In this document: piece after piece, positions 1-64,000 of the stretch
Numbering within the stretch: the first letter of the stretch is position 1
How the letters are laid out: each line of letters begins with the position of its first letter
Assembly (NCBI RefSeq): GCF_022045235.1
Contig: NW_027266297.1
Coordinates: 1,798,001-1,862,000, forward strand
DNA: 64,000 nucleotides
Reading direction: 5' to 3'
Source: Haliotis cracherodii
Taxonomy: Eukaryota
Position numbers and translations under genes: made by a program
The notes under the pieces: generated by a model
What the model was told of the DNA's origin: nothing
Databases searched by the model: none
The model's input: only the letters and a program-made list of their open reading frames with translations

Positions 1-399
1 CACTTAAATATAATTCAAATGACATTTTCAGTTGTAGAAAGTAATAAGCAGTGTTAAATGTACTGCTAACAGCTTCAGTAGAAGAGCCATCAGTGATGTC
101 ATTTGATTGTGACGTCATGGTAACCAATGACGTCACAATGGTCTGCATAGCATTGTGATGCAATTTCATTGCAGCGACATCTACAGTATAGATATCGCTT
201 GATCTCACCAAAGCGATATCTCCTGTAGGAGCCAGCTTTGGATGATAAATTCAGGAACACTAATCAGTGCATTAGAATACCACTAGAAAACATAACAAGG
301 TGTCCCAATAGGGTGATTTATGCACACTAAGCCAGCACGACGTCATCACCTACACTCAGTTCAATTCAATGGTTTATTGTATGAAAGGCCATTGGCCAA

Positions 400-2330
400 T
401 ATACATGTGAATTACATAGACATACAGTTATATTAACAAACATTGTAGTATACAGAGTATCAAGACAACAACAACTGACGTAACACAAAAGCATGATGAA
501 TGTATAAAGATACTTGTCGTTGAACGCAAAACCTTTTACTCGACAGCAGACATTCAAGATATCTGTAGATATAAATGAAAATGTCCAGACGGGTAGATAT
601 TTCATTTTACTTTTCAATATTTAAATATCTTCCTCTATCTACTTTTAAATCATTCAGACCAAGTCTAAAACGTATAAGGTATTGCGGAGGTATTTAAATC
701 GTAAATTTGAAAGATACGACTCAGGTTCAAGGAGAGACATAATATTACAATATGTTTCGTATCTCGAACATCCTGAAAGTGTAGAATGCCAATCCCGTCC
801 GAACATATCTATATCACGAGTACGAAATTATTGTAAAAACATATTTATGTCACCAATAGATTGTGAGATCTGTATTAATCCAAAGCCATATTTAAAAGAG
901 TTAAGCGTATACGGGAACCCTATGTGTTCTTCACAATATTATCAAGATATACCAGCACATTATAGAATTTCTTTGGCAAACGATGTTCAGGCATGCATAA
1001 TAACTTCAGCCAACAGCGTAGGCATCGAGTGTAAGATGCTATATAAAGTGGGAACCTCCCACATTCACCATAAACCATATTACTGGGAGTTGACATGCCC
1101 ACATTAAGAAATCTTTTACAGGCGAACAGGTGAACCTTTTCCATTGAATAAAACTCTCCACAGCCAAATATTTGTGCCCCATACAATAAGATCGGCTGTA
1201 TTTGACAATCAAACAGTTTAAAGGAAATGTGAGGTGCAACACACCAAGTTTTTTCTCAACAGACTGCAATTTAAAGAAAGCTTTCATTGCTCTTGTTGAT
1301 AAATTTTACACCGATTTACTTAACCTTAATGTACTTGTGAAAAATATTCCAAGGTATGTTTATACTCCGGCGATATACATATATTCACCTTTATATGTCT
1401 CTTTTTCTTCAATGCAGTAGGCCCCCCTTTTCTAAAAAATCACAATATTTGTCTTATCTAAGTTTACTTCAAGTTTCCATTTATCCGAGTGGACTGGCAG
1501 AATATCCAGTTGGTTCTCTAATCCTGATATGGTACTTTACATAATACTTACATCATCCGCTAACAGCAAAATCAACAGTTCTATTATGTCAGGAAATAGT
1601 TGGACTCCATGTTCTCCAGAAAGTAAAATTTAATCGTGTAGTTCATTGATGAAAAATGTATTGTATACATTTTGCATTCCAAGTTGTGCTTTTGTAAACA
1701 TTTCCACAATCGACGTCTATCCACAGAATCGAATGCCATTTTAGAGTCCACAAAGGCAACATATAATATATGTTTAGTATATGAGAGGTATTTTTAAATG
1801 ACGGCATGCTGAGTTAAAATATGGTCAAATGTGGAAGAGCCTTTCCTGAATCCAGCATGCACGTCGGGTAGCAGGTCCCGCATGATCGACCACTGAATCA
1901 GTCTGTTATTGATAATACTGGTAAATACCTTACCTAAAATACTAGTTATAGAAATACCACGGTAGTTGGCAGGGTTGTTCACATTTCTATGTTTAGAAAT
2001 GGGGATCATTACTGATTTCGTCCATGTGGATGGGAACGTACCCTAATGAAATATTGTATTGAAACTTCTCACAAGAAATGGAATAGAGTTAGGCAGAGAT
2101 TATTTGATCTTTTCCGATATAATTTTTGACGACAACGGCAGATTTTCCAGTCTTAAGGTGGGAAATGGCGTCTTTGATATCTGTAGGCGTGATAAGTGAT
2201 TCCAGAATTAGTATATGTCTACAGACATCTACAGATGAAAATAGATTGTTAAAATAACATTCATTTGCTGATATGTTTGGTTAATGAGTGTTCCGGTTTT
2301 GATATAAACGAATCTTTTTTTCCAAAACTT
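400..2330 (-). mobile_element. Decayed non-LTR retrotransposon (LINE) ORF2, RT and C-terminal region
   Basis: Minus-strand fragments NYRGISITSILGKVFTSIINNRL, HAGFRKGSSTFDHI and YGAQIFG...FACKRFLNV...VYGECGRFPL, typical of LINE RTs; many stops and frameshifts. Boundaries approximate. Confidence 0.8.
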
Positions 2331-2524
2331 GGATCTGCTGTCTAACGTGCAATAGAATTCTGTCAGTCTTCATCTTCTGTCACTCATGTTCATCATTACC
2401 GACCGGATCTGTTTCATATGGCCAACTGAAATACGGCAGTAATGTTGCACATTAATATTTCTCAACCTTCACAAAATCCAAGTCACATGTCTAGTATGTG
2501 TTTCCTTATGTGAGCCACTAGATC

Positions 2525-2576
2525 ATGACGGGGCTGTGTGCTGTGTTGCTGCTGGTTGCCAGTGTTAAGCCTTCCG
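2525..2576 (+). CDS. Gene 1 putative exon 1, signal peptide MTGLCAVLLLVASVKPSG
   Basis: Similar to gene 2 exon 1 (MTVLCGAVLLMAFVSLSAG); phase-1 end matches exon 2; donor G|GTGCAA is weak. Confidence 0.55.
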
Positions 2577-5500
2577 GTGCAACATTTTTGTGATGTTCAT
2601 AGGTGTATTGGCCAGAGGACACAGATATTGTGTTCGCTTGTTACTGAGATTCATGAATGTCTTCTGCAAAAGTCACCGTTGATAATGTAGATAAACTTTT
2701 TAATGATTTTTTTTGTAAGAGTTTGGTTGCATTTTATATATACATGTCCAGTTATTATACAACACAAGATGATTTTATCATGTATATAAATTGGCCAAAG
2801 TGAATCAATTAAACAAGAGATGGGAGGAAGACCAGAATGTGTTAACGATATCCAATTTTGAGCTAACAATTGCCGCACATTAATGTAACGATATAATATT
2901 GATGCAATTCCCATTGTAGGAACTGGAAAGTTGGACTTCTTTCTGGGATTCTATATTTGAATATCAGTTCTTTGAAGAGCAATGGTATCACATTTTACAA
3001 GTCGTTTTTTTCCTTCGGGGAATCCGAGTAAAATCTGTTATTGGTAAATTGTATCCAAACATATATTTTTGTAAAAATCCAAATCATCAGATCCTGCCAG
3101 ATCAGTGTTACCCTGCAACAATCGGAAAAGATATGCGGTGCCGTTTCTGGTCACAATTGAACAATAGCTGCAAGTATCATTGCTGTTATTCCCTTTTTTA
3201 CAAATCTAGAATTAGTAGGTAAAATGTGATGCAAGATGTTATACTGAAACCATTCCAAAGAAGTATCACGTGAACATCTGAAAGGTACATGGCCGTAGAA
3301 AGGCAAGATTTCGCCAAACATATATTTTTATCCAGGATTGCTTCTAATTTTCTACAATGTTGATTACTCTTTAAGCTTTGCTTTTCGAAATTTATATTCT
3401 GTAGTAATACTGTTTCTTTTTTTGTTTTTAATACATGAGATTTATTTAGGTCAGTGGAGTTCAGAATACAGCTAATTTTGATTTAGCTTACAACTCACCT
3501 GTATTTAACTGATACTTATTAGAAAACTTTGACAGGTCAAAACATGTCCTGAAAAATCTAAAATATTATTTCGGTATCAAATTCCCTCTTCATTCAATCT
3601 TGAGAAGTAGATTGTTGTCATTTCGGATATTTCATTGTACCAAATATTTTCGGGTTTTAAACTAGTGCTGAGAGTTTCCGAAGAGTTTGAACTGGCTTTA
3701 AAGTCCCATCAAGCAGAAAGGATATCACTGTAATAGTTGTCTCGTACTAATTGCACAATAACATTCTTTAGATTTTGACAATTTTATTGAAACATTATTT
3801 CGGAACTAAGGCAGATTCTTAGCAACAAGCTGGTCCCACTTCGCAGACTGTTTAAAGAATCTCCTTATCTTTGTTCATTTTTTAGACTGTATTATTTCTG
3901 TCAGTTTAGGATCATTGAAGTGACTATTGTTTTAAATGCGAAAACTAGCTGTTCTCTCTTCGTCTTGTTTCCTCCCCCATATACATCCAAAACACTTACG
4001 TTGGAAATCTTCAGTAAGTCTTTTCCCTGCGGAGTTGGAAGAGATGAAAACAAGTGACTGAGTTTTGGAATGAAATGCAATGTTAGAAAAGTGTTTCTGT
4101 TAGGATATGATAAGTTATGAGTTAACCAAATTTGATTACAAGTAATTCATATGTGCTCTGATCCAAGTTCTGTTTCCATTAAGAGAATGTCTTTTTTCTG
4201 ACCTGCACATATAATTATTGTTTTATCTATATTTACTGTTATATCGGAGAGTCTAACAAAATAATTAGCACTTTCACAAGTGGTCGCATGTTCTCAATCA
4301 TCTAAAGTATAGGTTGTGTCGCCTGCAAACTGATGTAAGAGATATTCTACGTTACCGATGTTTATTCCTTTTCATAATAGCGGGACAATATACCTTTATG
4401 ATACTCATTTAATCCTATGAGAAATAATAAATGATGAAACTTAGTAAACTGCAGACAGCAATGAGATAGGACGCGTACGCCATCTTCAAAAAAATATTGT
4501 TTCGGTTATTGCCTTTTTGATTAAATTAAACCAATTTTTTTAGTTACAGTTAACTTGCTATCTACATAGGTTTGAATTAAAGAGCGGATTAGAAATGTTC
4601 TTAAGTCATTCCAATAAGAACTTCAGAAACTCGTTAGTAAATCAACCAGTGCCTAGACTTTTCTAATTGTTTAAACACTTCAGACCCCTTACAATTTCTT
4701 CATATGCGTAATCACCTTCAAGTTGTGATGCTTGCTCATCACGTATTTTTTTGAACATCTTAAACTCCATCATCCAATCCTTGGTTGATATGCTAGTAGC
4801 ACACGGACAAAGTAATTGTCTTAAACGACAAACAACAAGAAACCCAGCGCTAGTGCCATATGGGCTGGAAAAGGAAAACAAACGATTCCTCTTGGGGGCA
4901 AAGGTCATTTAATAATGACAAATGTTTAATCGAAACATAAAACCTCCAAACCCCCCAAGAGGAATAACCTGGTGAAAGTTCTGTGGTTTAACTTAGTTCA
5001 CTATCCCTGCACTGAGAGATTGAGCATACACTGTAACATAGCGCTCATATGCATTGGAGCGCCAATCACCACGTAGCTTTATAAGCAAGGGTGGAATGCC
5101 AATGTCAAATGCATAGGAACATCCGCCTCTGCGGAAAGAGTGACCGCTGTATGCACCAGAATCATAACCACATTTGTCCAGATAATATTTCAATGTTTTA
5201 ACAAAACTTCTGTAAGTTAAACTCTTGAGGACTCCACTTCTGTCCACATATGAAAACAAAGGTGCATTTGAATGTTGAAGTTCTTCACTATATTGTGAAA
5301 GCAAATGTTCAAGTGCTTTAACAGGACAAAGCACAGAGTCGGGTTCCCTAGCCAGCGGTAACTTTAACACTCGCTGACCAAACTGTATAGTTTTTGTGTG
5401 TCTGACAGTAATCATGGCACTATCTTTGTCAGGGGAAATCTTGGCATCGTGCAGACTCAAGTAGGTCTGCTTTCTTGAACCACTGCCTCTAGTTTCAGGG

Positions 5501-8500
5501 AGCATGGTAGATTTCCTCAAGAAACAGAAAAACGCAATGATGCAGGCTGCCCAAAAAGCTACCAGGAATGGTTCTGACATGTCCATATGACTGTGCATCC
5601 GCCTTAGTATATCTGGTTTTATAGGAAGTTTTTGTTTCGTTGGTGTACCTTTTAGTCTTAAGATACCTTTGTGCAGGGCCTTTTGTTCCCATGTCTCCAA
5701 GGGGTTTGGTAACCCCACCTCAAGATGAAGCAGGCGAATGATATTCATATATCCTGGAATACTAGTTGCTGAAAGGGATCTTGTTAGGAACACTCTGTAA
5801 AGCAGTACTGTCATGCGGTCGGCTGGAACTGGTGTCCTACTAAAGTACAAACAGAATCTCAGATATGCAGTTTTCATTGAGGAATATGTGCGCTTAGTAG
5901 TTTCGGCATATGTTGCCCGTCGAAACTGCTGCATCTCGCTATATAGGTGTCGCCACTGTTGAGCCACTTGCCCTGTAGATAGGACAAAGTTAGTTTGGAT
6001 ACGTGTGAGGATGCTGGCACTAGAATATACTTCCTGTAACAAGTTTCACAACACAACCAATAGAACGGAATAAACTGTATTGATATATAAAGAAATGTAA
6101 CATTGTGCAACCTGCTCAGAGAGTCAGCTGCAAGGTTATCTTTGCCTGGGATATATCTGGCTGAAAATTTAAAGTTATACACAGCAGAAAACCAGAATAT
6201 CTTGCGCAGCCAACGCATGGCTAATCGGTCACGACTAGTACCTTTGTTAAGGGTATGCATAGTATAAGTATTGTCTGTGTAGACAATGATATGTTTGTCT
6301 GTCCAGGTTACACACCAGCGTTTGACTGCTAAATACACAGTGAACAACTCTTTCACATTGATGTGTAAATGTTCAACAAATGGGAAGTCTGTATGCCAAT
6401 TATAATAGACCCAGTCAGGGCCGAAACATGCTGCGCCACCATCACTGCAGGCATCCGTGGAGAACTTTGCTGCGGGCACCGGTTCATTTTCAATAAATTT
6501 CACAGTACCATTAAAACATTCACAAAATTCATGCCACCACTTGATATCAGCCTTTGCGCATACATTCAGCCTGGTATGGTGATTGGGTTTTTTAAGGGTA
6601 TTACATAAGTCAATTAATCTGCGCATAAATGTGCGCCCTCCATGAACTACCTGTGCTGCCCAATTCAATTTACCTACAATTTCCTGAAGTTGACGCTTTG
6701 TTGCTTTCTTTTTCGTCACCCACTTCCCTAATATGTGCTTCAAGTCAAGCAATTTATCCGCAGGTAAGGATAAGGTACAGGTAGTAGAGTCAATCTCTAT
6801 CCCTAGGAAAGTCAGTTTCTGAGTAGGTTCAACCGTTTTGCTTTCATTTATAGCAAAACCTAGATCGGTCAATAATCTTCTCAATGTCCTGAAGGCTTTC
6901 CAACACTCAGAGTTTGTTTTTGCAATGCATAGAAAATCATCAAGGTATACAACTACCACAAAACCTCTGCGCCTTAACATTCTACGAACAGATGACGACA
7001 AACGGCTAAATATCTCAGGGCTCTTGGAAGCTCCAAATGGGAGCTTTGTGTCAATCATGTAGACTGGAAGTCTTGAGTTTTTGAACTGCCACAGCAGGCC
7101 GGTAGCTTCATAGCAGTCAGGATGTAACGGCACCACACGGTAAGCATTTTTCAGATCCAGTTTTGCCATGTATCCACCCCTCGGCAGAAGTTTGATTGCT
7201 TCGTCAATGGTTTGATATTTAAAAGATTGTGTCGTTGCATAATCATTGAGGCTGAGATCACATGGTCTAGAGCAATCATGAATTAAGCGTACCTTCCCAG
7301 TGCCTTTTGGTATTGCTCCCAAGCTACTAACAAGCTTTGGTTTTCTGTCTACAATAACATAATTGCCTCGGCTGATTTCCTCTGAAATTTGGTCTTCAAC
7401 AACTGTTCGTACAGACTCATCTGTGGCAGACTTGTAGTTTTTACAAAGAACATCACTAATTGTTACATTTTTTTCAATAATCCAGAAACCATTTTTGATC
7501 CCATCAATCAAAAACTCACAATCACTGTCCTCTTCTAATTCCCTTTCCCACACGTTAGTACAATTCCCTATTGGGCTGGAGACTTTATTGTTTATAGGTA
7601 CGAAACCGTGGTGGGATATCCTGGTGTTCAAACTGGGGATGCCTTTGCTTGCAGCCTGGTACTATACATGTGTGTGCATACTTGCAGTTTGGGAACTTAC
7701 AACCCGAGGGGTGCTGGTAATTAATGCAAATGGATCTGCCTGACTCATCTGTTGGACGATTGTCACTCTGAGAGCTGGAATGGGCATTCTGAAATGAGTT
7801 TGCTTTTCGGGGTTGGAATGTTCTCTTTTCTAAAAAGTAGAATAGGTCATGGAACGATATTTCACTCCAGCCGCACTGGGTCTGTGCTTGTCTCAATCTG
7901 TGTGCGTTGTCAAGAAGCATAACTGAAGGGATAGTATATGTTTGACAGAGATCCCCAATTTGAGCTGAGTATTCCAGATAGTCCTTAATTTCATCAATAC
8001 CTGCTTTCCTGTGGTCGATCAATTTTGACAAAATACGGACATTGGCTGAAACCCACTGTGATAATGGCACATGTTCTGGAAGGGGTTTCCCCCTCGACGA
8101 CCTTAGATACAGCTGTGCTGACCCATCACCTACTATAGGCGTCTCTTCGCTGGTCATTGATGACCTGGGCTTAGATACAAAGTCAGGAATTAGAAGTGGT
8201 TTCTCACCTCGTCCCTGTAGTGAAGCATTTCCGGGTTGTCCCATGTCTAACGATGTGGTGTGGTCTAGGAAGTCTTTGAGGTGTACATCCGACAAGCTGT
8301 TTACAAGGTCACTCAACTGTTTGTCACCCGCAAGTGTTTTTGTTGTGACAGGCGACGGCAGCGACTGTACTGGTTGCGGCGATTTCAATTGTTTTATTGC
8401 TTGAATTAGGATGTTCCACTGACCTACGGACAATCTTAGTTCAGTAATGTCATCTAGTGACATCAAGCACAACGCATCTGGACTATCAATGTCTTCGTCA

Positions 8501-11500
8501 TTCAAAATTTGTGCGGTCTTACTGTTCAGATGGCTGTCACTGCACCATTGTCGAAAGTCGAACTGACTTGGCTGTTCGTTTCCTTCGCCTTTATTATTCA
8601 CAGACATTCTTCTTTGAGTGAATTTAAACAAACAGACTGAGAAAAATCACCTGCACAACGTGTAGTTTGCAAGTTACGTTTGGCGCCTGTGACGTGTCCC
8701 TTGCAACAATAAAAAACAAATACCGCTTACAGCATAATCAGCCACTGACAGTCTGGATTGTCTCCCCTTGACTGTTAAATAAATGGACAGTAAATCAGAT
8801 GCCATGGCATTGCCGTTTAAATTAAAATAAACTAAGGTTTATTTCTCACATAACATTGTAATAGTGACTCAATGTCAACATCATAAATGGCTTGTTTACC
8901 CTACAGACTGAGAAGGAAAGAGCGGCCATTTTCACCGGTTTATCAAGTTAATCTCCATGTGATGCTTCGATACGAGTAAAGGATTTATTAAGGACATTTC
9001 TAGATTCGAGTCCCCAAAACAGCAAATTCTGCTTTTCACCTTTTTCAATCAATCTGATATGAAGAAATGCGGCCTGTCGTGCTCGAGTCATCGGCGGTGG
9101 GATGGCTCTGCTTTTCAGCCTGGTCAGACACTCTGACATGCACCTCGTCAGAGGCGCCAAAGTTTGTTGAATATTGATATTTTACGAATTACGTAGTATG
9201 TTGAAGGTTCCTTGTAGTAATTTGCTGAGTGGATATTGGCATGGTAAATATGTTGAAATGTCGGCAGTGTACATATTTTGCGATCTGGGCATTGCATATT
9301 TTGATATGTGCAGTGATGAAGGCGGTGTACATTGGTTGTGCTATGGACAGCGAACGGTACTTAAGAGAACCTCATTTCAGCTATAAGTATTGGCTAACTA
9401 TGAACGTTCCATCACGTTTTGCCAGTACCTGCAAATCTGAACAACGTTAAATCCTGAAAGTATTGTATTTTTAATTCCACTTCAAATACCTTCTATGAAT
9501 ATATAGAAAGTCATTCATTGATTGCATTAAGAATTAGGGTTACTGGACAATTTATGGAGGTTTTGAATCCAGTAAAATAAATGAGGAATGAACATGTCTT
9601 AAGATTTTAGAGTCAAGTAAAAAGTTAATTGTTCTGTTGAGTTGAAGATCTGGGAAGAGAATAGCTCTTCAGCAACCAATGCTTGCCGTAAGAGTCGACT
9701 ATGCTTGACGGGAACGGGTGGTCAGGTTCACTAACCTTGTTGATGCATGTCATTGTATCCCAAATGAGTGATCGATGCTAATTATGTCAGTCACTGGATG
9801 GTCTGGTCCAAATCGATTATTTACAGACCACCGTCATATACCTGGGATATTGCTGGGTGCGGCGTTAAACAATAAAAAAAAACAAATAAACAAATTGATG
9901 AGTGGTTTTGGCAGATTTCTTTCTCAGTTAGCACCTACATTATATGTGACATTCTTTGATAAAACAATGAATGTAGTGATGCTTGCTAGGGTGATGCTAT
10001 TTGAGACCTTGTCGGTGAGAACAACAACAACATTTTCTTGTAGGGCTGCTTTACTTTGGATGACAGCTGGCTGGATCAGAATGGTTTATCCAATTCCGTT
10101 TCCTCTTGTTCAGTTTGTACATTCTACCAATGACATCATCACGCACTTAACCTACTCTGAAAGACATTCAACATGTTCCTCTTCTCTTTTTGCACATTTG
10201 TTTTGCATATGCTTCGACAACATCCATAATGAGTTTAATGTTGGTATTAGACTGTTCATAATATTTTGTCCATATTTGAATAATTGACAAAGGTTGTTAT
10301 TGTCTACAGATAAGTGAACTGTGACGTACAGGGTGGTACCAGTATTACAAGAGTTTGCTACTCACGTGGCTATATCCCCCGCCCCTGTTGCAGAATTTAT
10401 GACATAATTAAATCTAAACAAACCCTAACCTTTTTTAACCGAGGCAGAACTTTTCATGGAAATTTTAGAAAAAAGATGAGTTCCACCTTGTATGATAAAA
10501 TTTTTGAACGGTTTATGAGTTATTCTCCGGAAACGAACCCAACCCTCACAGAATCTAAGTCCATCTTGTTGCCATGGAAACGTAAAAAATAAAAATTTCT
10601 AAAATGTCTCAATAGCAAAAGGTTCCAATTCAGCATGTACCTGACAGACCTGCAAAGTTTGATGAAAAAATATTGAACGGTTTATGAGTTATGCTCCGGA
10701 AACGAACCCTACCCTCACAGAACCTAAGTCCACCTTGTTGCCATGGAAACGTAATACATGAAAATTTCTAAAATTTCTCAATAGCAAAAGGCACCAGTTC
10801 AGCATGTACCTGACAGACCTGCAAAGTTTGATGAAAAGTATACAGTTTATGAGTTATGCTCCGGAAAACGAAACATGGCGGACAGACGGAAGGACGGACG
10901 GACGGAGCCCGTTTCTACATCCCCCGCCATCTTCTTTGGGCGGGGGATAATAAGTCTTTGCAGCCACAACTAGTGGAATTTACATCATGGGCTTCCAAGT
11001 CCATGTTCTGCAACACGTAACTGAATAAAATGGATGAAATGGTGTTCGTACAGGAAAATGATTGCACATGGTTAAATGGAATACGAAATATCGTGCGACA
11101 TTTTTGGAAACTGATTTCTGAGAATACTTCGTAGATTTAAGGCAATGTCTAGAACTATACTTTCTCGTCAATACCGTAGGCTCTTACTATGTGTACACCC
11201 ATTCATCAGCACAAGTTGTTGGAGTTATCAATATCTTTCTTTGACAAAGAGGATAGTTCTATTCTATTCTTAACCAATGGTTCCTGAAAGAGTGACAACA
11301 AATCTTCAAAGTGAATATTATCATTTGTCCTTAGTCCGTTGTAACCATGTCTGCCTTCAACGTCCTTGGGATGCTGGAAACAGACACAACATATGACAAC
11401 ATGACTCATATGCGTTTTTACAAAGTATCAGGAGAGGCTCATAACGTCAACAAATAGATTTAGGCCTTTATTAACTTCTATAGGTGCCAGGGAGAATGTC

Positions 11501-14500
11501 GCCCTGAACAAACCAGCATGGATGAGTACAACACGCCGATCTTCACAGCCTGCCAGTAAAGCTGTAGATGGAGTGATTTCTGCAACAGAGGAGAAGTACT
11601 CAGCCCACACCAAGGAGCATGAACCTAAGGCCTGGTGGAAGGTAGACTTACAGATAGATGTGCAGTCAGCACTGATTAAAATCTACTTCAGAAGAGATTG
11701 TAAGTATGACAAGTCTTTGTCATAAATACTTATTAATTGAAAGACATGTCATTACTTCGTTCATTTGTTTAAAATTTAAAATACGTGACATGTATAATTT
11801 GCAATATTAACATCGCTTTTTTTTCAAAAACACCGTATAACATGCATGTATTAATCCCTGTCTCTGGATAATTTAATGATTGTTTGAACAATATTTTCAT
11901 CTTAATTCCTTTGCATACAATTGTAATGTCTTTTTCACATAATGGTCACCTTAATTAATACAGTAATCTCAATGTACCAACGATACACTTTTTAAATGAA
12001 CAACATTTTATACGACTCCGATTTTCAATTTCTCAATTTCTTAATTATAACCACATTTAAACACCTGAAGTACCTTCTGTACAATATTTTCCTGCATAAC
12101 ATAATTGTTGGAAGAGTTATTTCTTTGTTGGATATTTAACTTCACTCACAGCAATATTCCAACTATATGAGGATGACCTGTAAATAATTAATCAGGACTG
12201 GTATTATGGGTTGCATACCATTCATCAGTATCCAATTGCTCACAATCAACAAATTAACATGATTCATTAGGTCCCTGTTTACGTTCAGGTTGCTTGGGAA
12301 CTATTCAGCCTGAAACCAGTACGAGGTTATTTTACCGGACGATCATAAACACGACCGTTAAGTTTGATATGAAGACTAAATATAAATATTTGACACAGGA
12401 ATATGCACATATTTTAAAAACATTTTTAGAAATTCTGAGTAGGAATTTAATTTGGTATACAATTAACATGGCATAAATGTTAAGATTATGACAATTCAAG
12501 ACTTTATAGTTAAGAACACAATGGGAAGTCAGAGTGGAAAGCTTTTCTTGGTTAACAATTAACAAGATGACAAAACAGTTAACATTGTGACAATGTCAGA
12601 CTTTATTGTTAACAACGCATTTATTTCAGTTACCGCTCGACGGAACGGACTTCAACTCTACACCTCGGAAATGAATTCATCTGATCCAAAAGGGGGAGAG
12701 CTTTGCCACTCAGTTACTGCACCTTGTGACTGCACAGGCATCCCTCATGTCCTTAATGTGACCTGTCGTGGAACCTGGCGTTTCCTGACTGTCTACACCG
12801 AGACGAGTTATGCTGGACAAGGTGCTGTGTTAGACTTTGTTGAAGTACAGGTGTTGAGTAAGTATTGTTCTGACACAATCATTGCAGATAGAAGTAAACG
12901 GTACGATTTGTTCAATTTCTTTAATATTTCTGAAACAGTTTGTACAAATCACTGTTAACAATATCTGTGTCGTCCTTTTATCAATCGAAATTGATCGAAA
13001 TATGAACTATATCGTTCAGAGGCGATTTTAACAGAAGACCATTTTATTGCAAAACTGACCTATTCAAATAGTACAATTGTAATTACATTCAAGTATCAAT
13101 AGTGTATTCGAGCAACACGTTACAATGTCATTCTTTATTGATCATGCAGCCTTTAATTGTGTTATGTTATTTTATAATGCGAATTGATGTAGAAACTGAA
13201 ACAGAATATAACCTACAACTAGTTAAAGAAGGAGTGGATGAAATAAGACTGGAAACGAGAATATTCCATTTAGGAATATAGAAAATTACTAAATACATTG
13301 AAATCTACAATGTCACTAAAACCCTCATTCCTGCGCATGTTTCTGTGATTTGTTCTTTTCCTGTTTCTGTTTGTATTCATTTGTAGACATTTGTATTTGT
13401 CTCAATCCCACAGCATGTCCCACTGGTGATTATGGCCCCGACTGTATCAGGAACTGCAGCTCCCGACATTGCAAGACGCCATCCCCTACATGCGGCTCAA
13501 TCAGTGGAGACTGTCCAGCTGATGGCTGTCAGGATGGATGGACGGGGACGGACTGCACTACCGGTAACAACTTTAGTCCAATTGTTTTGAATTTGCCAAT
13601 CCGAGCAGAAATTCCTACTCATTTGCAGAAAGAAACGGACAGGCAAGAAGGGGGAAAACAATATGTTGCCATCTGCTTCTCACGTAATAATTGACCCTTT
13701 ACACATTTTTCACCGAAAATAAATCTCAATGCAAAATTCGACTTTCCGTCTCGAGGTGTACATTCAAGTCGTAAAATCCCGTCCACCTCGCTTGTGAGTG
13801 AGTTTATTTAGTCACATCGTCAGTATCTCAGCCATATCGTGACTACCTCGCTTGTGACAGATTGAATGAATGAACTCAAATGCGGTTTTAATAATGAAAA
13901 GAACATGCTAATTTACGTCATCCAGCTTTCACTCACTCCTACAGGTGCCAGTGTGAATGTCGCCCTGAATAAACCAGCATGGATGAGTACAACACTCCAA
14001 TCTTCACAGCCTGCCAGTAATGCTGTAGATGGAGTGACTACTGCAACACACTACAAGTACTCAGCCCGTACCAAGTATCATCAACATCACGCTTGGTGGA
14101 AGGTGGACCTACAGACACAAGTACAGTCAGCACTGGTTAAAATCTACTTCAGAATAGATTGTATGTATGACACACCCATGTGATGGGAATAAAACCTATT
14201 AAGTATAAACATGCTCTTGCTCTTTTCAGTTTAAAAGTAAACACATTGTTTAAGAAAAGGCATTTGTTATGTGACAGTGTATTGTTTTTGTTGAGATTGG
14301 GTAGTCGCTCGTTGTGTTGTGTTTGGGCCCATATCAGAAGCTTACCCACTGTCACTGCTGGATGAATATATATAGAATACTAAACGAGCTCCCGTGTAAT
14401 ACCAATTTTATGAAACGATTGAATACTTCTGGTATCTGACGAGCAAAAGCGAGTCAGATACCACAACTATTCACGAGTTTCATAAAATTGGTTTTACACG

Positions 14501-17500
14501 GGAGCGAGTTTAGTATTTTATTTATTACTGGCCATTTATAACGTTTTTATATACTGTTGAATGTGAATAGGCTGACACCTACACGACCCACGGCATAATC
14601 CAACTGTGTTTAACACAGCAATACTTCAAATACGTCAAAAGTTGAAACGTATTAATTTAATACCATGCAACGGTCCACCTTTAGAATTCGGGTGTCCGTT
14701 CCACAAAATTATCGTAGCGTTAAGGTTATCGCAACTCATATACTTTAATTTAGACCAACGACTGTCGTTGCGCTACCGTACGATCGCCTTGTGGAACGGG
14801 GCCTTGCACCTCAATTTTACAATCACGTCACAATACCCGATGACGTAATTTGTGGAATTTTATTGCAAGAACCTTCGGCGAAACAATGCCATGTAACGTC
14901 AACCTAGCAACAAGGTTGCTGGGGTCATCGAGTGTACATAAGCTCCTCTCAGTGATCTATCATCTCCACACGCTACGTCGTTGAATAAGCCAAGGGATGT
15001 TGAGAGCTTTCAATGTTTGTTAGAGAAACGTGTTCCGAGAGTACATAAGAACGCGTTTTGGTATTACACAATTTGTAATACAGCTGTATGTTTATTAAAC
15101 GGGTGATCTCTTCACGGGCAAGTAATAAATGTTATTAGTGTCTATTTGATACTGACCACTGCCATTAAATTATTTATTGCCGTTGAATATTGTTGCGACT
15201 CTATTGTTTACTGCCATTGTAATTGCTGTGCATTTGTTTGTTTTGATTTGTAAACTTTGTGAATTGTGTAATACATTTGATGATTGTATGCCACTGGTTG
15301 ATTGTTGGTTTCACACTAACTTATGTTAAGTACAGATTTCTGGATTAACGTAATTATAGTTTCAGTTTGGGAATCGACACGTAACACATGCACATATGAA
15401 TATACACTCTGGTGTTGGATAAGCTAATGATTGTTTTAAATATTTGCTCTCATATAATGATAACCTCATACTATTAGATTAAAAAAAGGTGGATGTGGGC
15501 AATCTCTTTATACAAAGGATAATTTTTACAAATCAATGACCATCTTTGTAACTCGATCTTTCCATTTGTCTTTATCATTGTAAACCATTTTCAACTTCTG
15601 TGCATTGTGTCCATGAATAATTGTGGGAAGAGTTGTTTTCTTATTGGTGCTTAACGTCGCTCTCAGCAATATTCCTATATCATGATGACCTGTATAATGA
15701 CCTAGTGATTGATAGTATGAGCAACACATCCACGTAATTGGTGTACATTTTTTCACAATCAGCCGGTCAACACAATTTAAAAAGTCGCCTTGTACAAGTA
15801 TTATTGTTTTTTGGGTTGTTGTTTTTACGGACAGTCACGACTGCTCAATATCATTTGAGCTGTTTCTTTACACAACATATCCACATGGTACAAATTAATT
15901 AGGAAGACAACATACGAATAAACGGTAAAATAATATTCACACTTTAACTAAAACGTTATTGGGAATTCAGAGCGGAAAATCTTTTAAAAACATTTTTGGA
16001 AATTCTAAGTAGGAATTTTCTTTGGTATACATTTAACATGGCATAAATGTTAAGATTATGACAATTCCAGACTTTATAGTTAAGAACACAATGGGAAGTC
16101 AGAGTGGAAAGTTTTTCTTGGTTAACAATTAACAAGATGACAAAACAGTTAACATTGTGACAATGTCATACTTTGTTGTTAACAACGCATTTATTTCAGT
16201 TACCGCTCAACGGAACGGACTTCAACTCTACACCTCGGAAATGAATTCATCTGATCCAAAAGGGGGAGAGCTATGTCACACAGTCACTGTGCCCTGTGAC
16301 GGCACAGGCATCCCTGATGTACTGAATGTGATCTGTCACGGGACCTGGCACTACCTGACTGTCTACACTGAGACACGTAATTATGGATTGAGTCCTATGA
16401 TAGACTTTGCTGAGGTACAAGTGTGGAGTGAGTACTCTTCATTGACGCAAATGGTTGGGTTTATTCCATTTTTTAAATGTTTCTGAAACTTCATGTAGAA
16501 ATGACTGTTAACAGTGAATGAGTGGGTGAGTTGGGTTTAACGCCCCTTTAAACAGAATTTCAGTTATATCACGGCATATCAGCTTAATGTGGGAGCAAAG
16601 GCCAAAAAGATGCAGGTCTTTGGTGAACCCGACGAGCACGGATATGGTGCTGACAAACCTAGATACATAATCGGGGCGAACCGGGATTAGAACCCACAAT
16701 CATATGTTTCTGGTGTGCCCAAGGGACGCAACTCTGCACAGCGAATCTCGGCGCCTTGGACGACTGGGCCACACGGACCCTCTGACTGTTAACAAATATC
16801 CATCGAAATTTATGAAGTTTTTTATCCATACTATTTTGTACGATAGGTTATGAACGCTAAGAACATTTTATCAAAAAGCAAAACTGACCTCATCAAACAG
16901 TACAATTTTGACAACATTCAGGTTTCAATGATGTATTTGAGGAAAACATTGGATCCGGTGATCTTCGATGCGAATACCAGATTCGTCCCAATACTGAGTG
17001 CTTGCTGTCAGCACCGTATAATGCTCACGGGCTTCAACAAAGTGATAAAACAAACGGTGACCGTGATATAAATGAAATACAAGGGATACCAGAGATCACC
17101 CTGACATACTTGAAACGACAAATGTTATTCAGAACCGACTGTCAAATGTATGGTGTAAGATCCCGTTGATAATGAAGTCTGGTTGTTTCAATCATTGTAT
17201 GGAAATGACGCAATTTGGGCTGTGTTCATAATGGTTTTAAAGATTACAATAGCATTTGGATTTAATTGAAGTTATAAATCCTAGAAACTTTTACATAGCT
17301 ATCCCTCGTGATAAATTGAGAGCAACATTTAATTTTCAATCAACAGGGTTTTGGTGTGCATGAAAATAGTTGGGAACTTGTATTTATTCCAATTTTAATG
17401 GATGTGGTCAATTTGATAAAACTGAAAGTAACTCAACTCAGAAGTATTCAGAGTTGCAGGAATTCCTGATTGATAGAACATTTAGACAACTCCTCTCCTT

Positions 17501-20500
17501 GCTGATGTGTGACTATGTTATCAGCTACATACATGTCAATGCCAGAGAAAGATCAGTCTGCATCATCCGACACATTGAAAAGAAAGTTAGTTTCAGGAAA
17601 ACAGATGACATCATAGGTCATTTCTTACAACAATGTCAAGATAGTCACCACCTTATCTATCCACCAATGTTTGAAGTGAAGAACTAGAGTGAGTGAGTGA
17701 GTTGGGTTTAAGGCCGCTTTTAAAAGAATTCAATTTATATCACGGCGTGTCAGCTTAATGCAGGAGGAAAGCCCGAAGTGATGCAGGTTTTAGACGTTAA
17801 CCTGACAACCTAGAAATATAATTGGGGCGAACCGGGATTCGAACCCAAAATCATAGGTATCAGGCGTGCCCAAGGGACACAACTCTGCACAGCGAGTGGC
17901 GGCGGCCTAGACGACTGGGCCAACCGTGCCTCTGAACCAGCCGAGATACTATAATAGGCATCTTGATCAATGCATAGAAATTTAAGCTAGCAACCTCTGT
18001 ATCAAGCCGTATCACAAGAGGGATGATTTCGATTCTCCCAGTTTGTTTACCCTCCGTGCTTGACAACATACTGACCCATACTGTGACGTTCACATGGAGT
18101 TGTCACACCTCCTTACTCATTCATCTTTACTTTAATGGTGACTAGGTTGACAGCATTGCATAGTATCATGGTTCAACGATACTGAACACAGGCTTTTTCT
18201 GGTCCAGACTACATTGTTTACAGGTGGCTGTCGGATGGTATGAATAATGCTGTTTGCGATGGACGAAAAAACCTCCCCCCCAAAAACGCTTACTTTTTTA
18301 ATAAAAATGTGTCGGGGGCTGCCATGAGAGCAGGGCATGCTTACTCTTTTCGCAAACACTCGGAATTAACACCCATTTTCATTGTCCCTTCATATTACTT
18401 TCATCACTATTTTGTCTTTTACACCAAACGGATTCTGTATGGGAAGATAATCGAGACTAATTATTCTCAGGCGTTGACGTTTTGAATTTACCTTTTCAAA
18501 CGATTGTCATTGATGTTTGTGTCAATGTTTCTCATAGTGCACATATTAATCACATACATACAATTCAGTTTGCAGCTCTGAAAAGTATGGTTATAACTGT
18601 GCCAGAAACTACAGCTCCCAGCATTGTAAAAAGTCTTTCCCTACACATGACCGAGTCAGTGGTGAGTGCAGTGATGGTTGTCAGGATGGTTGGATGGGTT
18701 CGGACTGCACTGAAGGTAATTTTACAATCTCAAGTGTATGCCACCTCTGTTTGACAATGATGTTGATGACCATTTTGCATTTCTTTGCTGAAGGAAAGCT
18801 TAGATTTTCATAATAATTATGAAAGCCTTCGTTTTTCTGTATGCATGTTATGTATATTCATCTAAATGATGGCAGCATACATTTAAAGCAATGCCATTAT
18901 TTGATTTCTCAAAATACTTTTTAGCATCATCATTCAGATCCTTCTGATACAAATAGCGATCAAATGAAATAGTAATGTCTCAAATGCTGAGAGAGAAGCG
19001 CCGAGCAGCTCAAAACAGATAGGTTGATTATTTGATAAAAGGCTGGGGCAATAGCTATCGTAAAAATAAACAATCTTAAGTTTGCAGTTGCACAATACAT
19101 ACTCTTGACGTTTTTTTTTATTATTCACCAGAGTCCACAAAGGGAAATACTATAATTTGTCACATTAAAATTTCAGAAAAAAAACAACAATTTCATTTTC
19201 CTATACGAATTCCATTTCATCCAGGTTGTTCAATTATACGAACGTATTGCAAAACGTGGACTCGGCAGCTCATAATGTAAATTCCACTACTTGTGGCTGC
19301 CTACGAATCATCACAATGCTACCAACCAGTAGGTAATATAATCACTGGTGACTTCTCTATTGTTTAAATATGGATCAAAATATCCTGAGTAGCTTAGTAT
19401 ATTGATGTGGGTCACAACTTTAAAATCATTATGGCTGCTGTCGAAACATATGCCAAAAATTGGCCAAAAGAGGTGAAAAATCTGGAATGTCTTTCAAAGT
19501 GGGTTAACTCTGCGCGTAGAATGCACAAACGTGAAATAGAGAAAACAGAATTGGAACAAACCCGCTCTGTTCCTGCCAAAGTCTGGCTGCCCAACATAAA
19601 AACTTTGTAGTTTTCCCACTGCCATGGCCTCAAGTTTAATAATCATATGTTATCATTACTACAATACATATTTGATTAAAGAACTTAAGTGACATCTCAG
19701 ATAATGCTGCATTTAAGGTCAGTTTGTTAACTGCGGAAAAAAGAGACAAAACCATTTCCATATCCAATAGAAATCAGGCATTGTTGAATTACGACTATAC
19801 CATGAACATATGTTTATTAATCACTATCAAATAGTATTGATACCAGGCGATCGCGAAAAGGTGAGCGCATCCTGCCCCACCGGTGGCACCCGTCACAAAC
19901 ACATGCAAACGCAATTCAATTGTTCACCTGAAAAAAAACATGGGAATACAACGTGCAAGTCAAAATAGGGAATTGCATCGGACATCATTTTTGTCACTGA
20001 TGCGTAAAATTTGGAAATGTCCTCCCCATGTCTACCACAAAACTTTACTTTACTGAGGCCTTGAATGTTGTTACATTGATCAAACAACTCCTGAGCAAGA
20101 GTTCTATGACTCTCTTTTGATTCTTGGTGGAATGAGCATGCTAAACCTGCCATAACCATGTATCACTTCTATAACTTGACGCTAAGACCTGAAGACATGT
20201 CCAGCAATATTTTATACTGGCTTCCAAAGCTCAGAAAAAATATGTACAATGAGAGATATATTGCTTGGTCCAGCAAATAAGCTACCTAATTCCTGTTTCA
20301 AAGATTAAACATAATCCTTGATACTGTCAAGGAAGGACTTTCTTTATGTTCGTTGGAAGTATTTGAGACAGGGGGAACTAATTCCATACCATGTGAATTA
20401 TGAAGAACTCAAAGCATTTGTTTACAGTTTTGCAATCACAGAAAGAACTAAGTTCAATGCTCTCAAAATATATGATTTTTAAAACGTTTTAGACCACTAT

Positions 20501-23500
20501 TCCATGCCACATAGCAAACTTCATTCCTTGATCGATAGGGCATTTGTTACTAAACGTGGTTACGTATCCATCTTCAGAGGTTCAGCTCAATTTGTCAGAA
20601 ATGAAAGCAAATGCCATCTCAAGCTGCTAAGAAAACAATATGTGACAGTATGGACTTGTTCATTGATAAAATGTGAGGGTGAGACATTAAGCCAAGAAGT
20701 AAGCATCCCCATTCTTGCTGATCTGTTTGTTATTCTCAAGATTCACACGAATGACTTGCTGCTCGAAGTGGCAAAGTCAAAACAAGGTAATTTGGCCATA
20801 TCGACGATATTTCTAGATAGTAAATCCTTACCTGAATCCATGTTACTCCTAACAGCCTTATCCTTAGAAGCTGGAACACAAGGCAGATCACCTCTTGTCA
20901 CACCCTGTCACCTCTCATATACATTTCACATTCAAGTACTGCCATCTATCTAGGGATGCTAGATGGCAGATCGCACCGGCCCTCCAGTGTATTTTGGCTG
21001 TGATGTAATATAGGTAGGGTATTCAACAGATTTTTCAAACAGTAGTTACCATTTTGTATAATTCTAAGTATACTACCTGTTGAAAATCTAAATACATGTT
21101 TAATGTGATTGACAGGCAAAACGGAAATAGTGGCAATGATGTAATATAGGTAGTATTCTTAGAATAATACACAATGATAACTTATGTTTGATTCCCCTCA
21201 CTCACCGAAAGGTGTCATAAATATTCATAGTCAGTATATAGACACGAATTAGACGTGTTTCTGAATCAGTGTGTGACTCTGGAAAATACGGCCCTGACTG
21301 TGGCAGAAACTGCAACTCTCGCCATTGTAAGACATCTTCCTCTACTTGTGACCGAGCCAGCGGAGAGTGTCCAGCAGGTGGATGCCAGGATGGTTGGATG
21401 GGAACAGACTGTTCTGAAGGTAATATAATATACATATTTTCTAGATAGTAAATCCTTACCTGAATCCATGTTACTCCTAACAGCCTTATCCTTAGAAGCT
21501 GGAATACAAGGCAGATCACCTCTTTTCACACCCTGTCACCTCCCATATACATTTCACATTCAAGTATTGCCATCTATTTAGGGATGGTAGATGCCAGATC
21601 GCACCGGCCCTCCAGTGTATTTTGGCTGTGATGTAATATAGGTAGGGTATTCAAAGGATTTTTCAAACAATTGTTACCATTTTGTATAATTCTAAGAATA
21701 CTACCTGTTGAAAATCGAAATATATGTATAATGTGATTGGCAGACAAAACGGGAATAGTGGTAATGATGTAATAGCGGTAGTATTCTTAGAATAAAACAC
21801 AATGATAACTCATGTTTGATTTCTCTCACTCACCGAAAGGTGTCATAATATATTCATAGTCAGTAGACATACACGAATTTGACGTGTTTCTGAATCAGTG
21901 TGTGACTCTGGAAAATACGGCCCTGATTGTGGCAGAAACTGCAACTCTCGCCATTGTAAGACATCTTCCTCTACTTGTGACCGAGCCAGCGGAGAGTGTC
22001 CAGCAGGTAGATGCCAGGATGGTTGGATGGGAACAGACTGCTCCGAAGGTAACATTGTATACATATTTTCTAGATCCTTACCTGAATCCAAGTTACTCCT
22101 TACAACCTTATCCTTAGAAGCTGGAATACAAGGCAGATCACCTCTTGTCACACCCTGTCACCTCCCGTATACATTTCACATTCAAGTACTGCCATCTATC
22201 TAGGGATGCTAGATGCCAGCTCGCACCTGCCCTCTGGTGTATTTTGGCTATGATGTAATATAGGTAGGATATTTAAAGGAATTTTCAAACAATGGTTATC
22301 ATTGTGTATAATTTCGTAAAACGCTACTTCCGACCGTGTCAGCGGAGAGTGTCCAGCGGGTGGATGTCATTATGGTCGGATGGGAACCAACTGCTCTGAA
22401 TTGTAACGTATACACATTTTCTAAGGTTGTGAGGGTGTCAAATGGTGTTCTCTTGCTGATCCAGTTACAGTGGTGGAAGGAAGTATGTTTTTTGTCTAAG
22501 AAATAAACAACCTTCGCTATTTGATCGTTCATTTTCTATTTTCTCGTAATTTGTATTACATCTATATGGATGGGATTTCATAATGTTTCCATTTATGCAA
22601 TGTACGCTACATATATTTCAACGTTACTCTGAAAATGCAAACCTTGCTAATGTCTGAATGCATTTATTTGATCTAGGCTGCCTGGATGGTCAATTTGGGG
22701 AAGGGTGTATGTTTGGATGTGCTGACCGGCATTGCAAGGGTACAAGCTCTTGTCCTGCTGATGGTGTCTGTAGTGGAGGGTGCCAGGAGGGATGGACACT
22801 AGACAACTGTACACAAGGTATGTTTGTGTGTTGTTTATGGACAGATCCTACATAACGTTTTTCCATCTGTACAACATAATTCGATTTCATGCGAAATTTA
22901 CTACATCTCAACCTCTTGTCTTTTAGTACAATATATACTCTTTAAAGAAGTAGGGGATCATTAAATATAAATGTCAATGCCAAGTATTTGAGCGAAGACA
23001 AGTGGTGCAATAACACTCTATGCAATAACGTTTATGTATATAAAAACTTAACCCCCAAAACGTCCGTTTGCACGTGCCTCACGAAGTGACGCAACACATG
23101 TGCGTAGATAGTCATTCCTGATTTTGACACTTTCAAGAATGGTCGATTAATCTCTGTGATTCCGCATATCAGTCACAGAAACTGACAAGAGTCAGCGTGT
23201 AGAGGGCAGTACCTTCAATGTTTTAGTCTGTGATTCACAGACATTTGAACCAACAAACTCAAATGTTGACGATCGAACCCGTTCAGAACGTCCCAGGTCA
23301 ACGACAAGAGTACTGAATCGATTGATCCAATACAAGGCTCAAAGAAATCAAATCAAGCAAAACAGCGAATCCAATTTCTGCAAACGTCATCAGGCTACTG
23401 GAGTACTAGTTATAGGGCAGCCGATTGCAACGTGTCTACATGCAGCTCATCTCCACCGACACGTGTTGTGAAGGCCAATTGCAAAGCGTGATATTGCCAA

Positions 23501-24758
23501 GAGACCTTAATGCTGTGATCACGTCAAAACTTGGGTAATCATCGGTGGTCATGTGTCATAATTTCAGATTCCCGTTTTGTCTACACTTCCTTGATAGTCG
23601 TGGTCGTGTCTGGAGAGGTCGAAATGACCTTCAAGTCAATGTCAACCTGAGACTTCCTGAGAGATTTGACTGTGGATTGGTTATTGTGATTGTTTGCATT
23701 ACTGTGACTAAGCGTACCATTACATATTGTGAAAGGAATGATCACTGGACAGTACTAACACCCTTTGGTGTTCACTTTGCAAGGCGTGTGGTCAACGTTT
23801 TGTCTTTCAGGACGACATGTACAACGCCCGTGCTCGTTGTGCATGAGCCGTCAATGCTTACCTCGATCATTCCAACATCCATAGAATACAATGTTAAACA
23901 ATAAGCCCAGACCTGGGACATGATAGGAAGACATGTGAGTCAATATCATAGGCCGCCGACAACGTCGGCTGAACTTTGCCAGGTGCTGCAAATCGCCATT
24001 GGGAGACCCATAAGCTGATCCCAAAAAGTGGCACCATTAAGTCACTGGATTTCACTGGCGGTCATCAAGATCAATGGCGGTCATAACAACTCCTGTCATA
24101 CTTTGCTACCGGTCCTAATGTGTTCCCAATTCGTTCCCTATTATCATACATGTACAACTATTACTATTTTGGAAATTTAAAGTTATTTTCGAGCATCCCA
24201 TTTTTCTTTTGAAGAGTATATAGAACACAAGAAAACTTAACTTTTATTTTACTATTTTACACGTGTCTGTTTTTTAACAGAATTACAGGTAGATTCTACC
24301 CTCACGCGAACTTCTGCTGGCATAATTGGTCTAGCTGCGGGGATTGTCCTCACTCTGATCTTGGCCGGTGGACTCTATGTGTGTCTTGTAAGGCGAGGCA
24401 GGTAAGTCAACCCTACACACGCAACCATTTGCCTATACGGATTGTCCTTTGCAAAAGCCACTGTCGTGACTGAATTACGTTTTACATTATACGTCACAGG
24501 TTGTTGTGGAGAAACTCATCTCGGGAGGAAGGTGTGAATGTCGTGATGGGATCAGTTCACAGGAACAGTGCACATGAAGTGGACACAGCTGTGTCGGAGC
24601 AAGGTGATCCCAACATCTCCAACAGCGACTATGCTGCTCTGGATGTGGAGACAGAAGCTGAGAATGACTATGCCGCCCTCGATGAACGGACTGTGACGTC
24701 GCAAGTTTACGAAAATGTATATAAAATATATAGAACAGAACATAAGTCACCATGCTGA
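2525..24758 (+). CDS. Gene 1: F-type lectin (fucolectin) domain / multiple-EGF (MEGF10/Draper/SREC-like) transmembrane receptor, ~685 aa, SP-FTLD-EGF-FTLD-EGFx4-TM-tail with Tyr motifs
   Basis: Exons 2525-2576 (tentative), 11484-11699, 12630-12857, 13414-13563, 13945-14160, 16200-16427, 18569-18715, 21270-21419, 21899-22048, 22677-22817, 24281-24401 and 24500-24758 have AG/GT ends and join into one open frame of 2058 nt. Confidence 0.8.
2640..4765 (-). mobile_element. Decayed L1/Tx1-clade LINE ORF2 (3' part)
   Basis: Minus-strand remnants QLEGDYAYEEIVRGLKCLNN-KS-G..FTNEFLKF, RPISLL and a C-terminal WFQY.ILHHILPTN (zf-RVT-like); many stops. Confidence 0.75.
4993..6042 (-). CDS. Tyrosine recombinase of YR retrotransposon
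   Basis: Catalytic set present: FLRKS (R), HTKT (K), GHSFRRGG (HxxR), GDW and YERY (Y); overlaps the RNase H 3' end. Confidence 0.95.
   Translation of the reverse strand: MLQEVYSSASILTRIQTNFVLSTGQVAQQWRHLYSEMQQFRRATYAETTKRTYSSMKTAYLRFCLYFSRTPVPADRMTVLLYRVFLTRSLSATSIPGYMNIIRLLHLEVGLPNPLETWEQKALHKGILRLKGTPTKQKLPIKPDILRRMHSHMDMSEPFLVAFWAACIIAFFCFLRKSTMLPETRGSGSRKQTYLSLHDAKISPDKDSAMITVRHTKTIQFGQRVLKLPLAREPDSVLCPVKALEHLLSQYSEELQHSNAPLFSYVDRSGVLKSLTYRSFVKTLKYYLDKCGYDSGAYSGHSFRRGGCSYAFDIGIPPLLIKLRGDWRSNAYERYVTVYAQSLSAGIVN
5874..7631 (-). CDS. pol: Reverse transcriptase / RNase H of YR retrotransposon
   Basis: VRLIHDCS, KLDLKNAY, LPFG and YLDD motifs; RNase H residues TDAC, INVKEL, YTDN, ADSLSR. 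No AUG at the ORF start. Confidence 0.95.
   Translation of the reverse strand: MNTRISHHGFVPINNKVSSPIGNCTNVWERELEEDSDCEFLIDGIKNGFWIIEKNVTISDVLCKNYKSATDESVRTVVEDQISEEISRGNYVIVDRKPKLVSSLGAIPKGTGKVRLIHDCSRPCDLSLNDYATTQSFKYQTIDEAIKLLPRGGYMAKLDLKNAYRVVPLHPDCYEATGLLWQFKNSRLPVYMIDTKLPFGASKSPEIFSRLSSSVRRMLRRRGFVVVVYLDDFLCIAKTNSECWKAFRTLRRLLTDLGFAINESKTVEPTQKLTFLGIEIDSTTCTLSLPADKLLDLKHILGKWVTKKKATKRQLQEIVGKLNWAAQVVHGGRTFMRRLIDLCNTLKKPNHHTRLNVCAKADIKWWHEFCECFNGTVKFIENEPVPAAKFSTDACSDGGAACFGPDWVYYNWHTDFPFVEHLHINVKELFTVYLAVKRWCVTWTDKHIIVYTDNTYTMHTLNKGTSRDRLAMRWLRKIFWFSAVYNFKFSARYIPGKDNLAADSLSRLHNVTFLYISIQFIPFYWLCCETCYRKYILVPASSHVSKLTLSYLQGKWLNSGDTYIARCSSFDGQHMPKLLSAHIPQ
7585..8607 (-). CDS. gag: Gag-like ORF1 of YR retrotransposon
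   Basis: First ATG at 8607; C-terminal Cys/His fingers ICINYQHPSGCKFPNCKYAHTCIVPGCKQRHPQFEH; directly upstream of RT. Confidence 0.85.
   Translation of the reverse strand: MSVNNKGEGNEQPSQFDFRQWCSDSHLNSKTAQILNDEDIDSPDALCLMSLDDITELRLSVGQWNILIQAIKQLKSPQPVQSLPSPVTTKTLAGDKQLSDLVNSLSDVHLKDFLDHTTSLDMGQPGNASLQGRGEKPLLIPDFVSKPRSSMTSEETPIVGDGSAQLYLRSSRGKPLPEHVPLSQWVSANVRILSKLIDHRKAGIDEIKDYLEYSAQIGDLCQTYTIPSVMLLDNAHRLRQAQTQCGWSEISFHDLFYFLEKRTFQPRKANSFQNAHSSSQSDNRPTDESGRSICINYQHPSGCKFPNCKYAHTCIVPGCKQRHPQFEHQDIPPRFRTYKQ
8936..9090 (-). mobile_element. Upstream piece of the same L1/Tx1 LINE
   Basis: LIEKGEKQNLLFWGLESRNVLNKSFTRIE resembles the L1 ORF2 W.E.GEK.TKYF..LE.RN linker that precedes the segment resuming at ~4765. 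Confidence 0.65.
9642..9890 (+). mobile_element. SINE-like family B copy (degenerate)
   Basis: Matches the 39771-40052 copy, ending gcggcgttaaacaat plus an A-rich tail. Confidence 0.75.
10347..10953 (+). mobile_element. Non-autonomous Helentron/HINE (pearl-like) MITE
   Basis: ACAAGAG start, subterminal ATCCCCCGCC, ~2.5 tandem ~169-bp core repeats, (GGAC)n microsatellite and terminal hairpin ATCCCCCGCC...GGCGGGGGAT. Confidence 0.75.
11484..11699 (+). CDS. Gene 1 F-type lectin domain 1, N-half exon
   Basis: NVALNKPA..AS.AVDG..SAHT..WWKVDL..IYFRRD; 216 nt, phase 1-1. Confidence 0.9.
12630..12857 (+). CDS. Gene 1 F-type lectin domain 1, C-half exon
   Basis: TARRNGLQLY..C..C.GTWRFLTVY..LDFVEVQV; 228 nt, phase 1-1. 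Confidence 0.9.
13414..13563 (+). CDS. Gene 1 EGF-like exon 1
   Basis: CPTGDYGPDC...GCQDGWTGTDC, 8 Cys, 150 nt. Confidence 0.9.
13945..14160 (+). CDS. Gene 1 F-type lectin domain 2, N-half exon
   Basis: Paralogous to 11484-11699; 216 nt. Confidence 0.9.
14370..15130. mobile_element. Foldback/MITE-like element with ~145-bp terminal palindrome and a nested small TIR element (~14690-14804)
   Basis: AATACTAAAC..CTCCCGTGTAA.ACCAATTTTATGAAAC pairs with its reverse complement ending ~14518; the inner element has CCGTTCCACAA/TTGTGGAACGG ends. Confidence 0.55.
16200..16427 (+). CDS. Gene 1 F-type lectin domain 2, C-half exon
   Basis: Paralogous to 12630-12857; 228 nt. Confidence 0.9.
16514..16782 (-). 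mobile_element. tRNA-derived SINE
   Basis: A/B-box-like head on minus, (ACTC)-type tail, 12-bp TSD TGACTGTTAACA at 16502-16513 and 16783-16794. Confidence 0.8.
17688..17932 (-). mobile_element. tRNA-derived SINE, same family as 16514-16782
   Basis: GGTTCGAATCC B box on minus; (GAGT)n tail. Confidence 0.8.
18569..18715 (+). CDS. Gene 1 EGF-like exon 2 (6 Cys)
   Basis: CSSEKYGYNCARNYSSQHC...GCQDGWMGSDC; 147 nt, open frame, AG/GT ends. Confidence 0.85.
19190..20790 (+). mobile_element. Decayed Penelope-like element RT, with an inverted 3'-end segment at ~19850-20160
   Basis: Remnants IITGDFSIV, LYWLPKLRKN..RYIA, YDF..TTIP and ILADLF; the inner minus-strand piece matches 36070-36360. Confidence 0.65.
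21270..21419 (+). CDS. Gene 1 EGF-like exon 3
   Basis: CDSGKYGPDC...GCQDGWMGTDC; 150 nt. Confidence 0.9.
21899..22048 (+). CDS. Gene 1 EGF-like exon 4
   Basis: Near-identical copy of exon 21270-21419. Confidence 0.88.
22677..22817 (+). CDS. Gene 1 EGF-like exon 5
   Basis: CLDGQFGEGC...GCQEGWTLDNC; 141 nt. Confidence 0.88.
22936..24218 (+). mobile_element. Decayed Tc1/mariner DNA transposon
   Basis: Inverted ends TACTCTTTAAAG / TTTTGAAGAGTA flanked by TA; transposase relics RPRSTT, SRFCLHFLDSRGRVWR and WDMIGR. Confidence 0.75.
24281..24401 (+). CDS. Gene 1 transmembrane exon
   Basis: GIIGLAAGIVLTLILAGGLYVCLV followed by RRGR; donor GTAAGT, phase 2. Confidence 0.88.
24500..24758 (+). CDS. 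Gene 1 cytoplasmic tail exon
   Basis: In frame with the TM exon; SDYAAL, NDYAAL and VYENV motifs. Confidence 0.85.
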
Positions 24759-27458
24759 AAGTAGATCTGTAACAGCAAACTATACTTGAGATCGATTCTT
24801 TTAATCGTCTCATAAAATGTCAAATGTTTTTCTCACTATAATTATTTTTACTTGCGTGCCGCATGTTCAAAGATGGGAGGTAGATGGAAAAGCATGTGTA
24901 CTATCATTATCCGTTTAATGATCCGTTTGTCTGGTATGACCACCATTATGAAGATGGAATATTGCTGAGTGTTGCATTGAACATCTAACAAACATCACGA
25001 GCAAGTATTCAAATTTTCAAACTTTATACGCTCTAGTTCACACTTACATTCACTAATATAGCCAAATGCACATTTACATCAGATACATGTACTAATGTAC
25101 AGATGAACTAAAACGATTCATTTATATGAGACCGAGAGGAAATATATGGCACGAAGTATATACTTTGATTTCATGTGGATATCCACGCCGATTGAGTGTC
25201 ATCACATCGTATATTGGCTATTTGATTAACTGTATCTTTCTCAGACAACGTAACCACATGACCCTGAAGAAACTTCACGCCCGCTGATAAAATAACATCG
25301 ACCATTATATAAGTCGTTTTGCCAGTTGTCAAGATTCCTGTGTATATATGTGCTTCTTTACAACACAAACTCACTCAATTACCCATCATATATCTCTTGT
25401 CATAATTACTTATTTCACCTCTGCATGACATAAATGTTAGTAGGCCTTTGTATTCACGGCTTATCGCCCATATTAATAGTAAAGCTTGTTCATTGTGTTA
25501 AATGTGCGCTAATTATTTTCATGTATTTTGTAGCATCACATGTTTATCAAAATGTCCACAATACCCAAGAACAACCTTTATATAGAACCTTATATTTTCT
25601 GAAAAAGAAAATGTTTATAATTGTATCTAGAGGACCAAACCCATTCCACTGCAGTGTGAGGAAGAATGAGCACGACGCTACCCCATCAAACGAAACAATG
25701 AAGTTCCAACGTTGTGCAGATTATCCCATTATAAACGAGGAGCTGCATGCAAAGATTATGATTACATAAGCCAAACTTATTAACTTTTCATAAGGATAAT
25801 TCCAGATTGGGGGAAATATCTGACAATGTCTCTCATTTGGCGCAAGCAGCCAGCAGCCACACACTACTGTATTTAGTACGGTTATAAAAAACTCTCAAAA
25901 CAAATGTTTTTAATGTCTATATATTTTTTCATGGAAAACTGTTGTAATCTGTCGTAAATAAAACGCCTACAAAACAAGATAGCTCATTTCCTTTTTTGGC
26001 ATGCATTGACGCTCGCCCACCACACAAACAAATCTTCCACATCCGGGAATAATTGGGATAGATCCCGCTTGCATGTTCGTGGATGTCGTGCTTGTCACGA
26101 GGAGCGACTACAGAGCTCAGATGGCCAGGCTCGGTGACTTGGCAGATTGTGTGCCCCAATGAGGCAACGTTGTTCATACTTTTTATTATGCCTTTCCAGG
26201 TTGCCGTGATATAGTTAGGATACTAATTACTGTGGCTTTACATTGTCATGTATACACATAACCTAGTCAATCATACCTTACCAAGGACCTAGTTATTCAA
26301 ACCGAGGACCTAGTCAATCATTCCATCCCCACTACCGAGTCATTCGTATCTCGAGAGCAAGTCACTCATACCCCAGGGCCTATTACTTCATAGCCAGGAC
26401 CCACTCATTCCTAGCCCGGCAAAACCCGGAACTTTGTTATTCATAATCACGGGACCCAGTCAAACATACCCCTAGGGACGATTCAACCATTATTCCACTG
26501 ACATATATGTCAATATGAATAATCCTCCATAAACATCTACACATGTCCTACGTTTGTGCGGATCTGTTTGTTCCTCAAATGTGAATCTTTTTAGCTATTT
26601 ACTTAAAACTAATAAGAAACATCCTTGGTCTCCTATTACAATTAAGATCTAGGATACCTAGCGATTTGACCGTGCTTAATTGAATTTGGAACTTTCAAAT
26701 TCCAAGTTTAGCGCGGTTAAATCTACCTAAACTAGCTCCACTTTGAAGACAAAGTACAATTGTCTGTTTGTAATAGGACATAATTTAACGTGTCAGGGAA
26801 GACACTGAATGAAACAAAGTATCTGATGCACCACTTGTAAATGTATCAAGGGTTCTGTGTATTGTTTTGTGTGTCCATACTTTCATAGCTCATGTCCTAA
26901 ACATCCATTTGATAACCACATATACACAACCATACTACTGACTCACAAAAATGCATGGGCACATTGAAGTAGCAATATTAATTAAGATTCACATTTAAAA
27001 TAAATATTTCAATAACTTATCACAATAGTTTTGGCTATCATGTCATGCTGTATGATTAATGCATTTTGAGTATGTGCATTTAAGGCATCATGAATACATT
27101 CGCGCATATAGCAATGCAACAAACATTCTCCATTTAATTGTTTTTCAACGTGTTTGAATAAGTATAATTGTCCTCAACATAAGACTAAGAAAGTAACATA
27201 AAGACTTTATAAACACATGTCAATTATGTCAGGAAAAAACAAAGCGAATTAATCGAATGTGCGAGGGAGGAGAGATATAACAGATGAGCGTCATTCATGG
27301 CATCAACTATCATTGATCATTGATTTATTGATTCATTAAATTGTAAATGGTGTAAGGATGCAATAAACCTGGCCATTGAAATTTGAAGGAAATGTTAATT
27401 TAAAACAGATTTTATTATGAACTTGATTTGGAATACAGCTTGGGTTATGCAACTTATT

Positions 27459-27514
<56 letters not shown>

Positions 27515-27594
27515 AAAATGAGGTAAATGTTCACTCGGTGTACATGTAATATATGATAAAATAATAAAGTCCACGTTAGTCCATCATCTTCTTT

Positions 27595-27652
27595 ATATCA
27601 GTTTCATACATAGTACTTTCGCTGTCTCATGACAGCTCTTCAGTGTAACTCA
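27595..27652 (-). ncRNA. Type I hammerhead ribozyme (inverted copy)
   Basis: Reverse complement of the 27868-27930 core with identical core sequence. Confidence 0.82.
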
Positions 27653-27867
27653 CATATACATATAATGACGTCATACTTATGATGACGTCATAAATTACAA
27701 CTGTGACGTCACACTGTATTTACACACTCCAGCGACGACACCAAGTAATTTAACAATTGTAGGGAGACATTTGAATTAAATATACAGTATTTGTAAAGTA
27801 ACAGTGCAACATTTACGATTGAAATGACAAATCTATTAATACATTCTAGAGTTCAACTTTGGTTTCA

Positions 27868-27930
27868 TATGTCAGTTACACTGAAGAGCTGTCATGAGAC
27901 AGCGAAAGTACTATGTATGAAACTGATATA
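27868..27930 (+). ncRNA. Type I hammerhead ribozyme
   Basis: TACA-CTGAAGA-GCTGTC(ATGA)GACAGC-GAAA-GTAC-TA-TGTA: complete core, 6-bp stem II, palindromic stem III, stem I extended by TCAGT/ACTGA around a TGAA bulge. Confidence 0.85.
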
Positions 27931-27965
27931 AAGAAGATGATAGACTAACGTGGACTTTATTATTT

Positions 27966-28001
<36 letters not shown>

Positions 28002-28139
28002 AACAAACTCAAGGAAATGGGTGGAACTGGATGAGTTGGTAGTCAAACATATTTAAACAAACGTGAAAAAAACAGATAACAATAAATCAAAACATCGTAA
28101 AATAGCATAAACCTATTCAGAAGGATCACGTGTGCAGCT

Positions 28140-28320
28140 TCAAAGCGTCACTGGTCATGCTGTTTAGTTGTTTGTTGTCTAACACCGCACTCAACAGTAT
28201 TCCAGCAAAATATGGCGGCGGTCTGAAAATAAATAAGTCTGGATCTGAAAATCCAGTGACTGACGTCATGAGCATCGATCCACGCAGTTGCGATACGATG
28301 ACAAGCATCAACCAAGTCAT
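28140..28320 (-). mobile_element. SINE-like family B, 5'-truncated
   Basis: Reverse complement of the family B 3' half. Confidence 0.75.
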
Positions 28321-28329
28321 GTGGATGTG

Positions 28330-29420
28330 TACAGATACAGCTGAGCTGGTACTAAACGTGACAGGATACGTAATTCATAGAACAGACAGAAGACCCTTTT
28401 CCCCGATTTGATTGTAGTCATTCCCCTCTCCCTCTCTGGTGACGTAATTAAACTCAACACAGTCATGATCATTCACGCCAGGCGTGGCCGCGTAAGCTGG
28501 AATCTCTCCGGTGTAGCTTCAGCCAGTGTCTGTCGCTCTCCTCTCTGTATGGCCTGCGCCACTTTTTCATTCTAATATGGAGTATGGTATAATAGGGGTC
28601 TGTGTTAACGCTACAACGTTAGGCAACAATGTCAATATACAACATATTTACAACATTGCAAACGTTATGAAAAGTTAACTTTCGGACTTTAGCGGACATA
28701 TCATCAACCAAGCTATCAGAAACAGTATCACAGCCAATACGACTGCTCCGCTTATGACGCCACTTGTAACAGGAGACGGGATAACATGCACATTCACATT
28801 AGTCTGGTAGTTGTGAATAATATCGTCCGCATATGACAATGTAAACAATATAAAGTAAAGAACATAAAACCGTTGTTTGTCGAAAGACTTGCATAATATC
28901 CAACAACCTTACTACGTGCTAATAAGACACTAAATGGCACATTTGTTCATATTCTGAAAATGCATGTAAGGAGAGAAGGCCAAGACGAGATTCCAACCTC
29001 TGGCATCCATATCACATCGCTCCACATGAAACCAAACAGCATTTTGGGTCACTGGACATTTCAACTTCTTTAGAAATTCGATAAAAAGGATTATACTTTC
29101 GGCAAGGACTTGAGACTTCAGCAGTGTGGAATAATCCAAAGCTAATCAGGGTAACTGAGATGAGGTCACCACAATTGATTCCAGGCTCCTTTATCCTTCA
29201 TCAAACAATTTACATGAGTAAATGCTATTAATTGTAAATTTAAACAAATTATTAAAAGAGGCACGTATATTACTGTCACACTCACGTACGTGACACGTGT
29301 CTCCCCTTCAGCCGTCCTGACAACATGTCCCGTCCGTCCCGCTGCATACGCCACCTATACATCCTTCTCTGCAGGCTTTCCTGCACCCCGGGCCGTACGC
29401 TCCAGCCTGAAGACATGCAA
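28330..29420 (-). pseudogene. Inverted decayed paralog of the EGF-TM receptor family (EGF, TM and tail exons)
   Basis: 29420-29286 reads GAYGPGCRKACREGCIGGVCSGTDGTCCQDG*RGDTC with donor GTGAGT. 28803-28679 reads GVISGAVVLAVILFLIAWLMICPLKSE. From 28571 MKKWRR...NDYNQI, with frameshift. Confidence 0.7.
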
Positions 29421-29623
29421 ATTAACATGTCGACCTTCTCTTAATTTGTGACGATAGCCATAGCTTTGTATTGAGTAGATATGCAAAATTAATTTAATTA
29501 CGCATCTTCACAATGAAATGCACATTTATGCTCGTGTTCGCATGTTCAGACTGTGAAAGAGTTGTGTAACCTGAATGTCCTTTTCCCGACTGTGAAGCCA
29601 AGGGTTTTCATGACAAAATATAA

Positions 29624-29859
29624 GACCCGTGAAGATCCGAGGTAGGATGGGTCTTCAGCAACCTATGCTTGCCGTAAAAGGCGACTTTGCTTGTCGTAAG
29701 AGTCGACTAACGGGATCGGGTTGTCAGGCTCGCTGACTTGGCTGATGCATGTCATGATATTAATCACTGCATTGTCTGATCTAGACTCGATTTTTTTACA
29801 GACCACCGTCAAATAGCTCGAATATTGCTGAGCGCGGCAACAAACACACAAACCAACCC
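29624..29859 (+). mobile_element. SINE-like family B with intact 5' end
   Basis: Starts GACCCGTGAAGATCC; flanked by TGACAAAATATA / TGACAAAGTATA TSD. Confidence 0.8.
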
Positions 29860-29899
29860 TGACAAAGTATATTCTCAAATTCATGATTTGACGGTCAGA

Positions 29900-30620
29900 G
29901 ACGTTGCAATTATGTCACACTGGGATCAGAAACTTTTCAAGTGTTATCATAGTAAGTCATTTGAAGGTGCATGTTTATGCACGGCGTACACTTTGGATAT
30001 TTGCGTGTTTGTTGTGATGCTCACAAACGTGTTCTTTTGTAATGTGAACAGTACAGCAGAATGGTTGTTTAGCTATCATGTGCCAAAAAAACACACACTT
30101 TCGTTTAACCGTAAATAACACTTACGCAAAGCAATGGCTTGCTAAAAAAACAACTTCTACGCGCCTTGGTTATGTTGCTCACAGGAACGCGCAAAATGAA
30201 GTTGCCAGACAGTTTAATATTCATTGGAACACAACATTCTCTCTTTTGAGACGTTATCTACAGTAGGTCAATACTTATGATATGCCATGGGCCACGTGTG
30301 ACGTCACGCCAACATGATTCGGTTGGTGCATCTACGGAAATGACACCAAAGTCCACATTAACAGCTCGGACGATTCCTGGGTTGAGACCAATTATAGTGG
30401 CAGAACCGTACGCACTCGGTTGCGGGAACACAACATCCGTCCAGCGAGACTCCCGATGTTGCTCTCATGTCACCGTCAGGCACTCCTGGGGTGATCTAGA
30501 CCGCATCTGAGGTTCAGAAGTCAGGTCTTGGGGTGTATACTGTTCACAGATGAGTCATGATTTCATTTGGGCAGACCTGGTTGTCTTGCAAGGGTCGGCA
30601 GGCGGAGAACGTTTTAGCGA
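29900..30620 (+). mobile_element. Tc1/mariner transposase relic
   Basis: HTH-like NEVARQFNIH, PRVT and LFTDES motifs; many lesions. Confidence 0.65.
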
Positions 30621-30689
30621 CATTGAAGGCACGATATTGTTATCGTTGACAAGTTCGTTTTACTATTATGATAGATCCTTATATATACA

Positions 30690-33600
30690 GTTGTCAAGCA
30701 AAGGTGAACACATTACATACTTCTAAATATGTAATTAATAAGGAGCATAGGGTATTCATGAAGGGGATTAACAACGGCAACAAAGGATAATGGTTGATTG
30801 ATGGCAGATGGGGTGATATATCCTTCATCTCTGTTGATTGAGGGCTTGTCAACAGTGTGAGATCGCTGTTTATCGAGGTAAATTATATTTAGTCCAGTAT
30901 TTTATTGCTCTTGTCATGTAGATATATTATAAAGGGAGTCTGCCATACTTTCTAAAATCCAGGTTCATATTCTTATGGAGTCTGAGCATCCTCTTGCAGA
31001 ATAAAGTCTGTATAGTTTCTATAAACTTCTTTTTATATTAAGTACTTTGCAATCGCAAGGGATTCATATTATCAAAGCATAAGTCTGAAAGATCTATTTT
31101 TCCGTGTCAGTGGGCATCTTATTGTCATAGCGACTGATTTGGGACAACCGTTGTCTGAAGAACACTTGATCCCAAAGGATAATTACCCTGTAGCCATGAC
31201 ATGCATATGTCTCCATAACTTAATTGCAATTAATCATAAGACGCTAATTCCCGTTGTTATTCCACACCAACGTTTCATTGCATATTGAATGTCAGCCAAC
31301 CTGGGCTACCATATCACTTGTATGCCTGAGCTGGAAGGTCCGCTCATCGCCATGTTTGTGTTGTCAGAGCAAGTATTCCGCTCATTGTGTATTTGTTGTT
31401 TATTGTTTACATGTTGTGCATAAAATGTTTCGGGACAGTGATGTCGATTTTGTCCTTGATTACCCCAAGAGCCAATTCCCCGTCAACATGTGCGTTGACA
31501 TTGTCATCAGCTATTTGAAAGAAAGTGGTCTGTATAGTTAATTTTGAATATGTATCTGAATAATTAAAAGCTTGGTTTTAAATTTGGCGTGATGTTATTA
31601 TCAACTGACTTTATTGAAGGCTCTGTCCAGGCGGTTAAAATTCTGTAAAATGTTTGCCCCCCTGTGTGACACGTAATCCTATCATAATTGATGTAACTAT
31701 CATCATCCAGTGTTTTTAAGCTGAGTATTTTTTTATATTGGCTAGCACTTTGCCCAACCAAAAGGTTTAATGCGTTAAAGTGTCAGTGACAAATTTCCCG
31801 GAACAAAATGATCACAACAAGGACATGCAAACCATTAGTCGGGAAACACGTACGATTCGGAAAAACGCACCCATTGCATAAACGAAAGGGCCATGGAGCT
31901 GCACGTATTGCACGTGCAGCAGCACTATGAACGGTATTACAGTTCAGGGTTTTGGATTGCCTGGCATCTGCATCAATCGAACAGCGACAGATCAACAACA
32001 TGCCAAGATGAACAGAAGTGCAAAGAAACAGCGTTATGGGCCGCTTGCTTGTAGGGGAATCCCGATCAGCTGCAGCCGGGATTTTTTCAATGTAGCGCCC
32101 AGCACCATCACAAGGCTATGGGATCGGTTACAATAGTATGGATCAACATATGAGGGACGACCAAGAGTTATCACCTCCGCCAAAGATCGCTACATCCAAC
32201 TTCGCCACCGACGTCAGCCACAACCCCATACGTTGCAGCGGTTGGCTTTTGCATTGCAGGCCGAGAGGGCTACTCTTCCCTAGGATGTGATACGCACACT
32301 CGTCTCTTCCATGGGCAGGAGATGTCAGGCCGCTATCGATTCCAACGGGGGACTAACGCGTTATTGATGGTAGCTGACCTTCACCTTGGATTTTTCCTAT
32401 GTACCAATAACTGAAATGACTGCAATCACCAAGTGTTCTCTCCACAACATTTTGGCTCGATACCTTGTACGGTTCCTCCTATAAATGTATTTTCCTACCT
32501 CACAAAAATCTGGCTTTGTGTTTCTTTGTTTGAAGAGCATATTTGGTGCAGAAGTTAATAACTTCTAAATGTGTCTCTTTATATGTACATTTCTCATTGT
32601 TCCTTAAAGAACCCCTTTTGTACAGACAATTATTTTGGTCTTATTTAAATTCACTTGCATTCCTATAGTATCACAAAATGTTTATGTCACATGTGTTTTC
32701 TTTTGTAGCTTTAAAGTAGTATGAGCCATGGAAGATACATCATCAACAACATAGCAAAGTGAAAATATTTTGAAAGTCAGTTGTTATGAAGTTGCTTCAC
32801 TACTATTCTTCTCCAGATGAAATTTATTCAGAAAGATGATAATTAATATGGGGCTTAAAACACATCCGTGACATGTTCCTACGTCTCAAATAAAGTAATC
32901 AGATGCATTGGTTGGGGTTGTTACACACGCTGATACATGTAGATTAGAGTACGTAGATACAAGTGATTTAATAATGTTGCCTTTCATACGTATTGCTCTC
33001 ACACTCAATAATAGAACTTCAAAACTGACTCTAAGAAATGAAAGGTCAACGAAGAAGCTGTAAAATCAACTCTTAGTTTTGGAGAGATAGGTTTGTGCAA
33101 TTGCCAGTAGTATAAATGTGACAAAAGCTGAGTATCCAGGTCTTAACCCAGCTTGAGCTTCGCGTATAATAATAGTTTCGTCACAACAGGACCGCTATCC
33201 CATATCCAAAATATAGTGAAAAGCATATATAATTCATCAATATTTTTCTGTCAAAGCCAGTCAGAGTTGTGTTGTGATGACATTTAGAATGCCTCAACAT
33301 ATTCAAAAAAAAATCTCGCTTGTACTATTTTACTTTGTTTTTATCTTGCTATGTTGCTGTCTTATTGAAACAGGTGTTCTTAAAAGGTACATCGTGATTA
33401 AACCCCCTTGGTCCTGTGACCTCGCAAAGTAGCATTTTCCCTACTTGACAAATCGTCAAGCTCTTGATCCCACCATGGTGGCAGTTGATGTTGTAAATTA
33501 GACTGATTGGGAGGCAGTTTCCTGTATTTTCTCTTTGTGTGACATGTCAGAGTCTCATATAGATCTGTATGTTTGCCATTAGGAAGGCCAATATTCATAT

Positions 33601-35280
33601 CACTTAACCTGCACAGTTCATCATACACGTCCATGAAATTATCATGAAAGTTTTCATCCCACGTGTTATGGTCATTGTGGTCATCATTAATTTGATATCG
33701 ATAAGTATTTACTTCTTCATATTGTTCTTTGCCATGAAATGGTTTCAGTCATCTCTGTGATGGTTCCCAAAGTCACTGATATATGAAGAAAGGTATAAGT
33801 TAGCGATAATATAGTCTCCTAAACTTGCACCATTGTGTGTAATGCATGTATGTATATAAAATGTGCGCCAAAAAGCAAATCATCAAAGTCATTTATCATA
33901 TGTGTGAGTGTATTGTTGGGCATATAATCAAAATGGCATTCCATTTTTGCATTGAAACATCGTAAATATAACATCACGATAAGGATACTCACTAACGGAC
34001 GTTTCAAGGTAAGATGTAAGCAAATTAATCCAGATACAGATCTCTGCTTGGGTATTTTGGAGAGTTTTTAAGAGTAAAGTAAACAAAGAATACAAGTGAG
34101 CGCTTTTTCGGACGCGTGAAGTAACACCGACGATTTGGCAATGAGGATATATCAATTGAATGAGAAGAATTTATCAAAACGAGAATGTGAAAGGTACAAA
34201 ATCCATTAATTTTTTGTCATATTGTCTTTAATGCAAGTACACGTTGTATGAAATAGAACATTCATCTTCGAGGAACCTTCGTTATTATACATCAAACACG
34301 AAACACGAAGTACATTTGTTGCTTAATGATTGACACACAGTGATGTCTAAATGGATTTCCTACATTCAATTTATTGTTCGGATGTTGCATGGTTACATAA
34401 ATGTGCACTTAACTTTATTGATAATTGAAATGTTTTGGTCTGTGTGTATCTAAAACAATACCGGTGTTAAACAAAAACAGAAAAAAACAAGAAGGGACAA
34501 GCTATATACTAGCCATAAAATAAAGCTATAAATAGCCATACTATCCTACTACACCTATCATAATTCAGCTAAGAAACTTTCACTGCGAAGAAGAGCCTAG
34601 GCGATTGAAGAATTGTGGTGTTGGCTATACTGAGTGGGATGGGATGATTCATCGTAAAAGTGAAATATCATTATCATACCTCCATGTCAGAATGATGAGA
34701 TCTGATTGGTCAACGTGATCTTGATAAAAGACTTGTATCCCACATAAATTTCTCAGCGGGGGAATTAATCTCTTATACCCTGCCACAAGAAAGTCAGGCT
34801 GCACGTGGATTTCTGAGAGGCAGAATATATCCCTTATACCCCGCTTCAAAGGAAACAGCCACTCTGGAAGTCACGAGACATAGCGCAGGCTAATCTCAGT
34901 TCAATCGAACGGCTGTTTTCTATCAATTCTGTATTTGTATGAATTATTTTACACTGTCCCACTAACAAAAAGTCGGTAAAAAAATTCGTTGTAGCAGGAT
35001 CCTTCGGGGTACATTGGGTTTTATGCGTACCTCGGAAGGTCGAGTTTCTGGTTCCTCTTGCGATGCTCGTGACACGAACAGGACATGGAACGTATAAAGG
35101 ACACACCATGTTCATTCGCGGTATGGGGAAAGCCTTTTGAGTCGTTGAGTGCACGAGTCTTTTCATGTCCTTACTCTTTGAGTAAGCATTGTTTACAAAC
35201 GTACGCGGAATCATTTTCTCTGCTCAGCTTGAACTTTGTCCAGAGTAAAATAGCCATGCTGCCGCGTCTATGTTAGTACC
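30690..35280 (-). mobile_element. Highly decayed LINE (APE endonuclease, RT, C-terminus), interrupted by a Tc1 relic
   Basis: DIFCLSEIH..GY (APE N-terminus) at 34649-34849, PPWWDQE at ~33470, and QAGLRPG, CVLSP and YVVDDV-like RT remnants at 32700-33160. Extent approximate. Confidence 0.55.
31760..32541 (+). mobile_element. Internally deleted Tc1/mariner element
   Basis: FNVAPSTITRLWDRLQ, GRPRVIT..DRYI and terminal LVSSMGRRCQAAIDSNGGLTRY; TIR-like TTTGAAGAGCATA. Confidence 0.75.
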
Positions 35281-36069
35281 ATCAATCAAACATGGCCTAT
35301 AAGTATAATGCACGTGTACATGGTAATGAACTGACCATTACATCAATGAAACGTTGCTTTGTTTCTTCACAAGATTGCTTTAAGATGACGTACAAAAATC
35401 CGGAATTCTTTCACATATTCCTGGTGTTACGTATTGACATAAAGTCAGTGCTGTGATTAGTACTAGTTGTCAGGGATATATAGTGAAAGATTGTTTGCTG
35501 ACATGAATTTTAAATGTTCATGATCTTTATGAAGTGTTTGTTTCTTTTTACTGGTGGTATTGCTCTTTGTGAAAGTTGTATTTTTAGTAACTGCCTATCA
35601 CTGAATATAACATGGAAAAGCTGAAATGTACAGTGGTAAAAATACATGTGGAGTCCCCATTTGTTTTAGCTCGATAATTGGTACGATTGATGTTACAGTG
35701 CAATATAAAGAGACCAATAACACATAATCTAATAACACATGACGTGAAATTTGTATCTTATACACCTAGATGCATATGCGTGTAATGTCGACATGTGTGC
35801 CTGTGGATAACGCTATGAAAACCCCCTTCAACGTTAGGGAGATACATATCATGGGTTTCAGTTTAACCGGTGTTGTTGAGTATTCCATGACTAAGGGTAT
35901 CAGTATTTTCCGACAGCAGTCCATCCTTCTTTATGTGATTTCTCACAGTTGGATTAAAAGCGACAAAACTGTTGTACGCTGAAATCTCGAGTGTATGATT
36001 CCGATTATGTAATGAGCATGTGTTTATGAATCCTTATCAAATAGTGATGATAGCAGGTGTTAGCGAAAA

Positions 36070-36790
36070 AAAGGAACCGTATTCTGCCCACCAGTGACAC
36101 CCGTCTCAAACACATGCAAAGGCATGTCAAATGTTCACCTGAAAAGGAACGGGGACATATGGTAAAAGTCGAAATAGGGAATTGCATCGGACGTTATTTG
36201 TGTCAATGATGCGTCAATATTTGGTGATATCCTCCACATGTCTGCCATAAAACGTTTGGAAAGCTTTACTGAGGCCTTGAATGTTGTAACCGTGATCAAA
36301 CAACATCTACGCAAGAGTCGTAGGACGCTCTTTGAAATCTTAGAAGAAAGAGCATGCTCCAGTGTATATCAAACGTTGTGAAATTGAAACACCAAAGACT
36401 GGAGCTGCTGGAATATTGTTCGACATGAAGGGAAAGTTGACTTTTGGAAATGTGAAGTCATCCCTCTTGCCATGCACTCTTTTGCAGAGCGTTGTGTCAC
36501 TCGGAATCTTTATGCACAGATCTAAATATGAAACAGATGAGGCAGCTTCGTTGTTCACTTTTTTTCTTATTCAGGTGGGTAAATTAGTGGAAGAGGATCG
36601 GCTAATTGATTGTCATTGAACGATATCAGATCATCGATATACCTGAAACTTCTTGAATAAATTATCTTCTTTTGACTTTACCAATCAAATCAGAAATTTC
36701 GATTCATATGCATAAAGAAACGCAAGATCCGTAAGAAGGGGACCTCAACTGGTCTGCATAGGAATGCATACATCTTGCCAAAATATTTTG
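36070..36790 (-). mobile_element. Penelope-like element RT 3' fragment
   Basis: IPMQT, FRYIDDL, SYLDL, KRDDFTFPKVNFPFMSNNIPAAPVFGVSISQ and RFYGRH remnants. Confidence 0.8.
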
Positions 36791-38749
36791 TGGATTATAA
36801 TCAGATGTATAATTTATTTCGAATTTTGGACTAATAAAACCCCATACCTTTCAGCAATGTAAAGTATTCATTTGCAGTGAATTGTCTGAAGGATTACAGG
36901 TACCCAATCCAATTTAACAAAAAAAACCTCATTGTAGCACACACAATCGTTTTACTATCGTTAATCTCAATGCAATATATGAACAGAGCAAAACGTTTTG
37001 AATTATGTTGACTCGGACAATATATTCTATGATATGTGAGAGGAAATACTCATTGTTACTGTAGTATAACGGGATGGGGATTTATGATTGCTATCTTAAA
37101 CACTATCGAAAATTATAATTTCACAAGCTACATTGCAGGACATAAATCTTTACACATTTACTTGTCCATAGGTAACAATTATAATAATTGATAATAATAC
37201 TTGACGACCCTGCGTTAAACGTTTTAGTGGATTGCCACTGTAACCCCCAAAAACGGAGATATTTGGAACCATCGTTCTGCCCTGATTTTGTAATAAACTT
37301 GAATCTGATTGGTAAATCAAAGGTTTCAAATGACAATAACAACCACTGATTGAAACAGTACACTTGTCAACTAAATGAACAGGGAAGTTAGCATCTGAAG
37401 TCACATCTATTCCTTGACATTAACTGCACGTAATTTAACATTTCAAACTCGACACAATACAAAAGCCCAGATGTCGATTAATTAATATCAGGGAAGACAA
37501 TCGCGTGTGGAGTACTTGCCAGTAAACTATTACTACAATATTGTATTACTACACTTGCATATGTGGTTCCAAATGCAATTTAAACCATTTAAATCTACAG
37601 GAAAGAGAGCCCGGCTATAAAAGGTTACTTTGTCATTCGTCATGCGAGATTCGTATTACGAAAAACGAAATACTTTTGACTTCCGACAAGGCGAACTGTA
37701 CAATATGAGTGAAAAAGTCAAATTTCTAAAATTCAACTGAAAATGTAAATATGAGCATGTTCGTTAACGAAGATGAATAACTGACAGTGTGTTTGTTATG
37801 TTCCTTTTCTTATGAAAGATCAGTTTGGGTGAAACAACTGCTCATGTTCAACTATAAAACTACTCTTTATGAAAACCTCTAAACCTCAGCATTTTTGACA
37901 CATTCTATCCTTAATAATGAATTTTGTTTTTTTCATATTAGTCCAAATCCGGCAACTGATTAACTAACTTACAGTCTAGTTTTCAGGAGGATTACCACAT
38001 CTGATGGCACTTTCTAAAATATTGCATGGTTGTTATGAAAATCAAATGGGTCGAAAGGAGTCCCTACATTGTACTTTATATTTTATTCGGCATTTCCTTA
38101 TTTGTCGATATGCATCCGTCAGCTGGTCAGTTGGGCTATTATTCATTATGATCCATTAGGTGTAGTGTGACACACACTTAGTTTACAAAATTCGAGATAA
38201 AGGAATGTAGGACTTAATTATACATAGACGTTGTCAAAAGTAATCTGGGCAAAGGCAGACTTTAAGAAAGAACTTCTTCTCAGTAACTGTTTGCTTTTCT
38301 TGTAATGTGATGTTTGTAATTCAAGAAGGAGGGATCCTCTTATAAAATCACCCACACACTCAATCTACCTTTCAAACAAGGATACACATAACACATTAGA
38401 AATTGACATTGAACAAACTAAGTGTTTGTGTTAATAAACGTTGCATAATCATTCTGGTTGACACACCATAAACAGGAACTGTCTCATTGTTTCCAGGCAG
38501 ATGATGGGGGCTAAATGGACGTGGAGAGGGGGGTGCACACATCTTAGAACGCCCTCGCCCATAGATTTACATGTATGCTTATTTACAATTAAGAAATTGA
38601 CTGACAGAGAGGCAAGAAAAGAAACGTTTATACATTCGGATTGCACACTCAAACCTTTTTGTTTTCTTTATATATGTATGTACATTCCTAAAAATGCTTT
38701 CGTTCACATGATTAGGTAAAATTGCATTGCCATCTAGCATCAGGTCAAT

Positions 38750-39770
38750 ATTTACATCACAAGTATCTATCACAATAAACAATAGCGACTGCATCAATTC
38801 GTTTCCAGCTGATTTAAATAAAGGACATTCAATGAAAACATGCTATAAATGTTCACATGGGCTACCACATCGGCATTTAGGATCCTCGTTTAAACCTTTT
38901 CTAACTAAGTCAGTTATTAATTCACTGTCATAATATTTTAATTTTGGATTTATTATCTTAATTTTCCCTAGACCATATGAGAACTATGATGGAACTGTAG
39001 ATTTATCAGTTCCTAAACTGGATTTAAATCGAGAGAAGGTTTCAAATATTCCTTTGCTGAATAGAAAATATATTCCACAATTTAAGAGCGGATGGTATAA
39101 ACGAGGAGTCAGATAACTTAGAACGGAATAAAGGCATAGTTATATTGTGAGCAGTTCTAAGGTTGTATGTGACGTTTGTCCCGACAGAGTGAGGTACTAG
39201 ATCTTTAAGGTATAAAGGTGTCATATTGTAATATATTTTATAAAATAAATACAATTTACGTTTCCTCCTACGCTCTGACAGGGCTGCCAGGAAGTTTCGA
39301 AATATAATGTTTTGACAGAAGTATAGGTTTGTAAACCAGTTACAATTCTTGCTGCTTCTAGTTGGAGTTTTTCTAATCTGTCACTCTGCTCTTTTGTACA
39401 ACCGTCTCAAACTTCACATGCATATTCAAAATGCGGTCGAATAAACATTACATAAATCTTATTCAACACACTACGACGGAGGATAAACTTAATCTTGCTT
39501 ATTGAATGACTCATCTTTGATGTAGTTTTAATAACTGAATCAATATGACCTGACCACTTCCCCGATGCCAACAATATCAGACCCATTTCACAGTTCTCTG
39601 CGGCTCCTTTGTGGAAACAAGAATTGATTTTGTTTTGCTCGGATTATATTGAATTGCTATTCATAGTAGTTTCTATATATTCAATGCTATTAGATTTTAT
39701 GCCCAGGGATGTGTCATCGGCAAATAATCTTGTTGAACACTTCAATGTTTCAGTAATATAATTTATGTAC
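38750..39770 (-). mobile_element. CR1-like LINE RT 3' fragment
   Basis: LFADDTSL, RPHFEYACEV, LEKLQLEAARIVTG and SFIPSALKLWN. Confidence 0.85.
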
Positions 39771-40052
39771 TCGACCCGTGAAGATTCCGGGGTAGAATTA
39801 GTCTTCAGGAACCCATGCTTGCCGTAAAAGGTGACTATGCTTGTCGTAAAAGGCGACTAACGGGATCGGGTGGTCAGGCTCGCTGACTTGGTTGATGCAT
39901 GTCATCGATCCCAACTGTGTGGATCGATGCTCATGATATTAATCACTGGATTGTCTGGTCCAGACTCGATTATTTACAGACCGCCGTCATATAGCTTGAA
40001 TATTGCTGAGTGCGGCGGTAAACAACAAACCAACAACCAACAACCAACAAAC
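39771..40052 (+). mobile_element. SINE-like family B, full length
   Basis: 10-bp TSD ATTTATGTAC (39761-70, 40053-62); inserted into the CR1 fragment; (CAAC)n-type tail. Confidence 0.88.
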
Positions 40053-41951
40053 ATTTATGTACACAAGGAACAAGACATATTGCTGATGCGACGAAAAACT
40101 ATGTGTCTTCATTCATTCATTCATTCACTCCTCACGCCCGAACCAACATGGGCACAATGTGAGAAATCCCACTTGAATGTCCCCGACTCTGATATTGCTG
40201 AAAAAAAATCTACTAAACATCACTTACTTTTCTTTGCACTATTAATCACACCTCTTATTAGACAAAAATGATGTTATGTACAAGACAAAATGACATTCGG
40301 ATTTACTGTAACAAGACAAGAAAATATGGAAATAGAAGACAATATTCTAAAACTATTTGCAGTTTTTTGTTGTTAATAATGTGAATCGACCCTATATCAG
40401 GACAAATGACTCAAGCTACTGAGTTATGGTGACATGTATTCAAGCACATGTAACCTCCCAATTTGACCGACACTATAGCACCATAAAAGTGTGTCTACAA
40501 AAGGTTGCATGCCCCAATTTATTTTCTTTCTAGAGGACCGTTTGATTAGGAGCATCTATGTGTTAGCTTATTGTCGCACATTAAAGTGTCAGGGGACATA
40601 GCCTTTCGTTATATAAGTACGCATTTCCTATTCTTTCAAAGTTTGAATGGGCATTTCCGAAAACTTGCTGGTACATCGGCCAATTTATTCAACTTTACGG
40701 TTACACAAACAGGATACTATAATTGTGTCTATGAACGGCCGTCCGAATACTGGAAGTAGGTCTGAGTAGGCACATGGACTTGTATCAGATGGGATGTGAA
40801 GTCAACGACGTATATGTGTCAGACGTGTGTAGGTCTCACAAATAAAGTGAAATAATATCACCTCTTTATAAATGTATGTATTGTTTTTTGCACTGATACA
40901 CATACAGAATTGTAGTAATAAAATTGCATGGAATAGTTTTATGGTATTTTTGGATAAAAACAATGTATTATCTGACTTTTCTCAGAGTTAACCAAATGAT
41001 GTGTAAATATGGTTTAACGTCACGTTCAATGTGTCATATCGGTAGTATTGCGGCCATTTTTCAAAAGGATATAACGTGTTGAGTGTGTGGATATCGAGAC
41101 CCAGGTAGCATTGTGCTGCTATTTTTTATATTCGTGTCACGATCCTTTGTAAAATATCTTGTAGTACACTGGAACAAACTAACAGCTAAATTGAACCATA
41201 CATTCAAGACATAATGTAGTGTTACCCGCAGGAGAGAGGGGTATTCGTGCAATTATATTCAGTATTTCTGACTGAGCATGATACATACTTTTTCCCGTGT
41301 ATTAGCTAGTTCTTGCTGTTTCCGTTATTTGCGAAACGTCCTTTAGAAACGTGTCATGATACCAGTATGATGTCGCAAGTGTTTACATATGACGTCATCA
41401 AATGGCATGACGCCACCGTCGGTTTTATATAACGTTCTGAATGGATTGACTGAGCTAATGTAACCACTTGTGATAAATTGGGTAATATATGGAATAAACT
41501 ACTAGCAGTTATTATCTATAATAATAGAACATAATTCTGAGGTTCATAACAGCCGTTGGCTGATGGGTTATTCTAAACAATTATAATAGTGTAACCTTTA
41601 TGTCAAGGATAGGTAATGTCTCTCAAACGTATACACATACAGTGCGTTATTGTTCAACAAAAGTAACCGATTTTCTAATAATGTTTATACTGCAAATCCC
41701 AACACAAATGGTAGACGCTCTGGTCCCTGACATAAGTTGCTAGTTACTCTGAGTACGCAAACACAGCGTAGGGGTGTGAAAGGTATTTGGACAGTCTTGT
41801 TCCTATATGCTGTTTTAGAGTAGATTTCGTGTATAAACTTTATCTTCTGAAAGTTAAGGGGTCGATCGAATATGGGAAAGGAAAACCGACCAATGTCAAT
41901 GTTTATTTACACAACATTGACAACATTTCAGTGCGTTCCATTACTTTATCT

Positions 41952-42206
41952 TTGTGTGTATGTTTAACGCCGCACTCAGCAATATTCCAGTCATATGAAG
42001 GCGATATGTAAATAATCGAATCTGGACCAGACAATCCAGTGATTGACATCAAGAGCATCCATGTAATTTGGATCGATAACATGCATCAACCAAGTCAGCA
42101 AACCTGACGACCCGATCCCCTTTGTCGCCTCTTACAACAAGCATTGTCGCCTGTTACGGCGAGCATGGGTTCCTGAAGACTTATTCTAACCCGGATCTTC
42201 ACGGGT
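41952..42206 (-). mobile_element. SINE-like family B, full length
   Basis: Perfect 12-bp TSD ATTACTTTATCT (41940-51, 42207-18). Confidence 0.88.
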
Positions 42207-42705
42207 ATTACTTTATCTACATACATGGTATTCGCAATGACATTATCTATCCCTATACCTGCTTTGTCGATAAAACAAATTCAGATATATGGAACTGAAT
42301 GCGTTTTAAACAGATCTTGAAAAAAACACCTTTAGCCTGAAGTGTTTTTCCAAAACGAATATATGTATAGAAAGCTTTTTAGAAAACAATCAAGAGCGTC
42401 ACGAAGTGGATGAAAATGCGCATGTACTTCAGATTAAAACTGTATTATTGCAGTCAGTAAAATGTGAACACATATCATTATCCAAGTAGCATATGTTCTA
42501 AACGGCCAATGTATTCACCATATACACAATAGAATCACATGTATTTATTCAAACTTCTAGCCAAAAATGTTATGTTCTAAATTCACAGAATTGGTACAAA
42601 TCAACACAGAGTTATAATAAATTTCAGAATTTGGAAATCAAAAGAATTGTGTGTTAATATGAAACTGGAAGGTTTAACTCTTACTGACATCGTGAGTTGT
42701 CACTT

Positions 42706-42715
42706 GGGACTTTCC
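42706..42715 (+). promoter_or_regulatory. Canonical NF-kB (kappaB) site GGGACTTTCC upstream of gene 2
   Basis: Exact classical kB decamer ~180 bp before the ATG. Confidence 0.55.
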
Positions 42716-42893
42716 ACAAGAGCTATGTTCTCTCCTTGTCCCCACTTCGTCCCACGTGGTTTATGTCCAATGCAACAAGTGGGATAGTGTAAAGTGTAAG
42801 CGATGTCAGGCCACCACAACCAGTCTGTCACTATCGCCTGTTGTAGTAATAATTAGTAGTACACGTTCTGTACGAACTTTATTCACACCAATA

Positions 42894-45800
42894 ATGACTG
42901 TGCTGTGCGGCGCAGTGTTACTTATGGCTTTTGTCAGTCTCTCAGCAGGTAAGCTTAATTTGTTTCGATCCAATTGTATATATATACATACGCCTATGNN
43001 NNNNNNNNNNNNNNNNNNNNNNNNNNNNNNNNNNNNNNNNNNNNNNNNNNNNNNNNNNNNNNNNNNNNNNNNNNNNNNNNNNNNNNNNNNNNNNNNNNNN
43101 NNNNNNNNNNNNNNNNNNNNNNNNNNNNNNNNNNNNNNNNTAATTCTACATTCCTGGGGTGACACTCTGGATATCCCTTGCACGAATTCTTACAAAGGCG
43201 TTGTGTCTGATCATTAGATCCTTTAAACTGGAACTGAGCATACATCGAAAGACACCAGAGAGTTTGACTGCACGTTCGTTCACGAATATCCCCACTACGA
43301 CCCATCCCAGTGAAAAATCGTAGAAATGTTCATCAACTGTCGTAGTATCGACTCGATAAATGTCTCGACTGACAGTTACTTTCCACAGCAGTCTTTGACT
43401 TTACCTTTATATCTATTTTACACGTCTCTATAATGATCGGTCAACTGATGAGTGATGACTAACACATGTAACCGCCACAGGTTCATTAACAAATTCGGAA
43501 ATCTCTCCCGTCACGGTTATGGTGTCGGCCATTTTGACGTCTTGTACTTGATATGAATGTAGTACGACGCGCTGTCATTGTGACTGACTTGCGGGGGTAC
43601 TTCTTAACACACCTTTTTCTATGATGATTCTATTTTAATACATACACTGTACCTTGTGAACAAACTACAACAAATATTCCTGTAAATCAATTTCAGCATA
43701 CATACGCTAATGTCATCTCTCTTTGTGGGGAACTATTTTGTTCCGCGACACAGCTGGTTGTTGTATGGCTGTTCCTTTTTTTTTGTTCTTTTTTTGTTTG
43801 TTTGTTTGTTCTTTAACGCCGCACGCAGCAATATTCCGGCTGTGGTCTGTGGTTCCGACGGTGGTCTGTAAATAATCGAGTCTGAACCGGACAATCCGGC
43901 TGTTCCTGGAAACAAGTCACACGTTAATTTTGGTGCTTGATCGCCAGCGCTATAAAATAGGGTTATAAAAAATTATAAGAATTGACTTTTCACTTTGTGT
44001 GAGTTCATTGGAGTGAAGGTCAAACATTGTATGAACGTCGAAGCAGTTTGGCCGTGAGTCTATGAACGTTCATAGTCCATAAACTCACACAAAGTGAAAG
44101 TTAATTATAAGATATATGACCTCATTAGAGCAGAACAAATCCTTTTCTGGGGCTCGAACCTCCATGTTGGTGCTCAGAATGACAAACAAACCCTTTAACC
44201 ACTAGGCTACATAAAAAATAAGGGTAAGCCTTTTACCTTTCTGGAAGTTTTTGGCACATTTAGAAAAATGAAGTTGTATATGTCTCGATATTTAATTTTC
44301 ACTGGATATAATAGTGTATCATTTTATTTAGCATTAGAGATATAATATTCATTTCATTTGCACTACAAACTTCGGGGGACTTTATAGACGAGAGGAGATT
44401 TTAATTAACAGAGTCCTTTCGGTTAATGTCAGTGTGGTACAAGAAACTTGTGGTTTAACGGCGCTTTGAACAGTACTGTAGTCATCTCATGGCGTGTCAG
44501 ATTTATGATGCAAGCCTAATAAAGCAAAATATCGTTTTTGCAATAGAGTGTATTACATATTCATGTCTGCGTTGAGAGGTTGCCCGTGGCGGGGAATACT
44601 AAGAAAGCCGCCTTAATTCCAATGCAGATGTTTGGGTTTATAACATTGTGGTCCACATGTGCATTTTAAGAAACAAAACAACTCCATATCTGCTACTTCC
44701 ACGGAAGAGCTATTGGTGGCACATGGGTAAGCATGTGTGCTTTGTTTGATCTTGTCAACTACTACTCAGTCAGTACCCTCTGATACAGGTAAAGGGCAAA
44801 ACATTGCTCTGAACAAACCAGCATGGATGAGCACATCCTGGCAAAACTGCACTGCCAGTAAAGCTGTAGACGGAGTTATAAATACAAAGGCCTGGTGGAT
44901 GTCAGTTCATACTGATGTGTACCAACCATCAGCTTGGTGGAAGGTGGATCTGCAGAGCGAAGTACGGTCACCTCAAGTACTTATCTATTTCCGAAGCGAC
45001 TGTAAGTATTTTTAAATGTGTATACTAGTATTCCACATGTAATATTTCCCATAATAATATCAAGTAAAACTTAATGTATACATCGCATACAACACTTCGC
45101 GACTCGCATATCGAGACCAGGACCCTCATAACAGTATTGACGTGCAACAATCAGAACAAACTGTATTTGTTAGCTTTGCAAGTGGACAAATAGCTGTGCC
45201 TTTATGAGATATTATCGTACTTGATGGCGCACATCCTTAGCGAGTTTCTGACTGCAGATTACAAAAAGAAAATCTAACGGACAAGACGAAGCAGTCAGGA
45301 TGTATGAGCTGCCGCTGCAGGAGGACTTGAACAATATCTTCTATTTAAAGCATAAGATAGCTGTATGGTGTTGTTTGGCGACTGACTACAAGTGCCAGCA
45401 TTAGAATGTACGTTCATCATCATCGAGGTTATGCATAGCGCCAGTGAAGTCGGTCAAGGTATATCCGTTGTCTTCAAATAAAAAAAATAATTCAAAAGCC
45501 CAAAGTTTATACACCACCTGTAAATTCACCAAAGGTATCGAGGATACATGTACACATCATTGGCGATATCAGGATTTTATTTACTCACGGAAATGACGAA
45601 GGTAAATGTTATATCAGTTGAATAAGCAAAGATAAGTTTCATCAAAATAACTGATAGTATATACAGTGTCCACGAAATACTTGAAGGTATAAACAGTGTC
45701 CACGGCGTAACGGTAGGTATATGCAGTGTCTACAGAGTAACTGAAGGTATATGCAGTGTCAACGTAGTAACTGAATGTATATGCAGTGTCCACAGAGTAA

Positions 45801-48800
45801 ATGAAGGTATATTCAGGGTCTCCGGAGTAACGGTAGGTATATGCAGTGTCTACAGAGTAACTGAAGGGATATGCAGTGTCCACGGAGTAACTGAATGTAT
45901 ATGCAGTGTTCACGGAGTAACTGAAGGTATATGCAGTGTCCACAAAGTAACTGAAAGTATATGCAGTGTTTACGGAGTAACTGAAAGTATATACAGTGTC
46001 CACGGACTAACTGAAAGTATATGCAGTGTTTACGGAGTAACTGAAGGTATATGCAGTGTCCACGGAGTAACTGAAGGTATATGCAGTGTTCGCGAAGTAA
46101 ATGAAGGTGTACACAATCTGCAGTAAGTAGTGGAGCCGTTTCGTGACAGATATTGGGTCAATTGTGCACTTTGTGATGAAAGCATGTCCCTGTCTGGCAG
46201 CAAATCAGGACCCGGTCTGGCAGCATTAGACCTGTGCATAAAGAGTCTTGTGTCACTCTCTCCATGAGAATATGGATGTAGATCATTGACAACATCTCAC
46301 CCTTTGTTACATAGAACCATTTTGCCGCAAGTCTTTAAAATCTTTTCCCCCGAATTCTAATGAAATAACTTGTTCAAGTCAAGAACTTTAACAGTTCTCT
46401 CTTGTTCTCGTCAGTTCTTAGAGATGCCTACCATGTGTGAAAATATTTGCTGTGAGCAATCAACAAACTTCTTAACATATGGGAGATATGCCGAAAAAGT
46501 AAGAGATGCATATTATGTTTTTCTCACTTTAGATTACCTAAAGCAACATAAATAGTCTATTGTCATAGATGTATTTACTTTACAGATGTAGTGTTGGGTA
46601 AATACGTTCCAACATGTTCATGTTTCTTTATATATTTAGGTTGTGAGTCAGGCTCAAACGAGATATACTAGAAAATTTCATTACACCATAGCGGCCATAT
46701 TGATTTGTGTTTGGGTGGCCCCATATCTGAACATATTTGGAATGTCATTACGTACGTGATGGAATATATACAGCGTCCATGTACCCAAGTGTCAATGAAA
46801 GTAAACCTGGTATGAAGACTCACTGCTCATTGCAGCAGTTAATAATAAGTCACTGATCATGTAGTCATTAAACGCACATTATTGACGAATGAATTGAAGT
46901 CATGTGCACCGTAAAATCATTAGTCTTAAATTGCCATGTATGTTTAAGTATCATGCATGATAACACTCGGTCATTGCACGCATAAAATTCCATTAAGAAA
47001 GACAATCGTAAGACATTTACGGTACACTTGAGACGGAGTGAATATGGTTTAACTGTGGAAAGCAACCTTGCTGACGACAAACCCTCGGTCAAGACAGGTC
47101 AAGACAACATCATTTTGGGGTTGAGGCTACAAGACTGAAGGTTACTCCTCTTCACAGATTACTCCGGGTTAGGAGCGCTCTATTGGTCATCGATGACAGG
47201 TGTATGGTACGGTGACGCAATTATCCATCCTCACATCTTTCCATTCCTTCAGACCCATTGACGTTACATCGCTGGACATGGACAAGTCATGGTTTTTTGT
47301 TTGTTTTTCAAAGCCGCACTCAGCAATGTTCCAGCTATATGTCGGCGGTCTGTAAATAATCGAGTCTTGACCAGACAATCCAGTGATTGAAATCATGAGC
47401 ATCGATCCACGTAATTGAGATCGATGACATACATCAACCATGTCAGCGGGCCAGACCACCCGATCCCGTTAGTCGCCTCTTACGACAAATATAGTCGGCA
47501 AGTATGGTTTGCTGAAGACCTATTCTACCCTGGGATGGACACATGGATATCAATATATTTTTCTGTTGCATATTGTTCTGTTTCTTTCTTTGCATTTATT
47601 TATAATTGTCCACGATAGTCAGTGTTACAAAGGTTGTTATTACCGCTCTATATAACTTATATATATTTCTTTCAAGACAAGCTTCGACGTAACGGAGTAC
47701 AGTTCTACACGTCAGTGACAAATTCATCTGATCCTAAAGAGGGCGATTTATGTTATACGGTCAGAGGACAGCAAAGTGGCGCGGACATCCCTGACGTACT
47801 GAATGTGACCTGTCCTGGAGCCTGGCGCTACCTGACTGTCTACACAGAGACAGGAAATGATAAGCATGGCCCTATCCTAGACTTTGCCGAGATACAGGTG
47901 TGGAAGGAAAATATCGAAACGAGCGATGATGGTCAGGAGACTCTCTCACAGACTACAACGTCAGTTGTGTTGAGTAAATATAGTTTGCTTCTGTTTTAAA
48001 ATATGTTTAACAAAACGTATATATCCGCCTGGTATTTTGTTACATACTCACATATATGTAGTTTTATCTGGAATAATTCATTACAATTTAGAAACAACAT
48101 TTCATTTTTGTTCATCTCATTTGCAGATTTTTAAATATCTAGCCACATGCAAAATACACATACATGTATCACGACACAACAATAAATGGAGACTTACTAA
48201 CGGATAAGGATTGTCTGATCACGCCTTGTCGAGATGGGATCAATATAAGAGATCAACATCAACAAAAGTGGTGACTTTGTGAATAATTGTTTATTGAAGA
48301 CGAGTCCACGTCAAGGATTCCTTAAAATGCTATTTGCTAAAACAACCGTTATTATTTTAGTATTGCATGTCCAGTGGTCAAGTTCACTTCAAACTGATTA
48401 TAATTAATACAATAGTTTAGAAATCGACCTTTACCAAGTGCACCATCAACACATATGGCATACCCAGGTATATAAGTTGTTGCAGACAGATCTTAAAAAA
48501 CACTGATATACTGGGAAAGTTATGTGTTTCTGAACTGTATTGATTGCTTTCTCTGATTCTTTTCAAGCACCAAGTGTCATGCCATTAACCACAGAACATG
48601 AATGTGGAGCAGGAGAATGGTATGGAACCAATTGTATGAAGTCATGTGCTGACCGTCAATGTAAGCGTGTGTCCAACTGTGATGTGATGCAAGGGAGGTG
48701 TGATGGTGGATGCATGGCTGGATGGTATGGAACAGACTGTACACAGGGTAAGAGTGTTCGGTTATTATCTGTTTTACCGTAGGAGACGTGTCCACAAAAT

Positions 48801-51800
48801 GGTTTACAGGACTCCATTGTGCCAATAAGCCAACACAGGGTGGCAGCTGGGTATATGTCAACAAGGTGGAGTTAAGACATCCATTGTGTCAGTCGACCAA
48901 CATAGGGTGCCAGCTGGGTAAATGTCAACAAGGTTGGGTTACGACATCAATTGTGTCAGTCAACCAACATAGGGTTGCAGCTGGGAGTGTGTCAACAAGG
49001 TGGGGTTACGACATCCATTGTGTCAGTCGACCAACATAGGGTGGCAGCTGGGTAAATGTCAACAAGGTGGGGTTACGACATCCATTGTGTCAGTCGACCA
49101 ACATAGGGTGGCAGCAGGGTAAATGTCAACAAGTTTGGGTTACGACACCCATTGTGTCAGTCGACCAACATAGGGTGGCAGCTGGGTGCGTGTCAACAAG
49201 GTGGGGTTCAGACATCCATTGCGTCAGTCGACCAACATAGGGTGGCGGCTGGGTGCGTGTCAACAAGGTTGGGTTACGACACCCATTGTGTCAGTCGACC
49301 AACATAGGGTTGCAGCTGGGTAAATGTCAACAAGTAGGGGTTCAGACACCCATTGTGTCAGTCGACCAACATAGGGTGGCAGCTGGGTATATGTCAACAA
49401 GGTGGGGTTCAGACATCCATTGTGTCAGTCGACAAACATAGGGTGGCGGTTGGGTAAATGTCAACAAGGTGGGGTTACGACACCCATTGTTTCAGTCGAC
49501 CAACATAGGGTGGCAGCTTGGTAAATGTCAACAAGTAGGGGTTCAGACACCCATTGTGTCAGTCGACCAACATAGGGTGGCAGCTGGGAGTGCGTCAACA
49601 AGGTGGGGTTCAGACACCCATTGTGTCAGTCGACCAACATAGGGTGGCAGCTGGGTGCGTGTCAACAAGGTGGGGTTACGACACCCATTGTGTCAGTCGA
49701 CCAACATAGGGTGCCAGCTGGGAGTGCGTCAACAAGGTGGGGTTCAGACACCCATTGTGTCAGTCGACCAACATAGGGTGGCAGCTGGGAGTGTATCAAC
49801 AAGGTGGGGTTCAGACACCCATTGTGTCAGTCGACCAACATAGGGTGGCAGCTGGGTGCGTGTCAACAAGGTGGGGTTCAGACATCCATTGTGTCAGTCG
49901 ACCAACATAGGGTTGCAGCTGGGTATATGTCAACAAGGTGGGGTTACGACATCAATTGTGTCAGTCGACCAACATAGGGGGGCAGCTGGGAGTGTGTCAA
50001 CAAGGTGGGGTTCAGACACCCATTGTGTCAGTCGACCAACATAGGGTGGCAGCTGGGTGCGTGTCAACAAGGTGGGGTTCAGACATCCATTGTGTCAGTC
50101 GACCAACATAGGGTGGCAGCTGGATGCGTGTCAACAAGGTGGGGTTCAGACACCCATTGTGTCAGTCGACCAACATAGGGCTGCAGCTGGGTATATGTCA
50201 ACAAGGTGGGGTTACGACATCAATTGTGTCAACAAGCCAACAATTGTGTCAAAAAGCCAACAAAGCTGGGAGTGTGTCAACAAGGTGGGGTACAAACCAA
50301 CATCGTGTAAAAAGGCCAGTATGTATATGTATCAACAACGTGGGGTTTTAAGACCTCGATGTTGTAAATAAGCCAATCTAGAGTGTCAGATGGATGTGTA
50401 TCAACAACGTGGGTTTTTAAGACCTCGATGTTGCAAATAAGCTGTTATATCTGTCGTTCATTGGACATGTATGATGTTGTGCAAATTAATGTTCATCCTT
50501 TCAGAGAAAACAACTGTCTATCGAAAAGTGTAGCAGGGCAACAAATACGAACTAACGTCTGTTTTGTACGTGGTGCCATTGTAAATATGATATCCGATTA
50601 CCCTTCATGCAGACAAACCGGCCAATAGTTAGTTGCTCTCTTGTGTATACACTTTGATTTACATCAGTAATGCAGCCATACTTCAGTCATACACATAACG
50701 TAAGTAGCCATGAAACTATATTTGAACCAATGCAGAAGTTAGTGCATGTATCCATAAAATGTGTTCTTGCCTTTAACGCAGTTGAAAAGACGTCATTTAT
50801 ATACATGCTCATCTTTGTGTACAGAATGCTTCCAGGGACTGGAATATGGAGCTAATTGTGTGGGTAACTGTAGTAGCCGAATGTGCGAGGGAGGGTCAGT
50901 CTCCTGTCCCCGGGATACGGGCCGATGTGAGTTAGGCTGTCAGTCGGGATGGACGGGAGAAGACTGCATCAAAGGTAAAAGGACAGCTTATATAAGACTG
51001 TATATTACCTTTAACATGACACATGTTCAATGAAGACAGTAAAACTGATATCATGGTATTTCTCTTTTATGAAGAGTATCTTACTAATTATTTGGAATGT
51101 AACATGTCTGAAGGCAGATGTTGTACCACGCTAAAAATGCTTATATTATGCTTACCTCAAGGTTTCACACTGACCATAGGATGGATGACTAGCCCCATGC
51201 TAGCTGGTAGCACCAGTAAATACTTCAATGTGATCACTCATAGCACATGCCTTTCTCTGTGCGAAGATCGGAATAAACATATTTTTTCCTATATAATATC
51301 ACTTCTCCACAATGATGAAAAAAACAAGTAATGATATACGTTTAGATGGTGTTCATTGTTTATATGTCATTGCGGTGACACTTTGAAAGCCTCATCAGAA
51401 TCAGGGACATGAGAACAAAATTGGCATGAATATTTAATTTTGACCCTTCATTTTAACAGTTGGCTGTTTGAGACAGAATGCTTCACTACATTATTGTATT
51501 ATTATACTTGGACCACTTGCAAGAACGCCTTCAAGCATTATTCCAAGCATTGTTCAAGTATAGCCTTGTACACAAGTCTCTTGGACTCTGTATGAATGTC
51601 GTGCGATCTACATGTGTGTGATTATCCGTTATTAGCAACTTAGGAATAAGTTTATATACCATAACGGTTTCGTCCTGTTTTTGGTTTTTTTTGCGGTTCA
51701 CATTCCAATGTTTATTTTTTTCAGAATTAAGTACATGCACCCTCTCCCCCAACAATATCAGTGTTCTTGATATCATTGTGGGCATAATGGTGGGCGTGCT

Positions 51801-52474
51801 ACTCATGCTGGTTCTTGGGCTTTACCTTCGTTCACTTAAAAATGGGAAGTGAGTATGATTACACATTCTATCATGAATTTGGAAAATGTTCGATCTGATT
51901 GGTTAATCAGAGGTTTCATATTACAATAACCATTTTTGAGAGAAACTAATATTTCCTGAATTGAAATAATGAAATGTACATTGTATGCTTACAAATGCAT
52001 ACGTGTGGTTACTACTATATTAATAGTATTTATAGTAATCCATGCTGAACCGGAAATATATATTAACAGTTTAAGTGACAACAGAGAGTTTAAACTGTGT
52101 CGTTTTTCTGAGGACGGCACAACGATCGATGTGACGTCAAAATAGCGATGTGCGTTGTACCATTGTCCTTTCAAAGTTTTTTTTAAGTTTCGTCAGCGTT
52201 AATAAAAATTAAATAAAAGCGTCCGAAAAAAAAGTAGGAACAACTGATTCACAATACGTTAAGCTTGTGCAAATTAATTGATATTATTTGGGGGAATATA
52301 ACTGCATGAATCATGAATAAGGAATTGCTTCATTATATTGTCTTTGTAATATACAGGTTGCACTGGAATTGTCGACCGGTGCAGGGACAAGAGATCATTG
52401 ACGTGCCTAAATTCGCTGATGTACATGCTACAAAAGACACGAACAATGTAAACATCATAGAAGACATACTGTAA
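42894..52474 (+). CDS. Gene 2: F-type lectin / EGF transmembrane receptor, ~378 aa, SP-FTLD-S/T stalk-EGFx2-TM-short tail
   Basis: Exons 42894-42948, 44789-45001, 47677-47973, 48568-48747, 50825-50974, 51725-51848 and 52357-52474 have AG/GT ends and splice into one open frame of 1137 nt; AATAAA at 52707. Confidence 0.85.
42999..43140. other. Assembly gap (142 N)
   Basis: Run of n in intron 1 of gene 2. Confidence 1.
44789..45001 (+). CDS. Gene 2 F-type lectin N-half exon
   Basis: NIALNKPA..AVDG..SVHT..WWKVDL..IYFRSD. Confidence 0.9.
45645..46110. repeat. 30-bp minisatellite (~15 copies)
   Basis: Unit ATATGCAGTGTCCACGGAGTAACTGAAGGT. Confidence 0.95.
47295..47536 (-). mobile_element. SINE-like family B copy
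   Basis: Reverse complement of the family B sequence. Confidence 0.8.
47677..47973 (+). CDS. Gene 2 F-type lectin C-half plus linker exon
   Basis: KLRRNGVQFY...LDFAEIQVW plus an acidic/Thr-rich extension; exact donor uncertain (47973 or ~47931). Confidence 0.82.
48568..48747 (+). CDS. Gene 2 EGF-like exon 1
   Basis: CGAGEWYGTNC...GCMAGWYGTDC. Confidence 0.88.
48815..50300. repeat. 67-bp minisatellite (~21 copies) between gene 2 EGF exons
   Basis: Unit GTCAGTCGACCAACATAGGGTGGCAGCTGGGTAAATGTCAACAAGGTGGGGTTACGACATCCATTGT. Confidence 0.97.
50825..50974 (+). CDS. Gene 2 EGF-like exon 2
   Basis: CFQGLEYGANC...GCQSGWTGEDC; 150 nt. Confidence 0.9.
51725..51848 (+). CDS. Gene 2 transmembrane exon
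   Basis: VLDIIVGIMVGVLLMLVLGLYL then RSLKNGK; donor GTGAGT, phase 2. Confidence 0.85.
52357..52474 (+). CDS. Gene 2 short cytoplasmic tail exon
   Basis: KLHWNCRP...IIEDIL*; aligns with gene 1 RLLWRN at its start; no Tyr. Confidence 0.75.
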
Positions 52475-53334
52475 ACACAGATGCACAATGTACAAGGATT
52501 GTGTTTACTGATGGGAGAAGAATGTCCATTGGTTGAGAGAGAGAAGGTTATTTGCAGAGTTTCCTCGAAGAATGGAATGGTAGAAGTGATGTAAACGTTG
52601 TGTAAAGAACTGTCTATACGAAACGTGTGCATGTATTGTATTACTTGGTTTATTCACACTGTGTAACATCTATCGCTCATGATTGATATTTCTGATACTT
52701 ACCGTCAATAAAAGAACACGATTACTTTGATTGTTTATTATGCCCCGAGATTGTCTTATTCCCGAATAAACATATTTGAGTTATTTCGCTGACTTAAACG
52801 ATTTTTATGGTTGAGACATAATTTCACGATAATTTGGGGTAATGGCCGATAGTTGCGTCGGGTAGACTGGTTTAAAATGCACGTCCAGAATGGCCAGTGG
52901 ATTCCTGGCTCGGAATCAGCTCCAAGAACAAAAGCGTGACGTCATCATAATCGTTTCTCTTGGCGAACGCATTTTTGTAATAACACTATTAGAATACACC
53001 TTTTCATATTTATGTCGGTTCGAGTGTCCAGATTCAGCGACGTGTTTTATGGCGTATCATCATAATCCGATTGATGTGAACGATTCGTCATGATAGCAAA
53101 CGCTGGTTTGTCTGGACCATACTAAATTATTCACAAACTGACGTACATGACTTGATTATTCGACAAGAGCAGGGATTGTGGGTAAGAATAGAGATCCCAT
53201 CAACCAATGCTTGTCGTCAAAGGCGACTGACTATATGAATCGAATGGTCATGCTCCGGGACTTGAGTCGTACGTTTGTGAAACACCCGCCCATATCTACC
53301 CGCAACAAAGAACATAATACTTCAACACCGAAGC

Positions 53335-53476
53335 TTGTTTGCTTGTTTGTTGTTTAACGTTGGTCAGCGGGCCTGACCACCCGATCCCGTTAGTTGCCTC
53401 CTACGACAAGCATAGTCGACTTTTATGGCAAGCATGGGTAGCTGAAAACCTATTCTACCCCGGATCTTCACGGGTC
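53335..53476 (-). mobile_element. SINE-like family B, internally deleted
   Basis: 5' head and tail retained, middle missing. Confidence 0.75.
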
Positions 53477-53918
53477 CATCAGCCAAAGCAGACACCAAAT
53501 CTGCCCTCTCAGACCACCAGCAATCCAATTCCCCAGTCCAGATCCTCTCAACCAAACATAAGGGCTTCAATAAAAGAGGTCAAGGGTACTCCATCTCGTC
53601 TGTCTATTGTTATATGGCAGTGTATTTCGTTGTGAAACACTGATCGTGACTGTGTTGCATTTTTTCTATTGAGATTCGGTGGAAGCTCATTGCATTGCAT
53701 TTGGACAAGATCATCTCTCTCACATTTCATCACATATTTTACACATGGAAACAGTTCAAACACATCGATTTTCCGGCATTCGCACGCAGCTTAGTCATTC
53801 ACAGTTCGCAATCTGTCTGCCTGGCATTTTTCCCAAGTGAGGTAACCCTCGTCAAGACTCTTAACTCTCGCAAAAAGCTCTATAAACATTACACTCCCCT
53901 CCAAAATTACAATCCATA

Positions 53919-54080
53919 GGGCGGTCGGGTAGCCTAGTGGTTGAAGCGTTCGCCAGTCATGCCGAAGACCCGGGTTCGAATTCCGACATGGGCATGTGTG
54001 AAGTCCATTTCTGGTGTCCCCCGCCACGATATTGCTGGAATATTGCTAAAAGCGGCTTAAAACCAAACTCACTCACTCAC
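53919..54080 (+). mobile_element. tRNA-derived SINE (family A)
   Basis: A box TAGCCTAGTGG, B box GGTTCGAATTCC, (ACTC)n tail and 11-bp TSD TACAATCCATA. Confidence 0.9.
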
Positions 54081-54169
54081 TACAATCCATAATTTGTTGA
54101 TACAATTTCCTAAAACAAAAACATTGCATGTAAATTTTCAAAAGAATTATAATAGTGATCATCAAACGT

Positions 54170-55090
54170 TCATCATTCATCTGAAAATGCATCTGAACAT
54201 TTCTGAATTAGTCGGTCGAGGTAGGTCATGGGGAAGCCAAGTTCGTGGGACTCATTTTTGACCTTTTCACATTTGACATGTCAAATATCTTAAGACTGAA
54301 GGATCTAGCCTTAATGAAAATCGTTCCAAATTCAAAGGGGGTTGGAGATCAAACAATTTTTCCTTCACTTCGCTCTAAATTGGACTATGGCTCCACTGTT
54401 TATGGTGGAGCCTCTAAGAGTAATTCAGGGAAATTCTTTGGCAAATAGTCCAGTCGAAAGTAGACCTTACACTTACTCATTTTAATAAAAAGACGGACAC
54501 AAATCAATTGTTTTTTTCTAAAGAAATATATACAATTGAGTGTAAAATATGATTCACATCGCTCAATATTTACAGATAGATCCAAGGATGGTGACAAAGT
54601 ATCAAGTGCCACTTTCGCTTGATCTAATAGTAACTCTTTCCGAATACCAGACAAGAGCTTGGAGTATATTCAACATCGGTCAAAAAATGAACAATTTTCA
54701 GATTCACTGTCATCTTTCCAGATTCCCTGCCATGCCTTCGGGTACTGAAAAGGGTAAAACACAAAAGCTGATGCTGCAGCTAAAGCAAGTCTGAACAAAT
54801 ATATCTCTCACCTTCTGATGCCATACTCTAATTATTACCATATAACAGAGATTACATCGGGTAGATAATCCAGACAAGGTGGAACACCACCCATTTAGGT
54901 ACAAACAAACTTCATGAGATAAAACAAACTGAAGGTAATACCTGCCAAGGCATGACGAAGTCGTTTTGCGACGATGTCGCATTTGCCACAGCCGTAAAAC
55001 TCTTTGAATATCTATTGGAAGGTGAGGATCCTGATAAGGTGATGATAAGAGCATCACAGGAAGCACGTTTTGCTTGACGATGTAGAGCTT
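54170..55090 (+). mobile_element. I/Nimb-clade LINE 3' relic (RT end, RNase H, C-terminus)
   Basis: RSKLDYGSTVYGGA, KADAAAKASL, NKLHEIK and EVVLRRCRICHSR remnants. Confidence 0.7.
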
Positions 55091-55384
55091 AATCCTACTG
55101 GGGTTTAATGCCTATGGTTCCCTGTAAGGTGGGCTATCTTTGGTTACATATGGTATTTAGCTCGTATTTTAATAGTTTACAATGTCATAATGATATGTGT
55201 GTTGATTATAAGCTTTAGAGTTTCAAAAGGTTAGTTTTTAGGTTGTAATTTGTCACGTTTGCTAAGGATTGCTATATACGTATTGAATGCATTTGGGTCA
55301 AGGGTCTGTCTCACAAAGATAGCACTAAAGGAGTGGGTTTTATTGTTTGCTTCCTGTTATGTTCGTCTGAATTGCAAAGTATAG

Positions 55385-56371
55385 TCACGTTGATAGAATA
55401 TATTCATCTAAAATAACTTTCTCTACGCCAGAACAAAGATCCCCTCCTCGTGAGCGGTCAATGTGAACTATGCGACCTCCAATCTCGATGACATGTTCGG
55501 GAAACGCCCCCTTTAACATAGCCCTGGCCTCATCTGAGTCCGTAGCTATAACCAATTGACATGAACCAGCAACCTGCAGGTGTTTTTGTAGAAATAGGAC
55601 CAAAGCACCCTCAACAGGGCCCGTCGCATTATTTCTACCACCATCATTGGGTATGGTTGTGGACTTTCCCATTCTCATATGTGCACAAATTAACCTTCTG
55701 GGTGCTCTTTCTGTTTTTGCTTCAAAGGGATCAACCATTGCCTGAGTATTTGGCGCCAAAAGAGCTGAGCTGAAAGAATGCGATTCTGAATATTGTGCGA
55801 CCATTGTGCCCGTTGTACAGAAGAAAACAATGGGTTTTTCACGAGATAAGGAACATAATCTAAATTCCTAGTGTAGAAAGTCACGTCCTTATCATACATT
55901 TTTTCAATATTCCCAGATCGCCATTCTGTGTCCAAACCGATGATTATTCATGAGTTGTTACGTGTCTTGGCCATTACTTGTTTTTTGTTGAACACGCCAT
56001 TCAACCTGATTTGGAATTACAAAATTTAAAAATTCACATGGCTTTGACATGATTAATCTAAAGAGCCGCTTCAGCATCTGTGGGAGTAAATAAGATGTAA
56101 TTATGCCTCTCTGCCTGTCTGCCACACCACCACATCTACGTTCATCACACTTATAAATAATGTATTTGTCAATCAGGACGTCCACTGGTGATGCTACTTC
56201 TGGGGTGACGCCATGCAGGTCGGAATGAGTCTCAACTTGCTGCACTGTTCCAGTAGTACTATATATAGGCTGAGGATGAGAATTGTCAAATAAGTCATTG
56301 AATAGTAAATAACTCACGATGGTAATAACCAGCGACACCACAGAGAGAAATTTAAAGGCTGTGGTCTTCAT
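55385..56371 (-). pseudogene. Disrupted type II membrane fucosyltransferase-like (GT-B; alpha-1,2/1,6/O-FucT superfamily) gene
   Basis: N-terminal signal anchor, CGGVADRQRG, ICAHMRMG (motif I), VIATDS (motif II), VHID and DEYILST (start of motif III). In-frame stop at 55958-60, frameshifts near 55920 and 55690, truncated end. Splice acceptor TTTCAG just before the ATG. Confidence 0.75.
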
Positions 56372-56654
56372 GATTTTCTGAAACAAGGTAAGTGACTACA
56401 ATTACAATCTGCTGAAGGTTGTCGATTATTTGAATTCCAATATCTTCGGATTCAGAAGAATGATGTGAGTTTGAACAGTATATATGTAATATCACAGTGC
56501 CTCAACTTAATGTGGGAGAAAAGCCAACATTTTTGCAGGGTGTGTCAGGAACTCGAACCTATGGTCATCGCAGACCACCCGTGCCCACAAATCATGTCGA
56601 CGTCAAATCACATGGTTGTTTGTATGGGAATCGCAACACGAGGAGCATGGACCG

Positions 56655-57860
56655 TAACACACAGGAGGAATGGTCAACACACAGGAGAAATGGTCAACAC
56701 ACAGGAAGAATGGTCAACACACAGGAAGAATGGTCAACACACAGGAGGAATGGTCAACACACAGGAGAAATGGTCAACACACAGGAGGAATGCTCAGCAC
56801 ACGGGGAATGGTCAAATCACAGGAGGAATGGTCAACACACAGGAGAAATGGTCAACACACAGGAGAAATGGTCAACACACAGGAGAAATGGTCAACACAC
56901 AGGAGAAATGGTCAGCACACAGGAGGAATGGTCAACACACAGGAAGAATGGTCAACACACAGGAGAAATGGTCAACACACAGGAGAAATGGTCAACACAT
57001 AGGAAGAATGGTCAACACACAGGAGGAATGGTCAACACACAGGAGAAATGGTCAACACACAGGAGAAATGGTCAACACACAGGAGAAATGGTCAGCACAC
57101 AGGAGAAATGGTCAACACACAGGAAGAATGGTCAACACACAGGAGAAATGGTCAGCACACAGGAGAAATGGTCAACACACAGGAAGAATGGTCAACACAC
57201 AGGAGGAATGATCAACACACAGGAGAAATGGTCAACACACAGGAGAAATGGTCAACACACAGGAGAAATGGTCAGCAGACAGGAGGAATGGTCAACACAC
57301 AGGAGAAATGGTCAACACACAGGAGGAATGCTCAGCACACAGGGGAATGGTCAAATCACAGGAAGAATGCTCAGCACACAGGAAGAATGCTCAGCACACA
57401 GGGGGAATGGTCAAATCACAGGAAGAATGCTCAGCACACAGGGGGAATGCTTAGCACACAGGGGAATGATCAACACACAGGAGAAAGGTCAACACACAGG
57501 GGGAATGGTCAGCACACAGGGGAATGGTCAACACACAGGCGGAATGGTCAACACAAAGGATGAATGCTCAGCACAGGGGGAATGCTCAGCACACAGGGGG
57601 AATGGTCAACACACAGGGGGAATGGTCAACACAAAGGGGAATGATCAACACACAGGCGGAATGGTCAACACACAGGATGAATGCTCAGCACAGGGGGAAT
57701 GCTCAGCACACAAGGGAATAGTCAACACACAGGGGGAATGGTCTACGCACAGGAGGAATGGTCAACAAACAGTAGAATAGTCAACACACAGTAGAATGGT
57801 CAACACTCAAGGGGAATGGTCAACACACAGGAGGAATGGTCAACACACAGGAGGAATAAT
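56655..57860. repeat. 20-bp minisatellite
   Basis: Unit ACACAGGAGAAATGGTCAAC, degenerating toward the 3' end. Confidence 0.97.
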
Positions 57861-59371
57861 CAGCATCACATACTAACGTGACACCGCCAAACCTTCCTGC
57901 AACCGTTGCTAGCCCAACATGGATCAATTGTTTCAAAACGTTTTATGGTAGATCTGCGGAGGATACTCCTAAATCAGTAACAAAAATGCTGTCCGATGCA
58001 ATTCCCAATTTTGACTTGAATCAAATGTGTCAGGGTTAATCCCAGTGAACTGTTGACTTGCTTTTGCATGTGTTTGTGACGGTGCCACCAACGAGGCAGG
58101 GAAGGATCATCACTATTTGATAGTGATCCATTGAACTGTGTTCATGATTTAGTCGGAATCGTACAATTGAACAGAGGAGACACAGAAAATGAAAAGTGAG
58201 GTATCGTGACCAGTTTTAATCTCGGGCAACATTTTACGGTTTGTTACGGTTTGAATTTACAGTATTTTCGCTTGCATTTTCATGAAATATACGTAAGTAT
58301 CAAAATTGACGGAAGCACAGACGATAAGTGACAGATTATGATCTGACTGTCCCTCCCGCCGGATATATCTTCAAATAAAACATTTCGCTAAATTGCAGAA
58401 ATTTATATTACCAAATACATACAATGTACCAAGCATATGTACTATTAATACATTCAGGCATATGTTCAAATACTACAATAATGAATATATGTGAAATATC
58501 AAATATTACCCATACATATGGATCCTGATGCAGCCTTTCACAGTGTCATGTGTTCGTGAAAGAACGAAAACGCGAACGCATATCTTCATGTTCACTTATT
58601 TACATCTGGAAAATCACGCTATTTGTCCATCAGTATCAGTGATAGGTGTGCATGTACGTTACCGAAGTCGATATAAGGATCACATTTCCAGGCATCAGGT
58701 CAGGTAACTCGTCAATGCTAAGACACATATATATAGAGAGGGGATATTTCGCTTTTCGTTTCAATATATAGACAATATATATTGGACTAACAAGTCCATT
58801 ATATGAACAGGTGGGTTATGTGTGATATTTCCCGCATATTCTCACAATCCTAACGTCGATTATCTGTATGTTTTTCCTGATACCGATTGTCACATCTCTC
58901 CCATGTCAAAGGGGATCGTTCGGCCGCTGTGTTTATCTGCGTAGCCCAGCTATATCTAAGGGGAACAACCCACCAGACATTTCCCTCTTAAAAATACAGT
59001 CGTCCAATATATGACGTCATCAAGTTGCGACTACAAATTCGTATCTCAAGAAATGACACTATGATAGACCAATGTTTTATCGTGAAAGAATCATCGCTTC
59101 GTTCTTCAGTGTTGTTTGTAATTCATATCGTAGCTGTGTTTTGTAGATACGTTGTAGCAGGATCACGAGGGGTACATGGGATTTTATGTGTCTCATGTTA
59201 GGTTTCATACCACGACTTATCGAGGGACGCATAAAAGCCCATGTGATCCCATGTATCATGCTACAGCGAATATATCTTACTGATATATTTTAATTTGATA
59301 TTGTAAAAGAATTCAAACAAATTTCAAATTAATGGCAATCAGCTGCTCGATTGATCTGAGGCTAGCTTGCG

Positions 59372-59608
59372 CTAGTTCCTACTGTTGTCTATCTAGTTCC
59401 TACTGTTGTCTATCTAGTTCCTACTGTTGTCTATCTAGTTCCTACTGTTGTCTATCTAGTTCCTACTGTTGTCTATCTAGTTCCTGCTGTTGTCTATCTA
59501 GTTCCCACTGTCTATCTAGTTCCTACTGTTGTCTATCTAGTTCCTACTGCTGTCTATCTAGTTCCTACTGTTGTCTATCTAGTTCCTACTGTTGTCTATC
59601 TAGTTCCC
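59372..59608. repeat. 21-bp minisatellite
   Basis: Unit CTAGTTCCTACTGTTGTCTAT. Confidence 0.95.
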
Positions 59609-59654
59609 ACGTTCCACATAACGAGTCTGTACAGGCGATGAATGTTTATGATTA

Positions 59655-60510
59655 CATAAGTATGTGCTATGTATTATATAAGTATGTGCTATGTATTATA
59701 TAAGTATGTGTTATGTATTATATATGTATGTGTTATGTATTATAAAAGTGTGTGTTATGTATAATATAAGTATTTGTTATGATCATAAAAGTATGTGTTA
59801 TGATTGTTTACATTTAAGTATATGTTATGTATTATATAAGTATGTGTTATGTATTATATAATTATTTTTTTTATTATATAAGTATGTGTTATGTATTATA
59901 TAATTATTTTTTTTATTATATAAGTATGTGTTGTGTATTATATAAGTATGTGTTATGGATTATATAAGTATGTGTTATGTATTATATAGGTATGTGTTAT
60001 GTATTATATAAGTATGTGTTATGTATTATATAAGTATGTGCTATGTATTATATAAGTATGTGCTATGTATTATATAAGTATGTGTTATGTATTATATATG
60101 TATGTGTTATGTATTATAAAAGTGTGTGTTATGTATAATATAAGTATTTGTTATGATCATAAAAGTATGTGTTATGATTGTTTACATTTAAGTATATGTT
60201 ATGTATTATATAAGTATGTGTTATGTATTAAATAATTATTTTTTTTATTATATAAGTATGTGTTATGTATTATATAATTATTTTTTTTATTATATAAGTA
60301 TGTGTTGTGTATTATATAAGTATGTGTTATGGATTATATAAGTATGTGTTATGTATTATATAGGTATGTGTTATGTATTATATAAGTATGTGTTATGTAT
60401 TATATAAGTATGTGTTATGTATTATATAAGTATGTGTTATGTATTATATAGGTATGTGTTATGATTATAAAAGTATGTGTTATGATTATATAAGTATTTG
60501 TTATGATTGT
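59655..60510. repeat. 23-bp AT-rich minisatellite with higher-order block duplication
   Basis: Unit ATAAGTATGTGTTATGTATTAT(A); the same series of variant units repeats ~370 bp apart; short outlier at 61440-61512. Confidence 0.93.
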
Positions 60511-61584
60511 ATATTGGACCAACAGTCGGTCACTCACATTGCCGGTGTCAAAATGATCTATCAGCTGAATTTATATCATGTTCGTACCATTTTGGGAGAG
60601 GGAAATCAGAGTGTTCGCCAAAGACATTCATGTTAATTGTACCACCCTATACTGAAGACGTGAAAATCAACAAACTCAAGTCTGCTTGCATGTCAGTGAC
60701 AGCTTCGAACGATCGAAGGGCAAGGTCACCACCGGAATAAGAAAAAGACAACCGTGATCTTCTCACAGCTAGATATAGGGAATGTTATTGTTCACTTTTG
60801 TGATGTTTGGGGCCACAAAATCAGAAGTCAGGCACACTTCACAACTGTTCACTTTTAGTGATCTGGTCGTGCAGTCGTGTACGTTCATTCATGAACAACA
60901 CCTCCCGAAACAGCGTCACAAAATACACTTCGAAGGGGACACTGATGGCACAACCGGATCATCCCAAGTAAGTCTAGATATCTGTCCAGATAGTTTAAAC
61001 AGACTCCATTTCACCACACTTATCCTTTTACGTTAAATCAAATTGAAAGTTGCGAATGTGGTCGGGTGCGTCACGCTCATGGGGACCCTCGCTCTATTCA
61101 TCGGTAGTCGTACATTGTAAATGGATATAGCTCGATGATATAATGTCTGTTGAAGCTCTATGCAGAACCTATATAAACCGAATTTGATGCGTGTGACTAT
61201 CTTGTTTGGTTTCAGTGTTTGTAAATATCTCTCGCTATCATGAGATTGCTTCAGTTCTGCCTTGTAGTTGCAAAATGAATGACGTCTCGCGATTTTTTAT
61301 GAATGAAAAAAGTAGTCCCGGTGTGACCGAGGTCACGGTTATCCAATCAAAACGAATAAAACGAGGTCAACCTTGTACGACACACGTGTGACGTACGGAT
61401 TTAGTTTCTTACCACCTGTATCTTCACCATGTGGGTAATAATATATAAGTACGAGGTTATGTATTATATAAGTATGTGTTATGTATTATATAAGTATGTG
61501 TTATGTATTATATACGATGAACAATGTATTAATTGCACTTCACCAAAATAATAATGATAAAATATGCATAAACACGAAATGAGA

Positions 61585-61710
61585 GCACACACACACGCAC
61601 ACGCACACGCACACGCACACACACACACACGAACACACACTAACACCCACCCACACACGCGCGCGCACCACACCCACACTAACACACACGAACACCCACG
61701 CCCCCCCCCC

Positions 61711-61741
<31 letters not shown>

Positions 61742-61808
61742 ACACACACGGGCACACACACACGCACGAACACACACACGAACACGAACACGAACACACA
61801 CACACACA
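61585..61808. repeat. (CA)n / poly-C compound microsatellite
   Basis: Direct observation. Confidence 0.95.
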
Positions 61809-62414
61809 ATCCTTAAGTCTTTACATGAAACACTTGTCACGCCAATAATAATATAGAACTGTATTCACCATTATGTGCTTGACAGTGTTGAAATCTACAT
61901 TTAATGAAATGTAAAATAATCCGCACTGTGCAGCTATTAAAATCCACCGAATGAAAACGCCCAGGCCAAAACATTCATGTTGCAAGGACTGGACTCAATG
62001 TGTATATATAACCTTATCTACAAATCGTGACATCACAAGACTGAGGCGACTCAGAACATACCAACAATTGCTTGTGCAGTTGCCTGTCTGTAGCATGAAA
62101 TCAACTTGCTTCCTGGTTTGACGGTTTACAGTTCAAAGCATGTGTGCGTCCTGGTGCAGGGTCCCATGCGGGTATACATTCACTCGGGCAGGTAGCAGTG
62201 AGGTCACTTAGTGTTCTCGTCACGCTGCGTAAACTGTACTCACTCACTCACTTACTGGAGCAGGCGCCCGACCCACAAAGCGTTCGTAGCGATATGATCT
62301 ATCGGGAGTGTATAGTTTGTGTATGTGACTACATGTATTAAGGCTTACCAATCATAGTCATAGTCATAATCATATCATAGGCCAACCAATGTTGAGTATA
62401 TATTCACTGGGGCA

Positions 62415-62570
62415 GAGGGGTTGGGTTAGCCTAGTGGCTAACGCGGTCGCTCATCATGCCGATGCCCCGGGTTCAATTCCAAAAAAGGTACACTGTGTTA
62501 AGCCTACTCCTCGTGTCCTCCGTCGTGATATTGCTTGAATATTGTCAAAACCGGCGTAAAATCCTATCTC
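62415..62570 (+). mobile_element. tRNA-derived SINE (family A), degenerate
   Basis: TAGCCTAGTGG...GGTTCAATTCC, similar to the 53919 copy. Confidence 0.75.
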
Positions 62571-63278
62571 CTTACTTGCACACTGGAGCAGGATTATCAT
62601 GAGTGATTGAATGCTGTGCAACGCCGCAATCAGCAATACTCAAGCCAGGGGCTGTCAGTACATTACCGAATCTGAATCAGGCACGAAGTATTGAACAATG
62701 GTCACAGGTCGCGGTGACACTCAGCCAGGTCATACATAGTAACCAACCGATTCTCTTCAGTAAGCTCTTTATATATAACTTGACACGCAGACGCGACAGG
62801 GACAAGACTGAAGAGCTAAAAGTAAATAATAGATTGTTACAGGTGTGTAAACGAATACAAATATCAACACAACTACTAGCAATACTTCTCTTATGTGTTA
62901 TATCAACCAGTGATTGATAAGTGATATTGATTACTATACAAATACACCCATTGATATGCAATGTTTACAAACGCCGTCATATAGCTGTGCGACGTTAAAC
63001 AAACAAACAAACAAACAAACACACAAACAATGTTTACAAAAGACAAAGAATAACATAACTCTTTACAAACCCATTAGAATTCAGAATGTTTTACAAATCT
63101 AACTCAGCCATCACAAAGCGACATTCATGTGCCTCGACAAGTTTAATCATTGCGCCATTAACGACTGAGCTGTCAGTATCCAACAATACATTCACTCGCT
63201 ATCGTTTCAGTCACCAGGTTTGTTTACACACGCATGACATACCTGGAACCTATTTTGTTCCTTGTCGCGGTGTCTAAC

Positions 63279-63354
63279 ATGGCTGTCTTGCAGTCCTCTA
63301 ACACACTCTGCCTTACCGCCCTTCTTGTTGTATGGCAGCCGTGTACAGCTCTGG
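63279..63354 (+). CDS. Probable first (signal peptide) exon of a further secreted or membrane protein gene
   Basis: AACATGG context, MAVLQSSNTLCLTALLVVWQPCTALG, phase-1 GTAAGT donor, Inr-like TCAGTC upstream. Confidence 0.55.
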
Positions 63355-63559
63355 GTAAGTACAAAACATGTTTTCTGTTTGTGTGATACCGAAACGTTTG
63401 ATTCAGAATACACTGTAGTAAGCAATGTATGTGTTCATAAGCTTGCCCGACCTGAATTCCTTACTTCCTGCTTGATTGTCAATAGGTGTGTTGACGTATA
63501 TTAGTGTTAATCTATAGTTGTATTCACATTCAACACTTTTTCATCGTCAGACCTCTCAG

Positions 63560-63735
63560 TGGCGGTCGGGTAATCAGTGGTTAAAGCGATTGCCCCGTCA
63601 CACGGAAAACCCGGGTTCGATTCCCGACATGGGTACAATGTGTGAAGCCCATTTTTGGTGTGGTATTGCTGGAATATTGCTAAACACTCACTCACTCACT
63701 CACTCACTCACTCACTCACTCACTCACTCACTCAC
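63560..63735 (+). mobile_element. tRNA-derived SINE (family A)
   Basis: B box GGTTCGATTCC; long (ACTC)n tail. Confidence 0.85.
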
Positions 63736-64000
63736 ACCTCTCATAGGCATTTCGATGTCTCTACATCAATGGACTGCAATTTTGTCTTCTTCACACACGT
63801 TTCGGGATATTCTACGTTCTAATCAGCAGCTGCCTATATTCTACGGCTGTCTGTAATGTTGATTAAAAGATAGATAGAAGGTGAAACCACTTTCTTTTGG
63901 TGAGTCCTCTTTACATGGCACGGGGAGTATGGTGAGGAGAAGGTAATTACGAGTGACCTTTGGATCAGCATACTTATTGGCTTGCGATTATAGTAAAATA

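Follow-up and report, generated by a model that had tools for sequence, protein, structure and literature searches.

In vertebrate paired receptors, the partners have closely similar ectodomains, and the short-tailed partner binds an ITAM adaptor through a basic residue within the membrane. These receptors (KIR, LILR, Siglec, SIRP, CD200R) belong to clustered multigene families in which long, tyrosine-bearing tails and short tails are mixed. In Draper, an ITAM of the form YxxI/L-x6-12-YxxI/L binds Shark (PMC6219719), and the ITAM of the oyster receptor CgIgR recruits CgSyk (PMC6994640). The SudRes1 locus of Biomphalaria sudanica is described, in the passages of the report on which we draw, as a cluster of single-pass paralogs that combine a galactose-binding-like domain with MEGF repeats, some of them with tandem phosphatase domains, and the cluster is linked there to schistosome resistance in this snail vector (PMC12297450). 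Tandem domains and mosaic proteins with a transmembrane (TM) segment are known among F-type lectins, according to the parts of a review used here (PMC5712786).

We analysed a 64-kb stretch of the Haliotis cracherodii genome (the window), for which a sequence-only reading had proposed a pair of fucolectin-EGF receptors with opposite tails. Two intact genes were found on the + strand. Gene 1 (start codon at 2525, stop codon at 24756-24758) encodes a signal peptide, two F-type-lectin-like domains, five EGF repeats of the eight-cysteine type, one TM helix, and a tail. Gene 2 (start codon at 42894, stop codon at 52472-52474) encodes a signal peptide, one lectin domain, a Ser/Thr-rich linker, two EGF repeats, a TM helix, and a tail. 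Both are already annotated in the H. cracherodii RefSeq set, gene 1 as 'MEGF11' (XP_071116896.1) and gene 2 as 'uncharacterized protein' (XP_071117611.1). The coding exons matched the RefSeq proteins of the two genes (P0001 and P0043, respectively) exon by exon with AG/GT borders, and P0001 is without the signal exon at 2525..2576. The features of the window are as follows.

2525..2576, + strand: first exon of gene 1, which encodes the start codon and signal peptide and has a phase-1 donor; its 17 residues equal those at the N-terminus of P0042, the ortholog in H. rufescens
11484..11699, + strand: gene 1 lectin A, first half, with the His of the F-type triad, WWKVDL, and FRRD (profile and PDB searches)
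12630..12857, + strand: gene 1 lectin A, second half (P0001 residues 61-135; AG/GT, phase 1-1)
13414..13563, + strand: gene 1 EGF-like repeat 1, eight Cys (P0001 residues 137-185)
13945..14160, + strand: first half of lectin B of gene 1, with Arg at the triad-His position (sequence comparison)
16200..16427, + strand: gene 1 lectin B, second half (P0001 residues 259-333)
18569..18715, + strand: gene 1 EGF-like repeat 2, without Cys3 and Cys5; both losses also in H. rufescens P0042
21270..21419, + strand: gene 1 EGF-like repeat 3 (P0001 residues 384-432)
21899..22048, + strand: fourth EGF-like repeat of gene 1, almost a duplicate of repeat 3 (exon matches P0001)
22677..22817, + strand: gene 1 EGF-like repeat 5 (P0001 residues 484-529)
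24281..24401, + strand: gene 1 TM exon, phase-2 donor (exon matches P0001)
24500..24758, + strand: tail exon of gene 1, which includes YAAL-x9-YAAL, YENV, and the stop codon (exon matches P0001)
42894..42948, + strand: first exon of gene 2, encoding the start codon and signal peptide (P0043 residues 1-18)
42999..43140, no strand: assembly gap (N) in intron 1 of gene 2, placed by the flanking exons
44789..45001, + strand: gene 2 lectin, first half, with His, WWKVDL, and FRSD (exon matches P0043)
47677..47973, + strand: gene 2 lectin, second half, and Ser/Thr-rich linker (P0043 residues 91-188)
48568..48747, + strand: end of the linker and first EGF-like repeat of gene 2 (P0043 residues 190-248)
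50825..50974, + strand: gene 2 EGF-like repeat 2 (exon match; covered by spliced RNA contigs)
51725..51848, + strand: gene 2 TM exon, interfacial Asp, phase-2 donor (exon match; covered by spliced RNA contigs)
52357..52474, + strand: gene 2 tail exon, Tyr-free, ending in EDIL and the stop codon, with the 3'UTR continuing (exon match; RNA contigs to 52619 and 52664)

At the triad-His position of lectin B, the Arg of gene 1 is a Leu in the H. rufescens ortholog, and that ortholog has three copies of the repeat 3/4-type EGF unit. A retroelement lies inside the first intron of gene 1. The assembly gap starts 50 nt past the signal-exon donor of gene 2 (42948|GT), and 1.6 kb separate its end from the coding exon that follows (44789); it touches no reading frame under the present gene model.

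The fold of the lectin domain was examined using the AlphaFold model of P0043, in which residues 21-168 had a pLDDT of about 95. The ten PDB structures that matched it best were all F-type lectins (lectinolysin, SpX, eel AAA 1k12, and FBP32 among them) with E-values of about 1e-11, ahead of CBM32 modules; target TM-scores were 0.76-0.85, and that of the two-domain FBP32 chain was 0.44. When the PDB was searched by sequence, FBP32 came first (E 2.7e-8) and the other significant matches were F-type lectins only. Pfam PF22633 gave 42.2 bits for P0001 and 28.2 bits for P0043 (cut-off 27.8), single lectin exons of either gene scoring under the cut-off. The exon for the first half of lectin A of gene 1, taken alone, was below threshold for PF22633 and PF00754, and every PDB match to it was an F-type lectin (top E 8.7e-5). 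Both genes encode single-pass receptors with a head of the F-type lectin fold and an EGF stalk.

The published fucose-binding motif is H-X24-R-X-D-X4-(R/K), as given in the parts of the review cited above (PMC5712786). Lectin A of gene 1 and the lectin of gene 2 both read H-X27-R-x-D-x4-R, and in the HMMER alignments the abalone His and RxD fell on the corresponding residues of FBP32 and SpX. The His and RxDx4R were retained in most lectin domains of the abalone family, and lectin B of gene 1 fails the motif with its Arg. The adjacent Cys-Cys pair (Cys82-Cys83 of eel AAA) was absent from both genes, RxD being followed by F-T in gene 1 and by Y-K in gene 2. The abalone domains resemble other F-type lectins (eel AAA, FBP32, the lectinolysin and SpX modules, and the membrane-bound Drosophila furrowed) in fold, top PDB matches, and an alignable basic triad, but differ from them in the His-Arg spacing of 27 instead of 24, the missing Cys-Cys pair, and the missing His of lectin B. 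As the motif is a variant in its spacing and in the absence of Cys-Cys, the sugar specificity is a prediction. The combination of an EGF stalk with an ITAM-like tail is missing from the F-type lectin architectures in those parts of the review.

The tail exon of gene 1 codes for a split Arg and 85 residues, in agreement with the 86-aa tail predicted earlier, and it contains SDYAAL, a second DYAAL (nine residues from the first Leu to the second Tyr), and YENV as described there. The YxxL/I-x6-12-YxxL/I pattern is satisfied by the two YAAL sites, and it occurred in 0.5% of 100,000 composition-preserving shuffles of this tail; the ITIM pattern occurred in 22% and YxN in 34% of these shuffles. Furthermore, the ITAM-type pattern was retained in six paralogous tail exons (C34, 9.33-9.60 Mb), and the dual-Tyr motif, as DYxxL + YD(V/F)(I/V/L), in proteins of four Haliotis species. 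Between gene 1 and its H. rufescens ortholog, the tail was identical at 89 of 89 residues and lectin B was 92% identical. The sequence-only reading had left the motifs open to both an ITIM and an ITAM interpretation. The ITAM-like interpretation held up, being both rare in the shuffles and conserved, whereas the ITIM interpretation is doubtful: SDYAAL fits the pattern, but the single Ser at -2 on which it depends is kept in no paralog (N, P, Q, or D in relatives). Judged from its sequence, the gene 1 tail bears a conserved ITAM-type dual-tyrosine motif that is improbable by chance.

In common with Draper/CED-1/MEGF10, gene 1 has an EGF-repeat ectodomain, one TM helix, and an ITAM-form tail with further tyrosines. 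The RefSeq name 'MEGF11' reflects a resemblance to Draper/MEGF10-type receptors. Unlike in these receptors, no EMI domain was detected by Pfam in the abalone proteins, whose N-terminus consists of a signal peptide followed by the lectin, and NPxY is absent from the 89-aa gene 1 tail. The EGF units of the window genes gave weak Pfam scores for DSL, EGF_STAB1-2, EGF_PEAR1L, and laminin-EGF, all below the cut-offs. The relation to Draper/CED-1/MEGF10 is a likeness in working and not orthology. The oyster CgIgR, likewise a single-pass receptor of a mollusc, also carries an ITAM in its own tail, but it has an Ig-domain ectodomain and comes from a bivalve, whereas the abalone receptors are gastropod proteins with lectin and EGF modules. 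Since CgIgR signals through CgSyk, machinery downstream of ITAMs exists in molluscs.

From the observed gene structures, the fold, the presence and conservation of the motifs, the splicing of gene 2, and the size and relationships of the family, we consider it likely that the two genes of the window are neighbours without any special relationship and belong to a large, clustered family of abalone single-pass receptors, gene 1 with an ITAM-like tail and gene 2 with a tail that does not signal through phosphotyrosine. In gene 1, glycan binding by lectin A would cluster the receptor, lectin B being without the triad His; a Src-type kinase would then phosphorylate both YAAL sites, and the phosphorylated sites would recruit a tandem-SH2 kinase of the Syk/Shark type, in the manner of Draper and the oyster CgIgR. 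As a side branch, phosphorylated YENV could bring in a Grb2-type adaptor. Gene 2 would most likely bind ligand without phosphotyrosine signalling of its own; it could be a modulator, or else a receptor linked to a scaffold or to sorting. The sugar specificity, phosphorylation, binding partners, and cell type in this scheme are presumptive.

The family comprises at least 54 lectin-exon copies, nearly all on one contig (C34). Genes 1 and 2 lie 18 kb apart on the same strand inside an array of some 35 of these copies (C34, 0.95-2.25 Mb), and they are ordinary members of this family, which exceeds 50 copies, rather than an activating receptor matched with an inhibitory one. All ectodomain exons are of phase 1-1, and the ectodomain modules can therefore be duplicated and swapped. 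An HMMER search with lectin exon 2 returned 41 matches, the sources of which, where looked up, were Haliotis except for one ENA sequence and one Gigantopelta protein, the latter of the phosphatase form. The tails of the family are ITAM-like with three tyrosines, tandem tyrosine-phosphatase domains of the receptor type, or short, and a second short-tailed group ends in ETRV/ETCV. The expectation that a survey of paralogs would reveal different tail classes was borne out, but more than the expected two were found.

Like the SudRes1 cluster, the abalone family is clustered and combines a galactose-binding-like (F5/8-C superfamily) domain with MEGF-type repeats and one TM helix. The abalone paralogs P0060-P0066 have exactly the SudRes1 form with tandem intracellular tyrosine-phosphatase domains, in contrast to the window genes, which are without a phosphatase domain. 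The passages of the SudRes1 report on which we draw (PMC12297450) are silent on ITAM-like or short tails, and the likeness is one of architecture.

Near-identical ectodomains with opposite cytoplasmic parts do exist in other genes of the family, outside the 64-kb window. In H. cracherodii, the ITAM-like P0059 and the phosphatase-bearing P0061 have lectins that are 83% identical and the same signal peptide start; in H. rufescens, the corresponding P0057 and P0056 are 87% identical in the lectin and 75% over 397 ectodomain residues. ITAM-like and phosphatase labels were interleaved in the family tree. On C34, an ITAM-like gene (about 9.604-9.614 Mb) lies ~36 kb from a phosphatase gene (9.650-9.672 Mb) on the same strand, with lectin exons 82% identical. 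Pairing may operate at the level of the family, where near-identical lectin-EGF ectodomains would carry either a kinase-recruiting ITAM-like tail or an opposing phosphatase, with short-tailed members as modulators; unlike in the vertebrate systems, the contrast seen in the family is that of an ITAM-like tail with a phosphatase domain. We regard pairing at this level as possible but hold it only tentatively: in a tandem family this young, recent duplication and the shuffling of exons would by themselves give such likeness, opposing action on a common pathway is an assumption, and gene 1 had no close phosphatase partner among the sampled proteins. It is more doubtful still that the family is the abalone equivalent of paired immune receptors, assembled from other parts, with genes 1 and 2 as components and the EDIL and ETRV/ETCV short tails serving for tuning or anchoring.

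If the ITAM-like tail signals as in Draper and CgIgR, abalones would own a large, fast-diversifying set of glycan sensors feeding tyrosine-kinase signalling. If, in addition, sister genes bear the opposing enzyme on nearly the same ectodomain, this would be an independent case of balanced activating and dampening receptors outside vertebrates. The black abalone is endangered and has been struck by infectious disease; therefore, candidate recognition receptors are of practical interest. The window alone tells a more modest story, since both genes were already annotated and the pairing proposed for them fails.

It is also conceivable that the family acts, for instance, in cell adhesion, the recognition of gametes, or the patterning of tissues, and not in non-self recognition or phagocytosis. 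Indeed, oyster sperm bindins use F-type lectin domains, and diversification of the domain in molluscs has been tied to fertilization in the parts of the review used here (PMC5712786). However, ITAM-type tails and EGF-repeat ectodomains are known in engulfment receptors, and the gastropod cluster whose ectodomains have this architecture has been associated with resistance to parasites in the cited passages (PMC12297450); by these analogies, a non-immune role seems unlikely.

Apart from the preferred reading of two neighbours that are not specially related, the two genes had been proposed to form a dedicated pair that recognizes the same fucosylated ligand with opposite outputs, one gene signalling and the other being a decoy, or one inhibiting and the other activating, as in KIR, LILR, and Siglec. 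The short spacing on a common strand fits this proposal, as do the long Tyr-rich tail of gene 1 and the short Tyr-free tail of gene 2. The shared intron phases were also verified (ectodomain exons 1-1, TM exon 1-2, tail exon phase 2). Furthermore, the start of the gene 2 tail exon is homologous to that of the ITAM-like class (GKLxW versus GRLxW, with the same phase-2 splice), so that the short tail seems to derive from the same ancestral tail exon, as short-tailed partners arise from long-tailed ones in vertebrates. The shared ectodomain plan, however, did not stand, because two lectins and five EGF repeats face one lectin and two EGF repeats. The lectins of gene 1 are only 55% and 58% identical to that of gene 2. 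Among the nearest paralogs of the gene 2 lectin in the genome, the gene 1 lectin exons ranked 19th and 21st, at least 17 others being closer, and the closest (75%) adjoins phosphatase-type exons. In the tree, the clades of the two genes were not sisters.

The tails and TM helices do not speak for such a pair either. The ITIM -2 Ser occurs in gene 1 alone, and the pattern is frequent in shuffled tails. The Asp of gene 2 is indeed located at the outer TM end as predicted (in SVLDII, within the first turn of the helix), but it is interfacial rather than buried, because an N-x-S sequon lies three residues upstream and the hydrophobic core of 17-19 residues begins after the Asp. No Lys or Arg was present in the gene 2 TM helix. 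Unlike vertebrate paired receptors, the window genes have divergent ectodomains, and they lack a conserved ITIM, a basic TM residue, and a known ITAM adaptor. Taken together, the lectin divergence, the non-nearest paralogy, and the unequal domain counts speak against a KIR/Siglec/LILR-type pair, which we consider very improbable.

The tail exon of gene 2 codes for 39 residues (45 beyond the hydrophobic core) with zero Tyr, as had been predicted. RNA contigs from two runs (X1 and X2) joined 50824-50972, 51723-51848, and 52357-52619/52664 with no intron depth, linking the TM exon to the tail exon and reading on past the stop codon; in these runs, the transcript uses the predicted Tyr-free tail exon. 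The stop position and the EDIL end recur in H. rufescens and H. asinina, P0014 and P0067 being the orthologs that end in this way, the tail thus being conserved in three species. The gene 2 tail, 40% identical to that of H. asinina, is weakly constrained except at a few anchor residues, and a role for EDIL is a guess. The short, divergent tail, unique in the genome, might suggest that gene 2 is decaying and lost part of its tail to a recent nonsense or frameshift mutation. This is most improbable given that none of the seven exons is interrupted, the splice sites fit the consensus, spliced mRNA is present in both runs, the end is common to the orthologs, and no remnant of a tyrosine motif follows the stop codon in any frame.

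Two gene models were obtained by reading the plus-strand frames and splice sites of the window, which is eukaryotic DNA of 39% G+C and contains a single N run at 42999-43140.

Exons of the two lectin-EGF receptor genes, from frame and splice-site reading
2525-2576, plus strand: gene 1 signal exon
11484-11699 and 12630-12857, plus strand: gene 1 lectin A, two exons
13414-13563, plus strand: gene 1 EGF1
13945-14160 and 16200-16427, plus strand: gene 1 lectin B, two exons
18569-18715, 21270-21419, 21899-22048 and 22677-22817, plus strand: gene 1 EGF2 to EGF5
24281-24401, plus strand: gene 1 TM exon
24500-24758, plus strand: gene 1 tail exon
42894-42948, plus strand: gene 2 signal exon
44789-45001 and 47677-47973, plus strand: gene 2 lectin, two exons, with a Ser/Thr-rich linker encoded in the second
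48568-48747 and 50825-50974, plus strand: gene 2 EGF exons, two in number
51725-51848, plus strand: gene 2 TM exon
52357-52474, plus strand: gene 2 tail exon

AG/GT was found at every exon border of both genes, and the phases were the same in the two: 1-1 for every ectodomain exon, 1-2 for the TM exon and 2 for the tail exon. The exon translations were compared one by one with the Haliotis cracherodii RefSeq proteins P0001 (XP_071116896.1) and P0043 (XP_071117611.1) and with P0042, the gene 1 ortholog of H. rufescens. The top match, P0001 ('MEGF11'), was identical to the gene 1 exons starting at an internal Met, and P0043 ('uncharacterized protein') corresponded to gene 2 in full. The signal peptide of P0042 matched the window exon at 2525; accordingly, the gene 1 start proposed by the sequence-only reading is right and P0001 is N-terminally short. 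The N run starts 50 nt past the donor of the gene 2 signal exon and stops 1.6 kb short of the next coding exon, and under the gene 2 model it is intronic and crossed by no reading frame. P0043 and its H. rufescens ortholog P0014 pass directly from signal peptide to lectin, with zero extra residues between them. The observation of two intact lectin-EGF receptor genes was confirmed, and both had already been annotated in RefSeq.

Subsequently, we consider the tail of gene 1, which extends 89 residues past the hydrophobic core and contains five Tyr residues. It carries YAAL, nine residues, a second YAAL and, further on, YENV. The ITAM form used for Draper is YxxI/L-x6-12-YxxI/L (PMC6219719). When the gene 1 tail was shuffled, the ITAM pattern arose in 0.5% of the shuffles, the ITIM pattern in 22%, and YxN in 34%. 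The tail exon recurs in weaker form, as six copies, at 9.33-9.60 Mb of C34, the H. cracherodii contig bearing most family copies, and these keep DYAAL, nine residues and YDVI, often with YENL. In an alignment of tails from four Haliotis species, the juxtamembrane GRLxW, DYxxL and YD(V/F)(I/V/L) were kept, and YEN was present in most. Furthermore, the gene 1 tails of H. cracherodii and H. rufescens were identical at 89/89 residues, compared with 92% for lectin B. A search of the protein database with the tail region matched its own cluster only, a result of little weight since the method requires shared 5-residue words. The tail had been read as ITIM or ITAM-like. The ITIM reading is not well founded in sequence terms: the residue that defines it, at -2 to the first Tyr, is Ser in gene 1 alone among the aligned tails, and its pattern is common among shuffles. 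The ITAM-like reading, which rests on the conserved Tyr pair and its rarity in shuffles, is well founded at the level of sequence, and gene 1 plausibly encodes an ITAM-type signalling receptor.

The tail of gene 2 had been noted as short and free of Tyr. Two coded sequencing runs, X1 and X2, bear no RNA label on record; the exact omission of the introns from their contigs, with zero intron depth, led us to treat them as RNA. The read contigs cover the 3' half of gene 2, where they join 50824-50972, 51723-51848 and 52357-52619 or 52664. They differ from the window at hardly any letters and are spliced mRNA from H. cracherodii. In the gene 2 contig, the TM exon is spliced to the tail exon as predicted, and the sequence continues past the stop into 3'UTR. 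Splicing to a longer last exon with Tyr, which the sequence-only reading had named as a refuting result, was thus not found in the assembled X1/X2 form. The orthologs of H. rufescens and H. asinina share the stop position, the EDIL end, the absence of Tyr and the Asp at the helix start, and identity to H. asinina was 40% in the tail versus 72-77% in the ectodomain. The gene 2 tail exon starts with GKLHW, resembling the GRLxW of the ITAM-like class, and has an equal phase; this exon therefore has common ancestry with that class. The possibility that gene 2 is a truncated pseudogene was rejected in view of the spliced mRNA, the end shared among orthologs, and a search past the stop in which no tyrosine-motif remnant was found. 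When searched in its own genome, the tail exon matched itself alone, with no second copy. Gene 2 is a short-tailed relative that is conserved and expressed.

The Asp noted at the outer TM edge of gene 2 is indeed present. In the model it belongs to the opening turn of the helix, three residues past an N-x-S sequon and ahead of the hydrophobic core. This position rules out an intramembrane charge, and the Asp is interfacial as modelled.

Genomic contigs from two other coded organisms (runs X19 and X21) matched 50500-53400, the gene 2 3' region, at ~95% identity, with small indels in the introns and 3'UTR, including 12 nt omitted at 52542. Gene 2 is thus present in related abalone species or in divergent haplotypes.

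The head domain was examined by sequence and by structure. A HMMER search with lectin exon 2 against 1.84 billion representative proteins gave 41 matches in all. Lectin exon 1 matched F-type lectins exclusively in the PDB, and exon 2 gave no match by sequence to solved structures. With isolated exons, the Pfam lectin matches were below threshold and the EGF matches weak; on the full-length RefSeq proteins, PF22633 exceeds the cut-off. Full-length P0043 matched FBP32 first in the PDB (2.7e-8), then lectinolysin, SpX modules and eel AAA. After the blank exon 2 search, the question of the fold was settled by an AlphaFold model of P0043, built from a family alignment of 38 sequences (pLDDT ~95 over residues 21-168): all ten of the top structural matches were F-type lectins, and CBM32 modules ranked lower. 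Thus, the F-type fold and family membership of the head domain are established. The fucose motif of F-type lectins is given in PMC5712786 as H-X24-R-X-D-X4-(R/K) plus an adjacent Cys-Cys pair. Gene 1 lectin A and the gene 2 lectin have the His, the RxD and the final Arg, aligned with their FBP32 and SpX counterparts; however, the spacing is 27 instead of 24 and the Cys-Cys pair is absent. It is reasonable to expect that these two domains would bind fucose. Binding by gene 1 lectin B is doubtful, its triad His being replaced by Arg in gene 1 and by Leu in H. rufescens.

The sequence-only reading had further proposed gene 1 and gene 2 to be paired receptors in the manner of KIR, Siglec or LILR. 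Lectin exon 2 occurs at least 54 times in the genome, almost always on C34, where the arrays span 0.95-2.24, 8.5-9.8 and 56.6-56.9 Mb. When these were ranked against the gene 2 lectin exon, the two gene 1 copies came 19th (63%) and 21st (60%), and the nearest copy (75%, at 1.232 Mb) adjoins phosphatase-type exons. When complete lectin domains were compared, identity to gene 2 was 55% for A of gene 1 and 58% for B, and A was 74% identical to B. Maximum-likelihood analysis of 36 lectin domains placed both gene 1 domains in one clade (100/99) and gene 2 with its orthologs in a separate one (98/97); no supported branch in the resulting tree united the two clades. Vertebrate paired receptors are defined by close ectodomain similarity, whereas gene 1 and gene 2, with low lectin identity and rank, unjoined clades and unequal domain counts, do not fit. 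A specific pairing of the two genes is thus not supported by these comparisons.

Closer candidate partners lie elsewhere in the family. Among the proteins recovered from four Haliotis species there are four classes of tail. One is ITAM-like; another is a receptor tyrosine phosphatase, for which the family protein P0061 has two stretches of Pfam PF00102; a third is short and Tyr-poor, comprising the gene 2 group ending EDIL (in three species) and a two-lectin group ending ETRV/ETCV; and the last is acidic, with YVEP repeats. Members of the ITAM-like and phosphatase classes are intermixed in the lectin tree, and within the same species an ITAM-like lectin may closely resemble a phosphatase one (P0059/P0061, 83% identical; P0057/P0056, 87%). 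Across 397 residues of the ectodomain, P0057 and P0056 have 75% identity. Contig C34 has an ITAM-like gene at ~9.604-9.614 Mb (minus strand) and, ~36 kb away, a phosphatase gene at 9.650-9.672 Mb (minus strand); their lectin exons are 82% identical. These neighbours are better candidates for opposing partners than gene 1 and gene 2. The phosphatase form was also found in Gigantopelta, so this class extends outside Haliotis.

The two-lectin subfamily (P0002, P0044, P0049 and P0050), known here from H. cracherodii and H. rufescens, is characterised by 34-40 aa tails with an ETRV or ETCV end, which we take to resemble a class I PDZ ligand.

Among known systems, the closest one described is the SudRes1 locus of Biomphalaria sudanica, a cluster of membrane genes with MEGF and galactose-binding-like domains, receptor phosphatases among them, which is associated with schistosome resistance (PMC12297450). 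Draper illustrates an EGF-repeat receptor working through its own ITAM (PMC6219719), and oyster CgIgR is a case of ITAM-Syk signalling within a mollusc (PMC6994640). Gene 1 and gene 2 are not orthologs of Draper/MEGF10; both an EMI domain and NPxY are absent from them. What is new relative to this literature is an ITAM-like tail on a lectin-EGF ectodomain, alongside phosphatase-tailed near-twins. Every functional step for gene 1 and gene 2 is one that we infer.

Several minor features of the window were also observed. Intron 1 of gene 1 (8.9 kb) contains three big minus-strand ORFs (349, 585 and 348 aa) at 4993-8631. EGF3 (21270-21419) and EGF4 (21899-22048) of gene 1 are nearly identical and lie inside a ~640 bp repeat. 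The H. rufescens ortholog has three copies of this EGF3/EGF4-type repeat and 736 aa versus 655 aa; the stalk therefore differs in length among species. EGF2 (18569-18715) is without Cys3 and Cys5, both also missing in H. rufescens, as though a single disulfide had been lost from a repeat that is still conserved. In gene 2, tandem arrays of 30 bp x 15.4 copies (45648-46108, between the lectin exons) and 67 bp x 20.9 copies (48830-50231, between the EGF exons) are intronic, outside all coding exons of the model. An intergenic minus-strand open frame of 37 aa at 29311-29421 has a MEGF-like Cys pattern and no family in Pfam, and is perhaps a stray piece of an exon. For the two minus-strand ORFs at 55385-56386, a quick Pfam test with E up to 0.1 gave no glycosyltransferase family. 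Downstream of gene 2, a very high-copy repeat occupies 53258-53651 and 53849-54242, with a summed contig depth of 1e4-3e5 in RNA-like runs and 2e5-3e6 in large runs. It shows numerous joints at 53476/53919 and loose ends resembling a tRNA B box, and is probably a SINE-type element.

Follow-up and report, generated by a model that had tools for sequence, protein, structure and literature searches.

A likely splice joining the front of Gag to the tyrosine recombinase in a Ngaro-like retrotransposon of Haliotis cracherodii

Introduction

Ngaro-like elements, a class of tyrosine recombinase (YR) retrotransposons within the order DIRS, are defined by layout and domain content in passages of PMC8547959, PMC4157794 and PMC9210276. 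As described there, a methyltransferase is a feature of the DIRS-like and PAT-like classes, and Ngaro-like elements have split direct repeats in the order A1-ORFs-B1-A2-B2, with the internal repeats downstream of YR (PMC8547959, PMC4157794). The expression of the third, overlapping ORF of YR retrotransposons, which lacks a start codon, had been an open question. One published mechanism for YR was found, a -1 frameshift from pol (Poulter and Butler 2015, as quoted in a passage of PMC13003380). No report of a Gag-YR splice was found in the literature searched, including the relevant passages of PMC7192593, PMC6681497, PMC9341512, PMC8547959, PMC5890265, PMC3783388, PMC9210276 and PMC4157794; Goodwin and Poulter 2004 and Poulter and Butler 2015 may say more.

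The element described here lies in a 64,000-nucleotide stretch of the Haliotis cracherodii genome (the window; contig NW_027266297.1, positions 1,798,001 to 1,862,000). An earlier note, made from the letters of the window, had predicted that a donor inside gag and an acceptor at the start of YR, both in phase 1, bound an intron whose removal fuses the N-terminal part of Gag in frame to the recombinase. The follow-up makes it highly probable, taking the explanation as a whole, that the splice is real and that, of the possible forms of the recombinase, the resulting Gag(N)-YR fusion is the likeliest.

Results

The window element spans about 8853-4759 on the minus strand and contains three overlapping frames in the order gag, pol (RT/RNase H) and YR (Table 1). 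Searches against Pfam identified RVT_1 in the pol frame (E 8.9e-19) and gave weak matches to RNase H models (E 0.007-0.02), and no family scored above the cut-off for the gag-like ORF. No methyltransferase family was detected in the element at E up to 0.1, and pol stops about 75 aa past the RNase H motif. Assignment to the PAT-like or DIRS-like class was rejected, since neither a methyltransferase nor, for DIRS-like, inverted terminal repeats were found. By the published definitions of layout and domains, the element is a Ngaro-like retrotransposon. It shares with the Ngaro-like elements described in passages of PMC8547959, PMC9210276, PMC4157794, PMC3783388 and PMC6681497 the overlapping gag, RT/RNase H and YR frames, the missing methyltransferase and, in its sister copies, the split direct repeats. 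It differs in that those passages describe no YR splice, in the absence of an SGNH ORF from the window element's family, and in the window copy itself, which has A1 and B only, without the A2-B2 block after B. The full A1-ORFs-B1-A2-B2 pattern is present in three copies (L002, L003 and L004) that are 98.8-99% identical to the window copy.

Table 1. Features of the window element (window positions)
Feature	Position	Strand	Remarks
A1 terminal repeat	8627..8853	-	about 225 nt; recurs after B1 in copies L002, L003, L004, L006, L012
gag frame	8646-7585	-	ATG 8607
gag-like ORF	7585..8607	-	340 aa from ATG 8607; Cys/His knuckle-like C-terminal region; ends PPRFR-TYKQ
Exon 1, coding part	8208..8607	-	133 codons + 1 nt
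Predicted SAM-like five-helix domain	8377..8565	-	residues about 15-77
5' splice site	8202..8210	-	GT 8207-8206, phase 1; top-scoring donor in gag; used in X6, X10
Intron, GT-AG	5973..8207	-	2235 nt; contains gag core and RT/RNase H; joint seen in 2/8 runs
pol frame	5874..7661	-	RT (YLDD), RNase H
Predicted +1 frameshift site, UUU_CGU	7600..7605	-	in gag frame; +1 frame open into pol
Weak AG, pol acceptor of the earlier note	7568..7569	-	score -0.2 vs mean 4.3 for YR acceptors; unsupported
YR frame	6045-4993	-	overlaps pol over 6045-5874; -1 to pol
Branch-like CTAAC, pyrimidine tract and 3' splice site	5973..5994	-	AG 5974-5973, phase 1; used in X6, X10
Exon 2, coding part (tyrosine recombinase)	4993..5972	-	catalytic residues
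Internal ATG of YR frame	5932..5934	-	within first conserved stretch, not conserved; start of P0001
Second GT-AG intron, inside YR	5516..5666	-	151 nt; X10 joint 5514/5666, CT..AC, cut +1; one run
B repeat	4759..4947	-	ATTAAA 4913-4908; poly(A) site at about 4892

Several other features of the copies and their surroundings were recorded. Near the YR C-terminus (5024), the window copy is missing 21 nt compared with its sister copies and the run contigs covering that place, and the pol frame is interrupted in five near-full-length sister copies. Copy L002 (G000:C34, about 48.437-48.442 Mb) has an additional upstream A-B block, giving A-B-A-ORFs-B-A-B, and lone A-B pairs are numerous elsewhere in the genome. 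No relatives of the element were found among viral contigs. On the plus strand of the window, opposite to the element, recurring EGF-like exons of one or more host genes lie at 13452-13570, 18604-18720, 21308, 21937, 48636 and 50863, and an A-rich tandem repeat with long open frames lies at 56396-57777.

Rereading the window sequence confirmed the two sites and the intron between them, which bears the hallmarks of a U2-type intron: GT-AG ends, a pyrimidine tract and a branch-like CTAAC whose branch A, at 5990, is 18 nt from the intron end. The donor falls after the first base of the Gly codon in R-G-E of gag, and the acceptor after the first base of the Gly codon in S-T-G of the YR frame. By arithmetic, the 400 and 977 coding nt of the two exons make 459 codons, for a predicted Gag(N)-YR protein of 459 aa. 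Taken alone, the window donor exceeds chance expectation by a modest margin (p = 0.063, compared with 1000 synonymous shuffles). Among family copies covering the sites, the donor is intact in 10/12 and the AG in 10/11, but site integrity in these copies says little because they are young.

Donors were also compared across families, by scoring 27 gag ORFs with a metazoan donor table; the ORFs were chosen by hand and include partial ones and close relatives. All 27 have their best donor in phase 1, a phase that synonymous shuffles favor too (mean 19.1, max 26). Position is the sharper test: in 24 of the ORFs the best donor is no more than 40 codons ahead of the conserved gag core (1000 shuffles: mean 5.7, max 13). 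L110 retains its donor on a Ser codon and L107 and L132 retain theirs 3-6 codons further upstream; in L105, L120 and L128 the usual position holds no good donor. Acceptors, scored with our own pyrimidine-tract heuristic, were examined in 93 loci: the window, 13 relatives from the same genome and 79 loci from a metagenome scan (from the best 80 of 404). The best-scoring AG within 150 nt upstream of YR was in phase 1 in 73 of the 87 loci that could be anchored. From the window and the metagenome loci, the 75/80 with enough upstream DNA were clustered at 70% YR identity into 59 families. Here the best AG was in phase 1 in 53 families, and both in phase 1 and 40-95 nt upstream in 51 (65 nt in the window). 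In control windows, phase 1 was found in 9/42 and 29/59 cases, with mean scores of 1.0 and 1.5 versus 4.3 for the YR acceptors. Conservation of donor and acceptor in related elements had been named in the earlier note as a check on its prediction, and both were found; judged from these sequences, the signal across families is far above chance.

The acceptor lies where pol and YR can overlap, and its retention was compared with the course of pol in the 49/59 families whose RNase H end was placed. It was kept in 22/23 families where pol reads CAG as Gln, in 9/9 where pol crosses the AG in another frame, in 12/14 where pol stops at least 15 nt before the AG, and in 2/3 others. Retention where pol ends earlier or crosses in another frame argues that the signal is conserved, not the peptide. 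By eye, the N-termini of many of 120 YR relatives read through a hydrophobic-[TAPS]-[GEDA] signature a few residues ahead of the first conserved stretch, the form that a phase-1 acceptor would take in protein. In distant families of the same genome, CAG is present at the Gln of LSRxQ in all 19 loci with the motif (40 examined), and the YR frame begins there, in phase 1; pol coding could contribute to the CAG in these cases. As a separate observation, L151 and L100 have pol and YR in one open frame and may be mutated copies; L151 still has a strong phase-1 acceptor.

The same comparison bears on the published proposal that a -1 ribosomal shift at the pol end carries translation on into YR, as a Gag-Pol-YR protein (Poulter and Butler 2015, as cited in a passage of PMC13003380). 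The frame relationship in the window is the right one, and a compatible overlap occurs in 24 of the 49 families with a located RNase H end. However, the window overlap contains no X XXY YYZ heptamer, only one of the 24 compatible families has such a heptamer, and a weak one, the other 25 families lack a -1-compatible overlap, and the splice join itself is seen in sequence data (below). Frameshifting is therefore an extremely improbable source of the window recombinase, and is largely refuted as a general mechanism for YR.

The earlier note had also proposed a search for reads across the predicted junction. Public sequence sets were used: 24 runs were listed, none recorded as RNA, and eight (X1, X2, X5, X6, X7, X10, X13 and X14) were compared, all as assembled contigs whose RNA status was guessed. 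Two of the eight contig sets, X6 and X10, contain an exact joint at 5971/8207 that skips 2235 nt, with CT..AC at the cut, which shifted by +1 equals the predicted 5972/8208. The contigs represent related copies with several percent other letters, not the window copy itself; the shorter sides of the joined contigs are 30 and 27 nt, and the stretch between is marked 'not known'. X6 and X10 come from two studies with two organism labels, and their joined contigs have depths of 9.0 and 10.5, respectively. Both sets also carry unspliced contigs that meet the joined ones by overlaps of about 30 nt, in the manner of a branch in an assembly graph. Although contig depth is a poor measure, the joined (10.5) and unspliced (3.65) depths in X10 add up to approximately that of the exon-2 contig (13.6). 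X10 also contains a loose end of 24 T at 4892, 16 nt beyond ATTAAA, consistent with polyadenylated RNA from the minus strand. RNA splicing is the likely cause of so precise a removal of 2235 nt. The predicted junction was thus recovered to the base, and, together with the conservation of the sites, this backs the in-frame join of the earlier note, the fusion protein itself being predicted. We regard the splice as almost certainly real in the window element's family.

The join was not seen in the other six runs (X1, X2, X5, X7, X13 and X14). Contigs in X1, X2, X5 and X13 cross one or both of the sites in unspliced form. In X14, a foreign end of 27 nt has been joined to the acceptor at 5974 and may be a host exon that an element copy within an intron has captured; a search by short motif did not find the source of this end in the window or the loci. 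X10 shows a second splice, of 151 nt inside YR, removed at depth 10.4 with an unspliced contig alongside. This intron breaks the frame, so some spliced RNA gives no enzyme; noise and a brake on recombinase output are suggested as alternative explanations.

Genomic copies were searched for traces of spliced RNA copied back into DNA. No intron-less copy of the window family was found in the genome, with 23/23 exon 1 candidates and 18/18 acceptor-region candidates scored and none joined, and deletions in same-family copies had no GT-AG ends at the predicted splice sites. Nor was a gag-to-YR intron-less copy found in the sister families L099 and L080, among the 35 of 392 and 40 of 94 candidates scored. 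In L099, two genomic copies, L180 and L181, lack GT-AG segments of 821 and 845 nt. These segments begin at different donors within YR and share a single acceptor, which precedes an SGNH-like ORF, indicating that RNA of such elements is spliced and then copied back. Other deletions (L182-L184) were rejected as lost introns on account of ends that are not GT-AG. The L099 family is young and of high copy number, the 35 scored of its 392 candidates being 96-100% identical.

The recombinase was characterized with regard to its catalytic residues and possible starts. In the 350-aa frame the catalytic set comprises R177, K218, H302, R305, W328 and Y336, of which K218, H302, R305 and Y336 are invariant in 70 YR sequences. 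For this frame, 614 relatives were found (E up to 1e-20); Pfam gave no YR family. Among the best 120 of these 614 protein matches, lengths are 248-364 aa, which is too short for the fusion and therefore ranks as counter-evidence, and a YR is absent from all of the 150 top-ranking proteins that carry the exon-1 domain. The closest database protein, P0001 (source label Haliotis cracherodii), begins at the internal ATG 5934. This ATG, kept in 9/10 other copies covering it, and the six runs without the join would be accounted for if YR were translated alone, either on a short RNA or by ribosomes that reinitiate after pol, with the splice as a side product or a throttle on pol. Against this, the Met lies inside a conserved stretch that begins upstream of it and is not itself conserved: no conserved Met was found in the N-termini of the 120 YR relatives, and in the open YR frame ahead of the anchor, a Met occurs in only 20/59 families. 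Moreover, donor and acceptor stay in phase 1 together across families; a throttle would work without this match. Translation of YR alone is accordingly considered quite unlikely, and the Gag(N)-YR fusion is very probably the main form of the recombinase.

For pol, a different route is indicated. The earlier note had stated that pol has no AUG before the RT core, and indeed the pol frame contains no Met before residue 165. It offered two ways around this, a weaker acceptor near 7570 or a +1 shift from gag. The former would extend to pol a scheme in which one leader exon, spliced to alternative acceptors, makes all three proteins; the AG in question is in phase 1 with an open frame, and splicing could absorb the variation in gag-pol frame offset, which is +1, -1 or 0 in different families. 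However, this AG scores far below the YR acceptors (Table 1), and a search for pol acceptors, with 18/21 loci anchored, returned best AGs in phases 1, 2 and 0 in 9, 5 and 4 loci with scores mostly under 2, so that no strong or conserved counterpart emerged. No joint to 7569-7568 was present in the eight runs, and each offset class has, by eye, a matching recoding signal at the end of gag. Use of this AG as a pol acceptor was therefore rejected, and production of all three proteins by splicing is very unlikely. The earlier note's view of alternative splicing as the expression strategy of the element thus holds for YR alone, through the join and the conservation of its sites.

The second option was borne out by a UUU_CGU site near the end of gag, from which the +1 frame is open into pol. 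TTT CGT is present at the gag end in 6/7 elements with a +1 pol offset (the window, L103, L105, L106, L107 and L132, from five clusters), all six with the +1 frame open into pol; L142 has the +1 offset without UUU_CGU. In the gags examined, TTT accounts for 64% of Phe codons and CGT for 16% of Arg codons. Pol is probably reached by a +1 shift at this site, giving a predicted Gag-Pol of about 910 aa. Elsewhere, inspection by eye identified slippery-type heptamers, A AAA AAC or G GGA AAM, immediately upstream of the gag stop codon in L109, L124, L125, L144, L148, L155, L156 and L177, where pol is in the -1 frame, and in-frame stops at the gag end in L110, L120, L128, L145, L157, L159 and L164. 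Each offset class has a matching signal, and within one clade +1, -1 and readthrough signals seem to replace one another at the gag-pol junction. In a further set of distant Ngaro-like families of the same genome (L078, L080, L082, L084-L088, L092, L093, L095, L096 and L098), TGA followed by CTN or CCN stands directly before the pol frame, and in most of them gag is in the same frame as pol. TGA followed by CTN or CCN is a leaky-stop context, which suggests that Gag-Pol may be made by UGA readthrough in those families.

Exon 1, predicted to be common to Gag, Gag-Pol and Gag(N)-YR, was modeled with AlphaFold2 from eight sequences (pLDDT 87-90 over residues 21-70). The top VIA-align matches were all SAM domains, the best with Z 8.8 and rmsd 1.7 over 62 aligned residues, although Z is near the level of common helical arrangements; the best Foldseek match was not significant (E 0.047). 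The predicted fold overlays the SAM domains of Eph, SAMD5, Sans, BICC1 and tankyrase (Z 7.5-8.8), but exon 1 has no Pfam match and 10-25% identity to them, and helix-hairpin-helix domains score little lower (Z about 6.5). Exon 1 is thus predicted to fold as a SAM-like domain. No report of a SAM domain in Ngaro gag was found in the portions of the literature consulted. SAM domains often self-associate, and SAM-mediated recruitment of YR into Gag assemblies is conceivable, though we advance it tentatively. Gag front ends differ in other subfamilies, so a SAM domain is not the general reason for the splice.

Discussion

The splice join was found exact to the base in public sequence data, probably RNA, from related animals, and the likely product is therefore a hybrid in which the front of Gag precedes the recombinase. 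In the proposed model, unspliced RNA would yield Gag and, via the +1 shift at UUU_CGU, Gag-Pol, and spliced RNA, polyadenylated in repeat B, would be translated into Gag(N)-YR, the principal form of the recombinase. Through the SAM-like front end common to both, the recombinase could co-assemble with Gag and so travel with the cDNA. A more general version, speculative and somewhat less likely than not, is that Ngaro retrotransposons run a three-way program from one RNA, undescribed so far: Gag from the unspliced form, Gag-Pol by interchangeable recoding (+1, -1 or readthrough according to subfamily), and YR spliced onto a SAM-like front that docks into the Gag particle, with the splice setting the amount of integrating enzyme.

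The model would replace the guess of a -1 frameshift with a testable gene structure for the start-less third ORF. It implies that the actual recombinase is a Gag fusion instead of the ORF annotated on its own, with consequences for annotation and for the biochemistry of such enzymes. The findings further hint at a +1 shift at UUU_CGU beyond RNA viruses, and at a way in which the enzyme could enter particles.

A +1 shift of the UUU_CGN type is known from influenza PA-X. UUU_CGN is likewise the +1 frameshift motif of amalgaviruses, according to a passage of PMC5052127, and the candidate site in the window element resembles the amalgavirus one in its hexamer, its place at the end of the first ORF and the +1 frame open into the polymerase. 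The site described here differs in lying at a retrotransposon gag-pol junction, in one subfamily, and in being predicted from sequence.

Spliced subgenomic RNA is the source of the Env proteins of gypsy and retroviruses. In Arabidopsis, the Ty1/Copia element EVD produces a spliced short GAG subgenomic RNA, as reported in a passage of PMC5580714. These LTR systems and the window element would have in common one promoter, an intron retained on the genomic RNA, and a spliced RNA dedicated to one product. In the LTR elements, the spliced RNA yields Gag alone or Env, whereas the splice in the window element would drop the gag core together with pol and place the front of gag on the integrating enzyme.

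What the first reader, a model, noticed from the sequence alone, without database searches (positions are those of the whole stretch)
55385..56377. Fucosyltransferase-like 'writer' gene linked to fucose-binding 'reader' receptors
Seen: about 3 kb downstream of gene 2 and convergent with it lies a single-coding-exon type II membrane GT with GDP-fucose-binding-type motifs (GGxAD, HxRxG, ATD, DxxxLS). It is broken by a stop and at least two frameshifts. Inference: linkage of a glycan-marking enzyme with lectin receptors resembles a self-marker/recognition locus, and null alleles (like human FUT2 non-secretors) could segregate. The lesions may instead be plain decay or assembly error, and the linkage may be chance.
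Basis: partly seen in the sequence, partly recalled or inferred. Interest (0 to 1): 0.7.

Follow-up and report, generated by a model that had tools for sequence, protein, structure and literature searches.

The report
Dead abalone fucosyltransferase-like gene among lectins
This is a broken copy from an abalone gene family predicted to attach the sugar fucose; it is broken in all three related species checked and is the only copy found beside fucose-lectin-type genes, so the pairing is likely an accident and not a self-marking system.

Summary
The gene, its motifs and its position 2.9 kb from an F-type lectin (FTLD)-EGF-TM gene are real. An intact paralog folds like AtFUT1, NodZ, FUT8 and POFUT (Z 22.9-14.6; next 9.1), so the family is fucosyltransferase-like. 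The window copy is an old pseudogene: three net frameshifts and a 69-nt deletion that removes most of motif III. Contigs of 8 public runs show no open allele: 4 of 4 same-species runs keep the frameshifts; in two related species the start codon and catalytic domain are out of frame, and two lesion sites are shared by all three. Substitutions look neutral (11 of 14 and 24 of 31 non-synonymous; 0.77 expected). So neither assembly error nor a FUT2-type segregating null. Linkage: 32 family copies lie on 13 contigs; 0 of the other 31 has an FTLD exon within about 20 kb, and the genome has at least 177 FTLD-type exons, so one such neighbour has a chance of 0.08 or more. The writer-reader locus is not supported. 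What remains of interest is the family itself, mollusc-wide and uncharacterised.

The parts
55325..56371 (-). Pseudogene of a single-coding-exon GT-B fucosyltransferase-like family (about 385 aa when intact)
   Evidence: tblastn 46% to L002/L004, E 1e-82; 57% to closest proteins when read with X at breaks
56372..56395 (-). Pyrimidine tract + TTTCAG just upstream of the ATG: predicted splice acceptor of a 5' UTR intron, as in paralogs; argues for a DNA-level duplicate, not a processed retrocopy
   Evidence: a similar acceptor-like site lies within about 30 nt of the ATG in 12 of the 13 paralogs printed (read by eye; L019 unclear)
56300..56359 (-). Predicted type II membrane anchor
   Evidence: hydrophobic run FKFLSVVSLVITIVSYLLF in the translation
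56114..56131 (-). GGxADR motif (G, D, R near-invariant in the family)
   Evidence: G 181, D 177, R 179 of 182 aligned
55928..55975 (-). Lesion cluster 1 (-1, -5, +1 against L004; net frameshift; TAA at 55960); no gap here in species B or C, B has a further -1 at 55981
55794..55810 (-). Lesion 2 (about -8 nt, frameshift), shared by all three species
   Evidence: no gap in bridging contigs of X4, X5, X6 and X16, X10, X15
55757..55763 (-). Lesion 3 (+1 nt), specific to the window's species
   Evidence: 4 of 4 runs of species B and C lack one base here
55667..55681 (-). Motif I, HMRMG (predicted GDP-binding Arg)
   Evidence: aligns to FUT8 HVRR; R in 180 of 185 family proteins
55538..55546 (-). 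Motif II, ATD
   Evidence: aligns to FUT8 YLATD; D in 183 of 185
55384..55408 (-). Start of motif III (DEYILST) followed by a 69-nt deletion removing CDxLxxSxSGF; polymorphic within the species
   Evidence: X3, X4, X5 carry it, X6 has 59 extra nt; species B +69, X10 of species C +68
44797..52471 (+). Neighbour gene 2: FTLD (exons about 44797-45002 and 47675-47950), two EGF-like exons (about 48597-48746, 50824-50973), TM exon (about 51736-51849), short candidate tail exon (about 52358-52471); H-x27-R-S-D-Y-K-L-R-R triad kept across the predicted splice
   Evidence: exon joins are predicted, no RNA
11492..22816 (+). Neighbour gene(s) 1: two FTLDs and five EGF-like exons

Best explanation
The stretch is a long-dead duplicate from a dispersed abalone family of about 30 single-coding-exon enzymes predicted to be Golgi fucosyltransferases, and it likely sits inside a large F-type lectin receptor cluster by chance. 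Shown: homology, fold of an intact paralog, lesions, their presence in three species, near-neutral substitution pattern, dispersal of the family, absence of FTLD exons beside the other copies. Inferred: intact members are inverting GDP-fucose-dependent enzymes, most likely adding terminal (alpha-1,2-like) fucose to glycans, with the motif I Arg and motif II/III residues binding GDP; this copy arose by DNA-level duplication (dS about 0.63 to its nearest paralogs), was disabled before species A, B and C split (about 4.6% DNA difference), and has since gathered further, lineage-specific lesions. It would make at most a 137-aa membrane-anchored stub without the nucleotide-sugar-binding domain.
For: Fold: L004 model pLDDT 83.9; AtFUT1 Z 22.9 (rmsd 3.5, 293 aligned), NodZ 19.1, FUT8 18.8, POFUT2 16.6, POFUT1 14.6, next 9.1; Foldseek agrees. 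Family: 32 matches of 34 candidates on 13 contigs, 29 of 32 in open frames of 364 aa or more. Lesions: no indel against the window in 4 of 4 same-species runs apart from +59 nt at 55386 in X6; net -2 (X16) and -1 (X10) between ATG and motif I in single contigs of species B and C. Neutrality: 11 of 14 and 24 of 31 coding differences non-synonymous against 0.774 expected; intact paralog pairs dN/dS 0.13-0.44. No intact ortholog found: best hits 51-65% over the read-through, all in the L002/L004 clade or more distant. Linkage: 0 FTLD exons in 1.18 Mb of flanks covering about +-20 kb of all 31 other copies, control 3 of 3 window exons found; 20 FTLD-type hits in the 1.3 Mb around the window; chance of at least one of 26 loci within 12 kb = 0.076, a lower bound.
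Against: The single close neighbour has a modest chance probability (0.08-0.11 with the 177 mapped exons). Three of the other 25 independent loci lie 187-335 kb from an FTLD cluster (P 0.06, threshold chosen after seeing the data; two share one cluster). Only 8 of 17 listed runs were laid, all as assembled contigs, which drop rare alleles. dN/dS of 0.40 to the nearest paralog suggests the copy was under selection for part of its history, perhaps at this site. No enzyme activity is known for any member; all Pfam fucosyltransferase hits are weak.
Confidence: 0.85

Rival explanations
1. Fossil writer-reader pair: the enzyme once made a fucosylated mark read by the linked F-type lectin receptors, and the writer was lost later while the readers persisted.
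For: Gene 2 keeps the H..RxDx4R triad (motif defined in PMC5712786, passages). dN/dS 0.40 to L004 suggests a period of function. Weak 187-335 kb proximity for 3 other copies. A fucosyltransferase gene lies in the Hydractinia Alr2 interval (10.1101/2022.03.25.485889, one passage; no role shown).
Against: 0 of 31 other copies, including the three closest, has an FTLD within about 20 kb; the nearest paralogs lie on other contigs 3.7-8.3 Mb from any mapped FTLD; the cluster holds about 20 FTLD exons and only this one dead enzyme gene; no FTLD in 186 family proteins and no lectin domain in 32 long members.
Confidence: 0.07
2. FUT2 non-secretor analogue: functional and null alleles segregate in the population.
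For: The locus is polymorphic: X6 has 59 extra nt at 55386 and about 1% substitutions.
Against: X6 keeps the upstream frameshifts on the same contig and one of its contigs has a further stop at 56292; species B and C are also out of frame and share two lesion sites; differences look neutral.
Confidence: 0.03
3. Assembly error: the real gene is intact.
For: One difference (55795) is seen in all four same-species runs and may be a private variant or base error of the assembly.
Against: X5 (another study than the possible source samples) matches the whole stretch in one contig with 0 gaps; X4 likewise from 55351. Deletions of 5, 8 and 69 nt are not homopolymer slips.
Confidence: 0.01
4. The truncated 137-aa product or a non-coding transcript has a function of its own (for example a decoy).
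For: The 5' 137 codons are open in the window and keep the splice acceptor and ATG.
Against: Non-synonymous changes and a stop (56292 in one X6 contig) fall in this part too; species B has a frameshift at 55981.
Confidence: 0.04

Closest known systems
Arabidopsis FUT1 xyloglucan alpha-1,2-fucosyltransferase (PDB 5kop; CAZy number GT37 recalled)
   Same: Best structural match of the intact paralog L004 over both domains (Z 22.9, rmsd 3.5, 293 aligned); type II topology; HxRxG-type motif I.
   Different: 14-15% identity; Pfam XG_FTase matches only 2 of 25 paralogs; acceptor cannot be xyloglucan in an animal (established knowledge).
NodZ and FUT8 alpha-1,6-fucosyltransferases (2hhc, 6vlf)
   Same: Z 19.1 and 18.8; profile aligns motifs I-III to FUT8, E 3.5e-4; Pfam NodZ and FUT8_N_cat each match 11 of 25 paralogs at E <= 0.1.
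   Different: No SH3 domain, no RRTDK motif I (HxRxG instead), one coding exon against the multi-intron fut8 genes (PMC4204859, passages).
POFUT1/POFUT2
   Same: Same fold class, Z 14.6-16.6.
   Different: Lower scores; membrane-anchored type II form; O-FucT Pfam in 1 of 25.
Human FUT2 non-secretor alleles
   Same: Inactivated fucosyltransferase gene with one coding exon (single exon recalled; non-secretor biology in PMC12717137, one passage).
   Different: There an intact allele segregates; here none was seen in 8 of 8 runs of three species. The closer analogy is a fixed pseudogene such as human SEC1P (recalled).
Biomphalaria GBD/MEGF single-pass receptors (SudRes1)
   Same: Clustered, duplicated lectin-fold + EGF + TM genes in a gastropod (PMC12297450, passages); fits the neighbours.
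   Different: No fucosyltransferase is mentioned in that paper's main text (0 occurrences); gene 2 here shows a short tail and no PTP domain in the window.

Membership tests
alpha-1,2/alpha-1,6/O-fucosyltransferase superfamily (GT-B) | GT-B variant fold shared by AtFUT1, NodZ, FUT8, POFUT | tested here: met
   intact paralog L004: top six matches all of this superfamily, Z 22.9-14.6, next 9.1. The broken copy itself was not folded.
alpha-1,2/alpha-1,6/O-fucosyltransferase superfamily (GT-B) | Motifs I, II and III (PMC4204859) | tested here: met
   Family: aligned to FUT8, conserved in 186 proteins. Window copy: I and II present but behind frameshifts, III mostly deleted.
alpha-1,2/alpha-1,6/O-fucosyltransferase superfamily (GT-B) | Transfer of fucose from GDP-fucose | not testable with these tools
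   no assay; no paper found on this family
FUT8 orthologs | C-terminal SH3 domain and FUT8 motif I residues (R-x-x-D-K, E) | tested here: not met
   no SH3 in Pfam scan of 25 paralogs; model ends at residue 387; motif I is HxRxG
Plant xyloglucan FUT (Pfam XG_FTase) | Pfam score above the curated cut-off | tested here: inconclusive
   2 of 25 match, best E 6.3e-5; 19.4 and 20.3 bits against 23.4 in two of 32 long members
NodZ (Pfam PF05830) | Pfam score above the curated cut-off | tested here: inconclusive
   17.9 bits for L004 and 27.7 for P0151 against 28.3
Functional gene | Open reading frame from ATG through motifs I-III | tested here: not met
   window and 8 of 8 runs laid
Balanced null polymorphism (FUT2 type) | An intact allele segregates in the species | tested here: not met
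   0 of 4 same-species runs; contigs only, rare alleles could be missed
Processed retrocopy | Loss of introns, poly-A tail | tested here: not met
   predicted 5' UTR intron acceptor is kept as in paralogs; no A-tail at the 3' end
Linked writer-reader recognition locus | Recurrent linkage of the enzyme family to lectin genes within the genome | tested here: not met
   0 of 31 other copies within about 20 kb
Linked writer-reader recognition locus | Conserved linkage in distant species | not testable with these tools
   no other mollusc genome is held; contigs laid were at most 2.4 kb
F-type lectin (neighbour gene 2) | HX24RXDX4(R/K) fucose motif and h2DGx calcium motif (PMC5712786) | tested here: met
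   H-x27-RSDYKLRR across a predicted splice, and AVDGV; spacing is 27, not 24; binding untested

The most novel reading that the evidence does not exclude
An undescribed, mollusc-wide clan of about 30 fucosyltransferase-like 'writers' per abalone genome, structurally nearest to the plant alpha-1,2 enzyme AtFUT1, diversifies by birth and death against hundreds of F-type lectin receptors, and this pseudogene is the fossil of a once linked writer-reader pair that stays intact and linked in more distant abalones.
Probability: 0.07. Interest if true: 0.6.

Novelty: new member of a known kind. Interest (0 to 1): 0.2.

Why it matters
The locus itself matters little: a dead paralog in a lectin array. 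The by-product is more useful. The family has 388 protein clusters at E <= 1e-30; the named members seen are all molluscan (Haliotis, Pomacea, Physella, Arion, Mercenaria, Mactra, Solemya) and nearly all are labelled uncharacterised. Molluscan alpha-1,2-fucosyltransferase activity and blood-group-like glycans are known (PMC8699351, passages), so these genes are testable candidates for part of that chemistry. If the linked pair were intact elsewhere, it would be a rare genetic link between a glycan mark and its reader in an invertebrate.

Tried and rejected
Pfam on the three broken pieces: nothing useful. Protein search with the 137-aa N-terminal piece among longer proteins: 0 of 85 candidates; weak test. 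No RNA holder listed; this says nothing on expression. First tree used two pieces in the wrong frame and is superseded for the window's branch. A 160-bp match between 57931-58082 and the 3' flanks of L002/L003 looked like a duplication remnant but is a dispersed repeat with up to 27 hits. No unique flank homology between the window and its closest paralogs. No FTLD fused to any of 186 family proteins. Atlas hits point to the same clan but add no function (one source). Paper searches listed no paper that, by title and abstract start, describes this family or a fucosyltransferase-lectin recognition locus in molluscs; subscription journals and CAZy were not searchable, so the family may be classified there. 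PMC4085046 (one passage; supplement rows) reports spiralian enrichment of PTHR11927 (galactoside 2-L-fucosyltransferase; 13 in Lottia); whether this includes the present family was not tested. PMC2824669 (passages) was not relevant. Earlier-findings look-ups near the place, by words and by sequence returned nothing. No complex prediction was run: no binding is claimed.

Full report
Observation. The six-frame translation shows on the minus strand an ATG at 56371, a hydrophobic anchor, GGVADR, and, behind stops, HMRMG, ATD and DEYILST. The neighbours are real: three FTLD first exons (Pfam F5_F8_type_C, E 4e-6 to 5e-4, below the curated cut-off), matching second exons, seven EGF-like exons and one TM exon. 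The last candidate exon of gene 2 ends near 52471, about 2.9 kb from the 3' end of the enzyme gene, convergently. Named homologs place the genome among abalones.

What the gene is. A search of the own genome gave 32 matches of 34 candidates on 13 contigs; 29 of 32 lie in open frames of 364 aa or more; a search with the C-terminal part gave the same set but one. Counts are lower bounds. Twenty-five intact-looking paralogs were aligned. Each Pfam fucosyltransferase family matches weakly: FUT8_N_cat 11 of 25, NodZ 11 of 25, GT11 8 of 25, XG_FTase 2 of 25, O-FucT 1 of 25 at E <= 0.1. The profile finds FUT8 in the PDB at E 3.5e-4 and aligns motifs I-III (motif definitions from PMC4204859, passages). 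The model of paralog L004 (pLDDT 83.9) matches AtFUT1 (Z 22.9, rmsd 3.5, 293 aligned), NodZ (19.1, 3.2, 249), FUT8 (18.8, 4.2, 255), POFUT2 (16.6) and POFUT1 (14.6); the next entry scores 9.1 (Foldseek agrees). Motif residues are near-invariant over 186 proteins. The profile finds 388 clusters at E <= 1e-30 and 3849 at E <= 0.001; of 10 clusters looked up, 5 carry a species name, all molluscan, one labelled L-fucosyltransferase by an automatic source. The family is thus a fucosyltransferase-like clan, not FUT8 (no SH3, different motif I). Activity, linkage type and acceptor are inferred.

Lesions. Against L004 the window copy has indels at about 55970-55928 (net frameshift), about 55805 (-8), about 55760 (+1), and lacks 69 nt at 55386, which removes most of motif III. 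It keeps a predicted splice acceptor just before the ATG, as paralogs do, so it is likely a DNA-level duplicate. In a FastTree of 17 rows (distant paralogs and the fragment P0007 left out) it joins the L002/L004/H. asinina clade (0.99) on a long branch; its exact place is unsure (0.63). dS to L004 is 0.63, dN/dS 0.40. No closer intact protein was found.

Error, polymorphism or old decay. Seventeen runs hold the stretch; 8 were laid, leaving out the two possible source samples. Same species: X3, X4, X5 show no indel; X5 spans the whole stretch in one contig. X6 has 59 extra nt at 55386 but no gap from 55386 to 56252, so it keeps all upstream frameshifts; one of its contigs adds a stop at 56292. 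Species B: +69 at 55386, -1 at 55757, -1 at 55981; in X16 one contig gives net -2 between the ATG and motif I. Species C: -1 at 55763, +68 at 55386 in X10; net -1. In the window the ATG and motif I share a frame, so B and C are out of frame whatever the exact gap positions. No run shows a gap near 55800 (bridged by X16, X10, X15; X7 only in short pieces) or at 55970-55928, so these lesions predate the split of three species that differ by about 4.6% (49 of 1065). Substitutions: 11 of 14 (X6; 15 of 19 rows typed, rows outside the gene or from paralog contigs dropped) and 24 of 31 (B/C; 34 of 40 shown rows typed, 44 rows not shown, six beside an indel or outside dropped) are non-synonymous, against 0.774 of sites; the two sets overlap in part; intact paralog pairs give dN/dS 0.13-0.44. 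Contigs hide rare alleles, so a rare open allele is not strictly excluded, but it would need reversion of lesions shared across species.

Linkage. FTLD-type exons are abundant: 46 matches to the gene 2 exon, 150 scored of 379 candidates for PF22633, 177 distinct after removing duplicates by hand. Twenty lie between 0.95 and 2.24 Mb of the window's contig; the pseudogene is inside this array and is the only family copy found on that contig. About 20 kb on each side of all 31 other copies (116 stretches, plus 2 beside the window) were scanned with an HMM built from 14 of 20 unrelated FTLD loci: it found 3 of 3 window exons and 0 in the flanks; exons cut by a stretch edge or very divergent ones could be missed. 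The chance that one of 26 independent loci falls within 12 kb of a mapped exon is 0.076 (0.11 at 20 kb), a lower bound as under half of the candidates were mapped, and the window was chosen because of the pairing. Against this reading: 3 of the other 25 loci lie 187-335 kb from an FTLD cluster (P 0.06 at a threshold chosen afterwards; not seen at 200 kb, P 0.44, or 1 Mb, P 0.40). Gene 2 keeps the fucose triad (PMC5712786, passages), so 'reader' is plausible, but nothing ties it to this gene.

Mechanism. Most likely (0.85): birth-and-death evolution of a dispersed enzyme family left a copy in a duplication-prone receptor array, where it decayed. Intact members would act as Golgi, GDP-fucose-dependent inverting transferases; the window copy would give at most a 137-aa stub. 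Rivals: fossil linked pair 0.07, functional stub or RNA 0.04, segregating null 0.03, assembly error 0.01.

Known context. Clustered lectin-EGF-TM receptors are described in Biomphalaria (PMC12297450, passages). Spiralian expansion of alpha-1,2-fucosyltransferase-like genes is noted in PMC4085046 (passage and supplement rows), possibly another family. Molluscan alpha-1,2 activity is known biochemically (PMC8699351, passages). A fucosyltransferase gene lies in the Hydractinia Alr2 interval without a shown role (bioRxiv 10.1101/2022.03.25.485889, one passage; its supplements are closed). CAZy numbers and the SEC1P analogy are recalled. An earlier unreviewed note from this scan reached a similar 'accidental neighbour' view for another sugar-transferase family in this genome; it is a lead, not support.

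Verdict. Real pseudogene, real fold assignment, unsupported recognition-locus story. Interest 0.2.

Noticed in passing
window 4993-8646, minus strand: Three long overlapping ORFs (353, 595, 350 aa); the middle one has reverse transcriptase (E 9e-19) and weak RNase H matches. The layout recalls a DIRS-type retroelement; the 350-aa ORF had no Pfam match.
   Followed up: partly
window 56656-57857: 20-bp satellite, 60.8 copies, 285 bp upstream of the pseudogene's ATG; it creates spurious ORFs of 271-438 aa on the plus strand.
   Followed up: yes
window about 54200-54750, plus strand: Broken pieces that recall the C-terminal RT/RNase H region of a non-LTR retroelement (recalled motifs; no Pfam match), between gene 2 and the pseudogene.
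   Followed up: partly
window about 48750-50350: Tandem repeat of about 67 bp inside a predicted intron of gene 2, between the two EGF exons (seen).
   Followed up: no
window 13956-14162: The second FTLD of gene 1 has Arg in place of the fucose-binding His (SARTK), while the other two FTLDs keep it.
   Followed up: no
L003, L006, L028: Other damaged family copies: L003 (near-identical inverted duplicate of L002, 175 kb away) and L006 have split frames; L028 seems to leave the frame in motif III.
   Followed up: partly
L021:514-1851 minus; L023:781-2004 minus: L021 carries a His/Asn-rich insertion between motifs I and II and a second hydrophobic segment at the C-terminus; L023 has Lys for the motif I Arg and lacks the conserved Asp of GGxxDR.
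   Followed up: no
G000 C6 19.97-20.90 Mb and C2 29.75-30.11 Mb: Intact family copies L022, L030 and L027 lie 187, 335 and 271 kb from other FTLD clusters.
   Followed up: partly
window 56470-56540, 53363-53476, 53909-54081, 57931-58170: Short dispersed repeats.
   Followed up: partly
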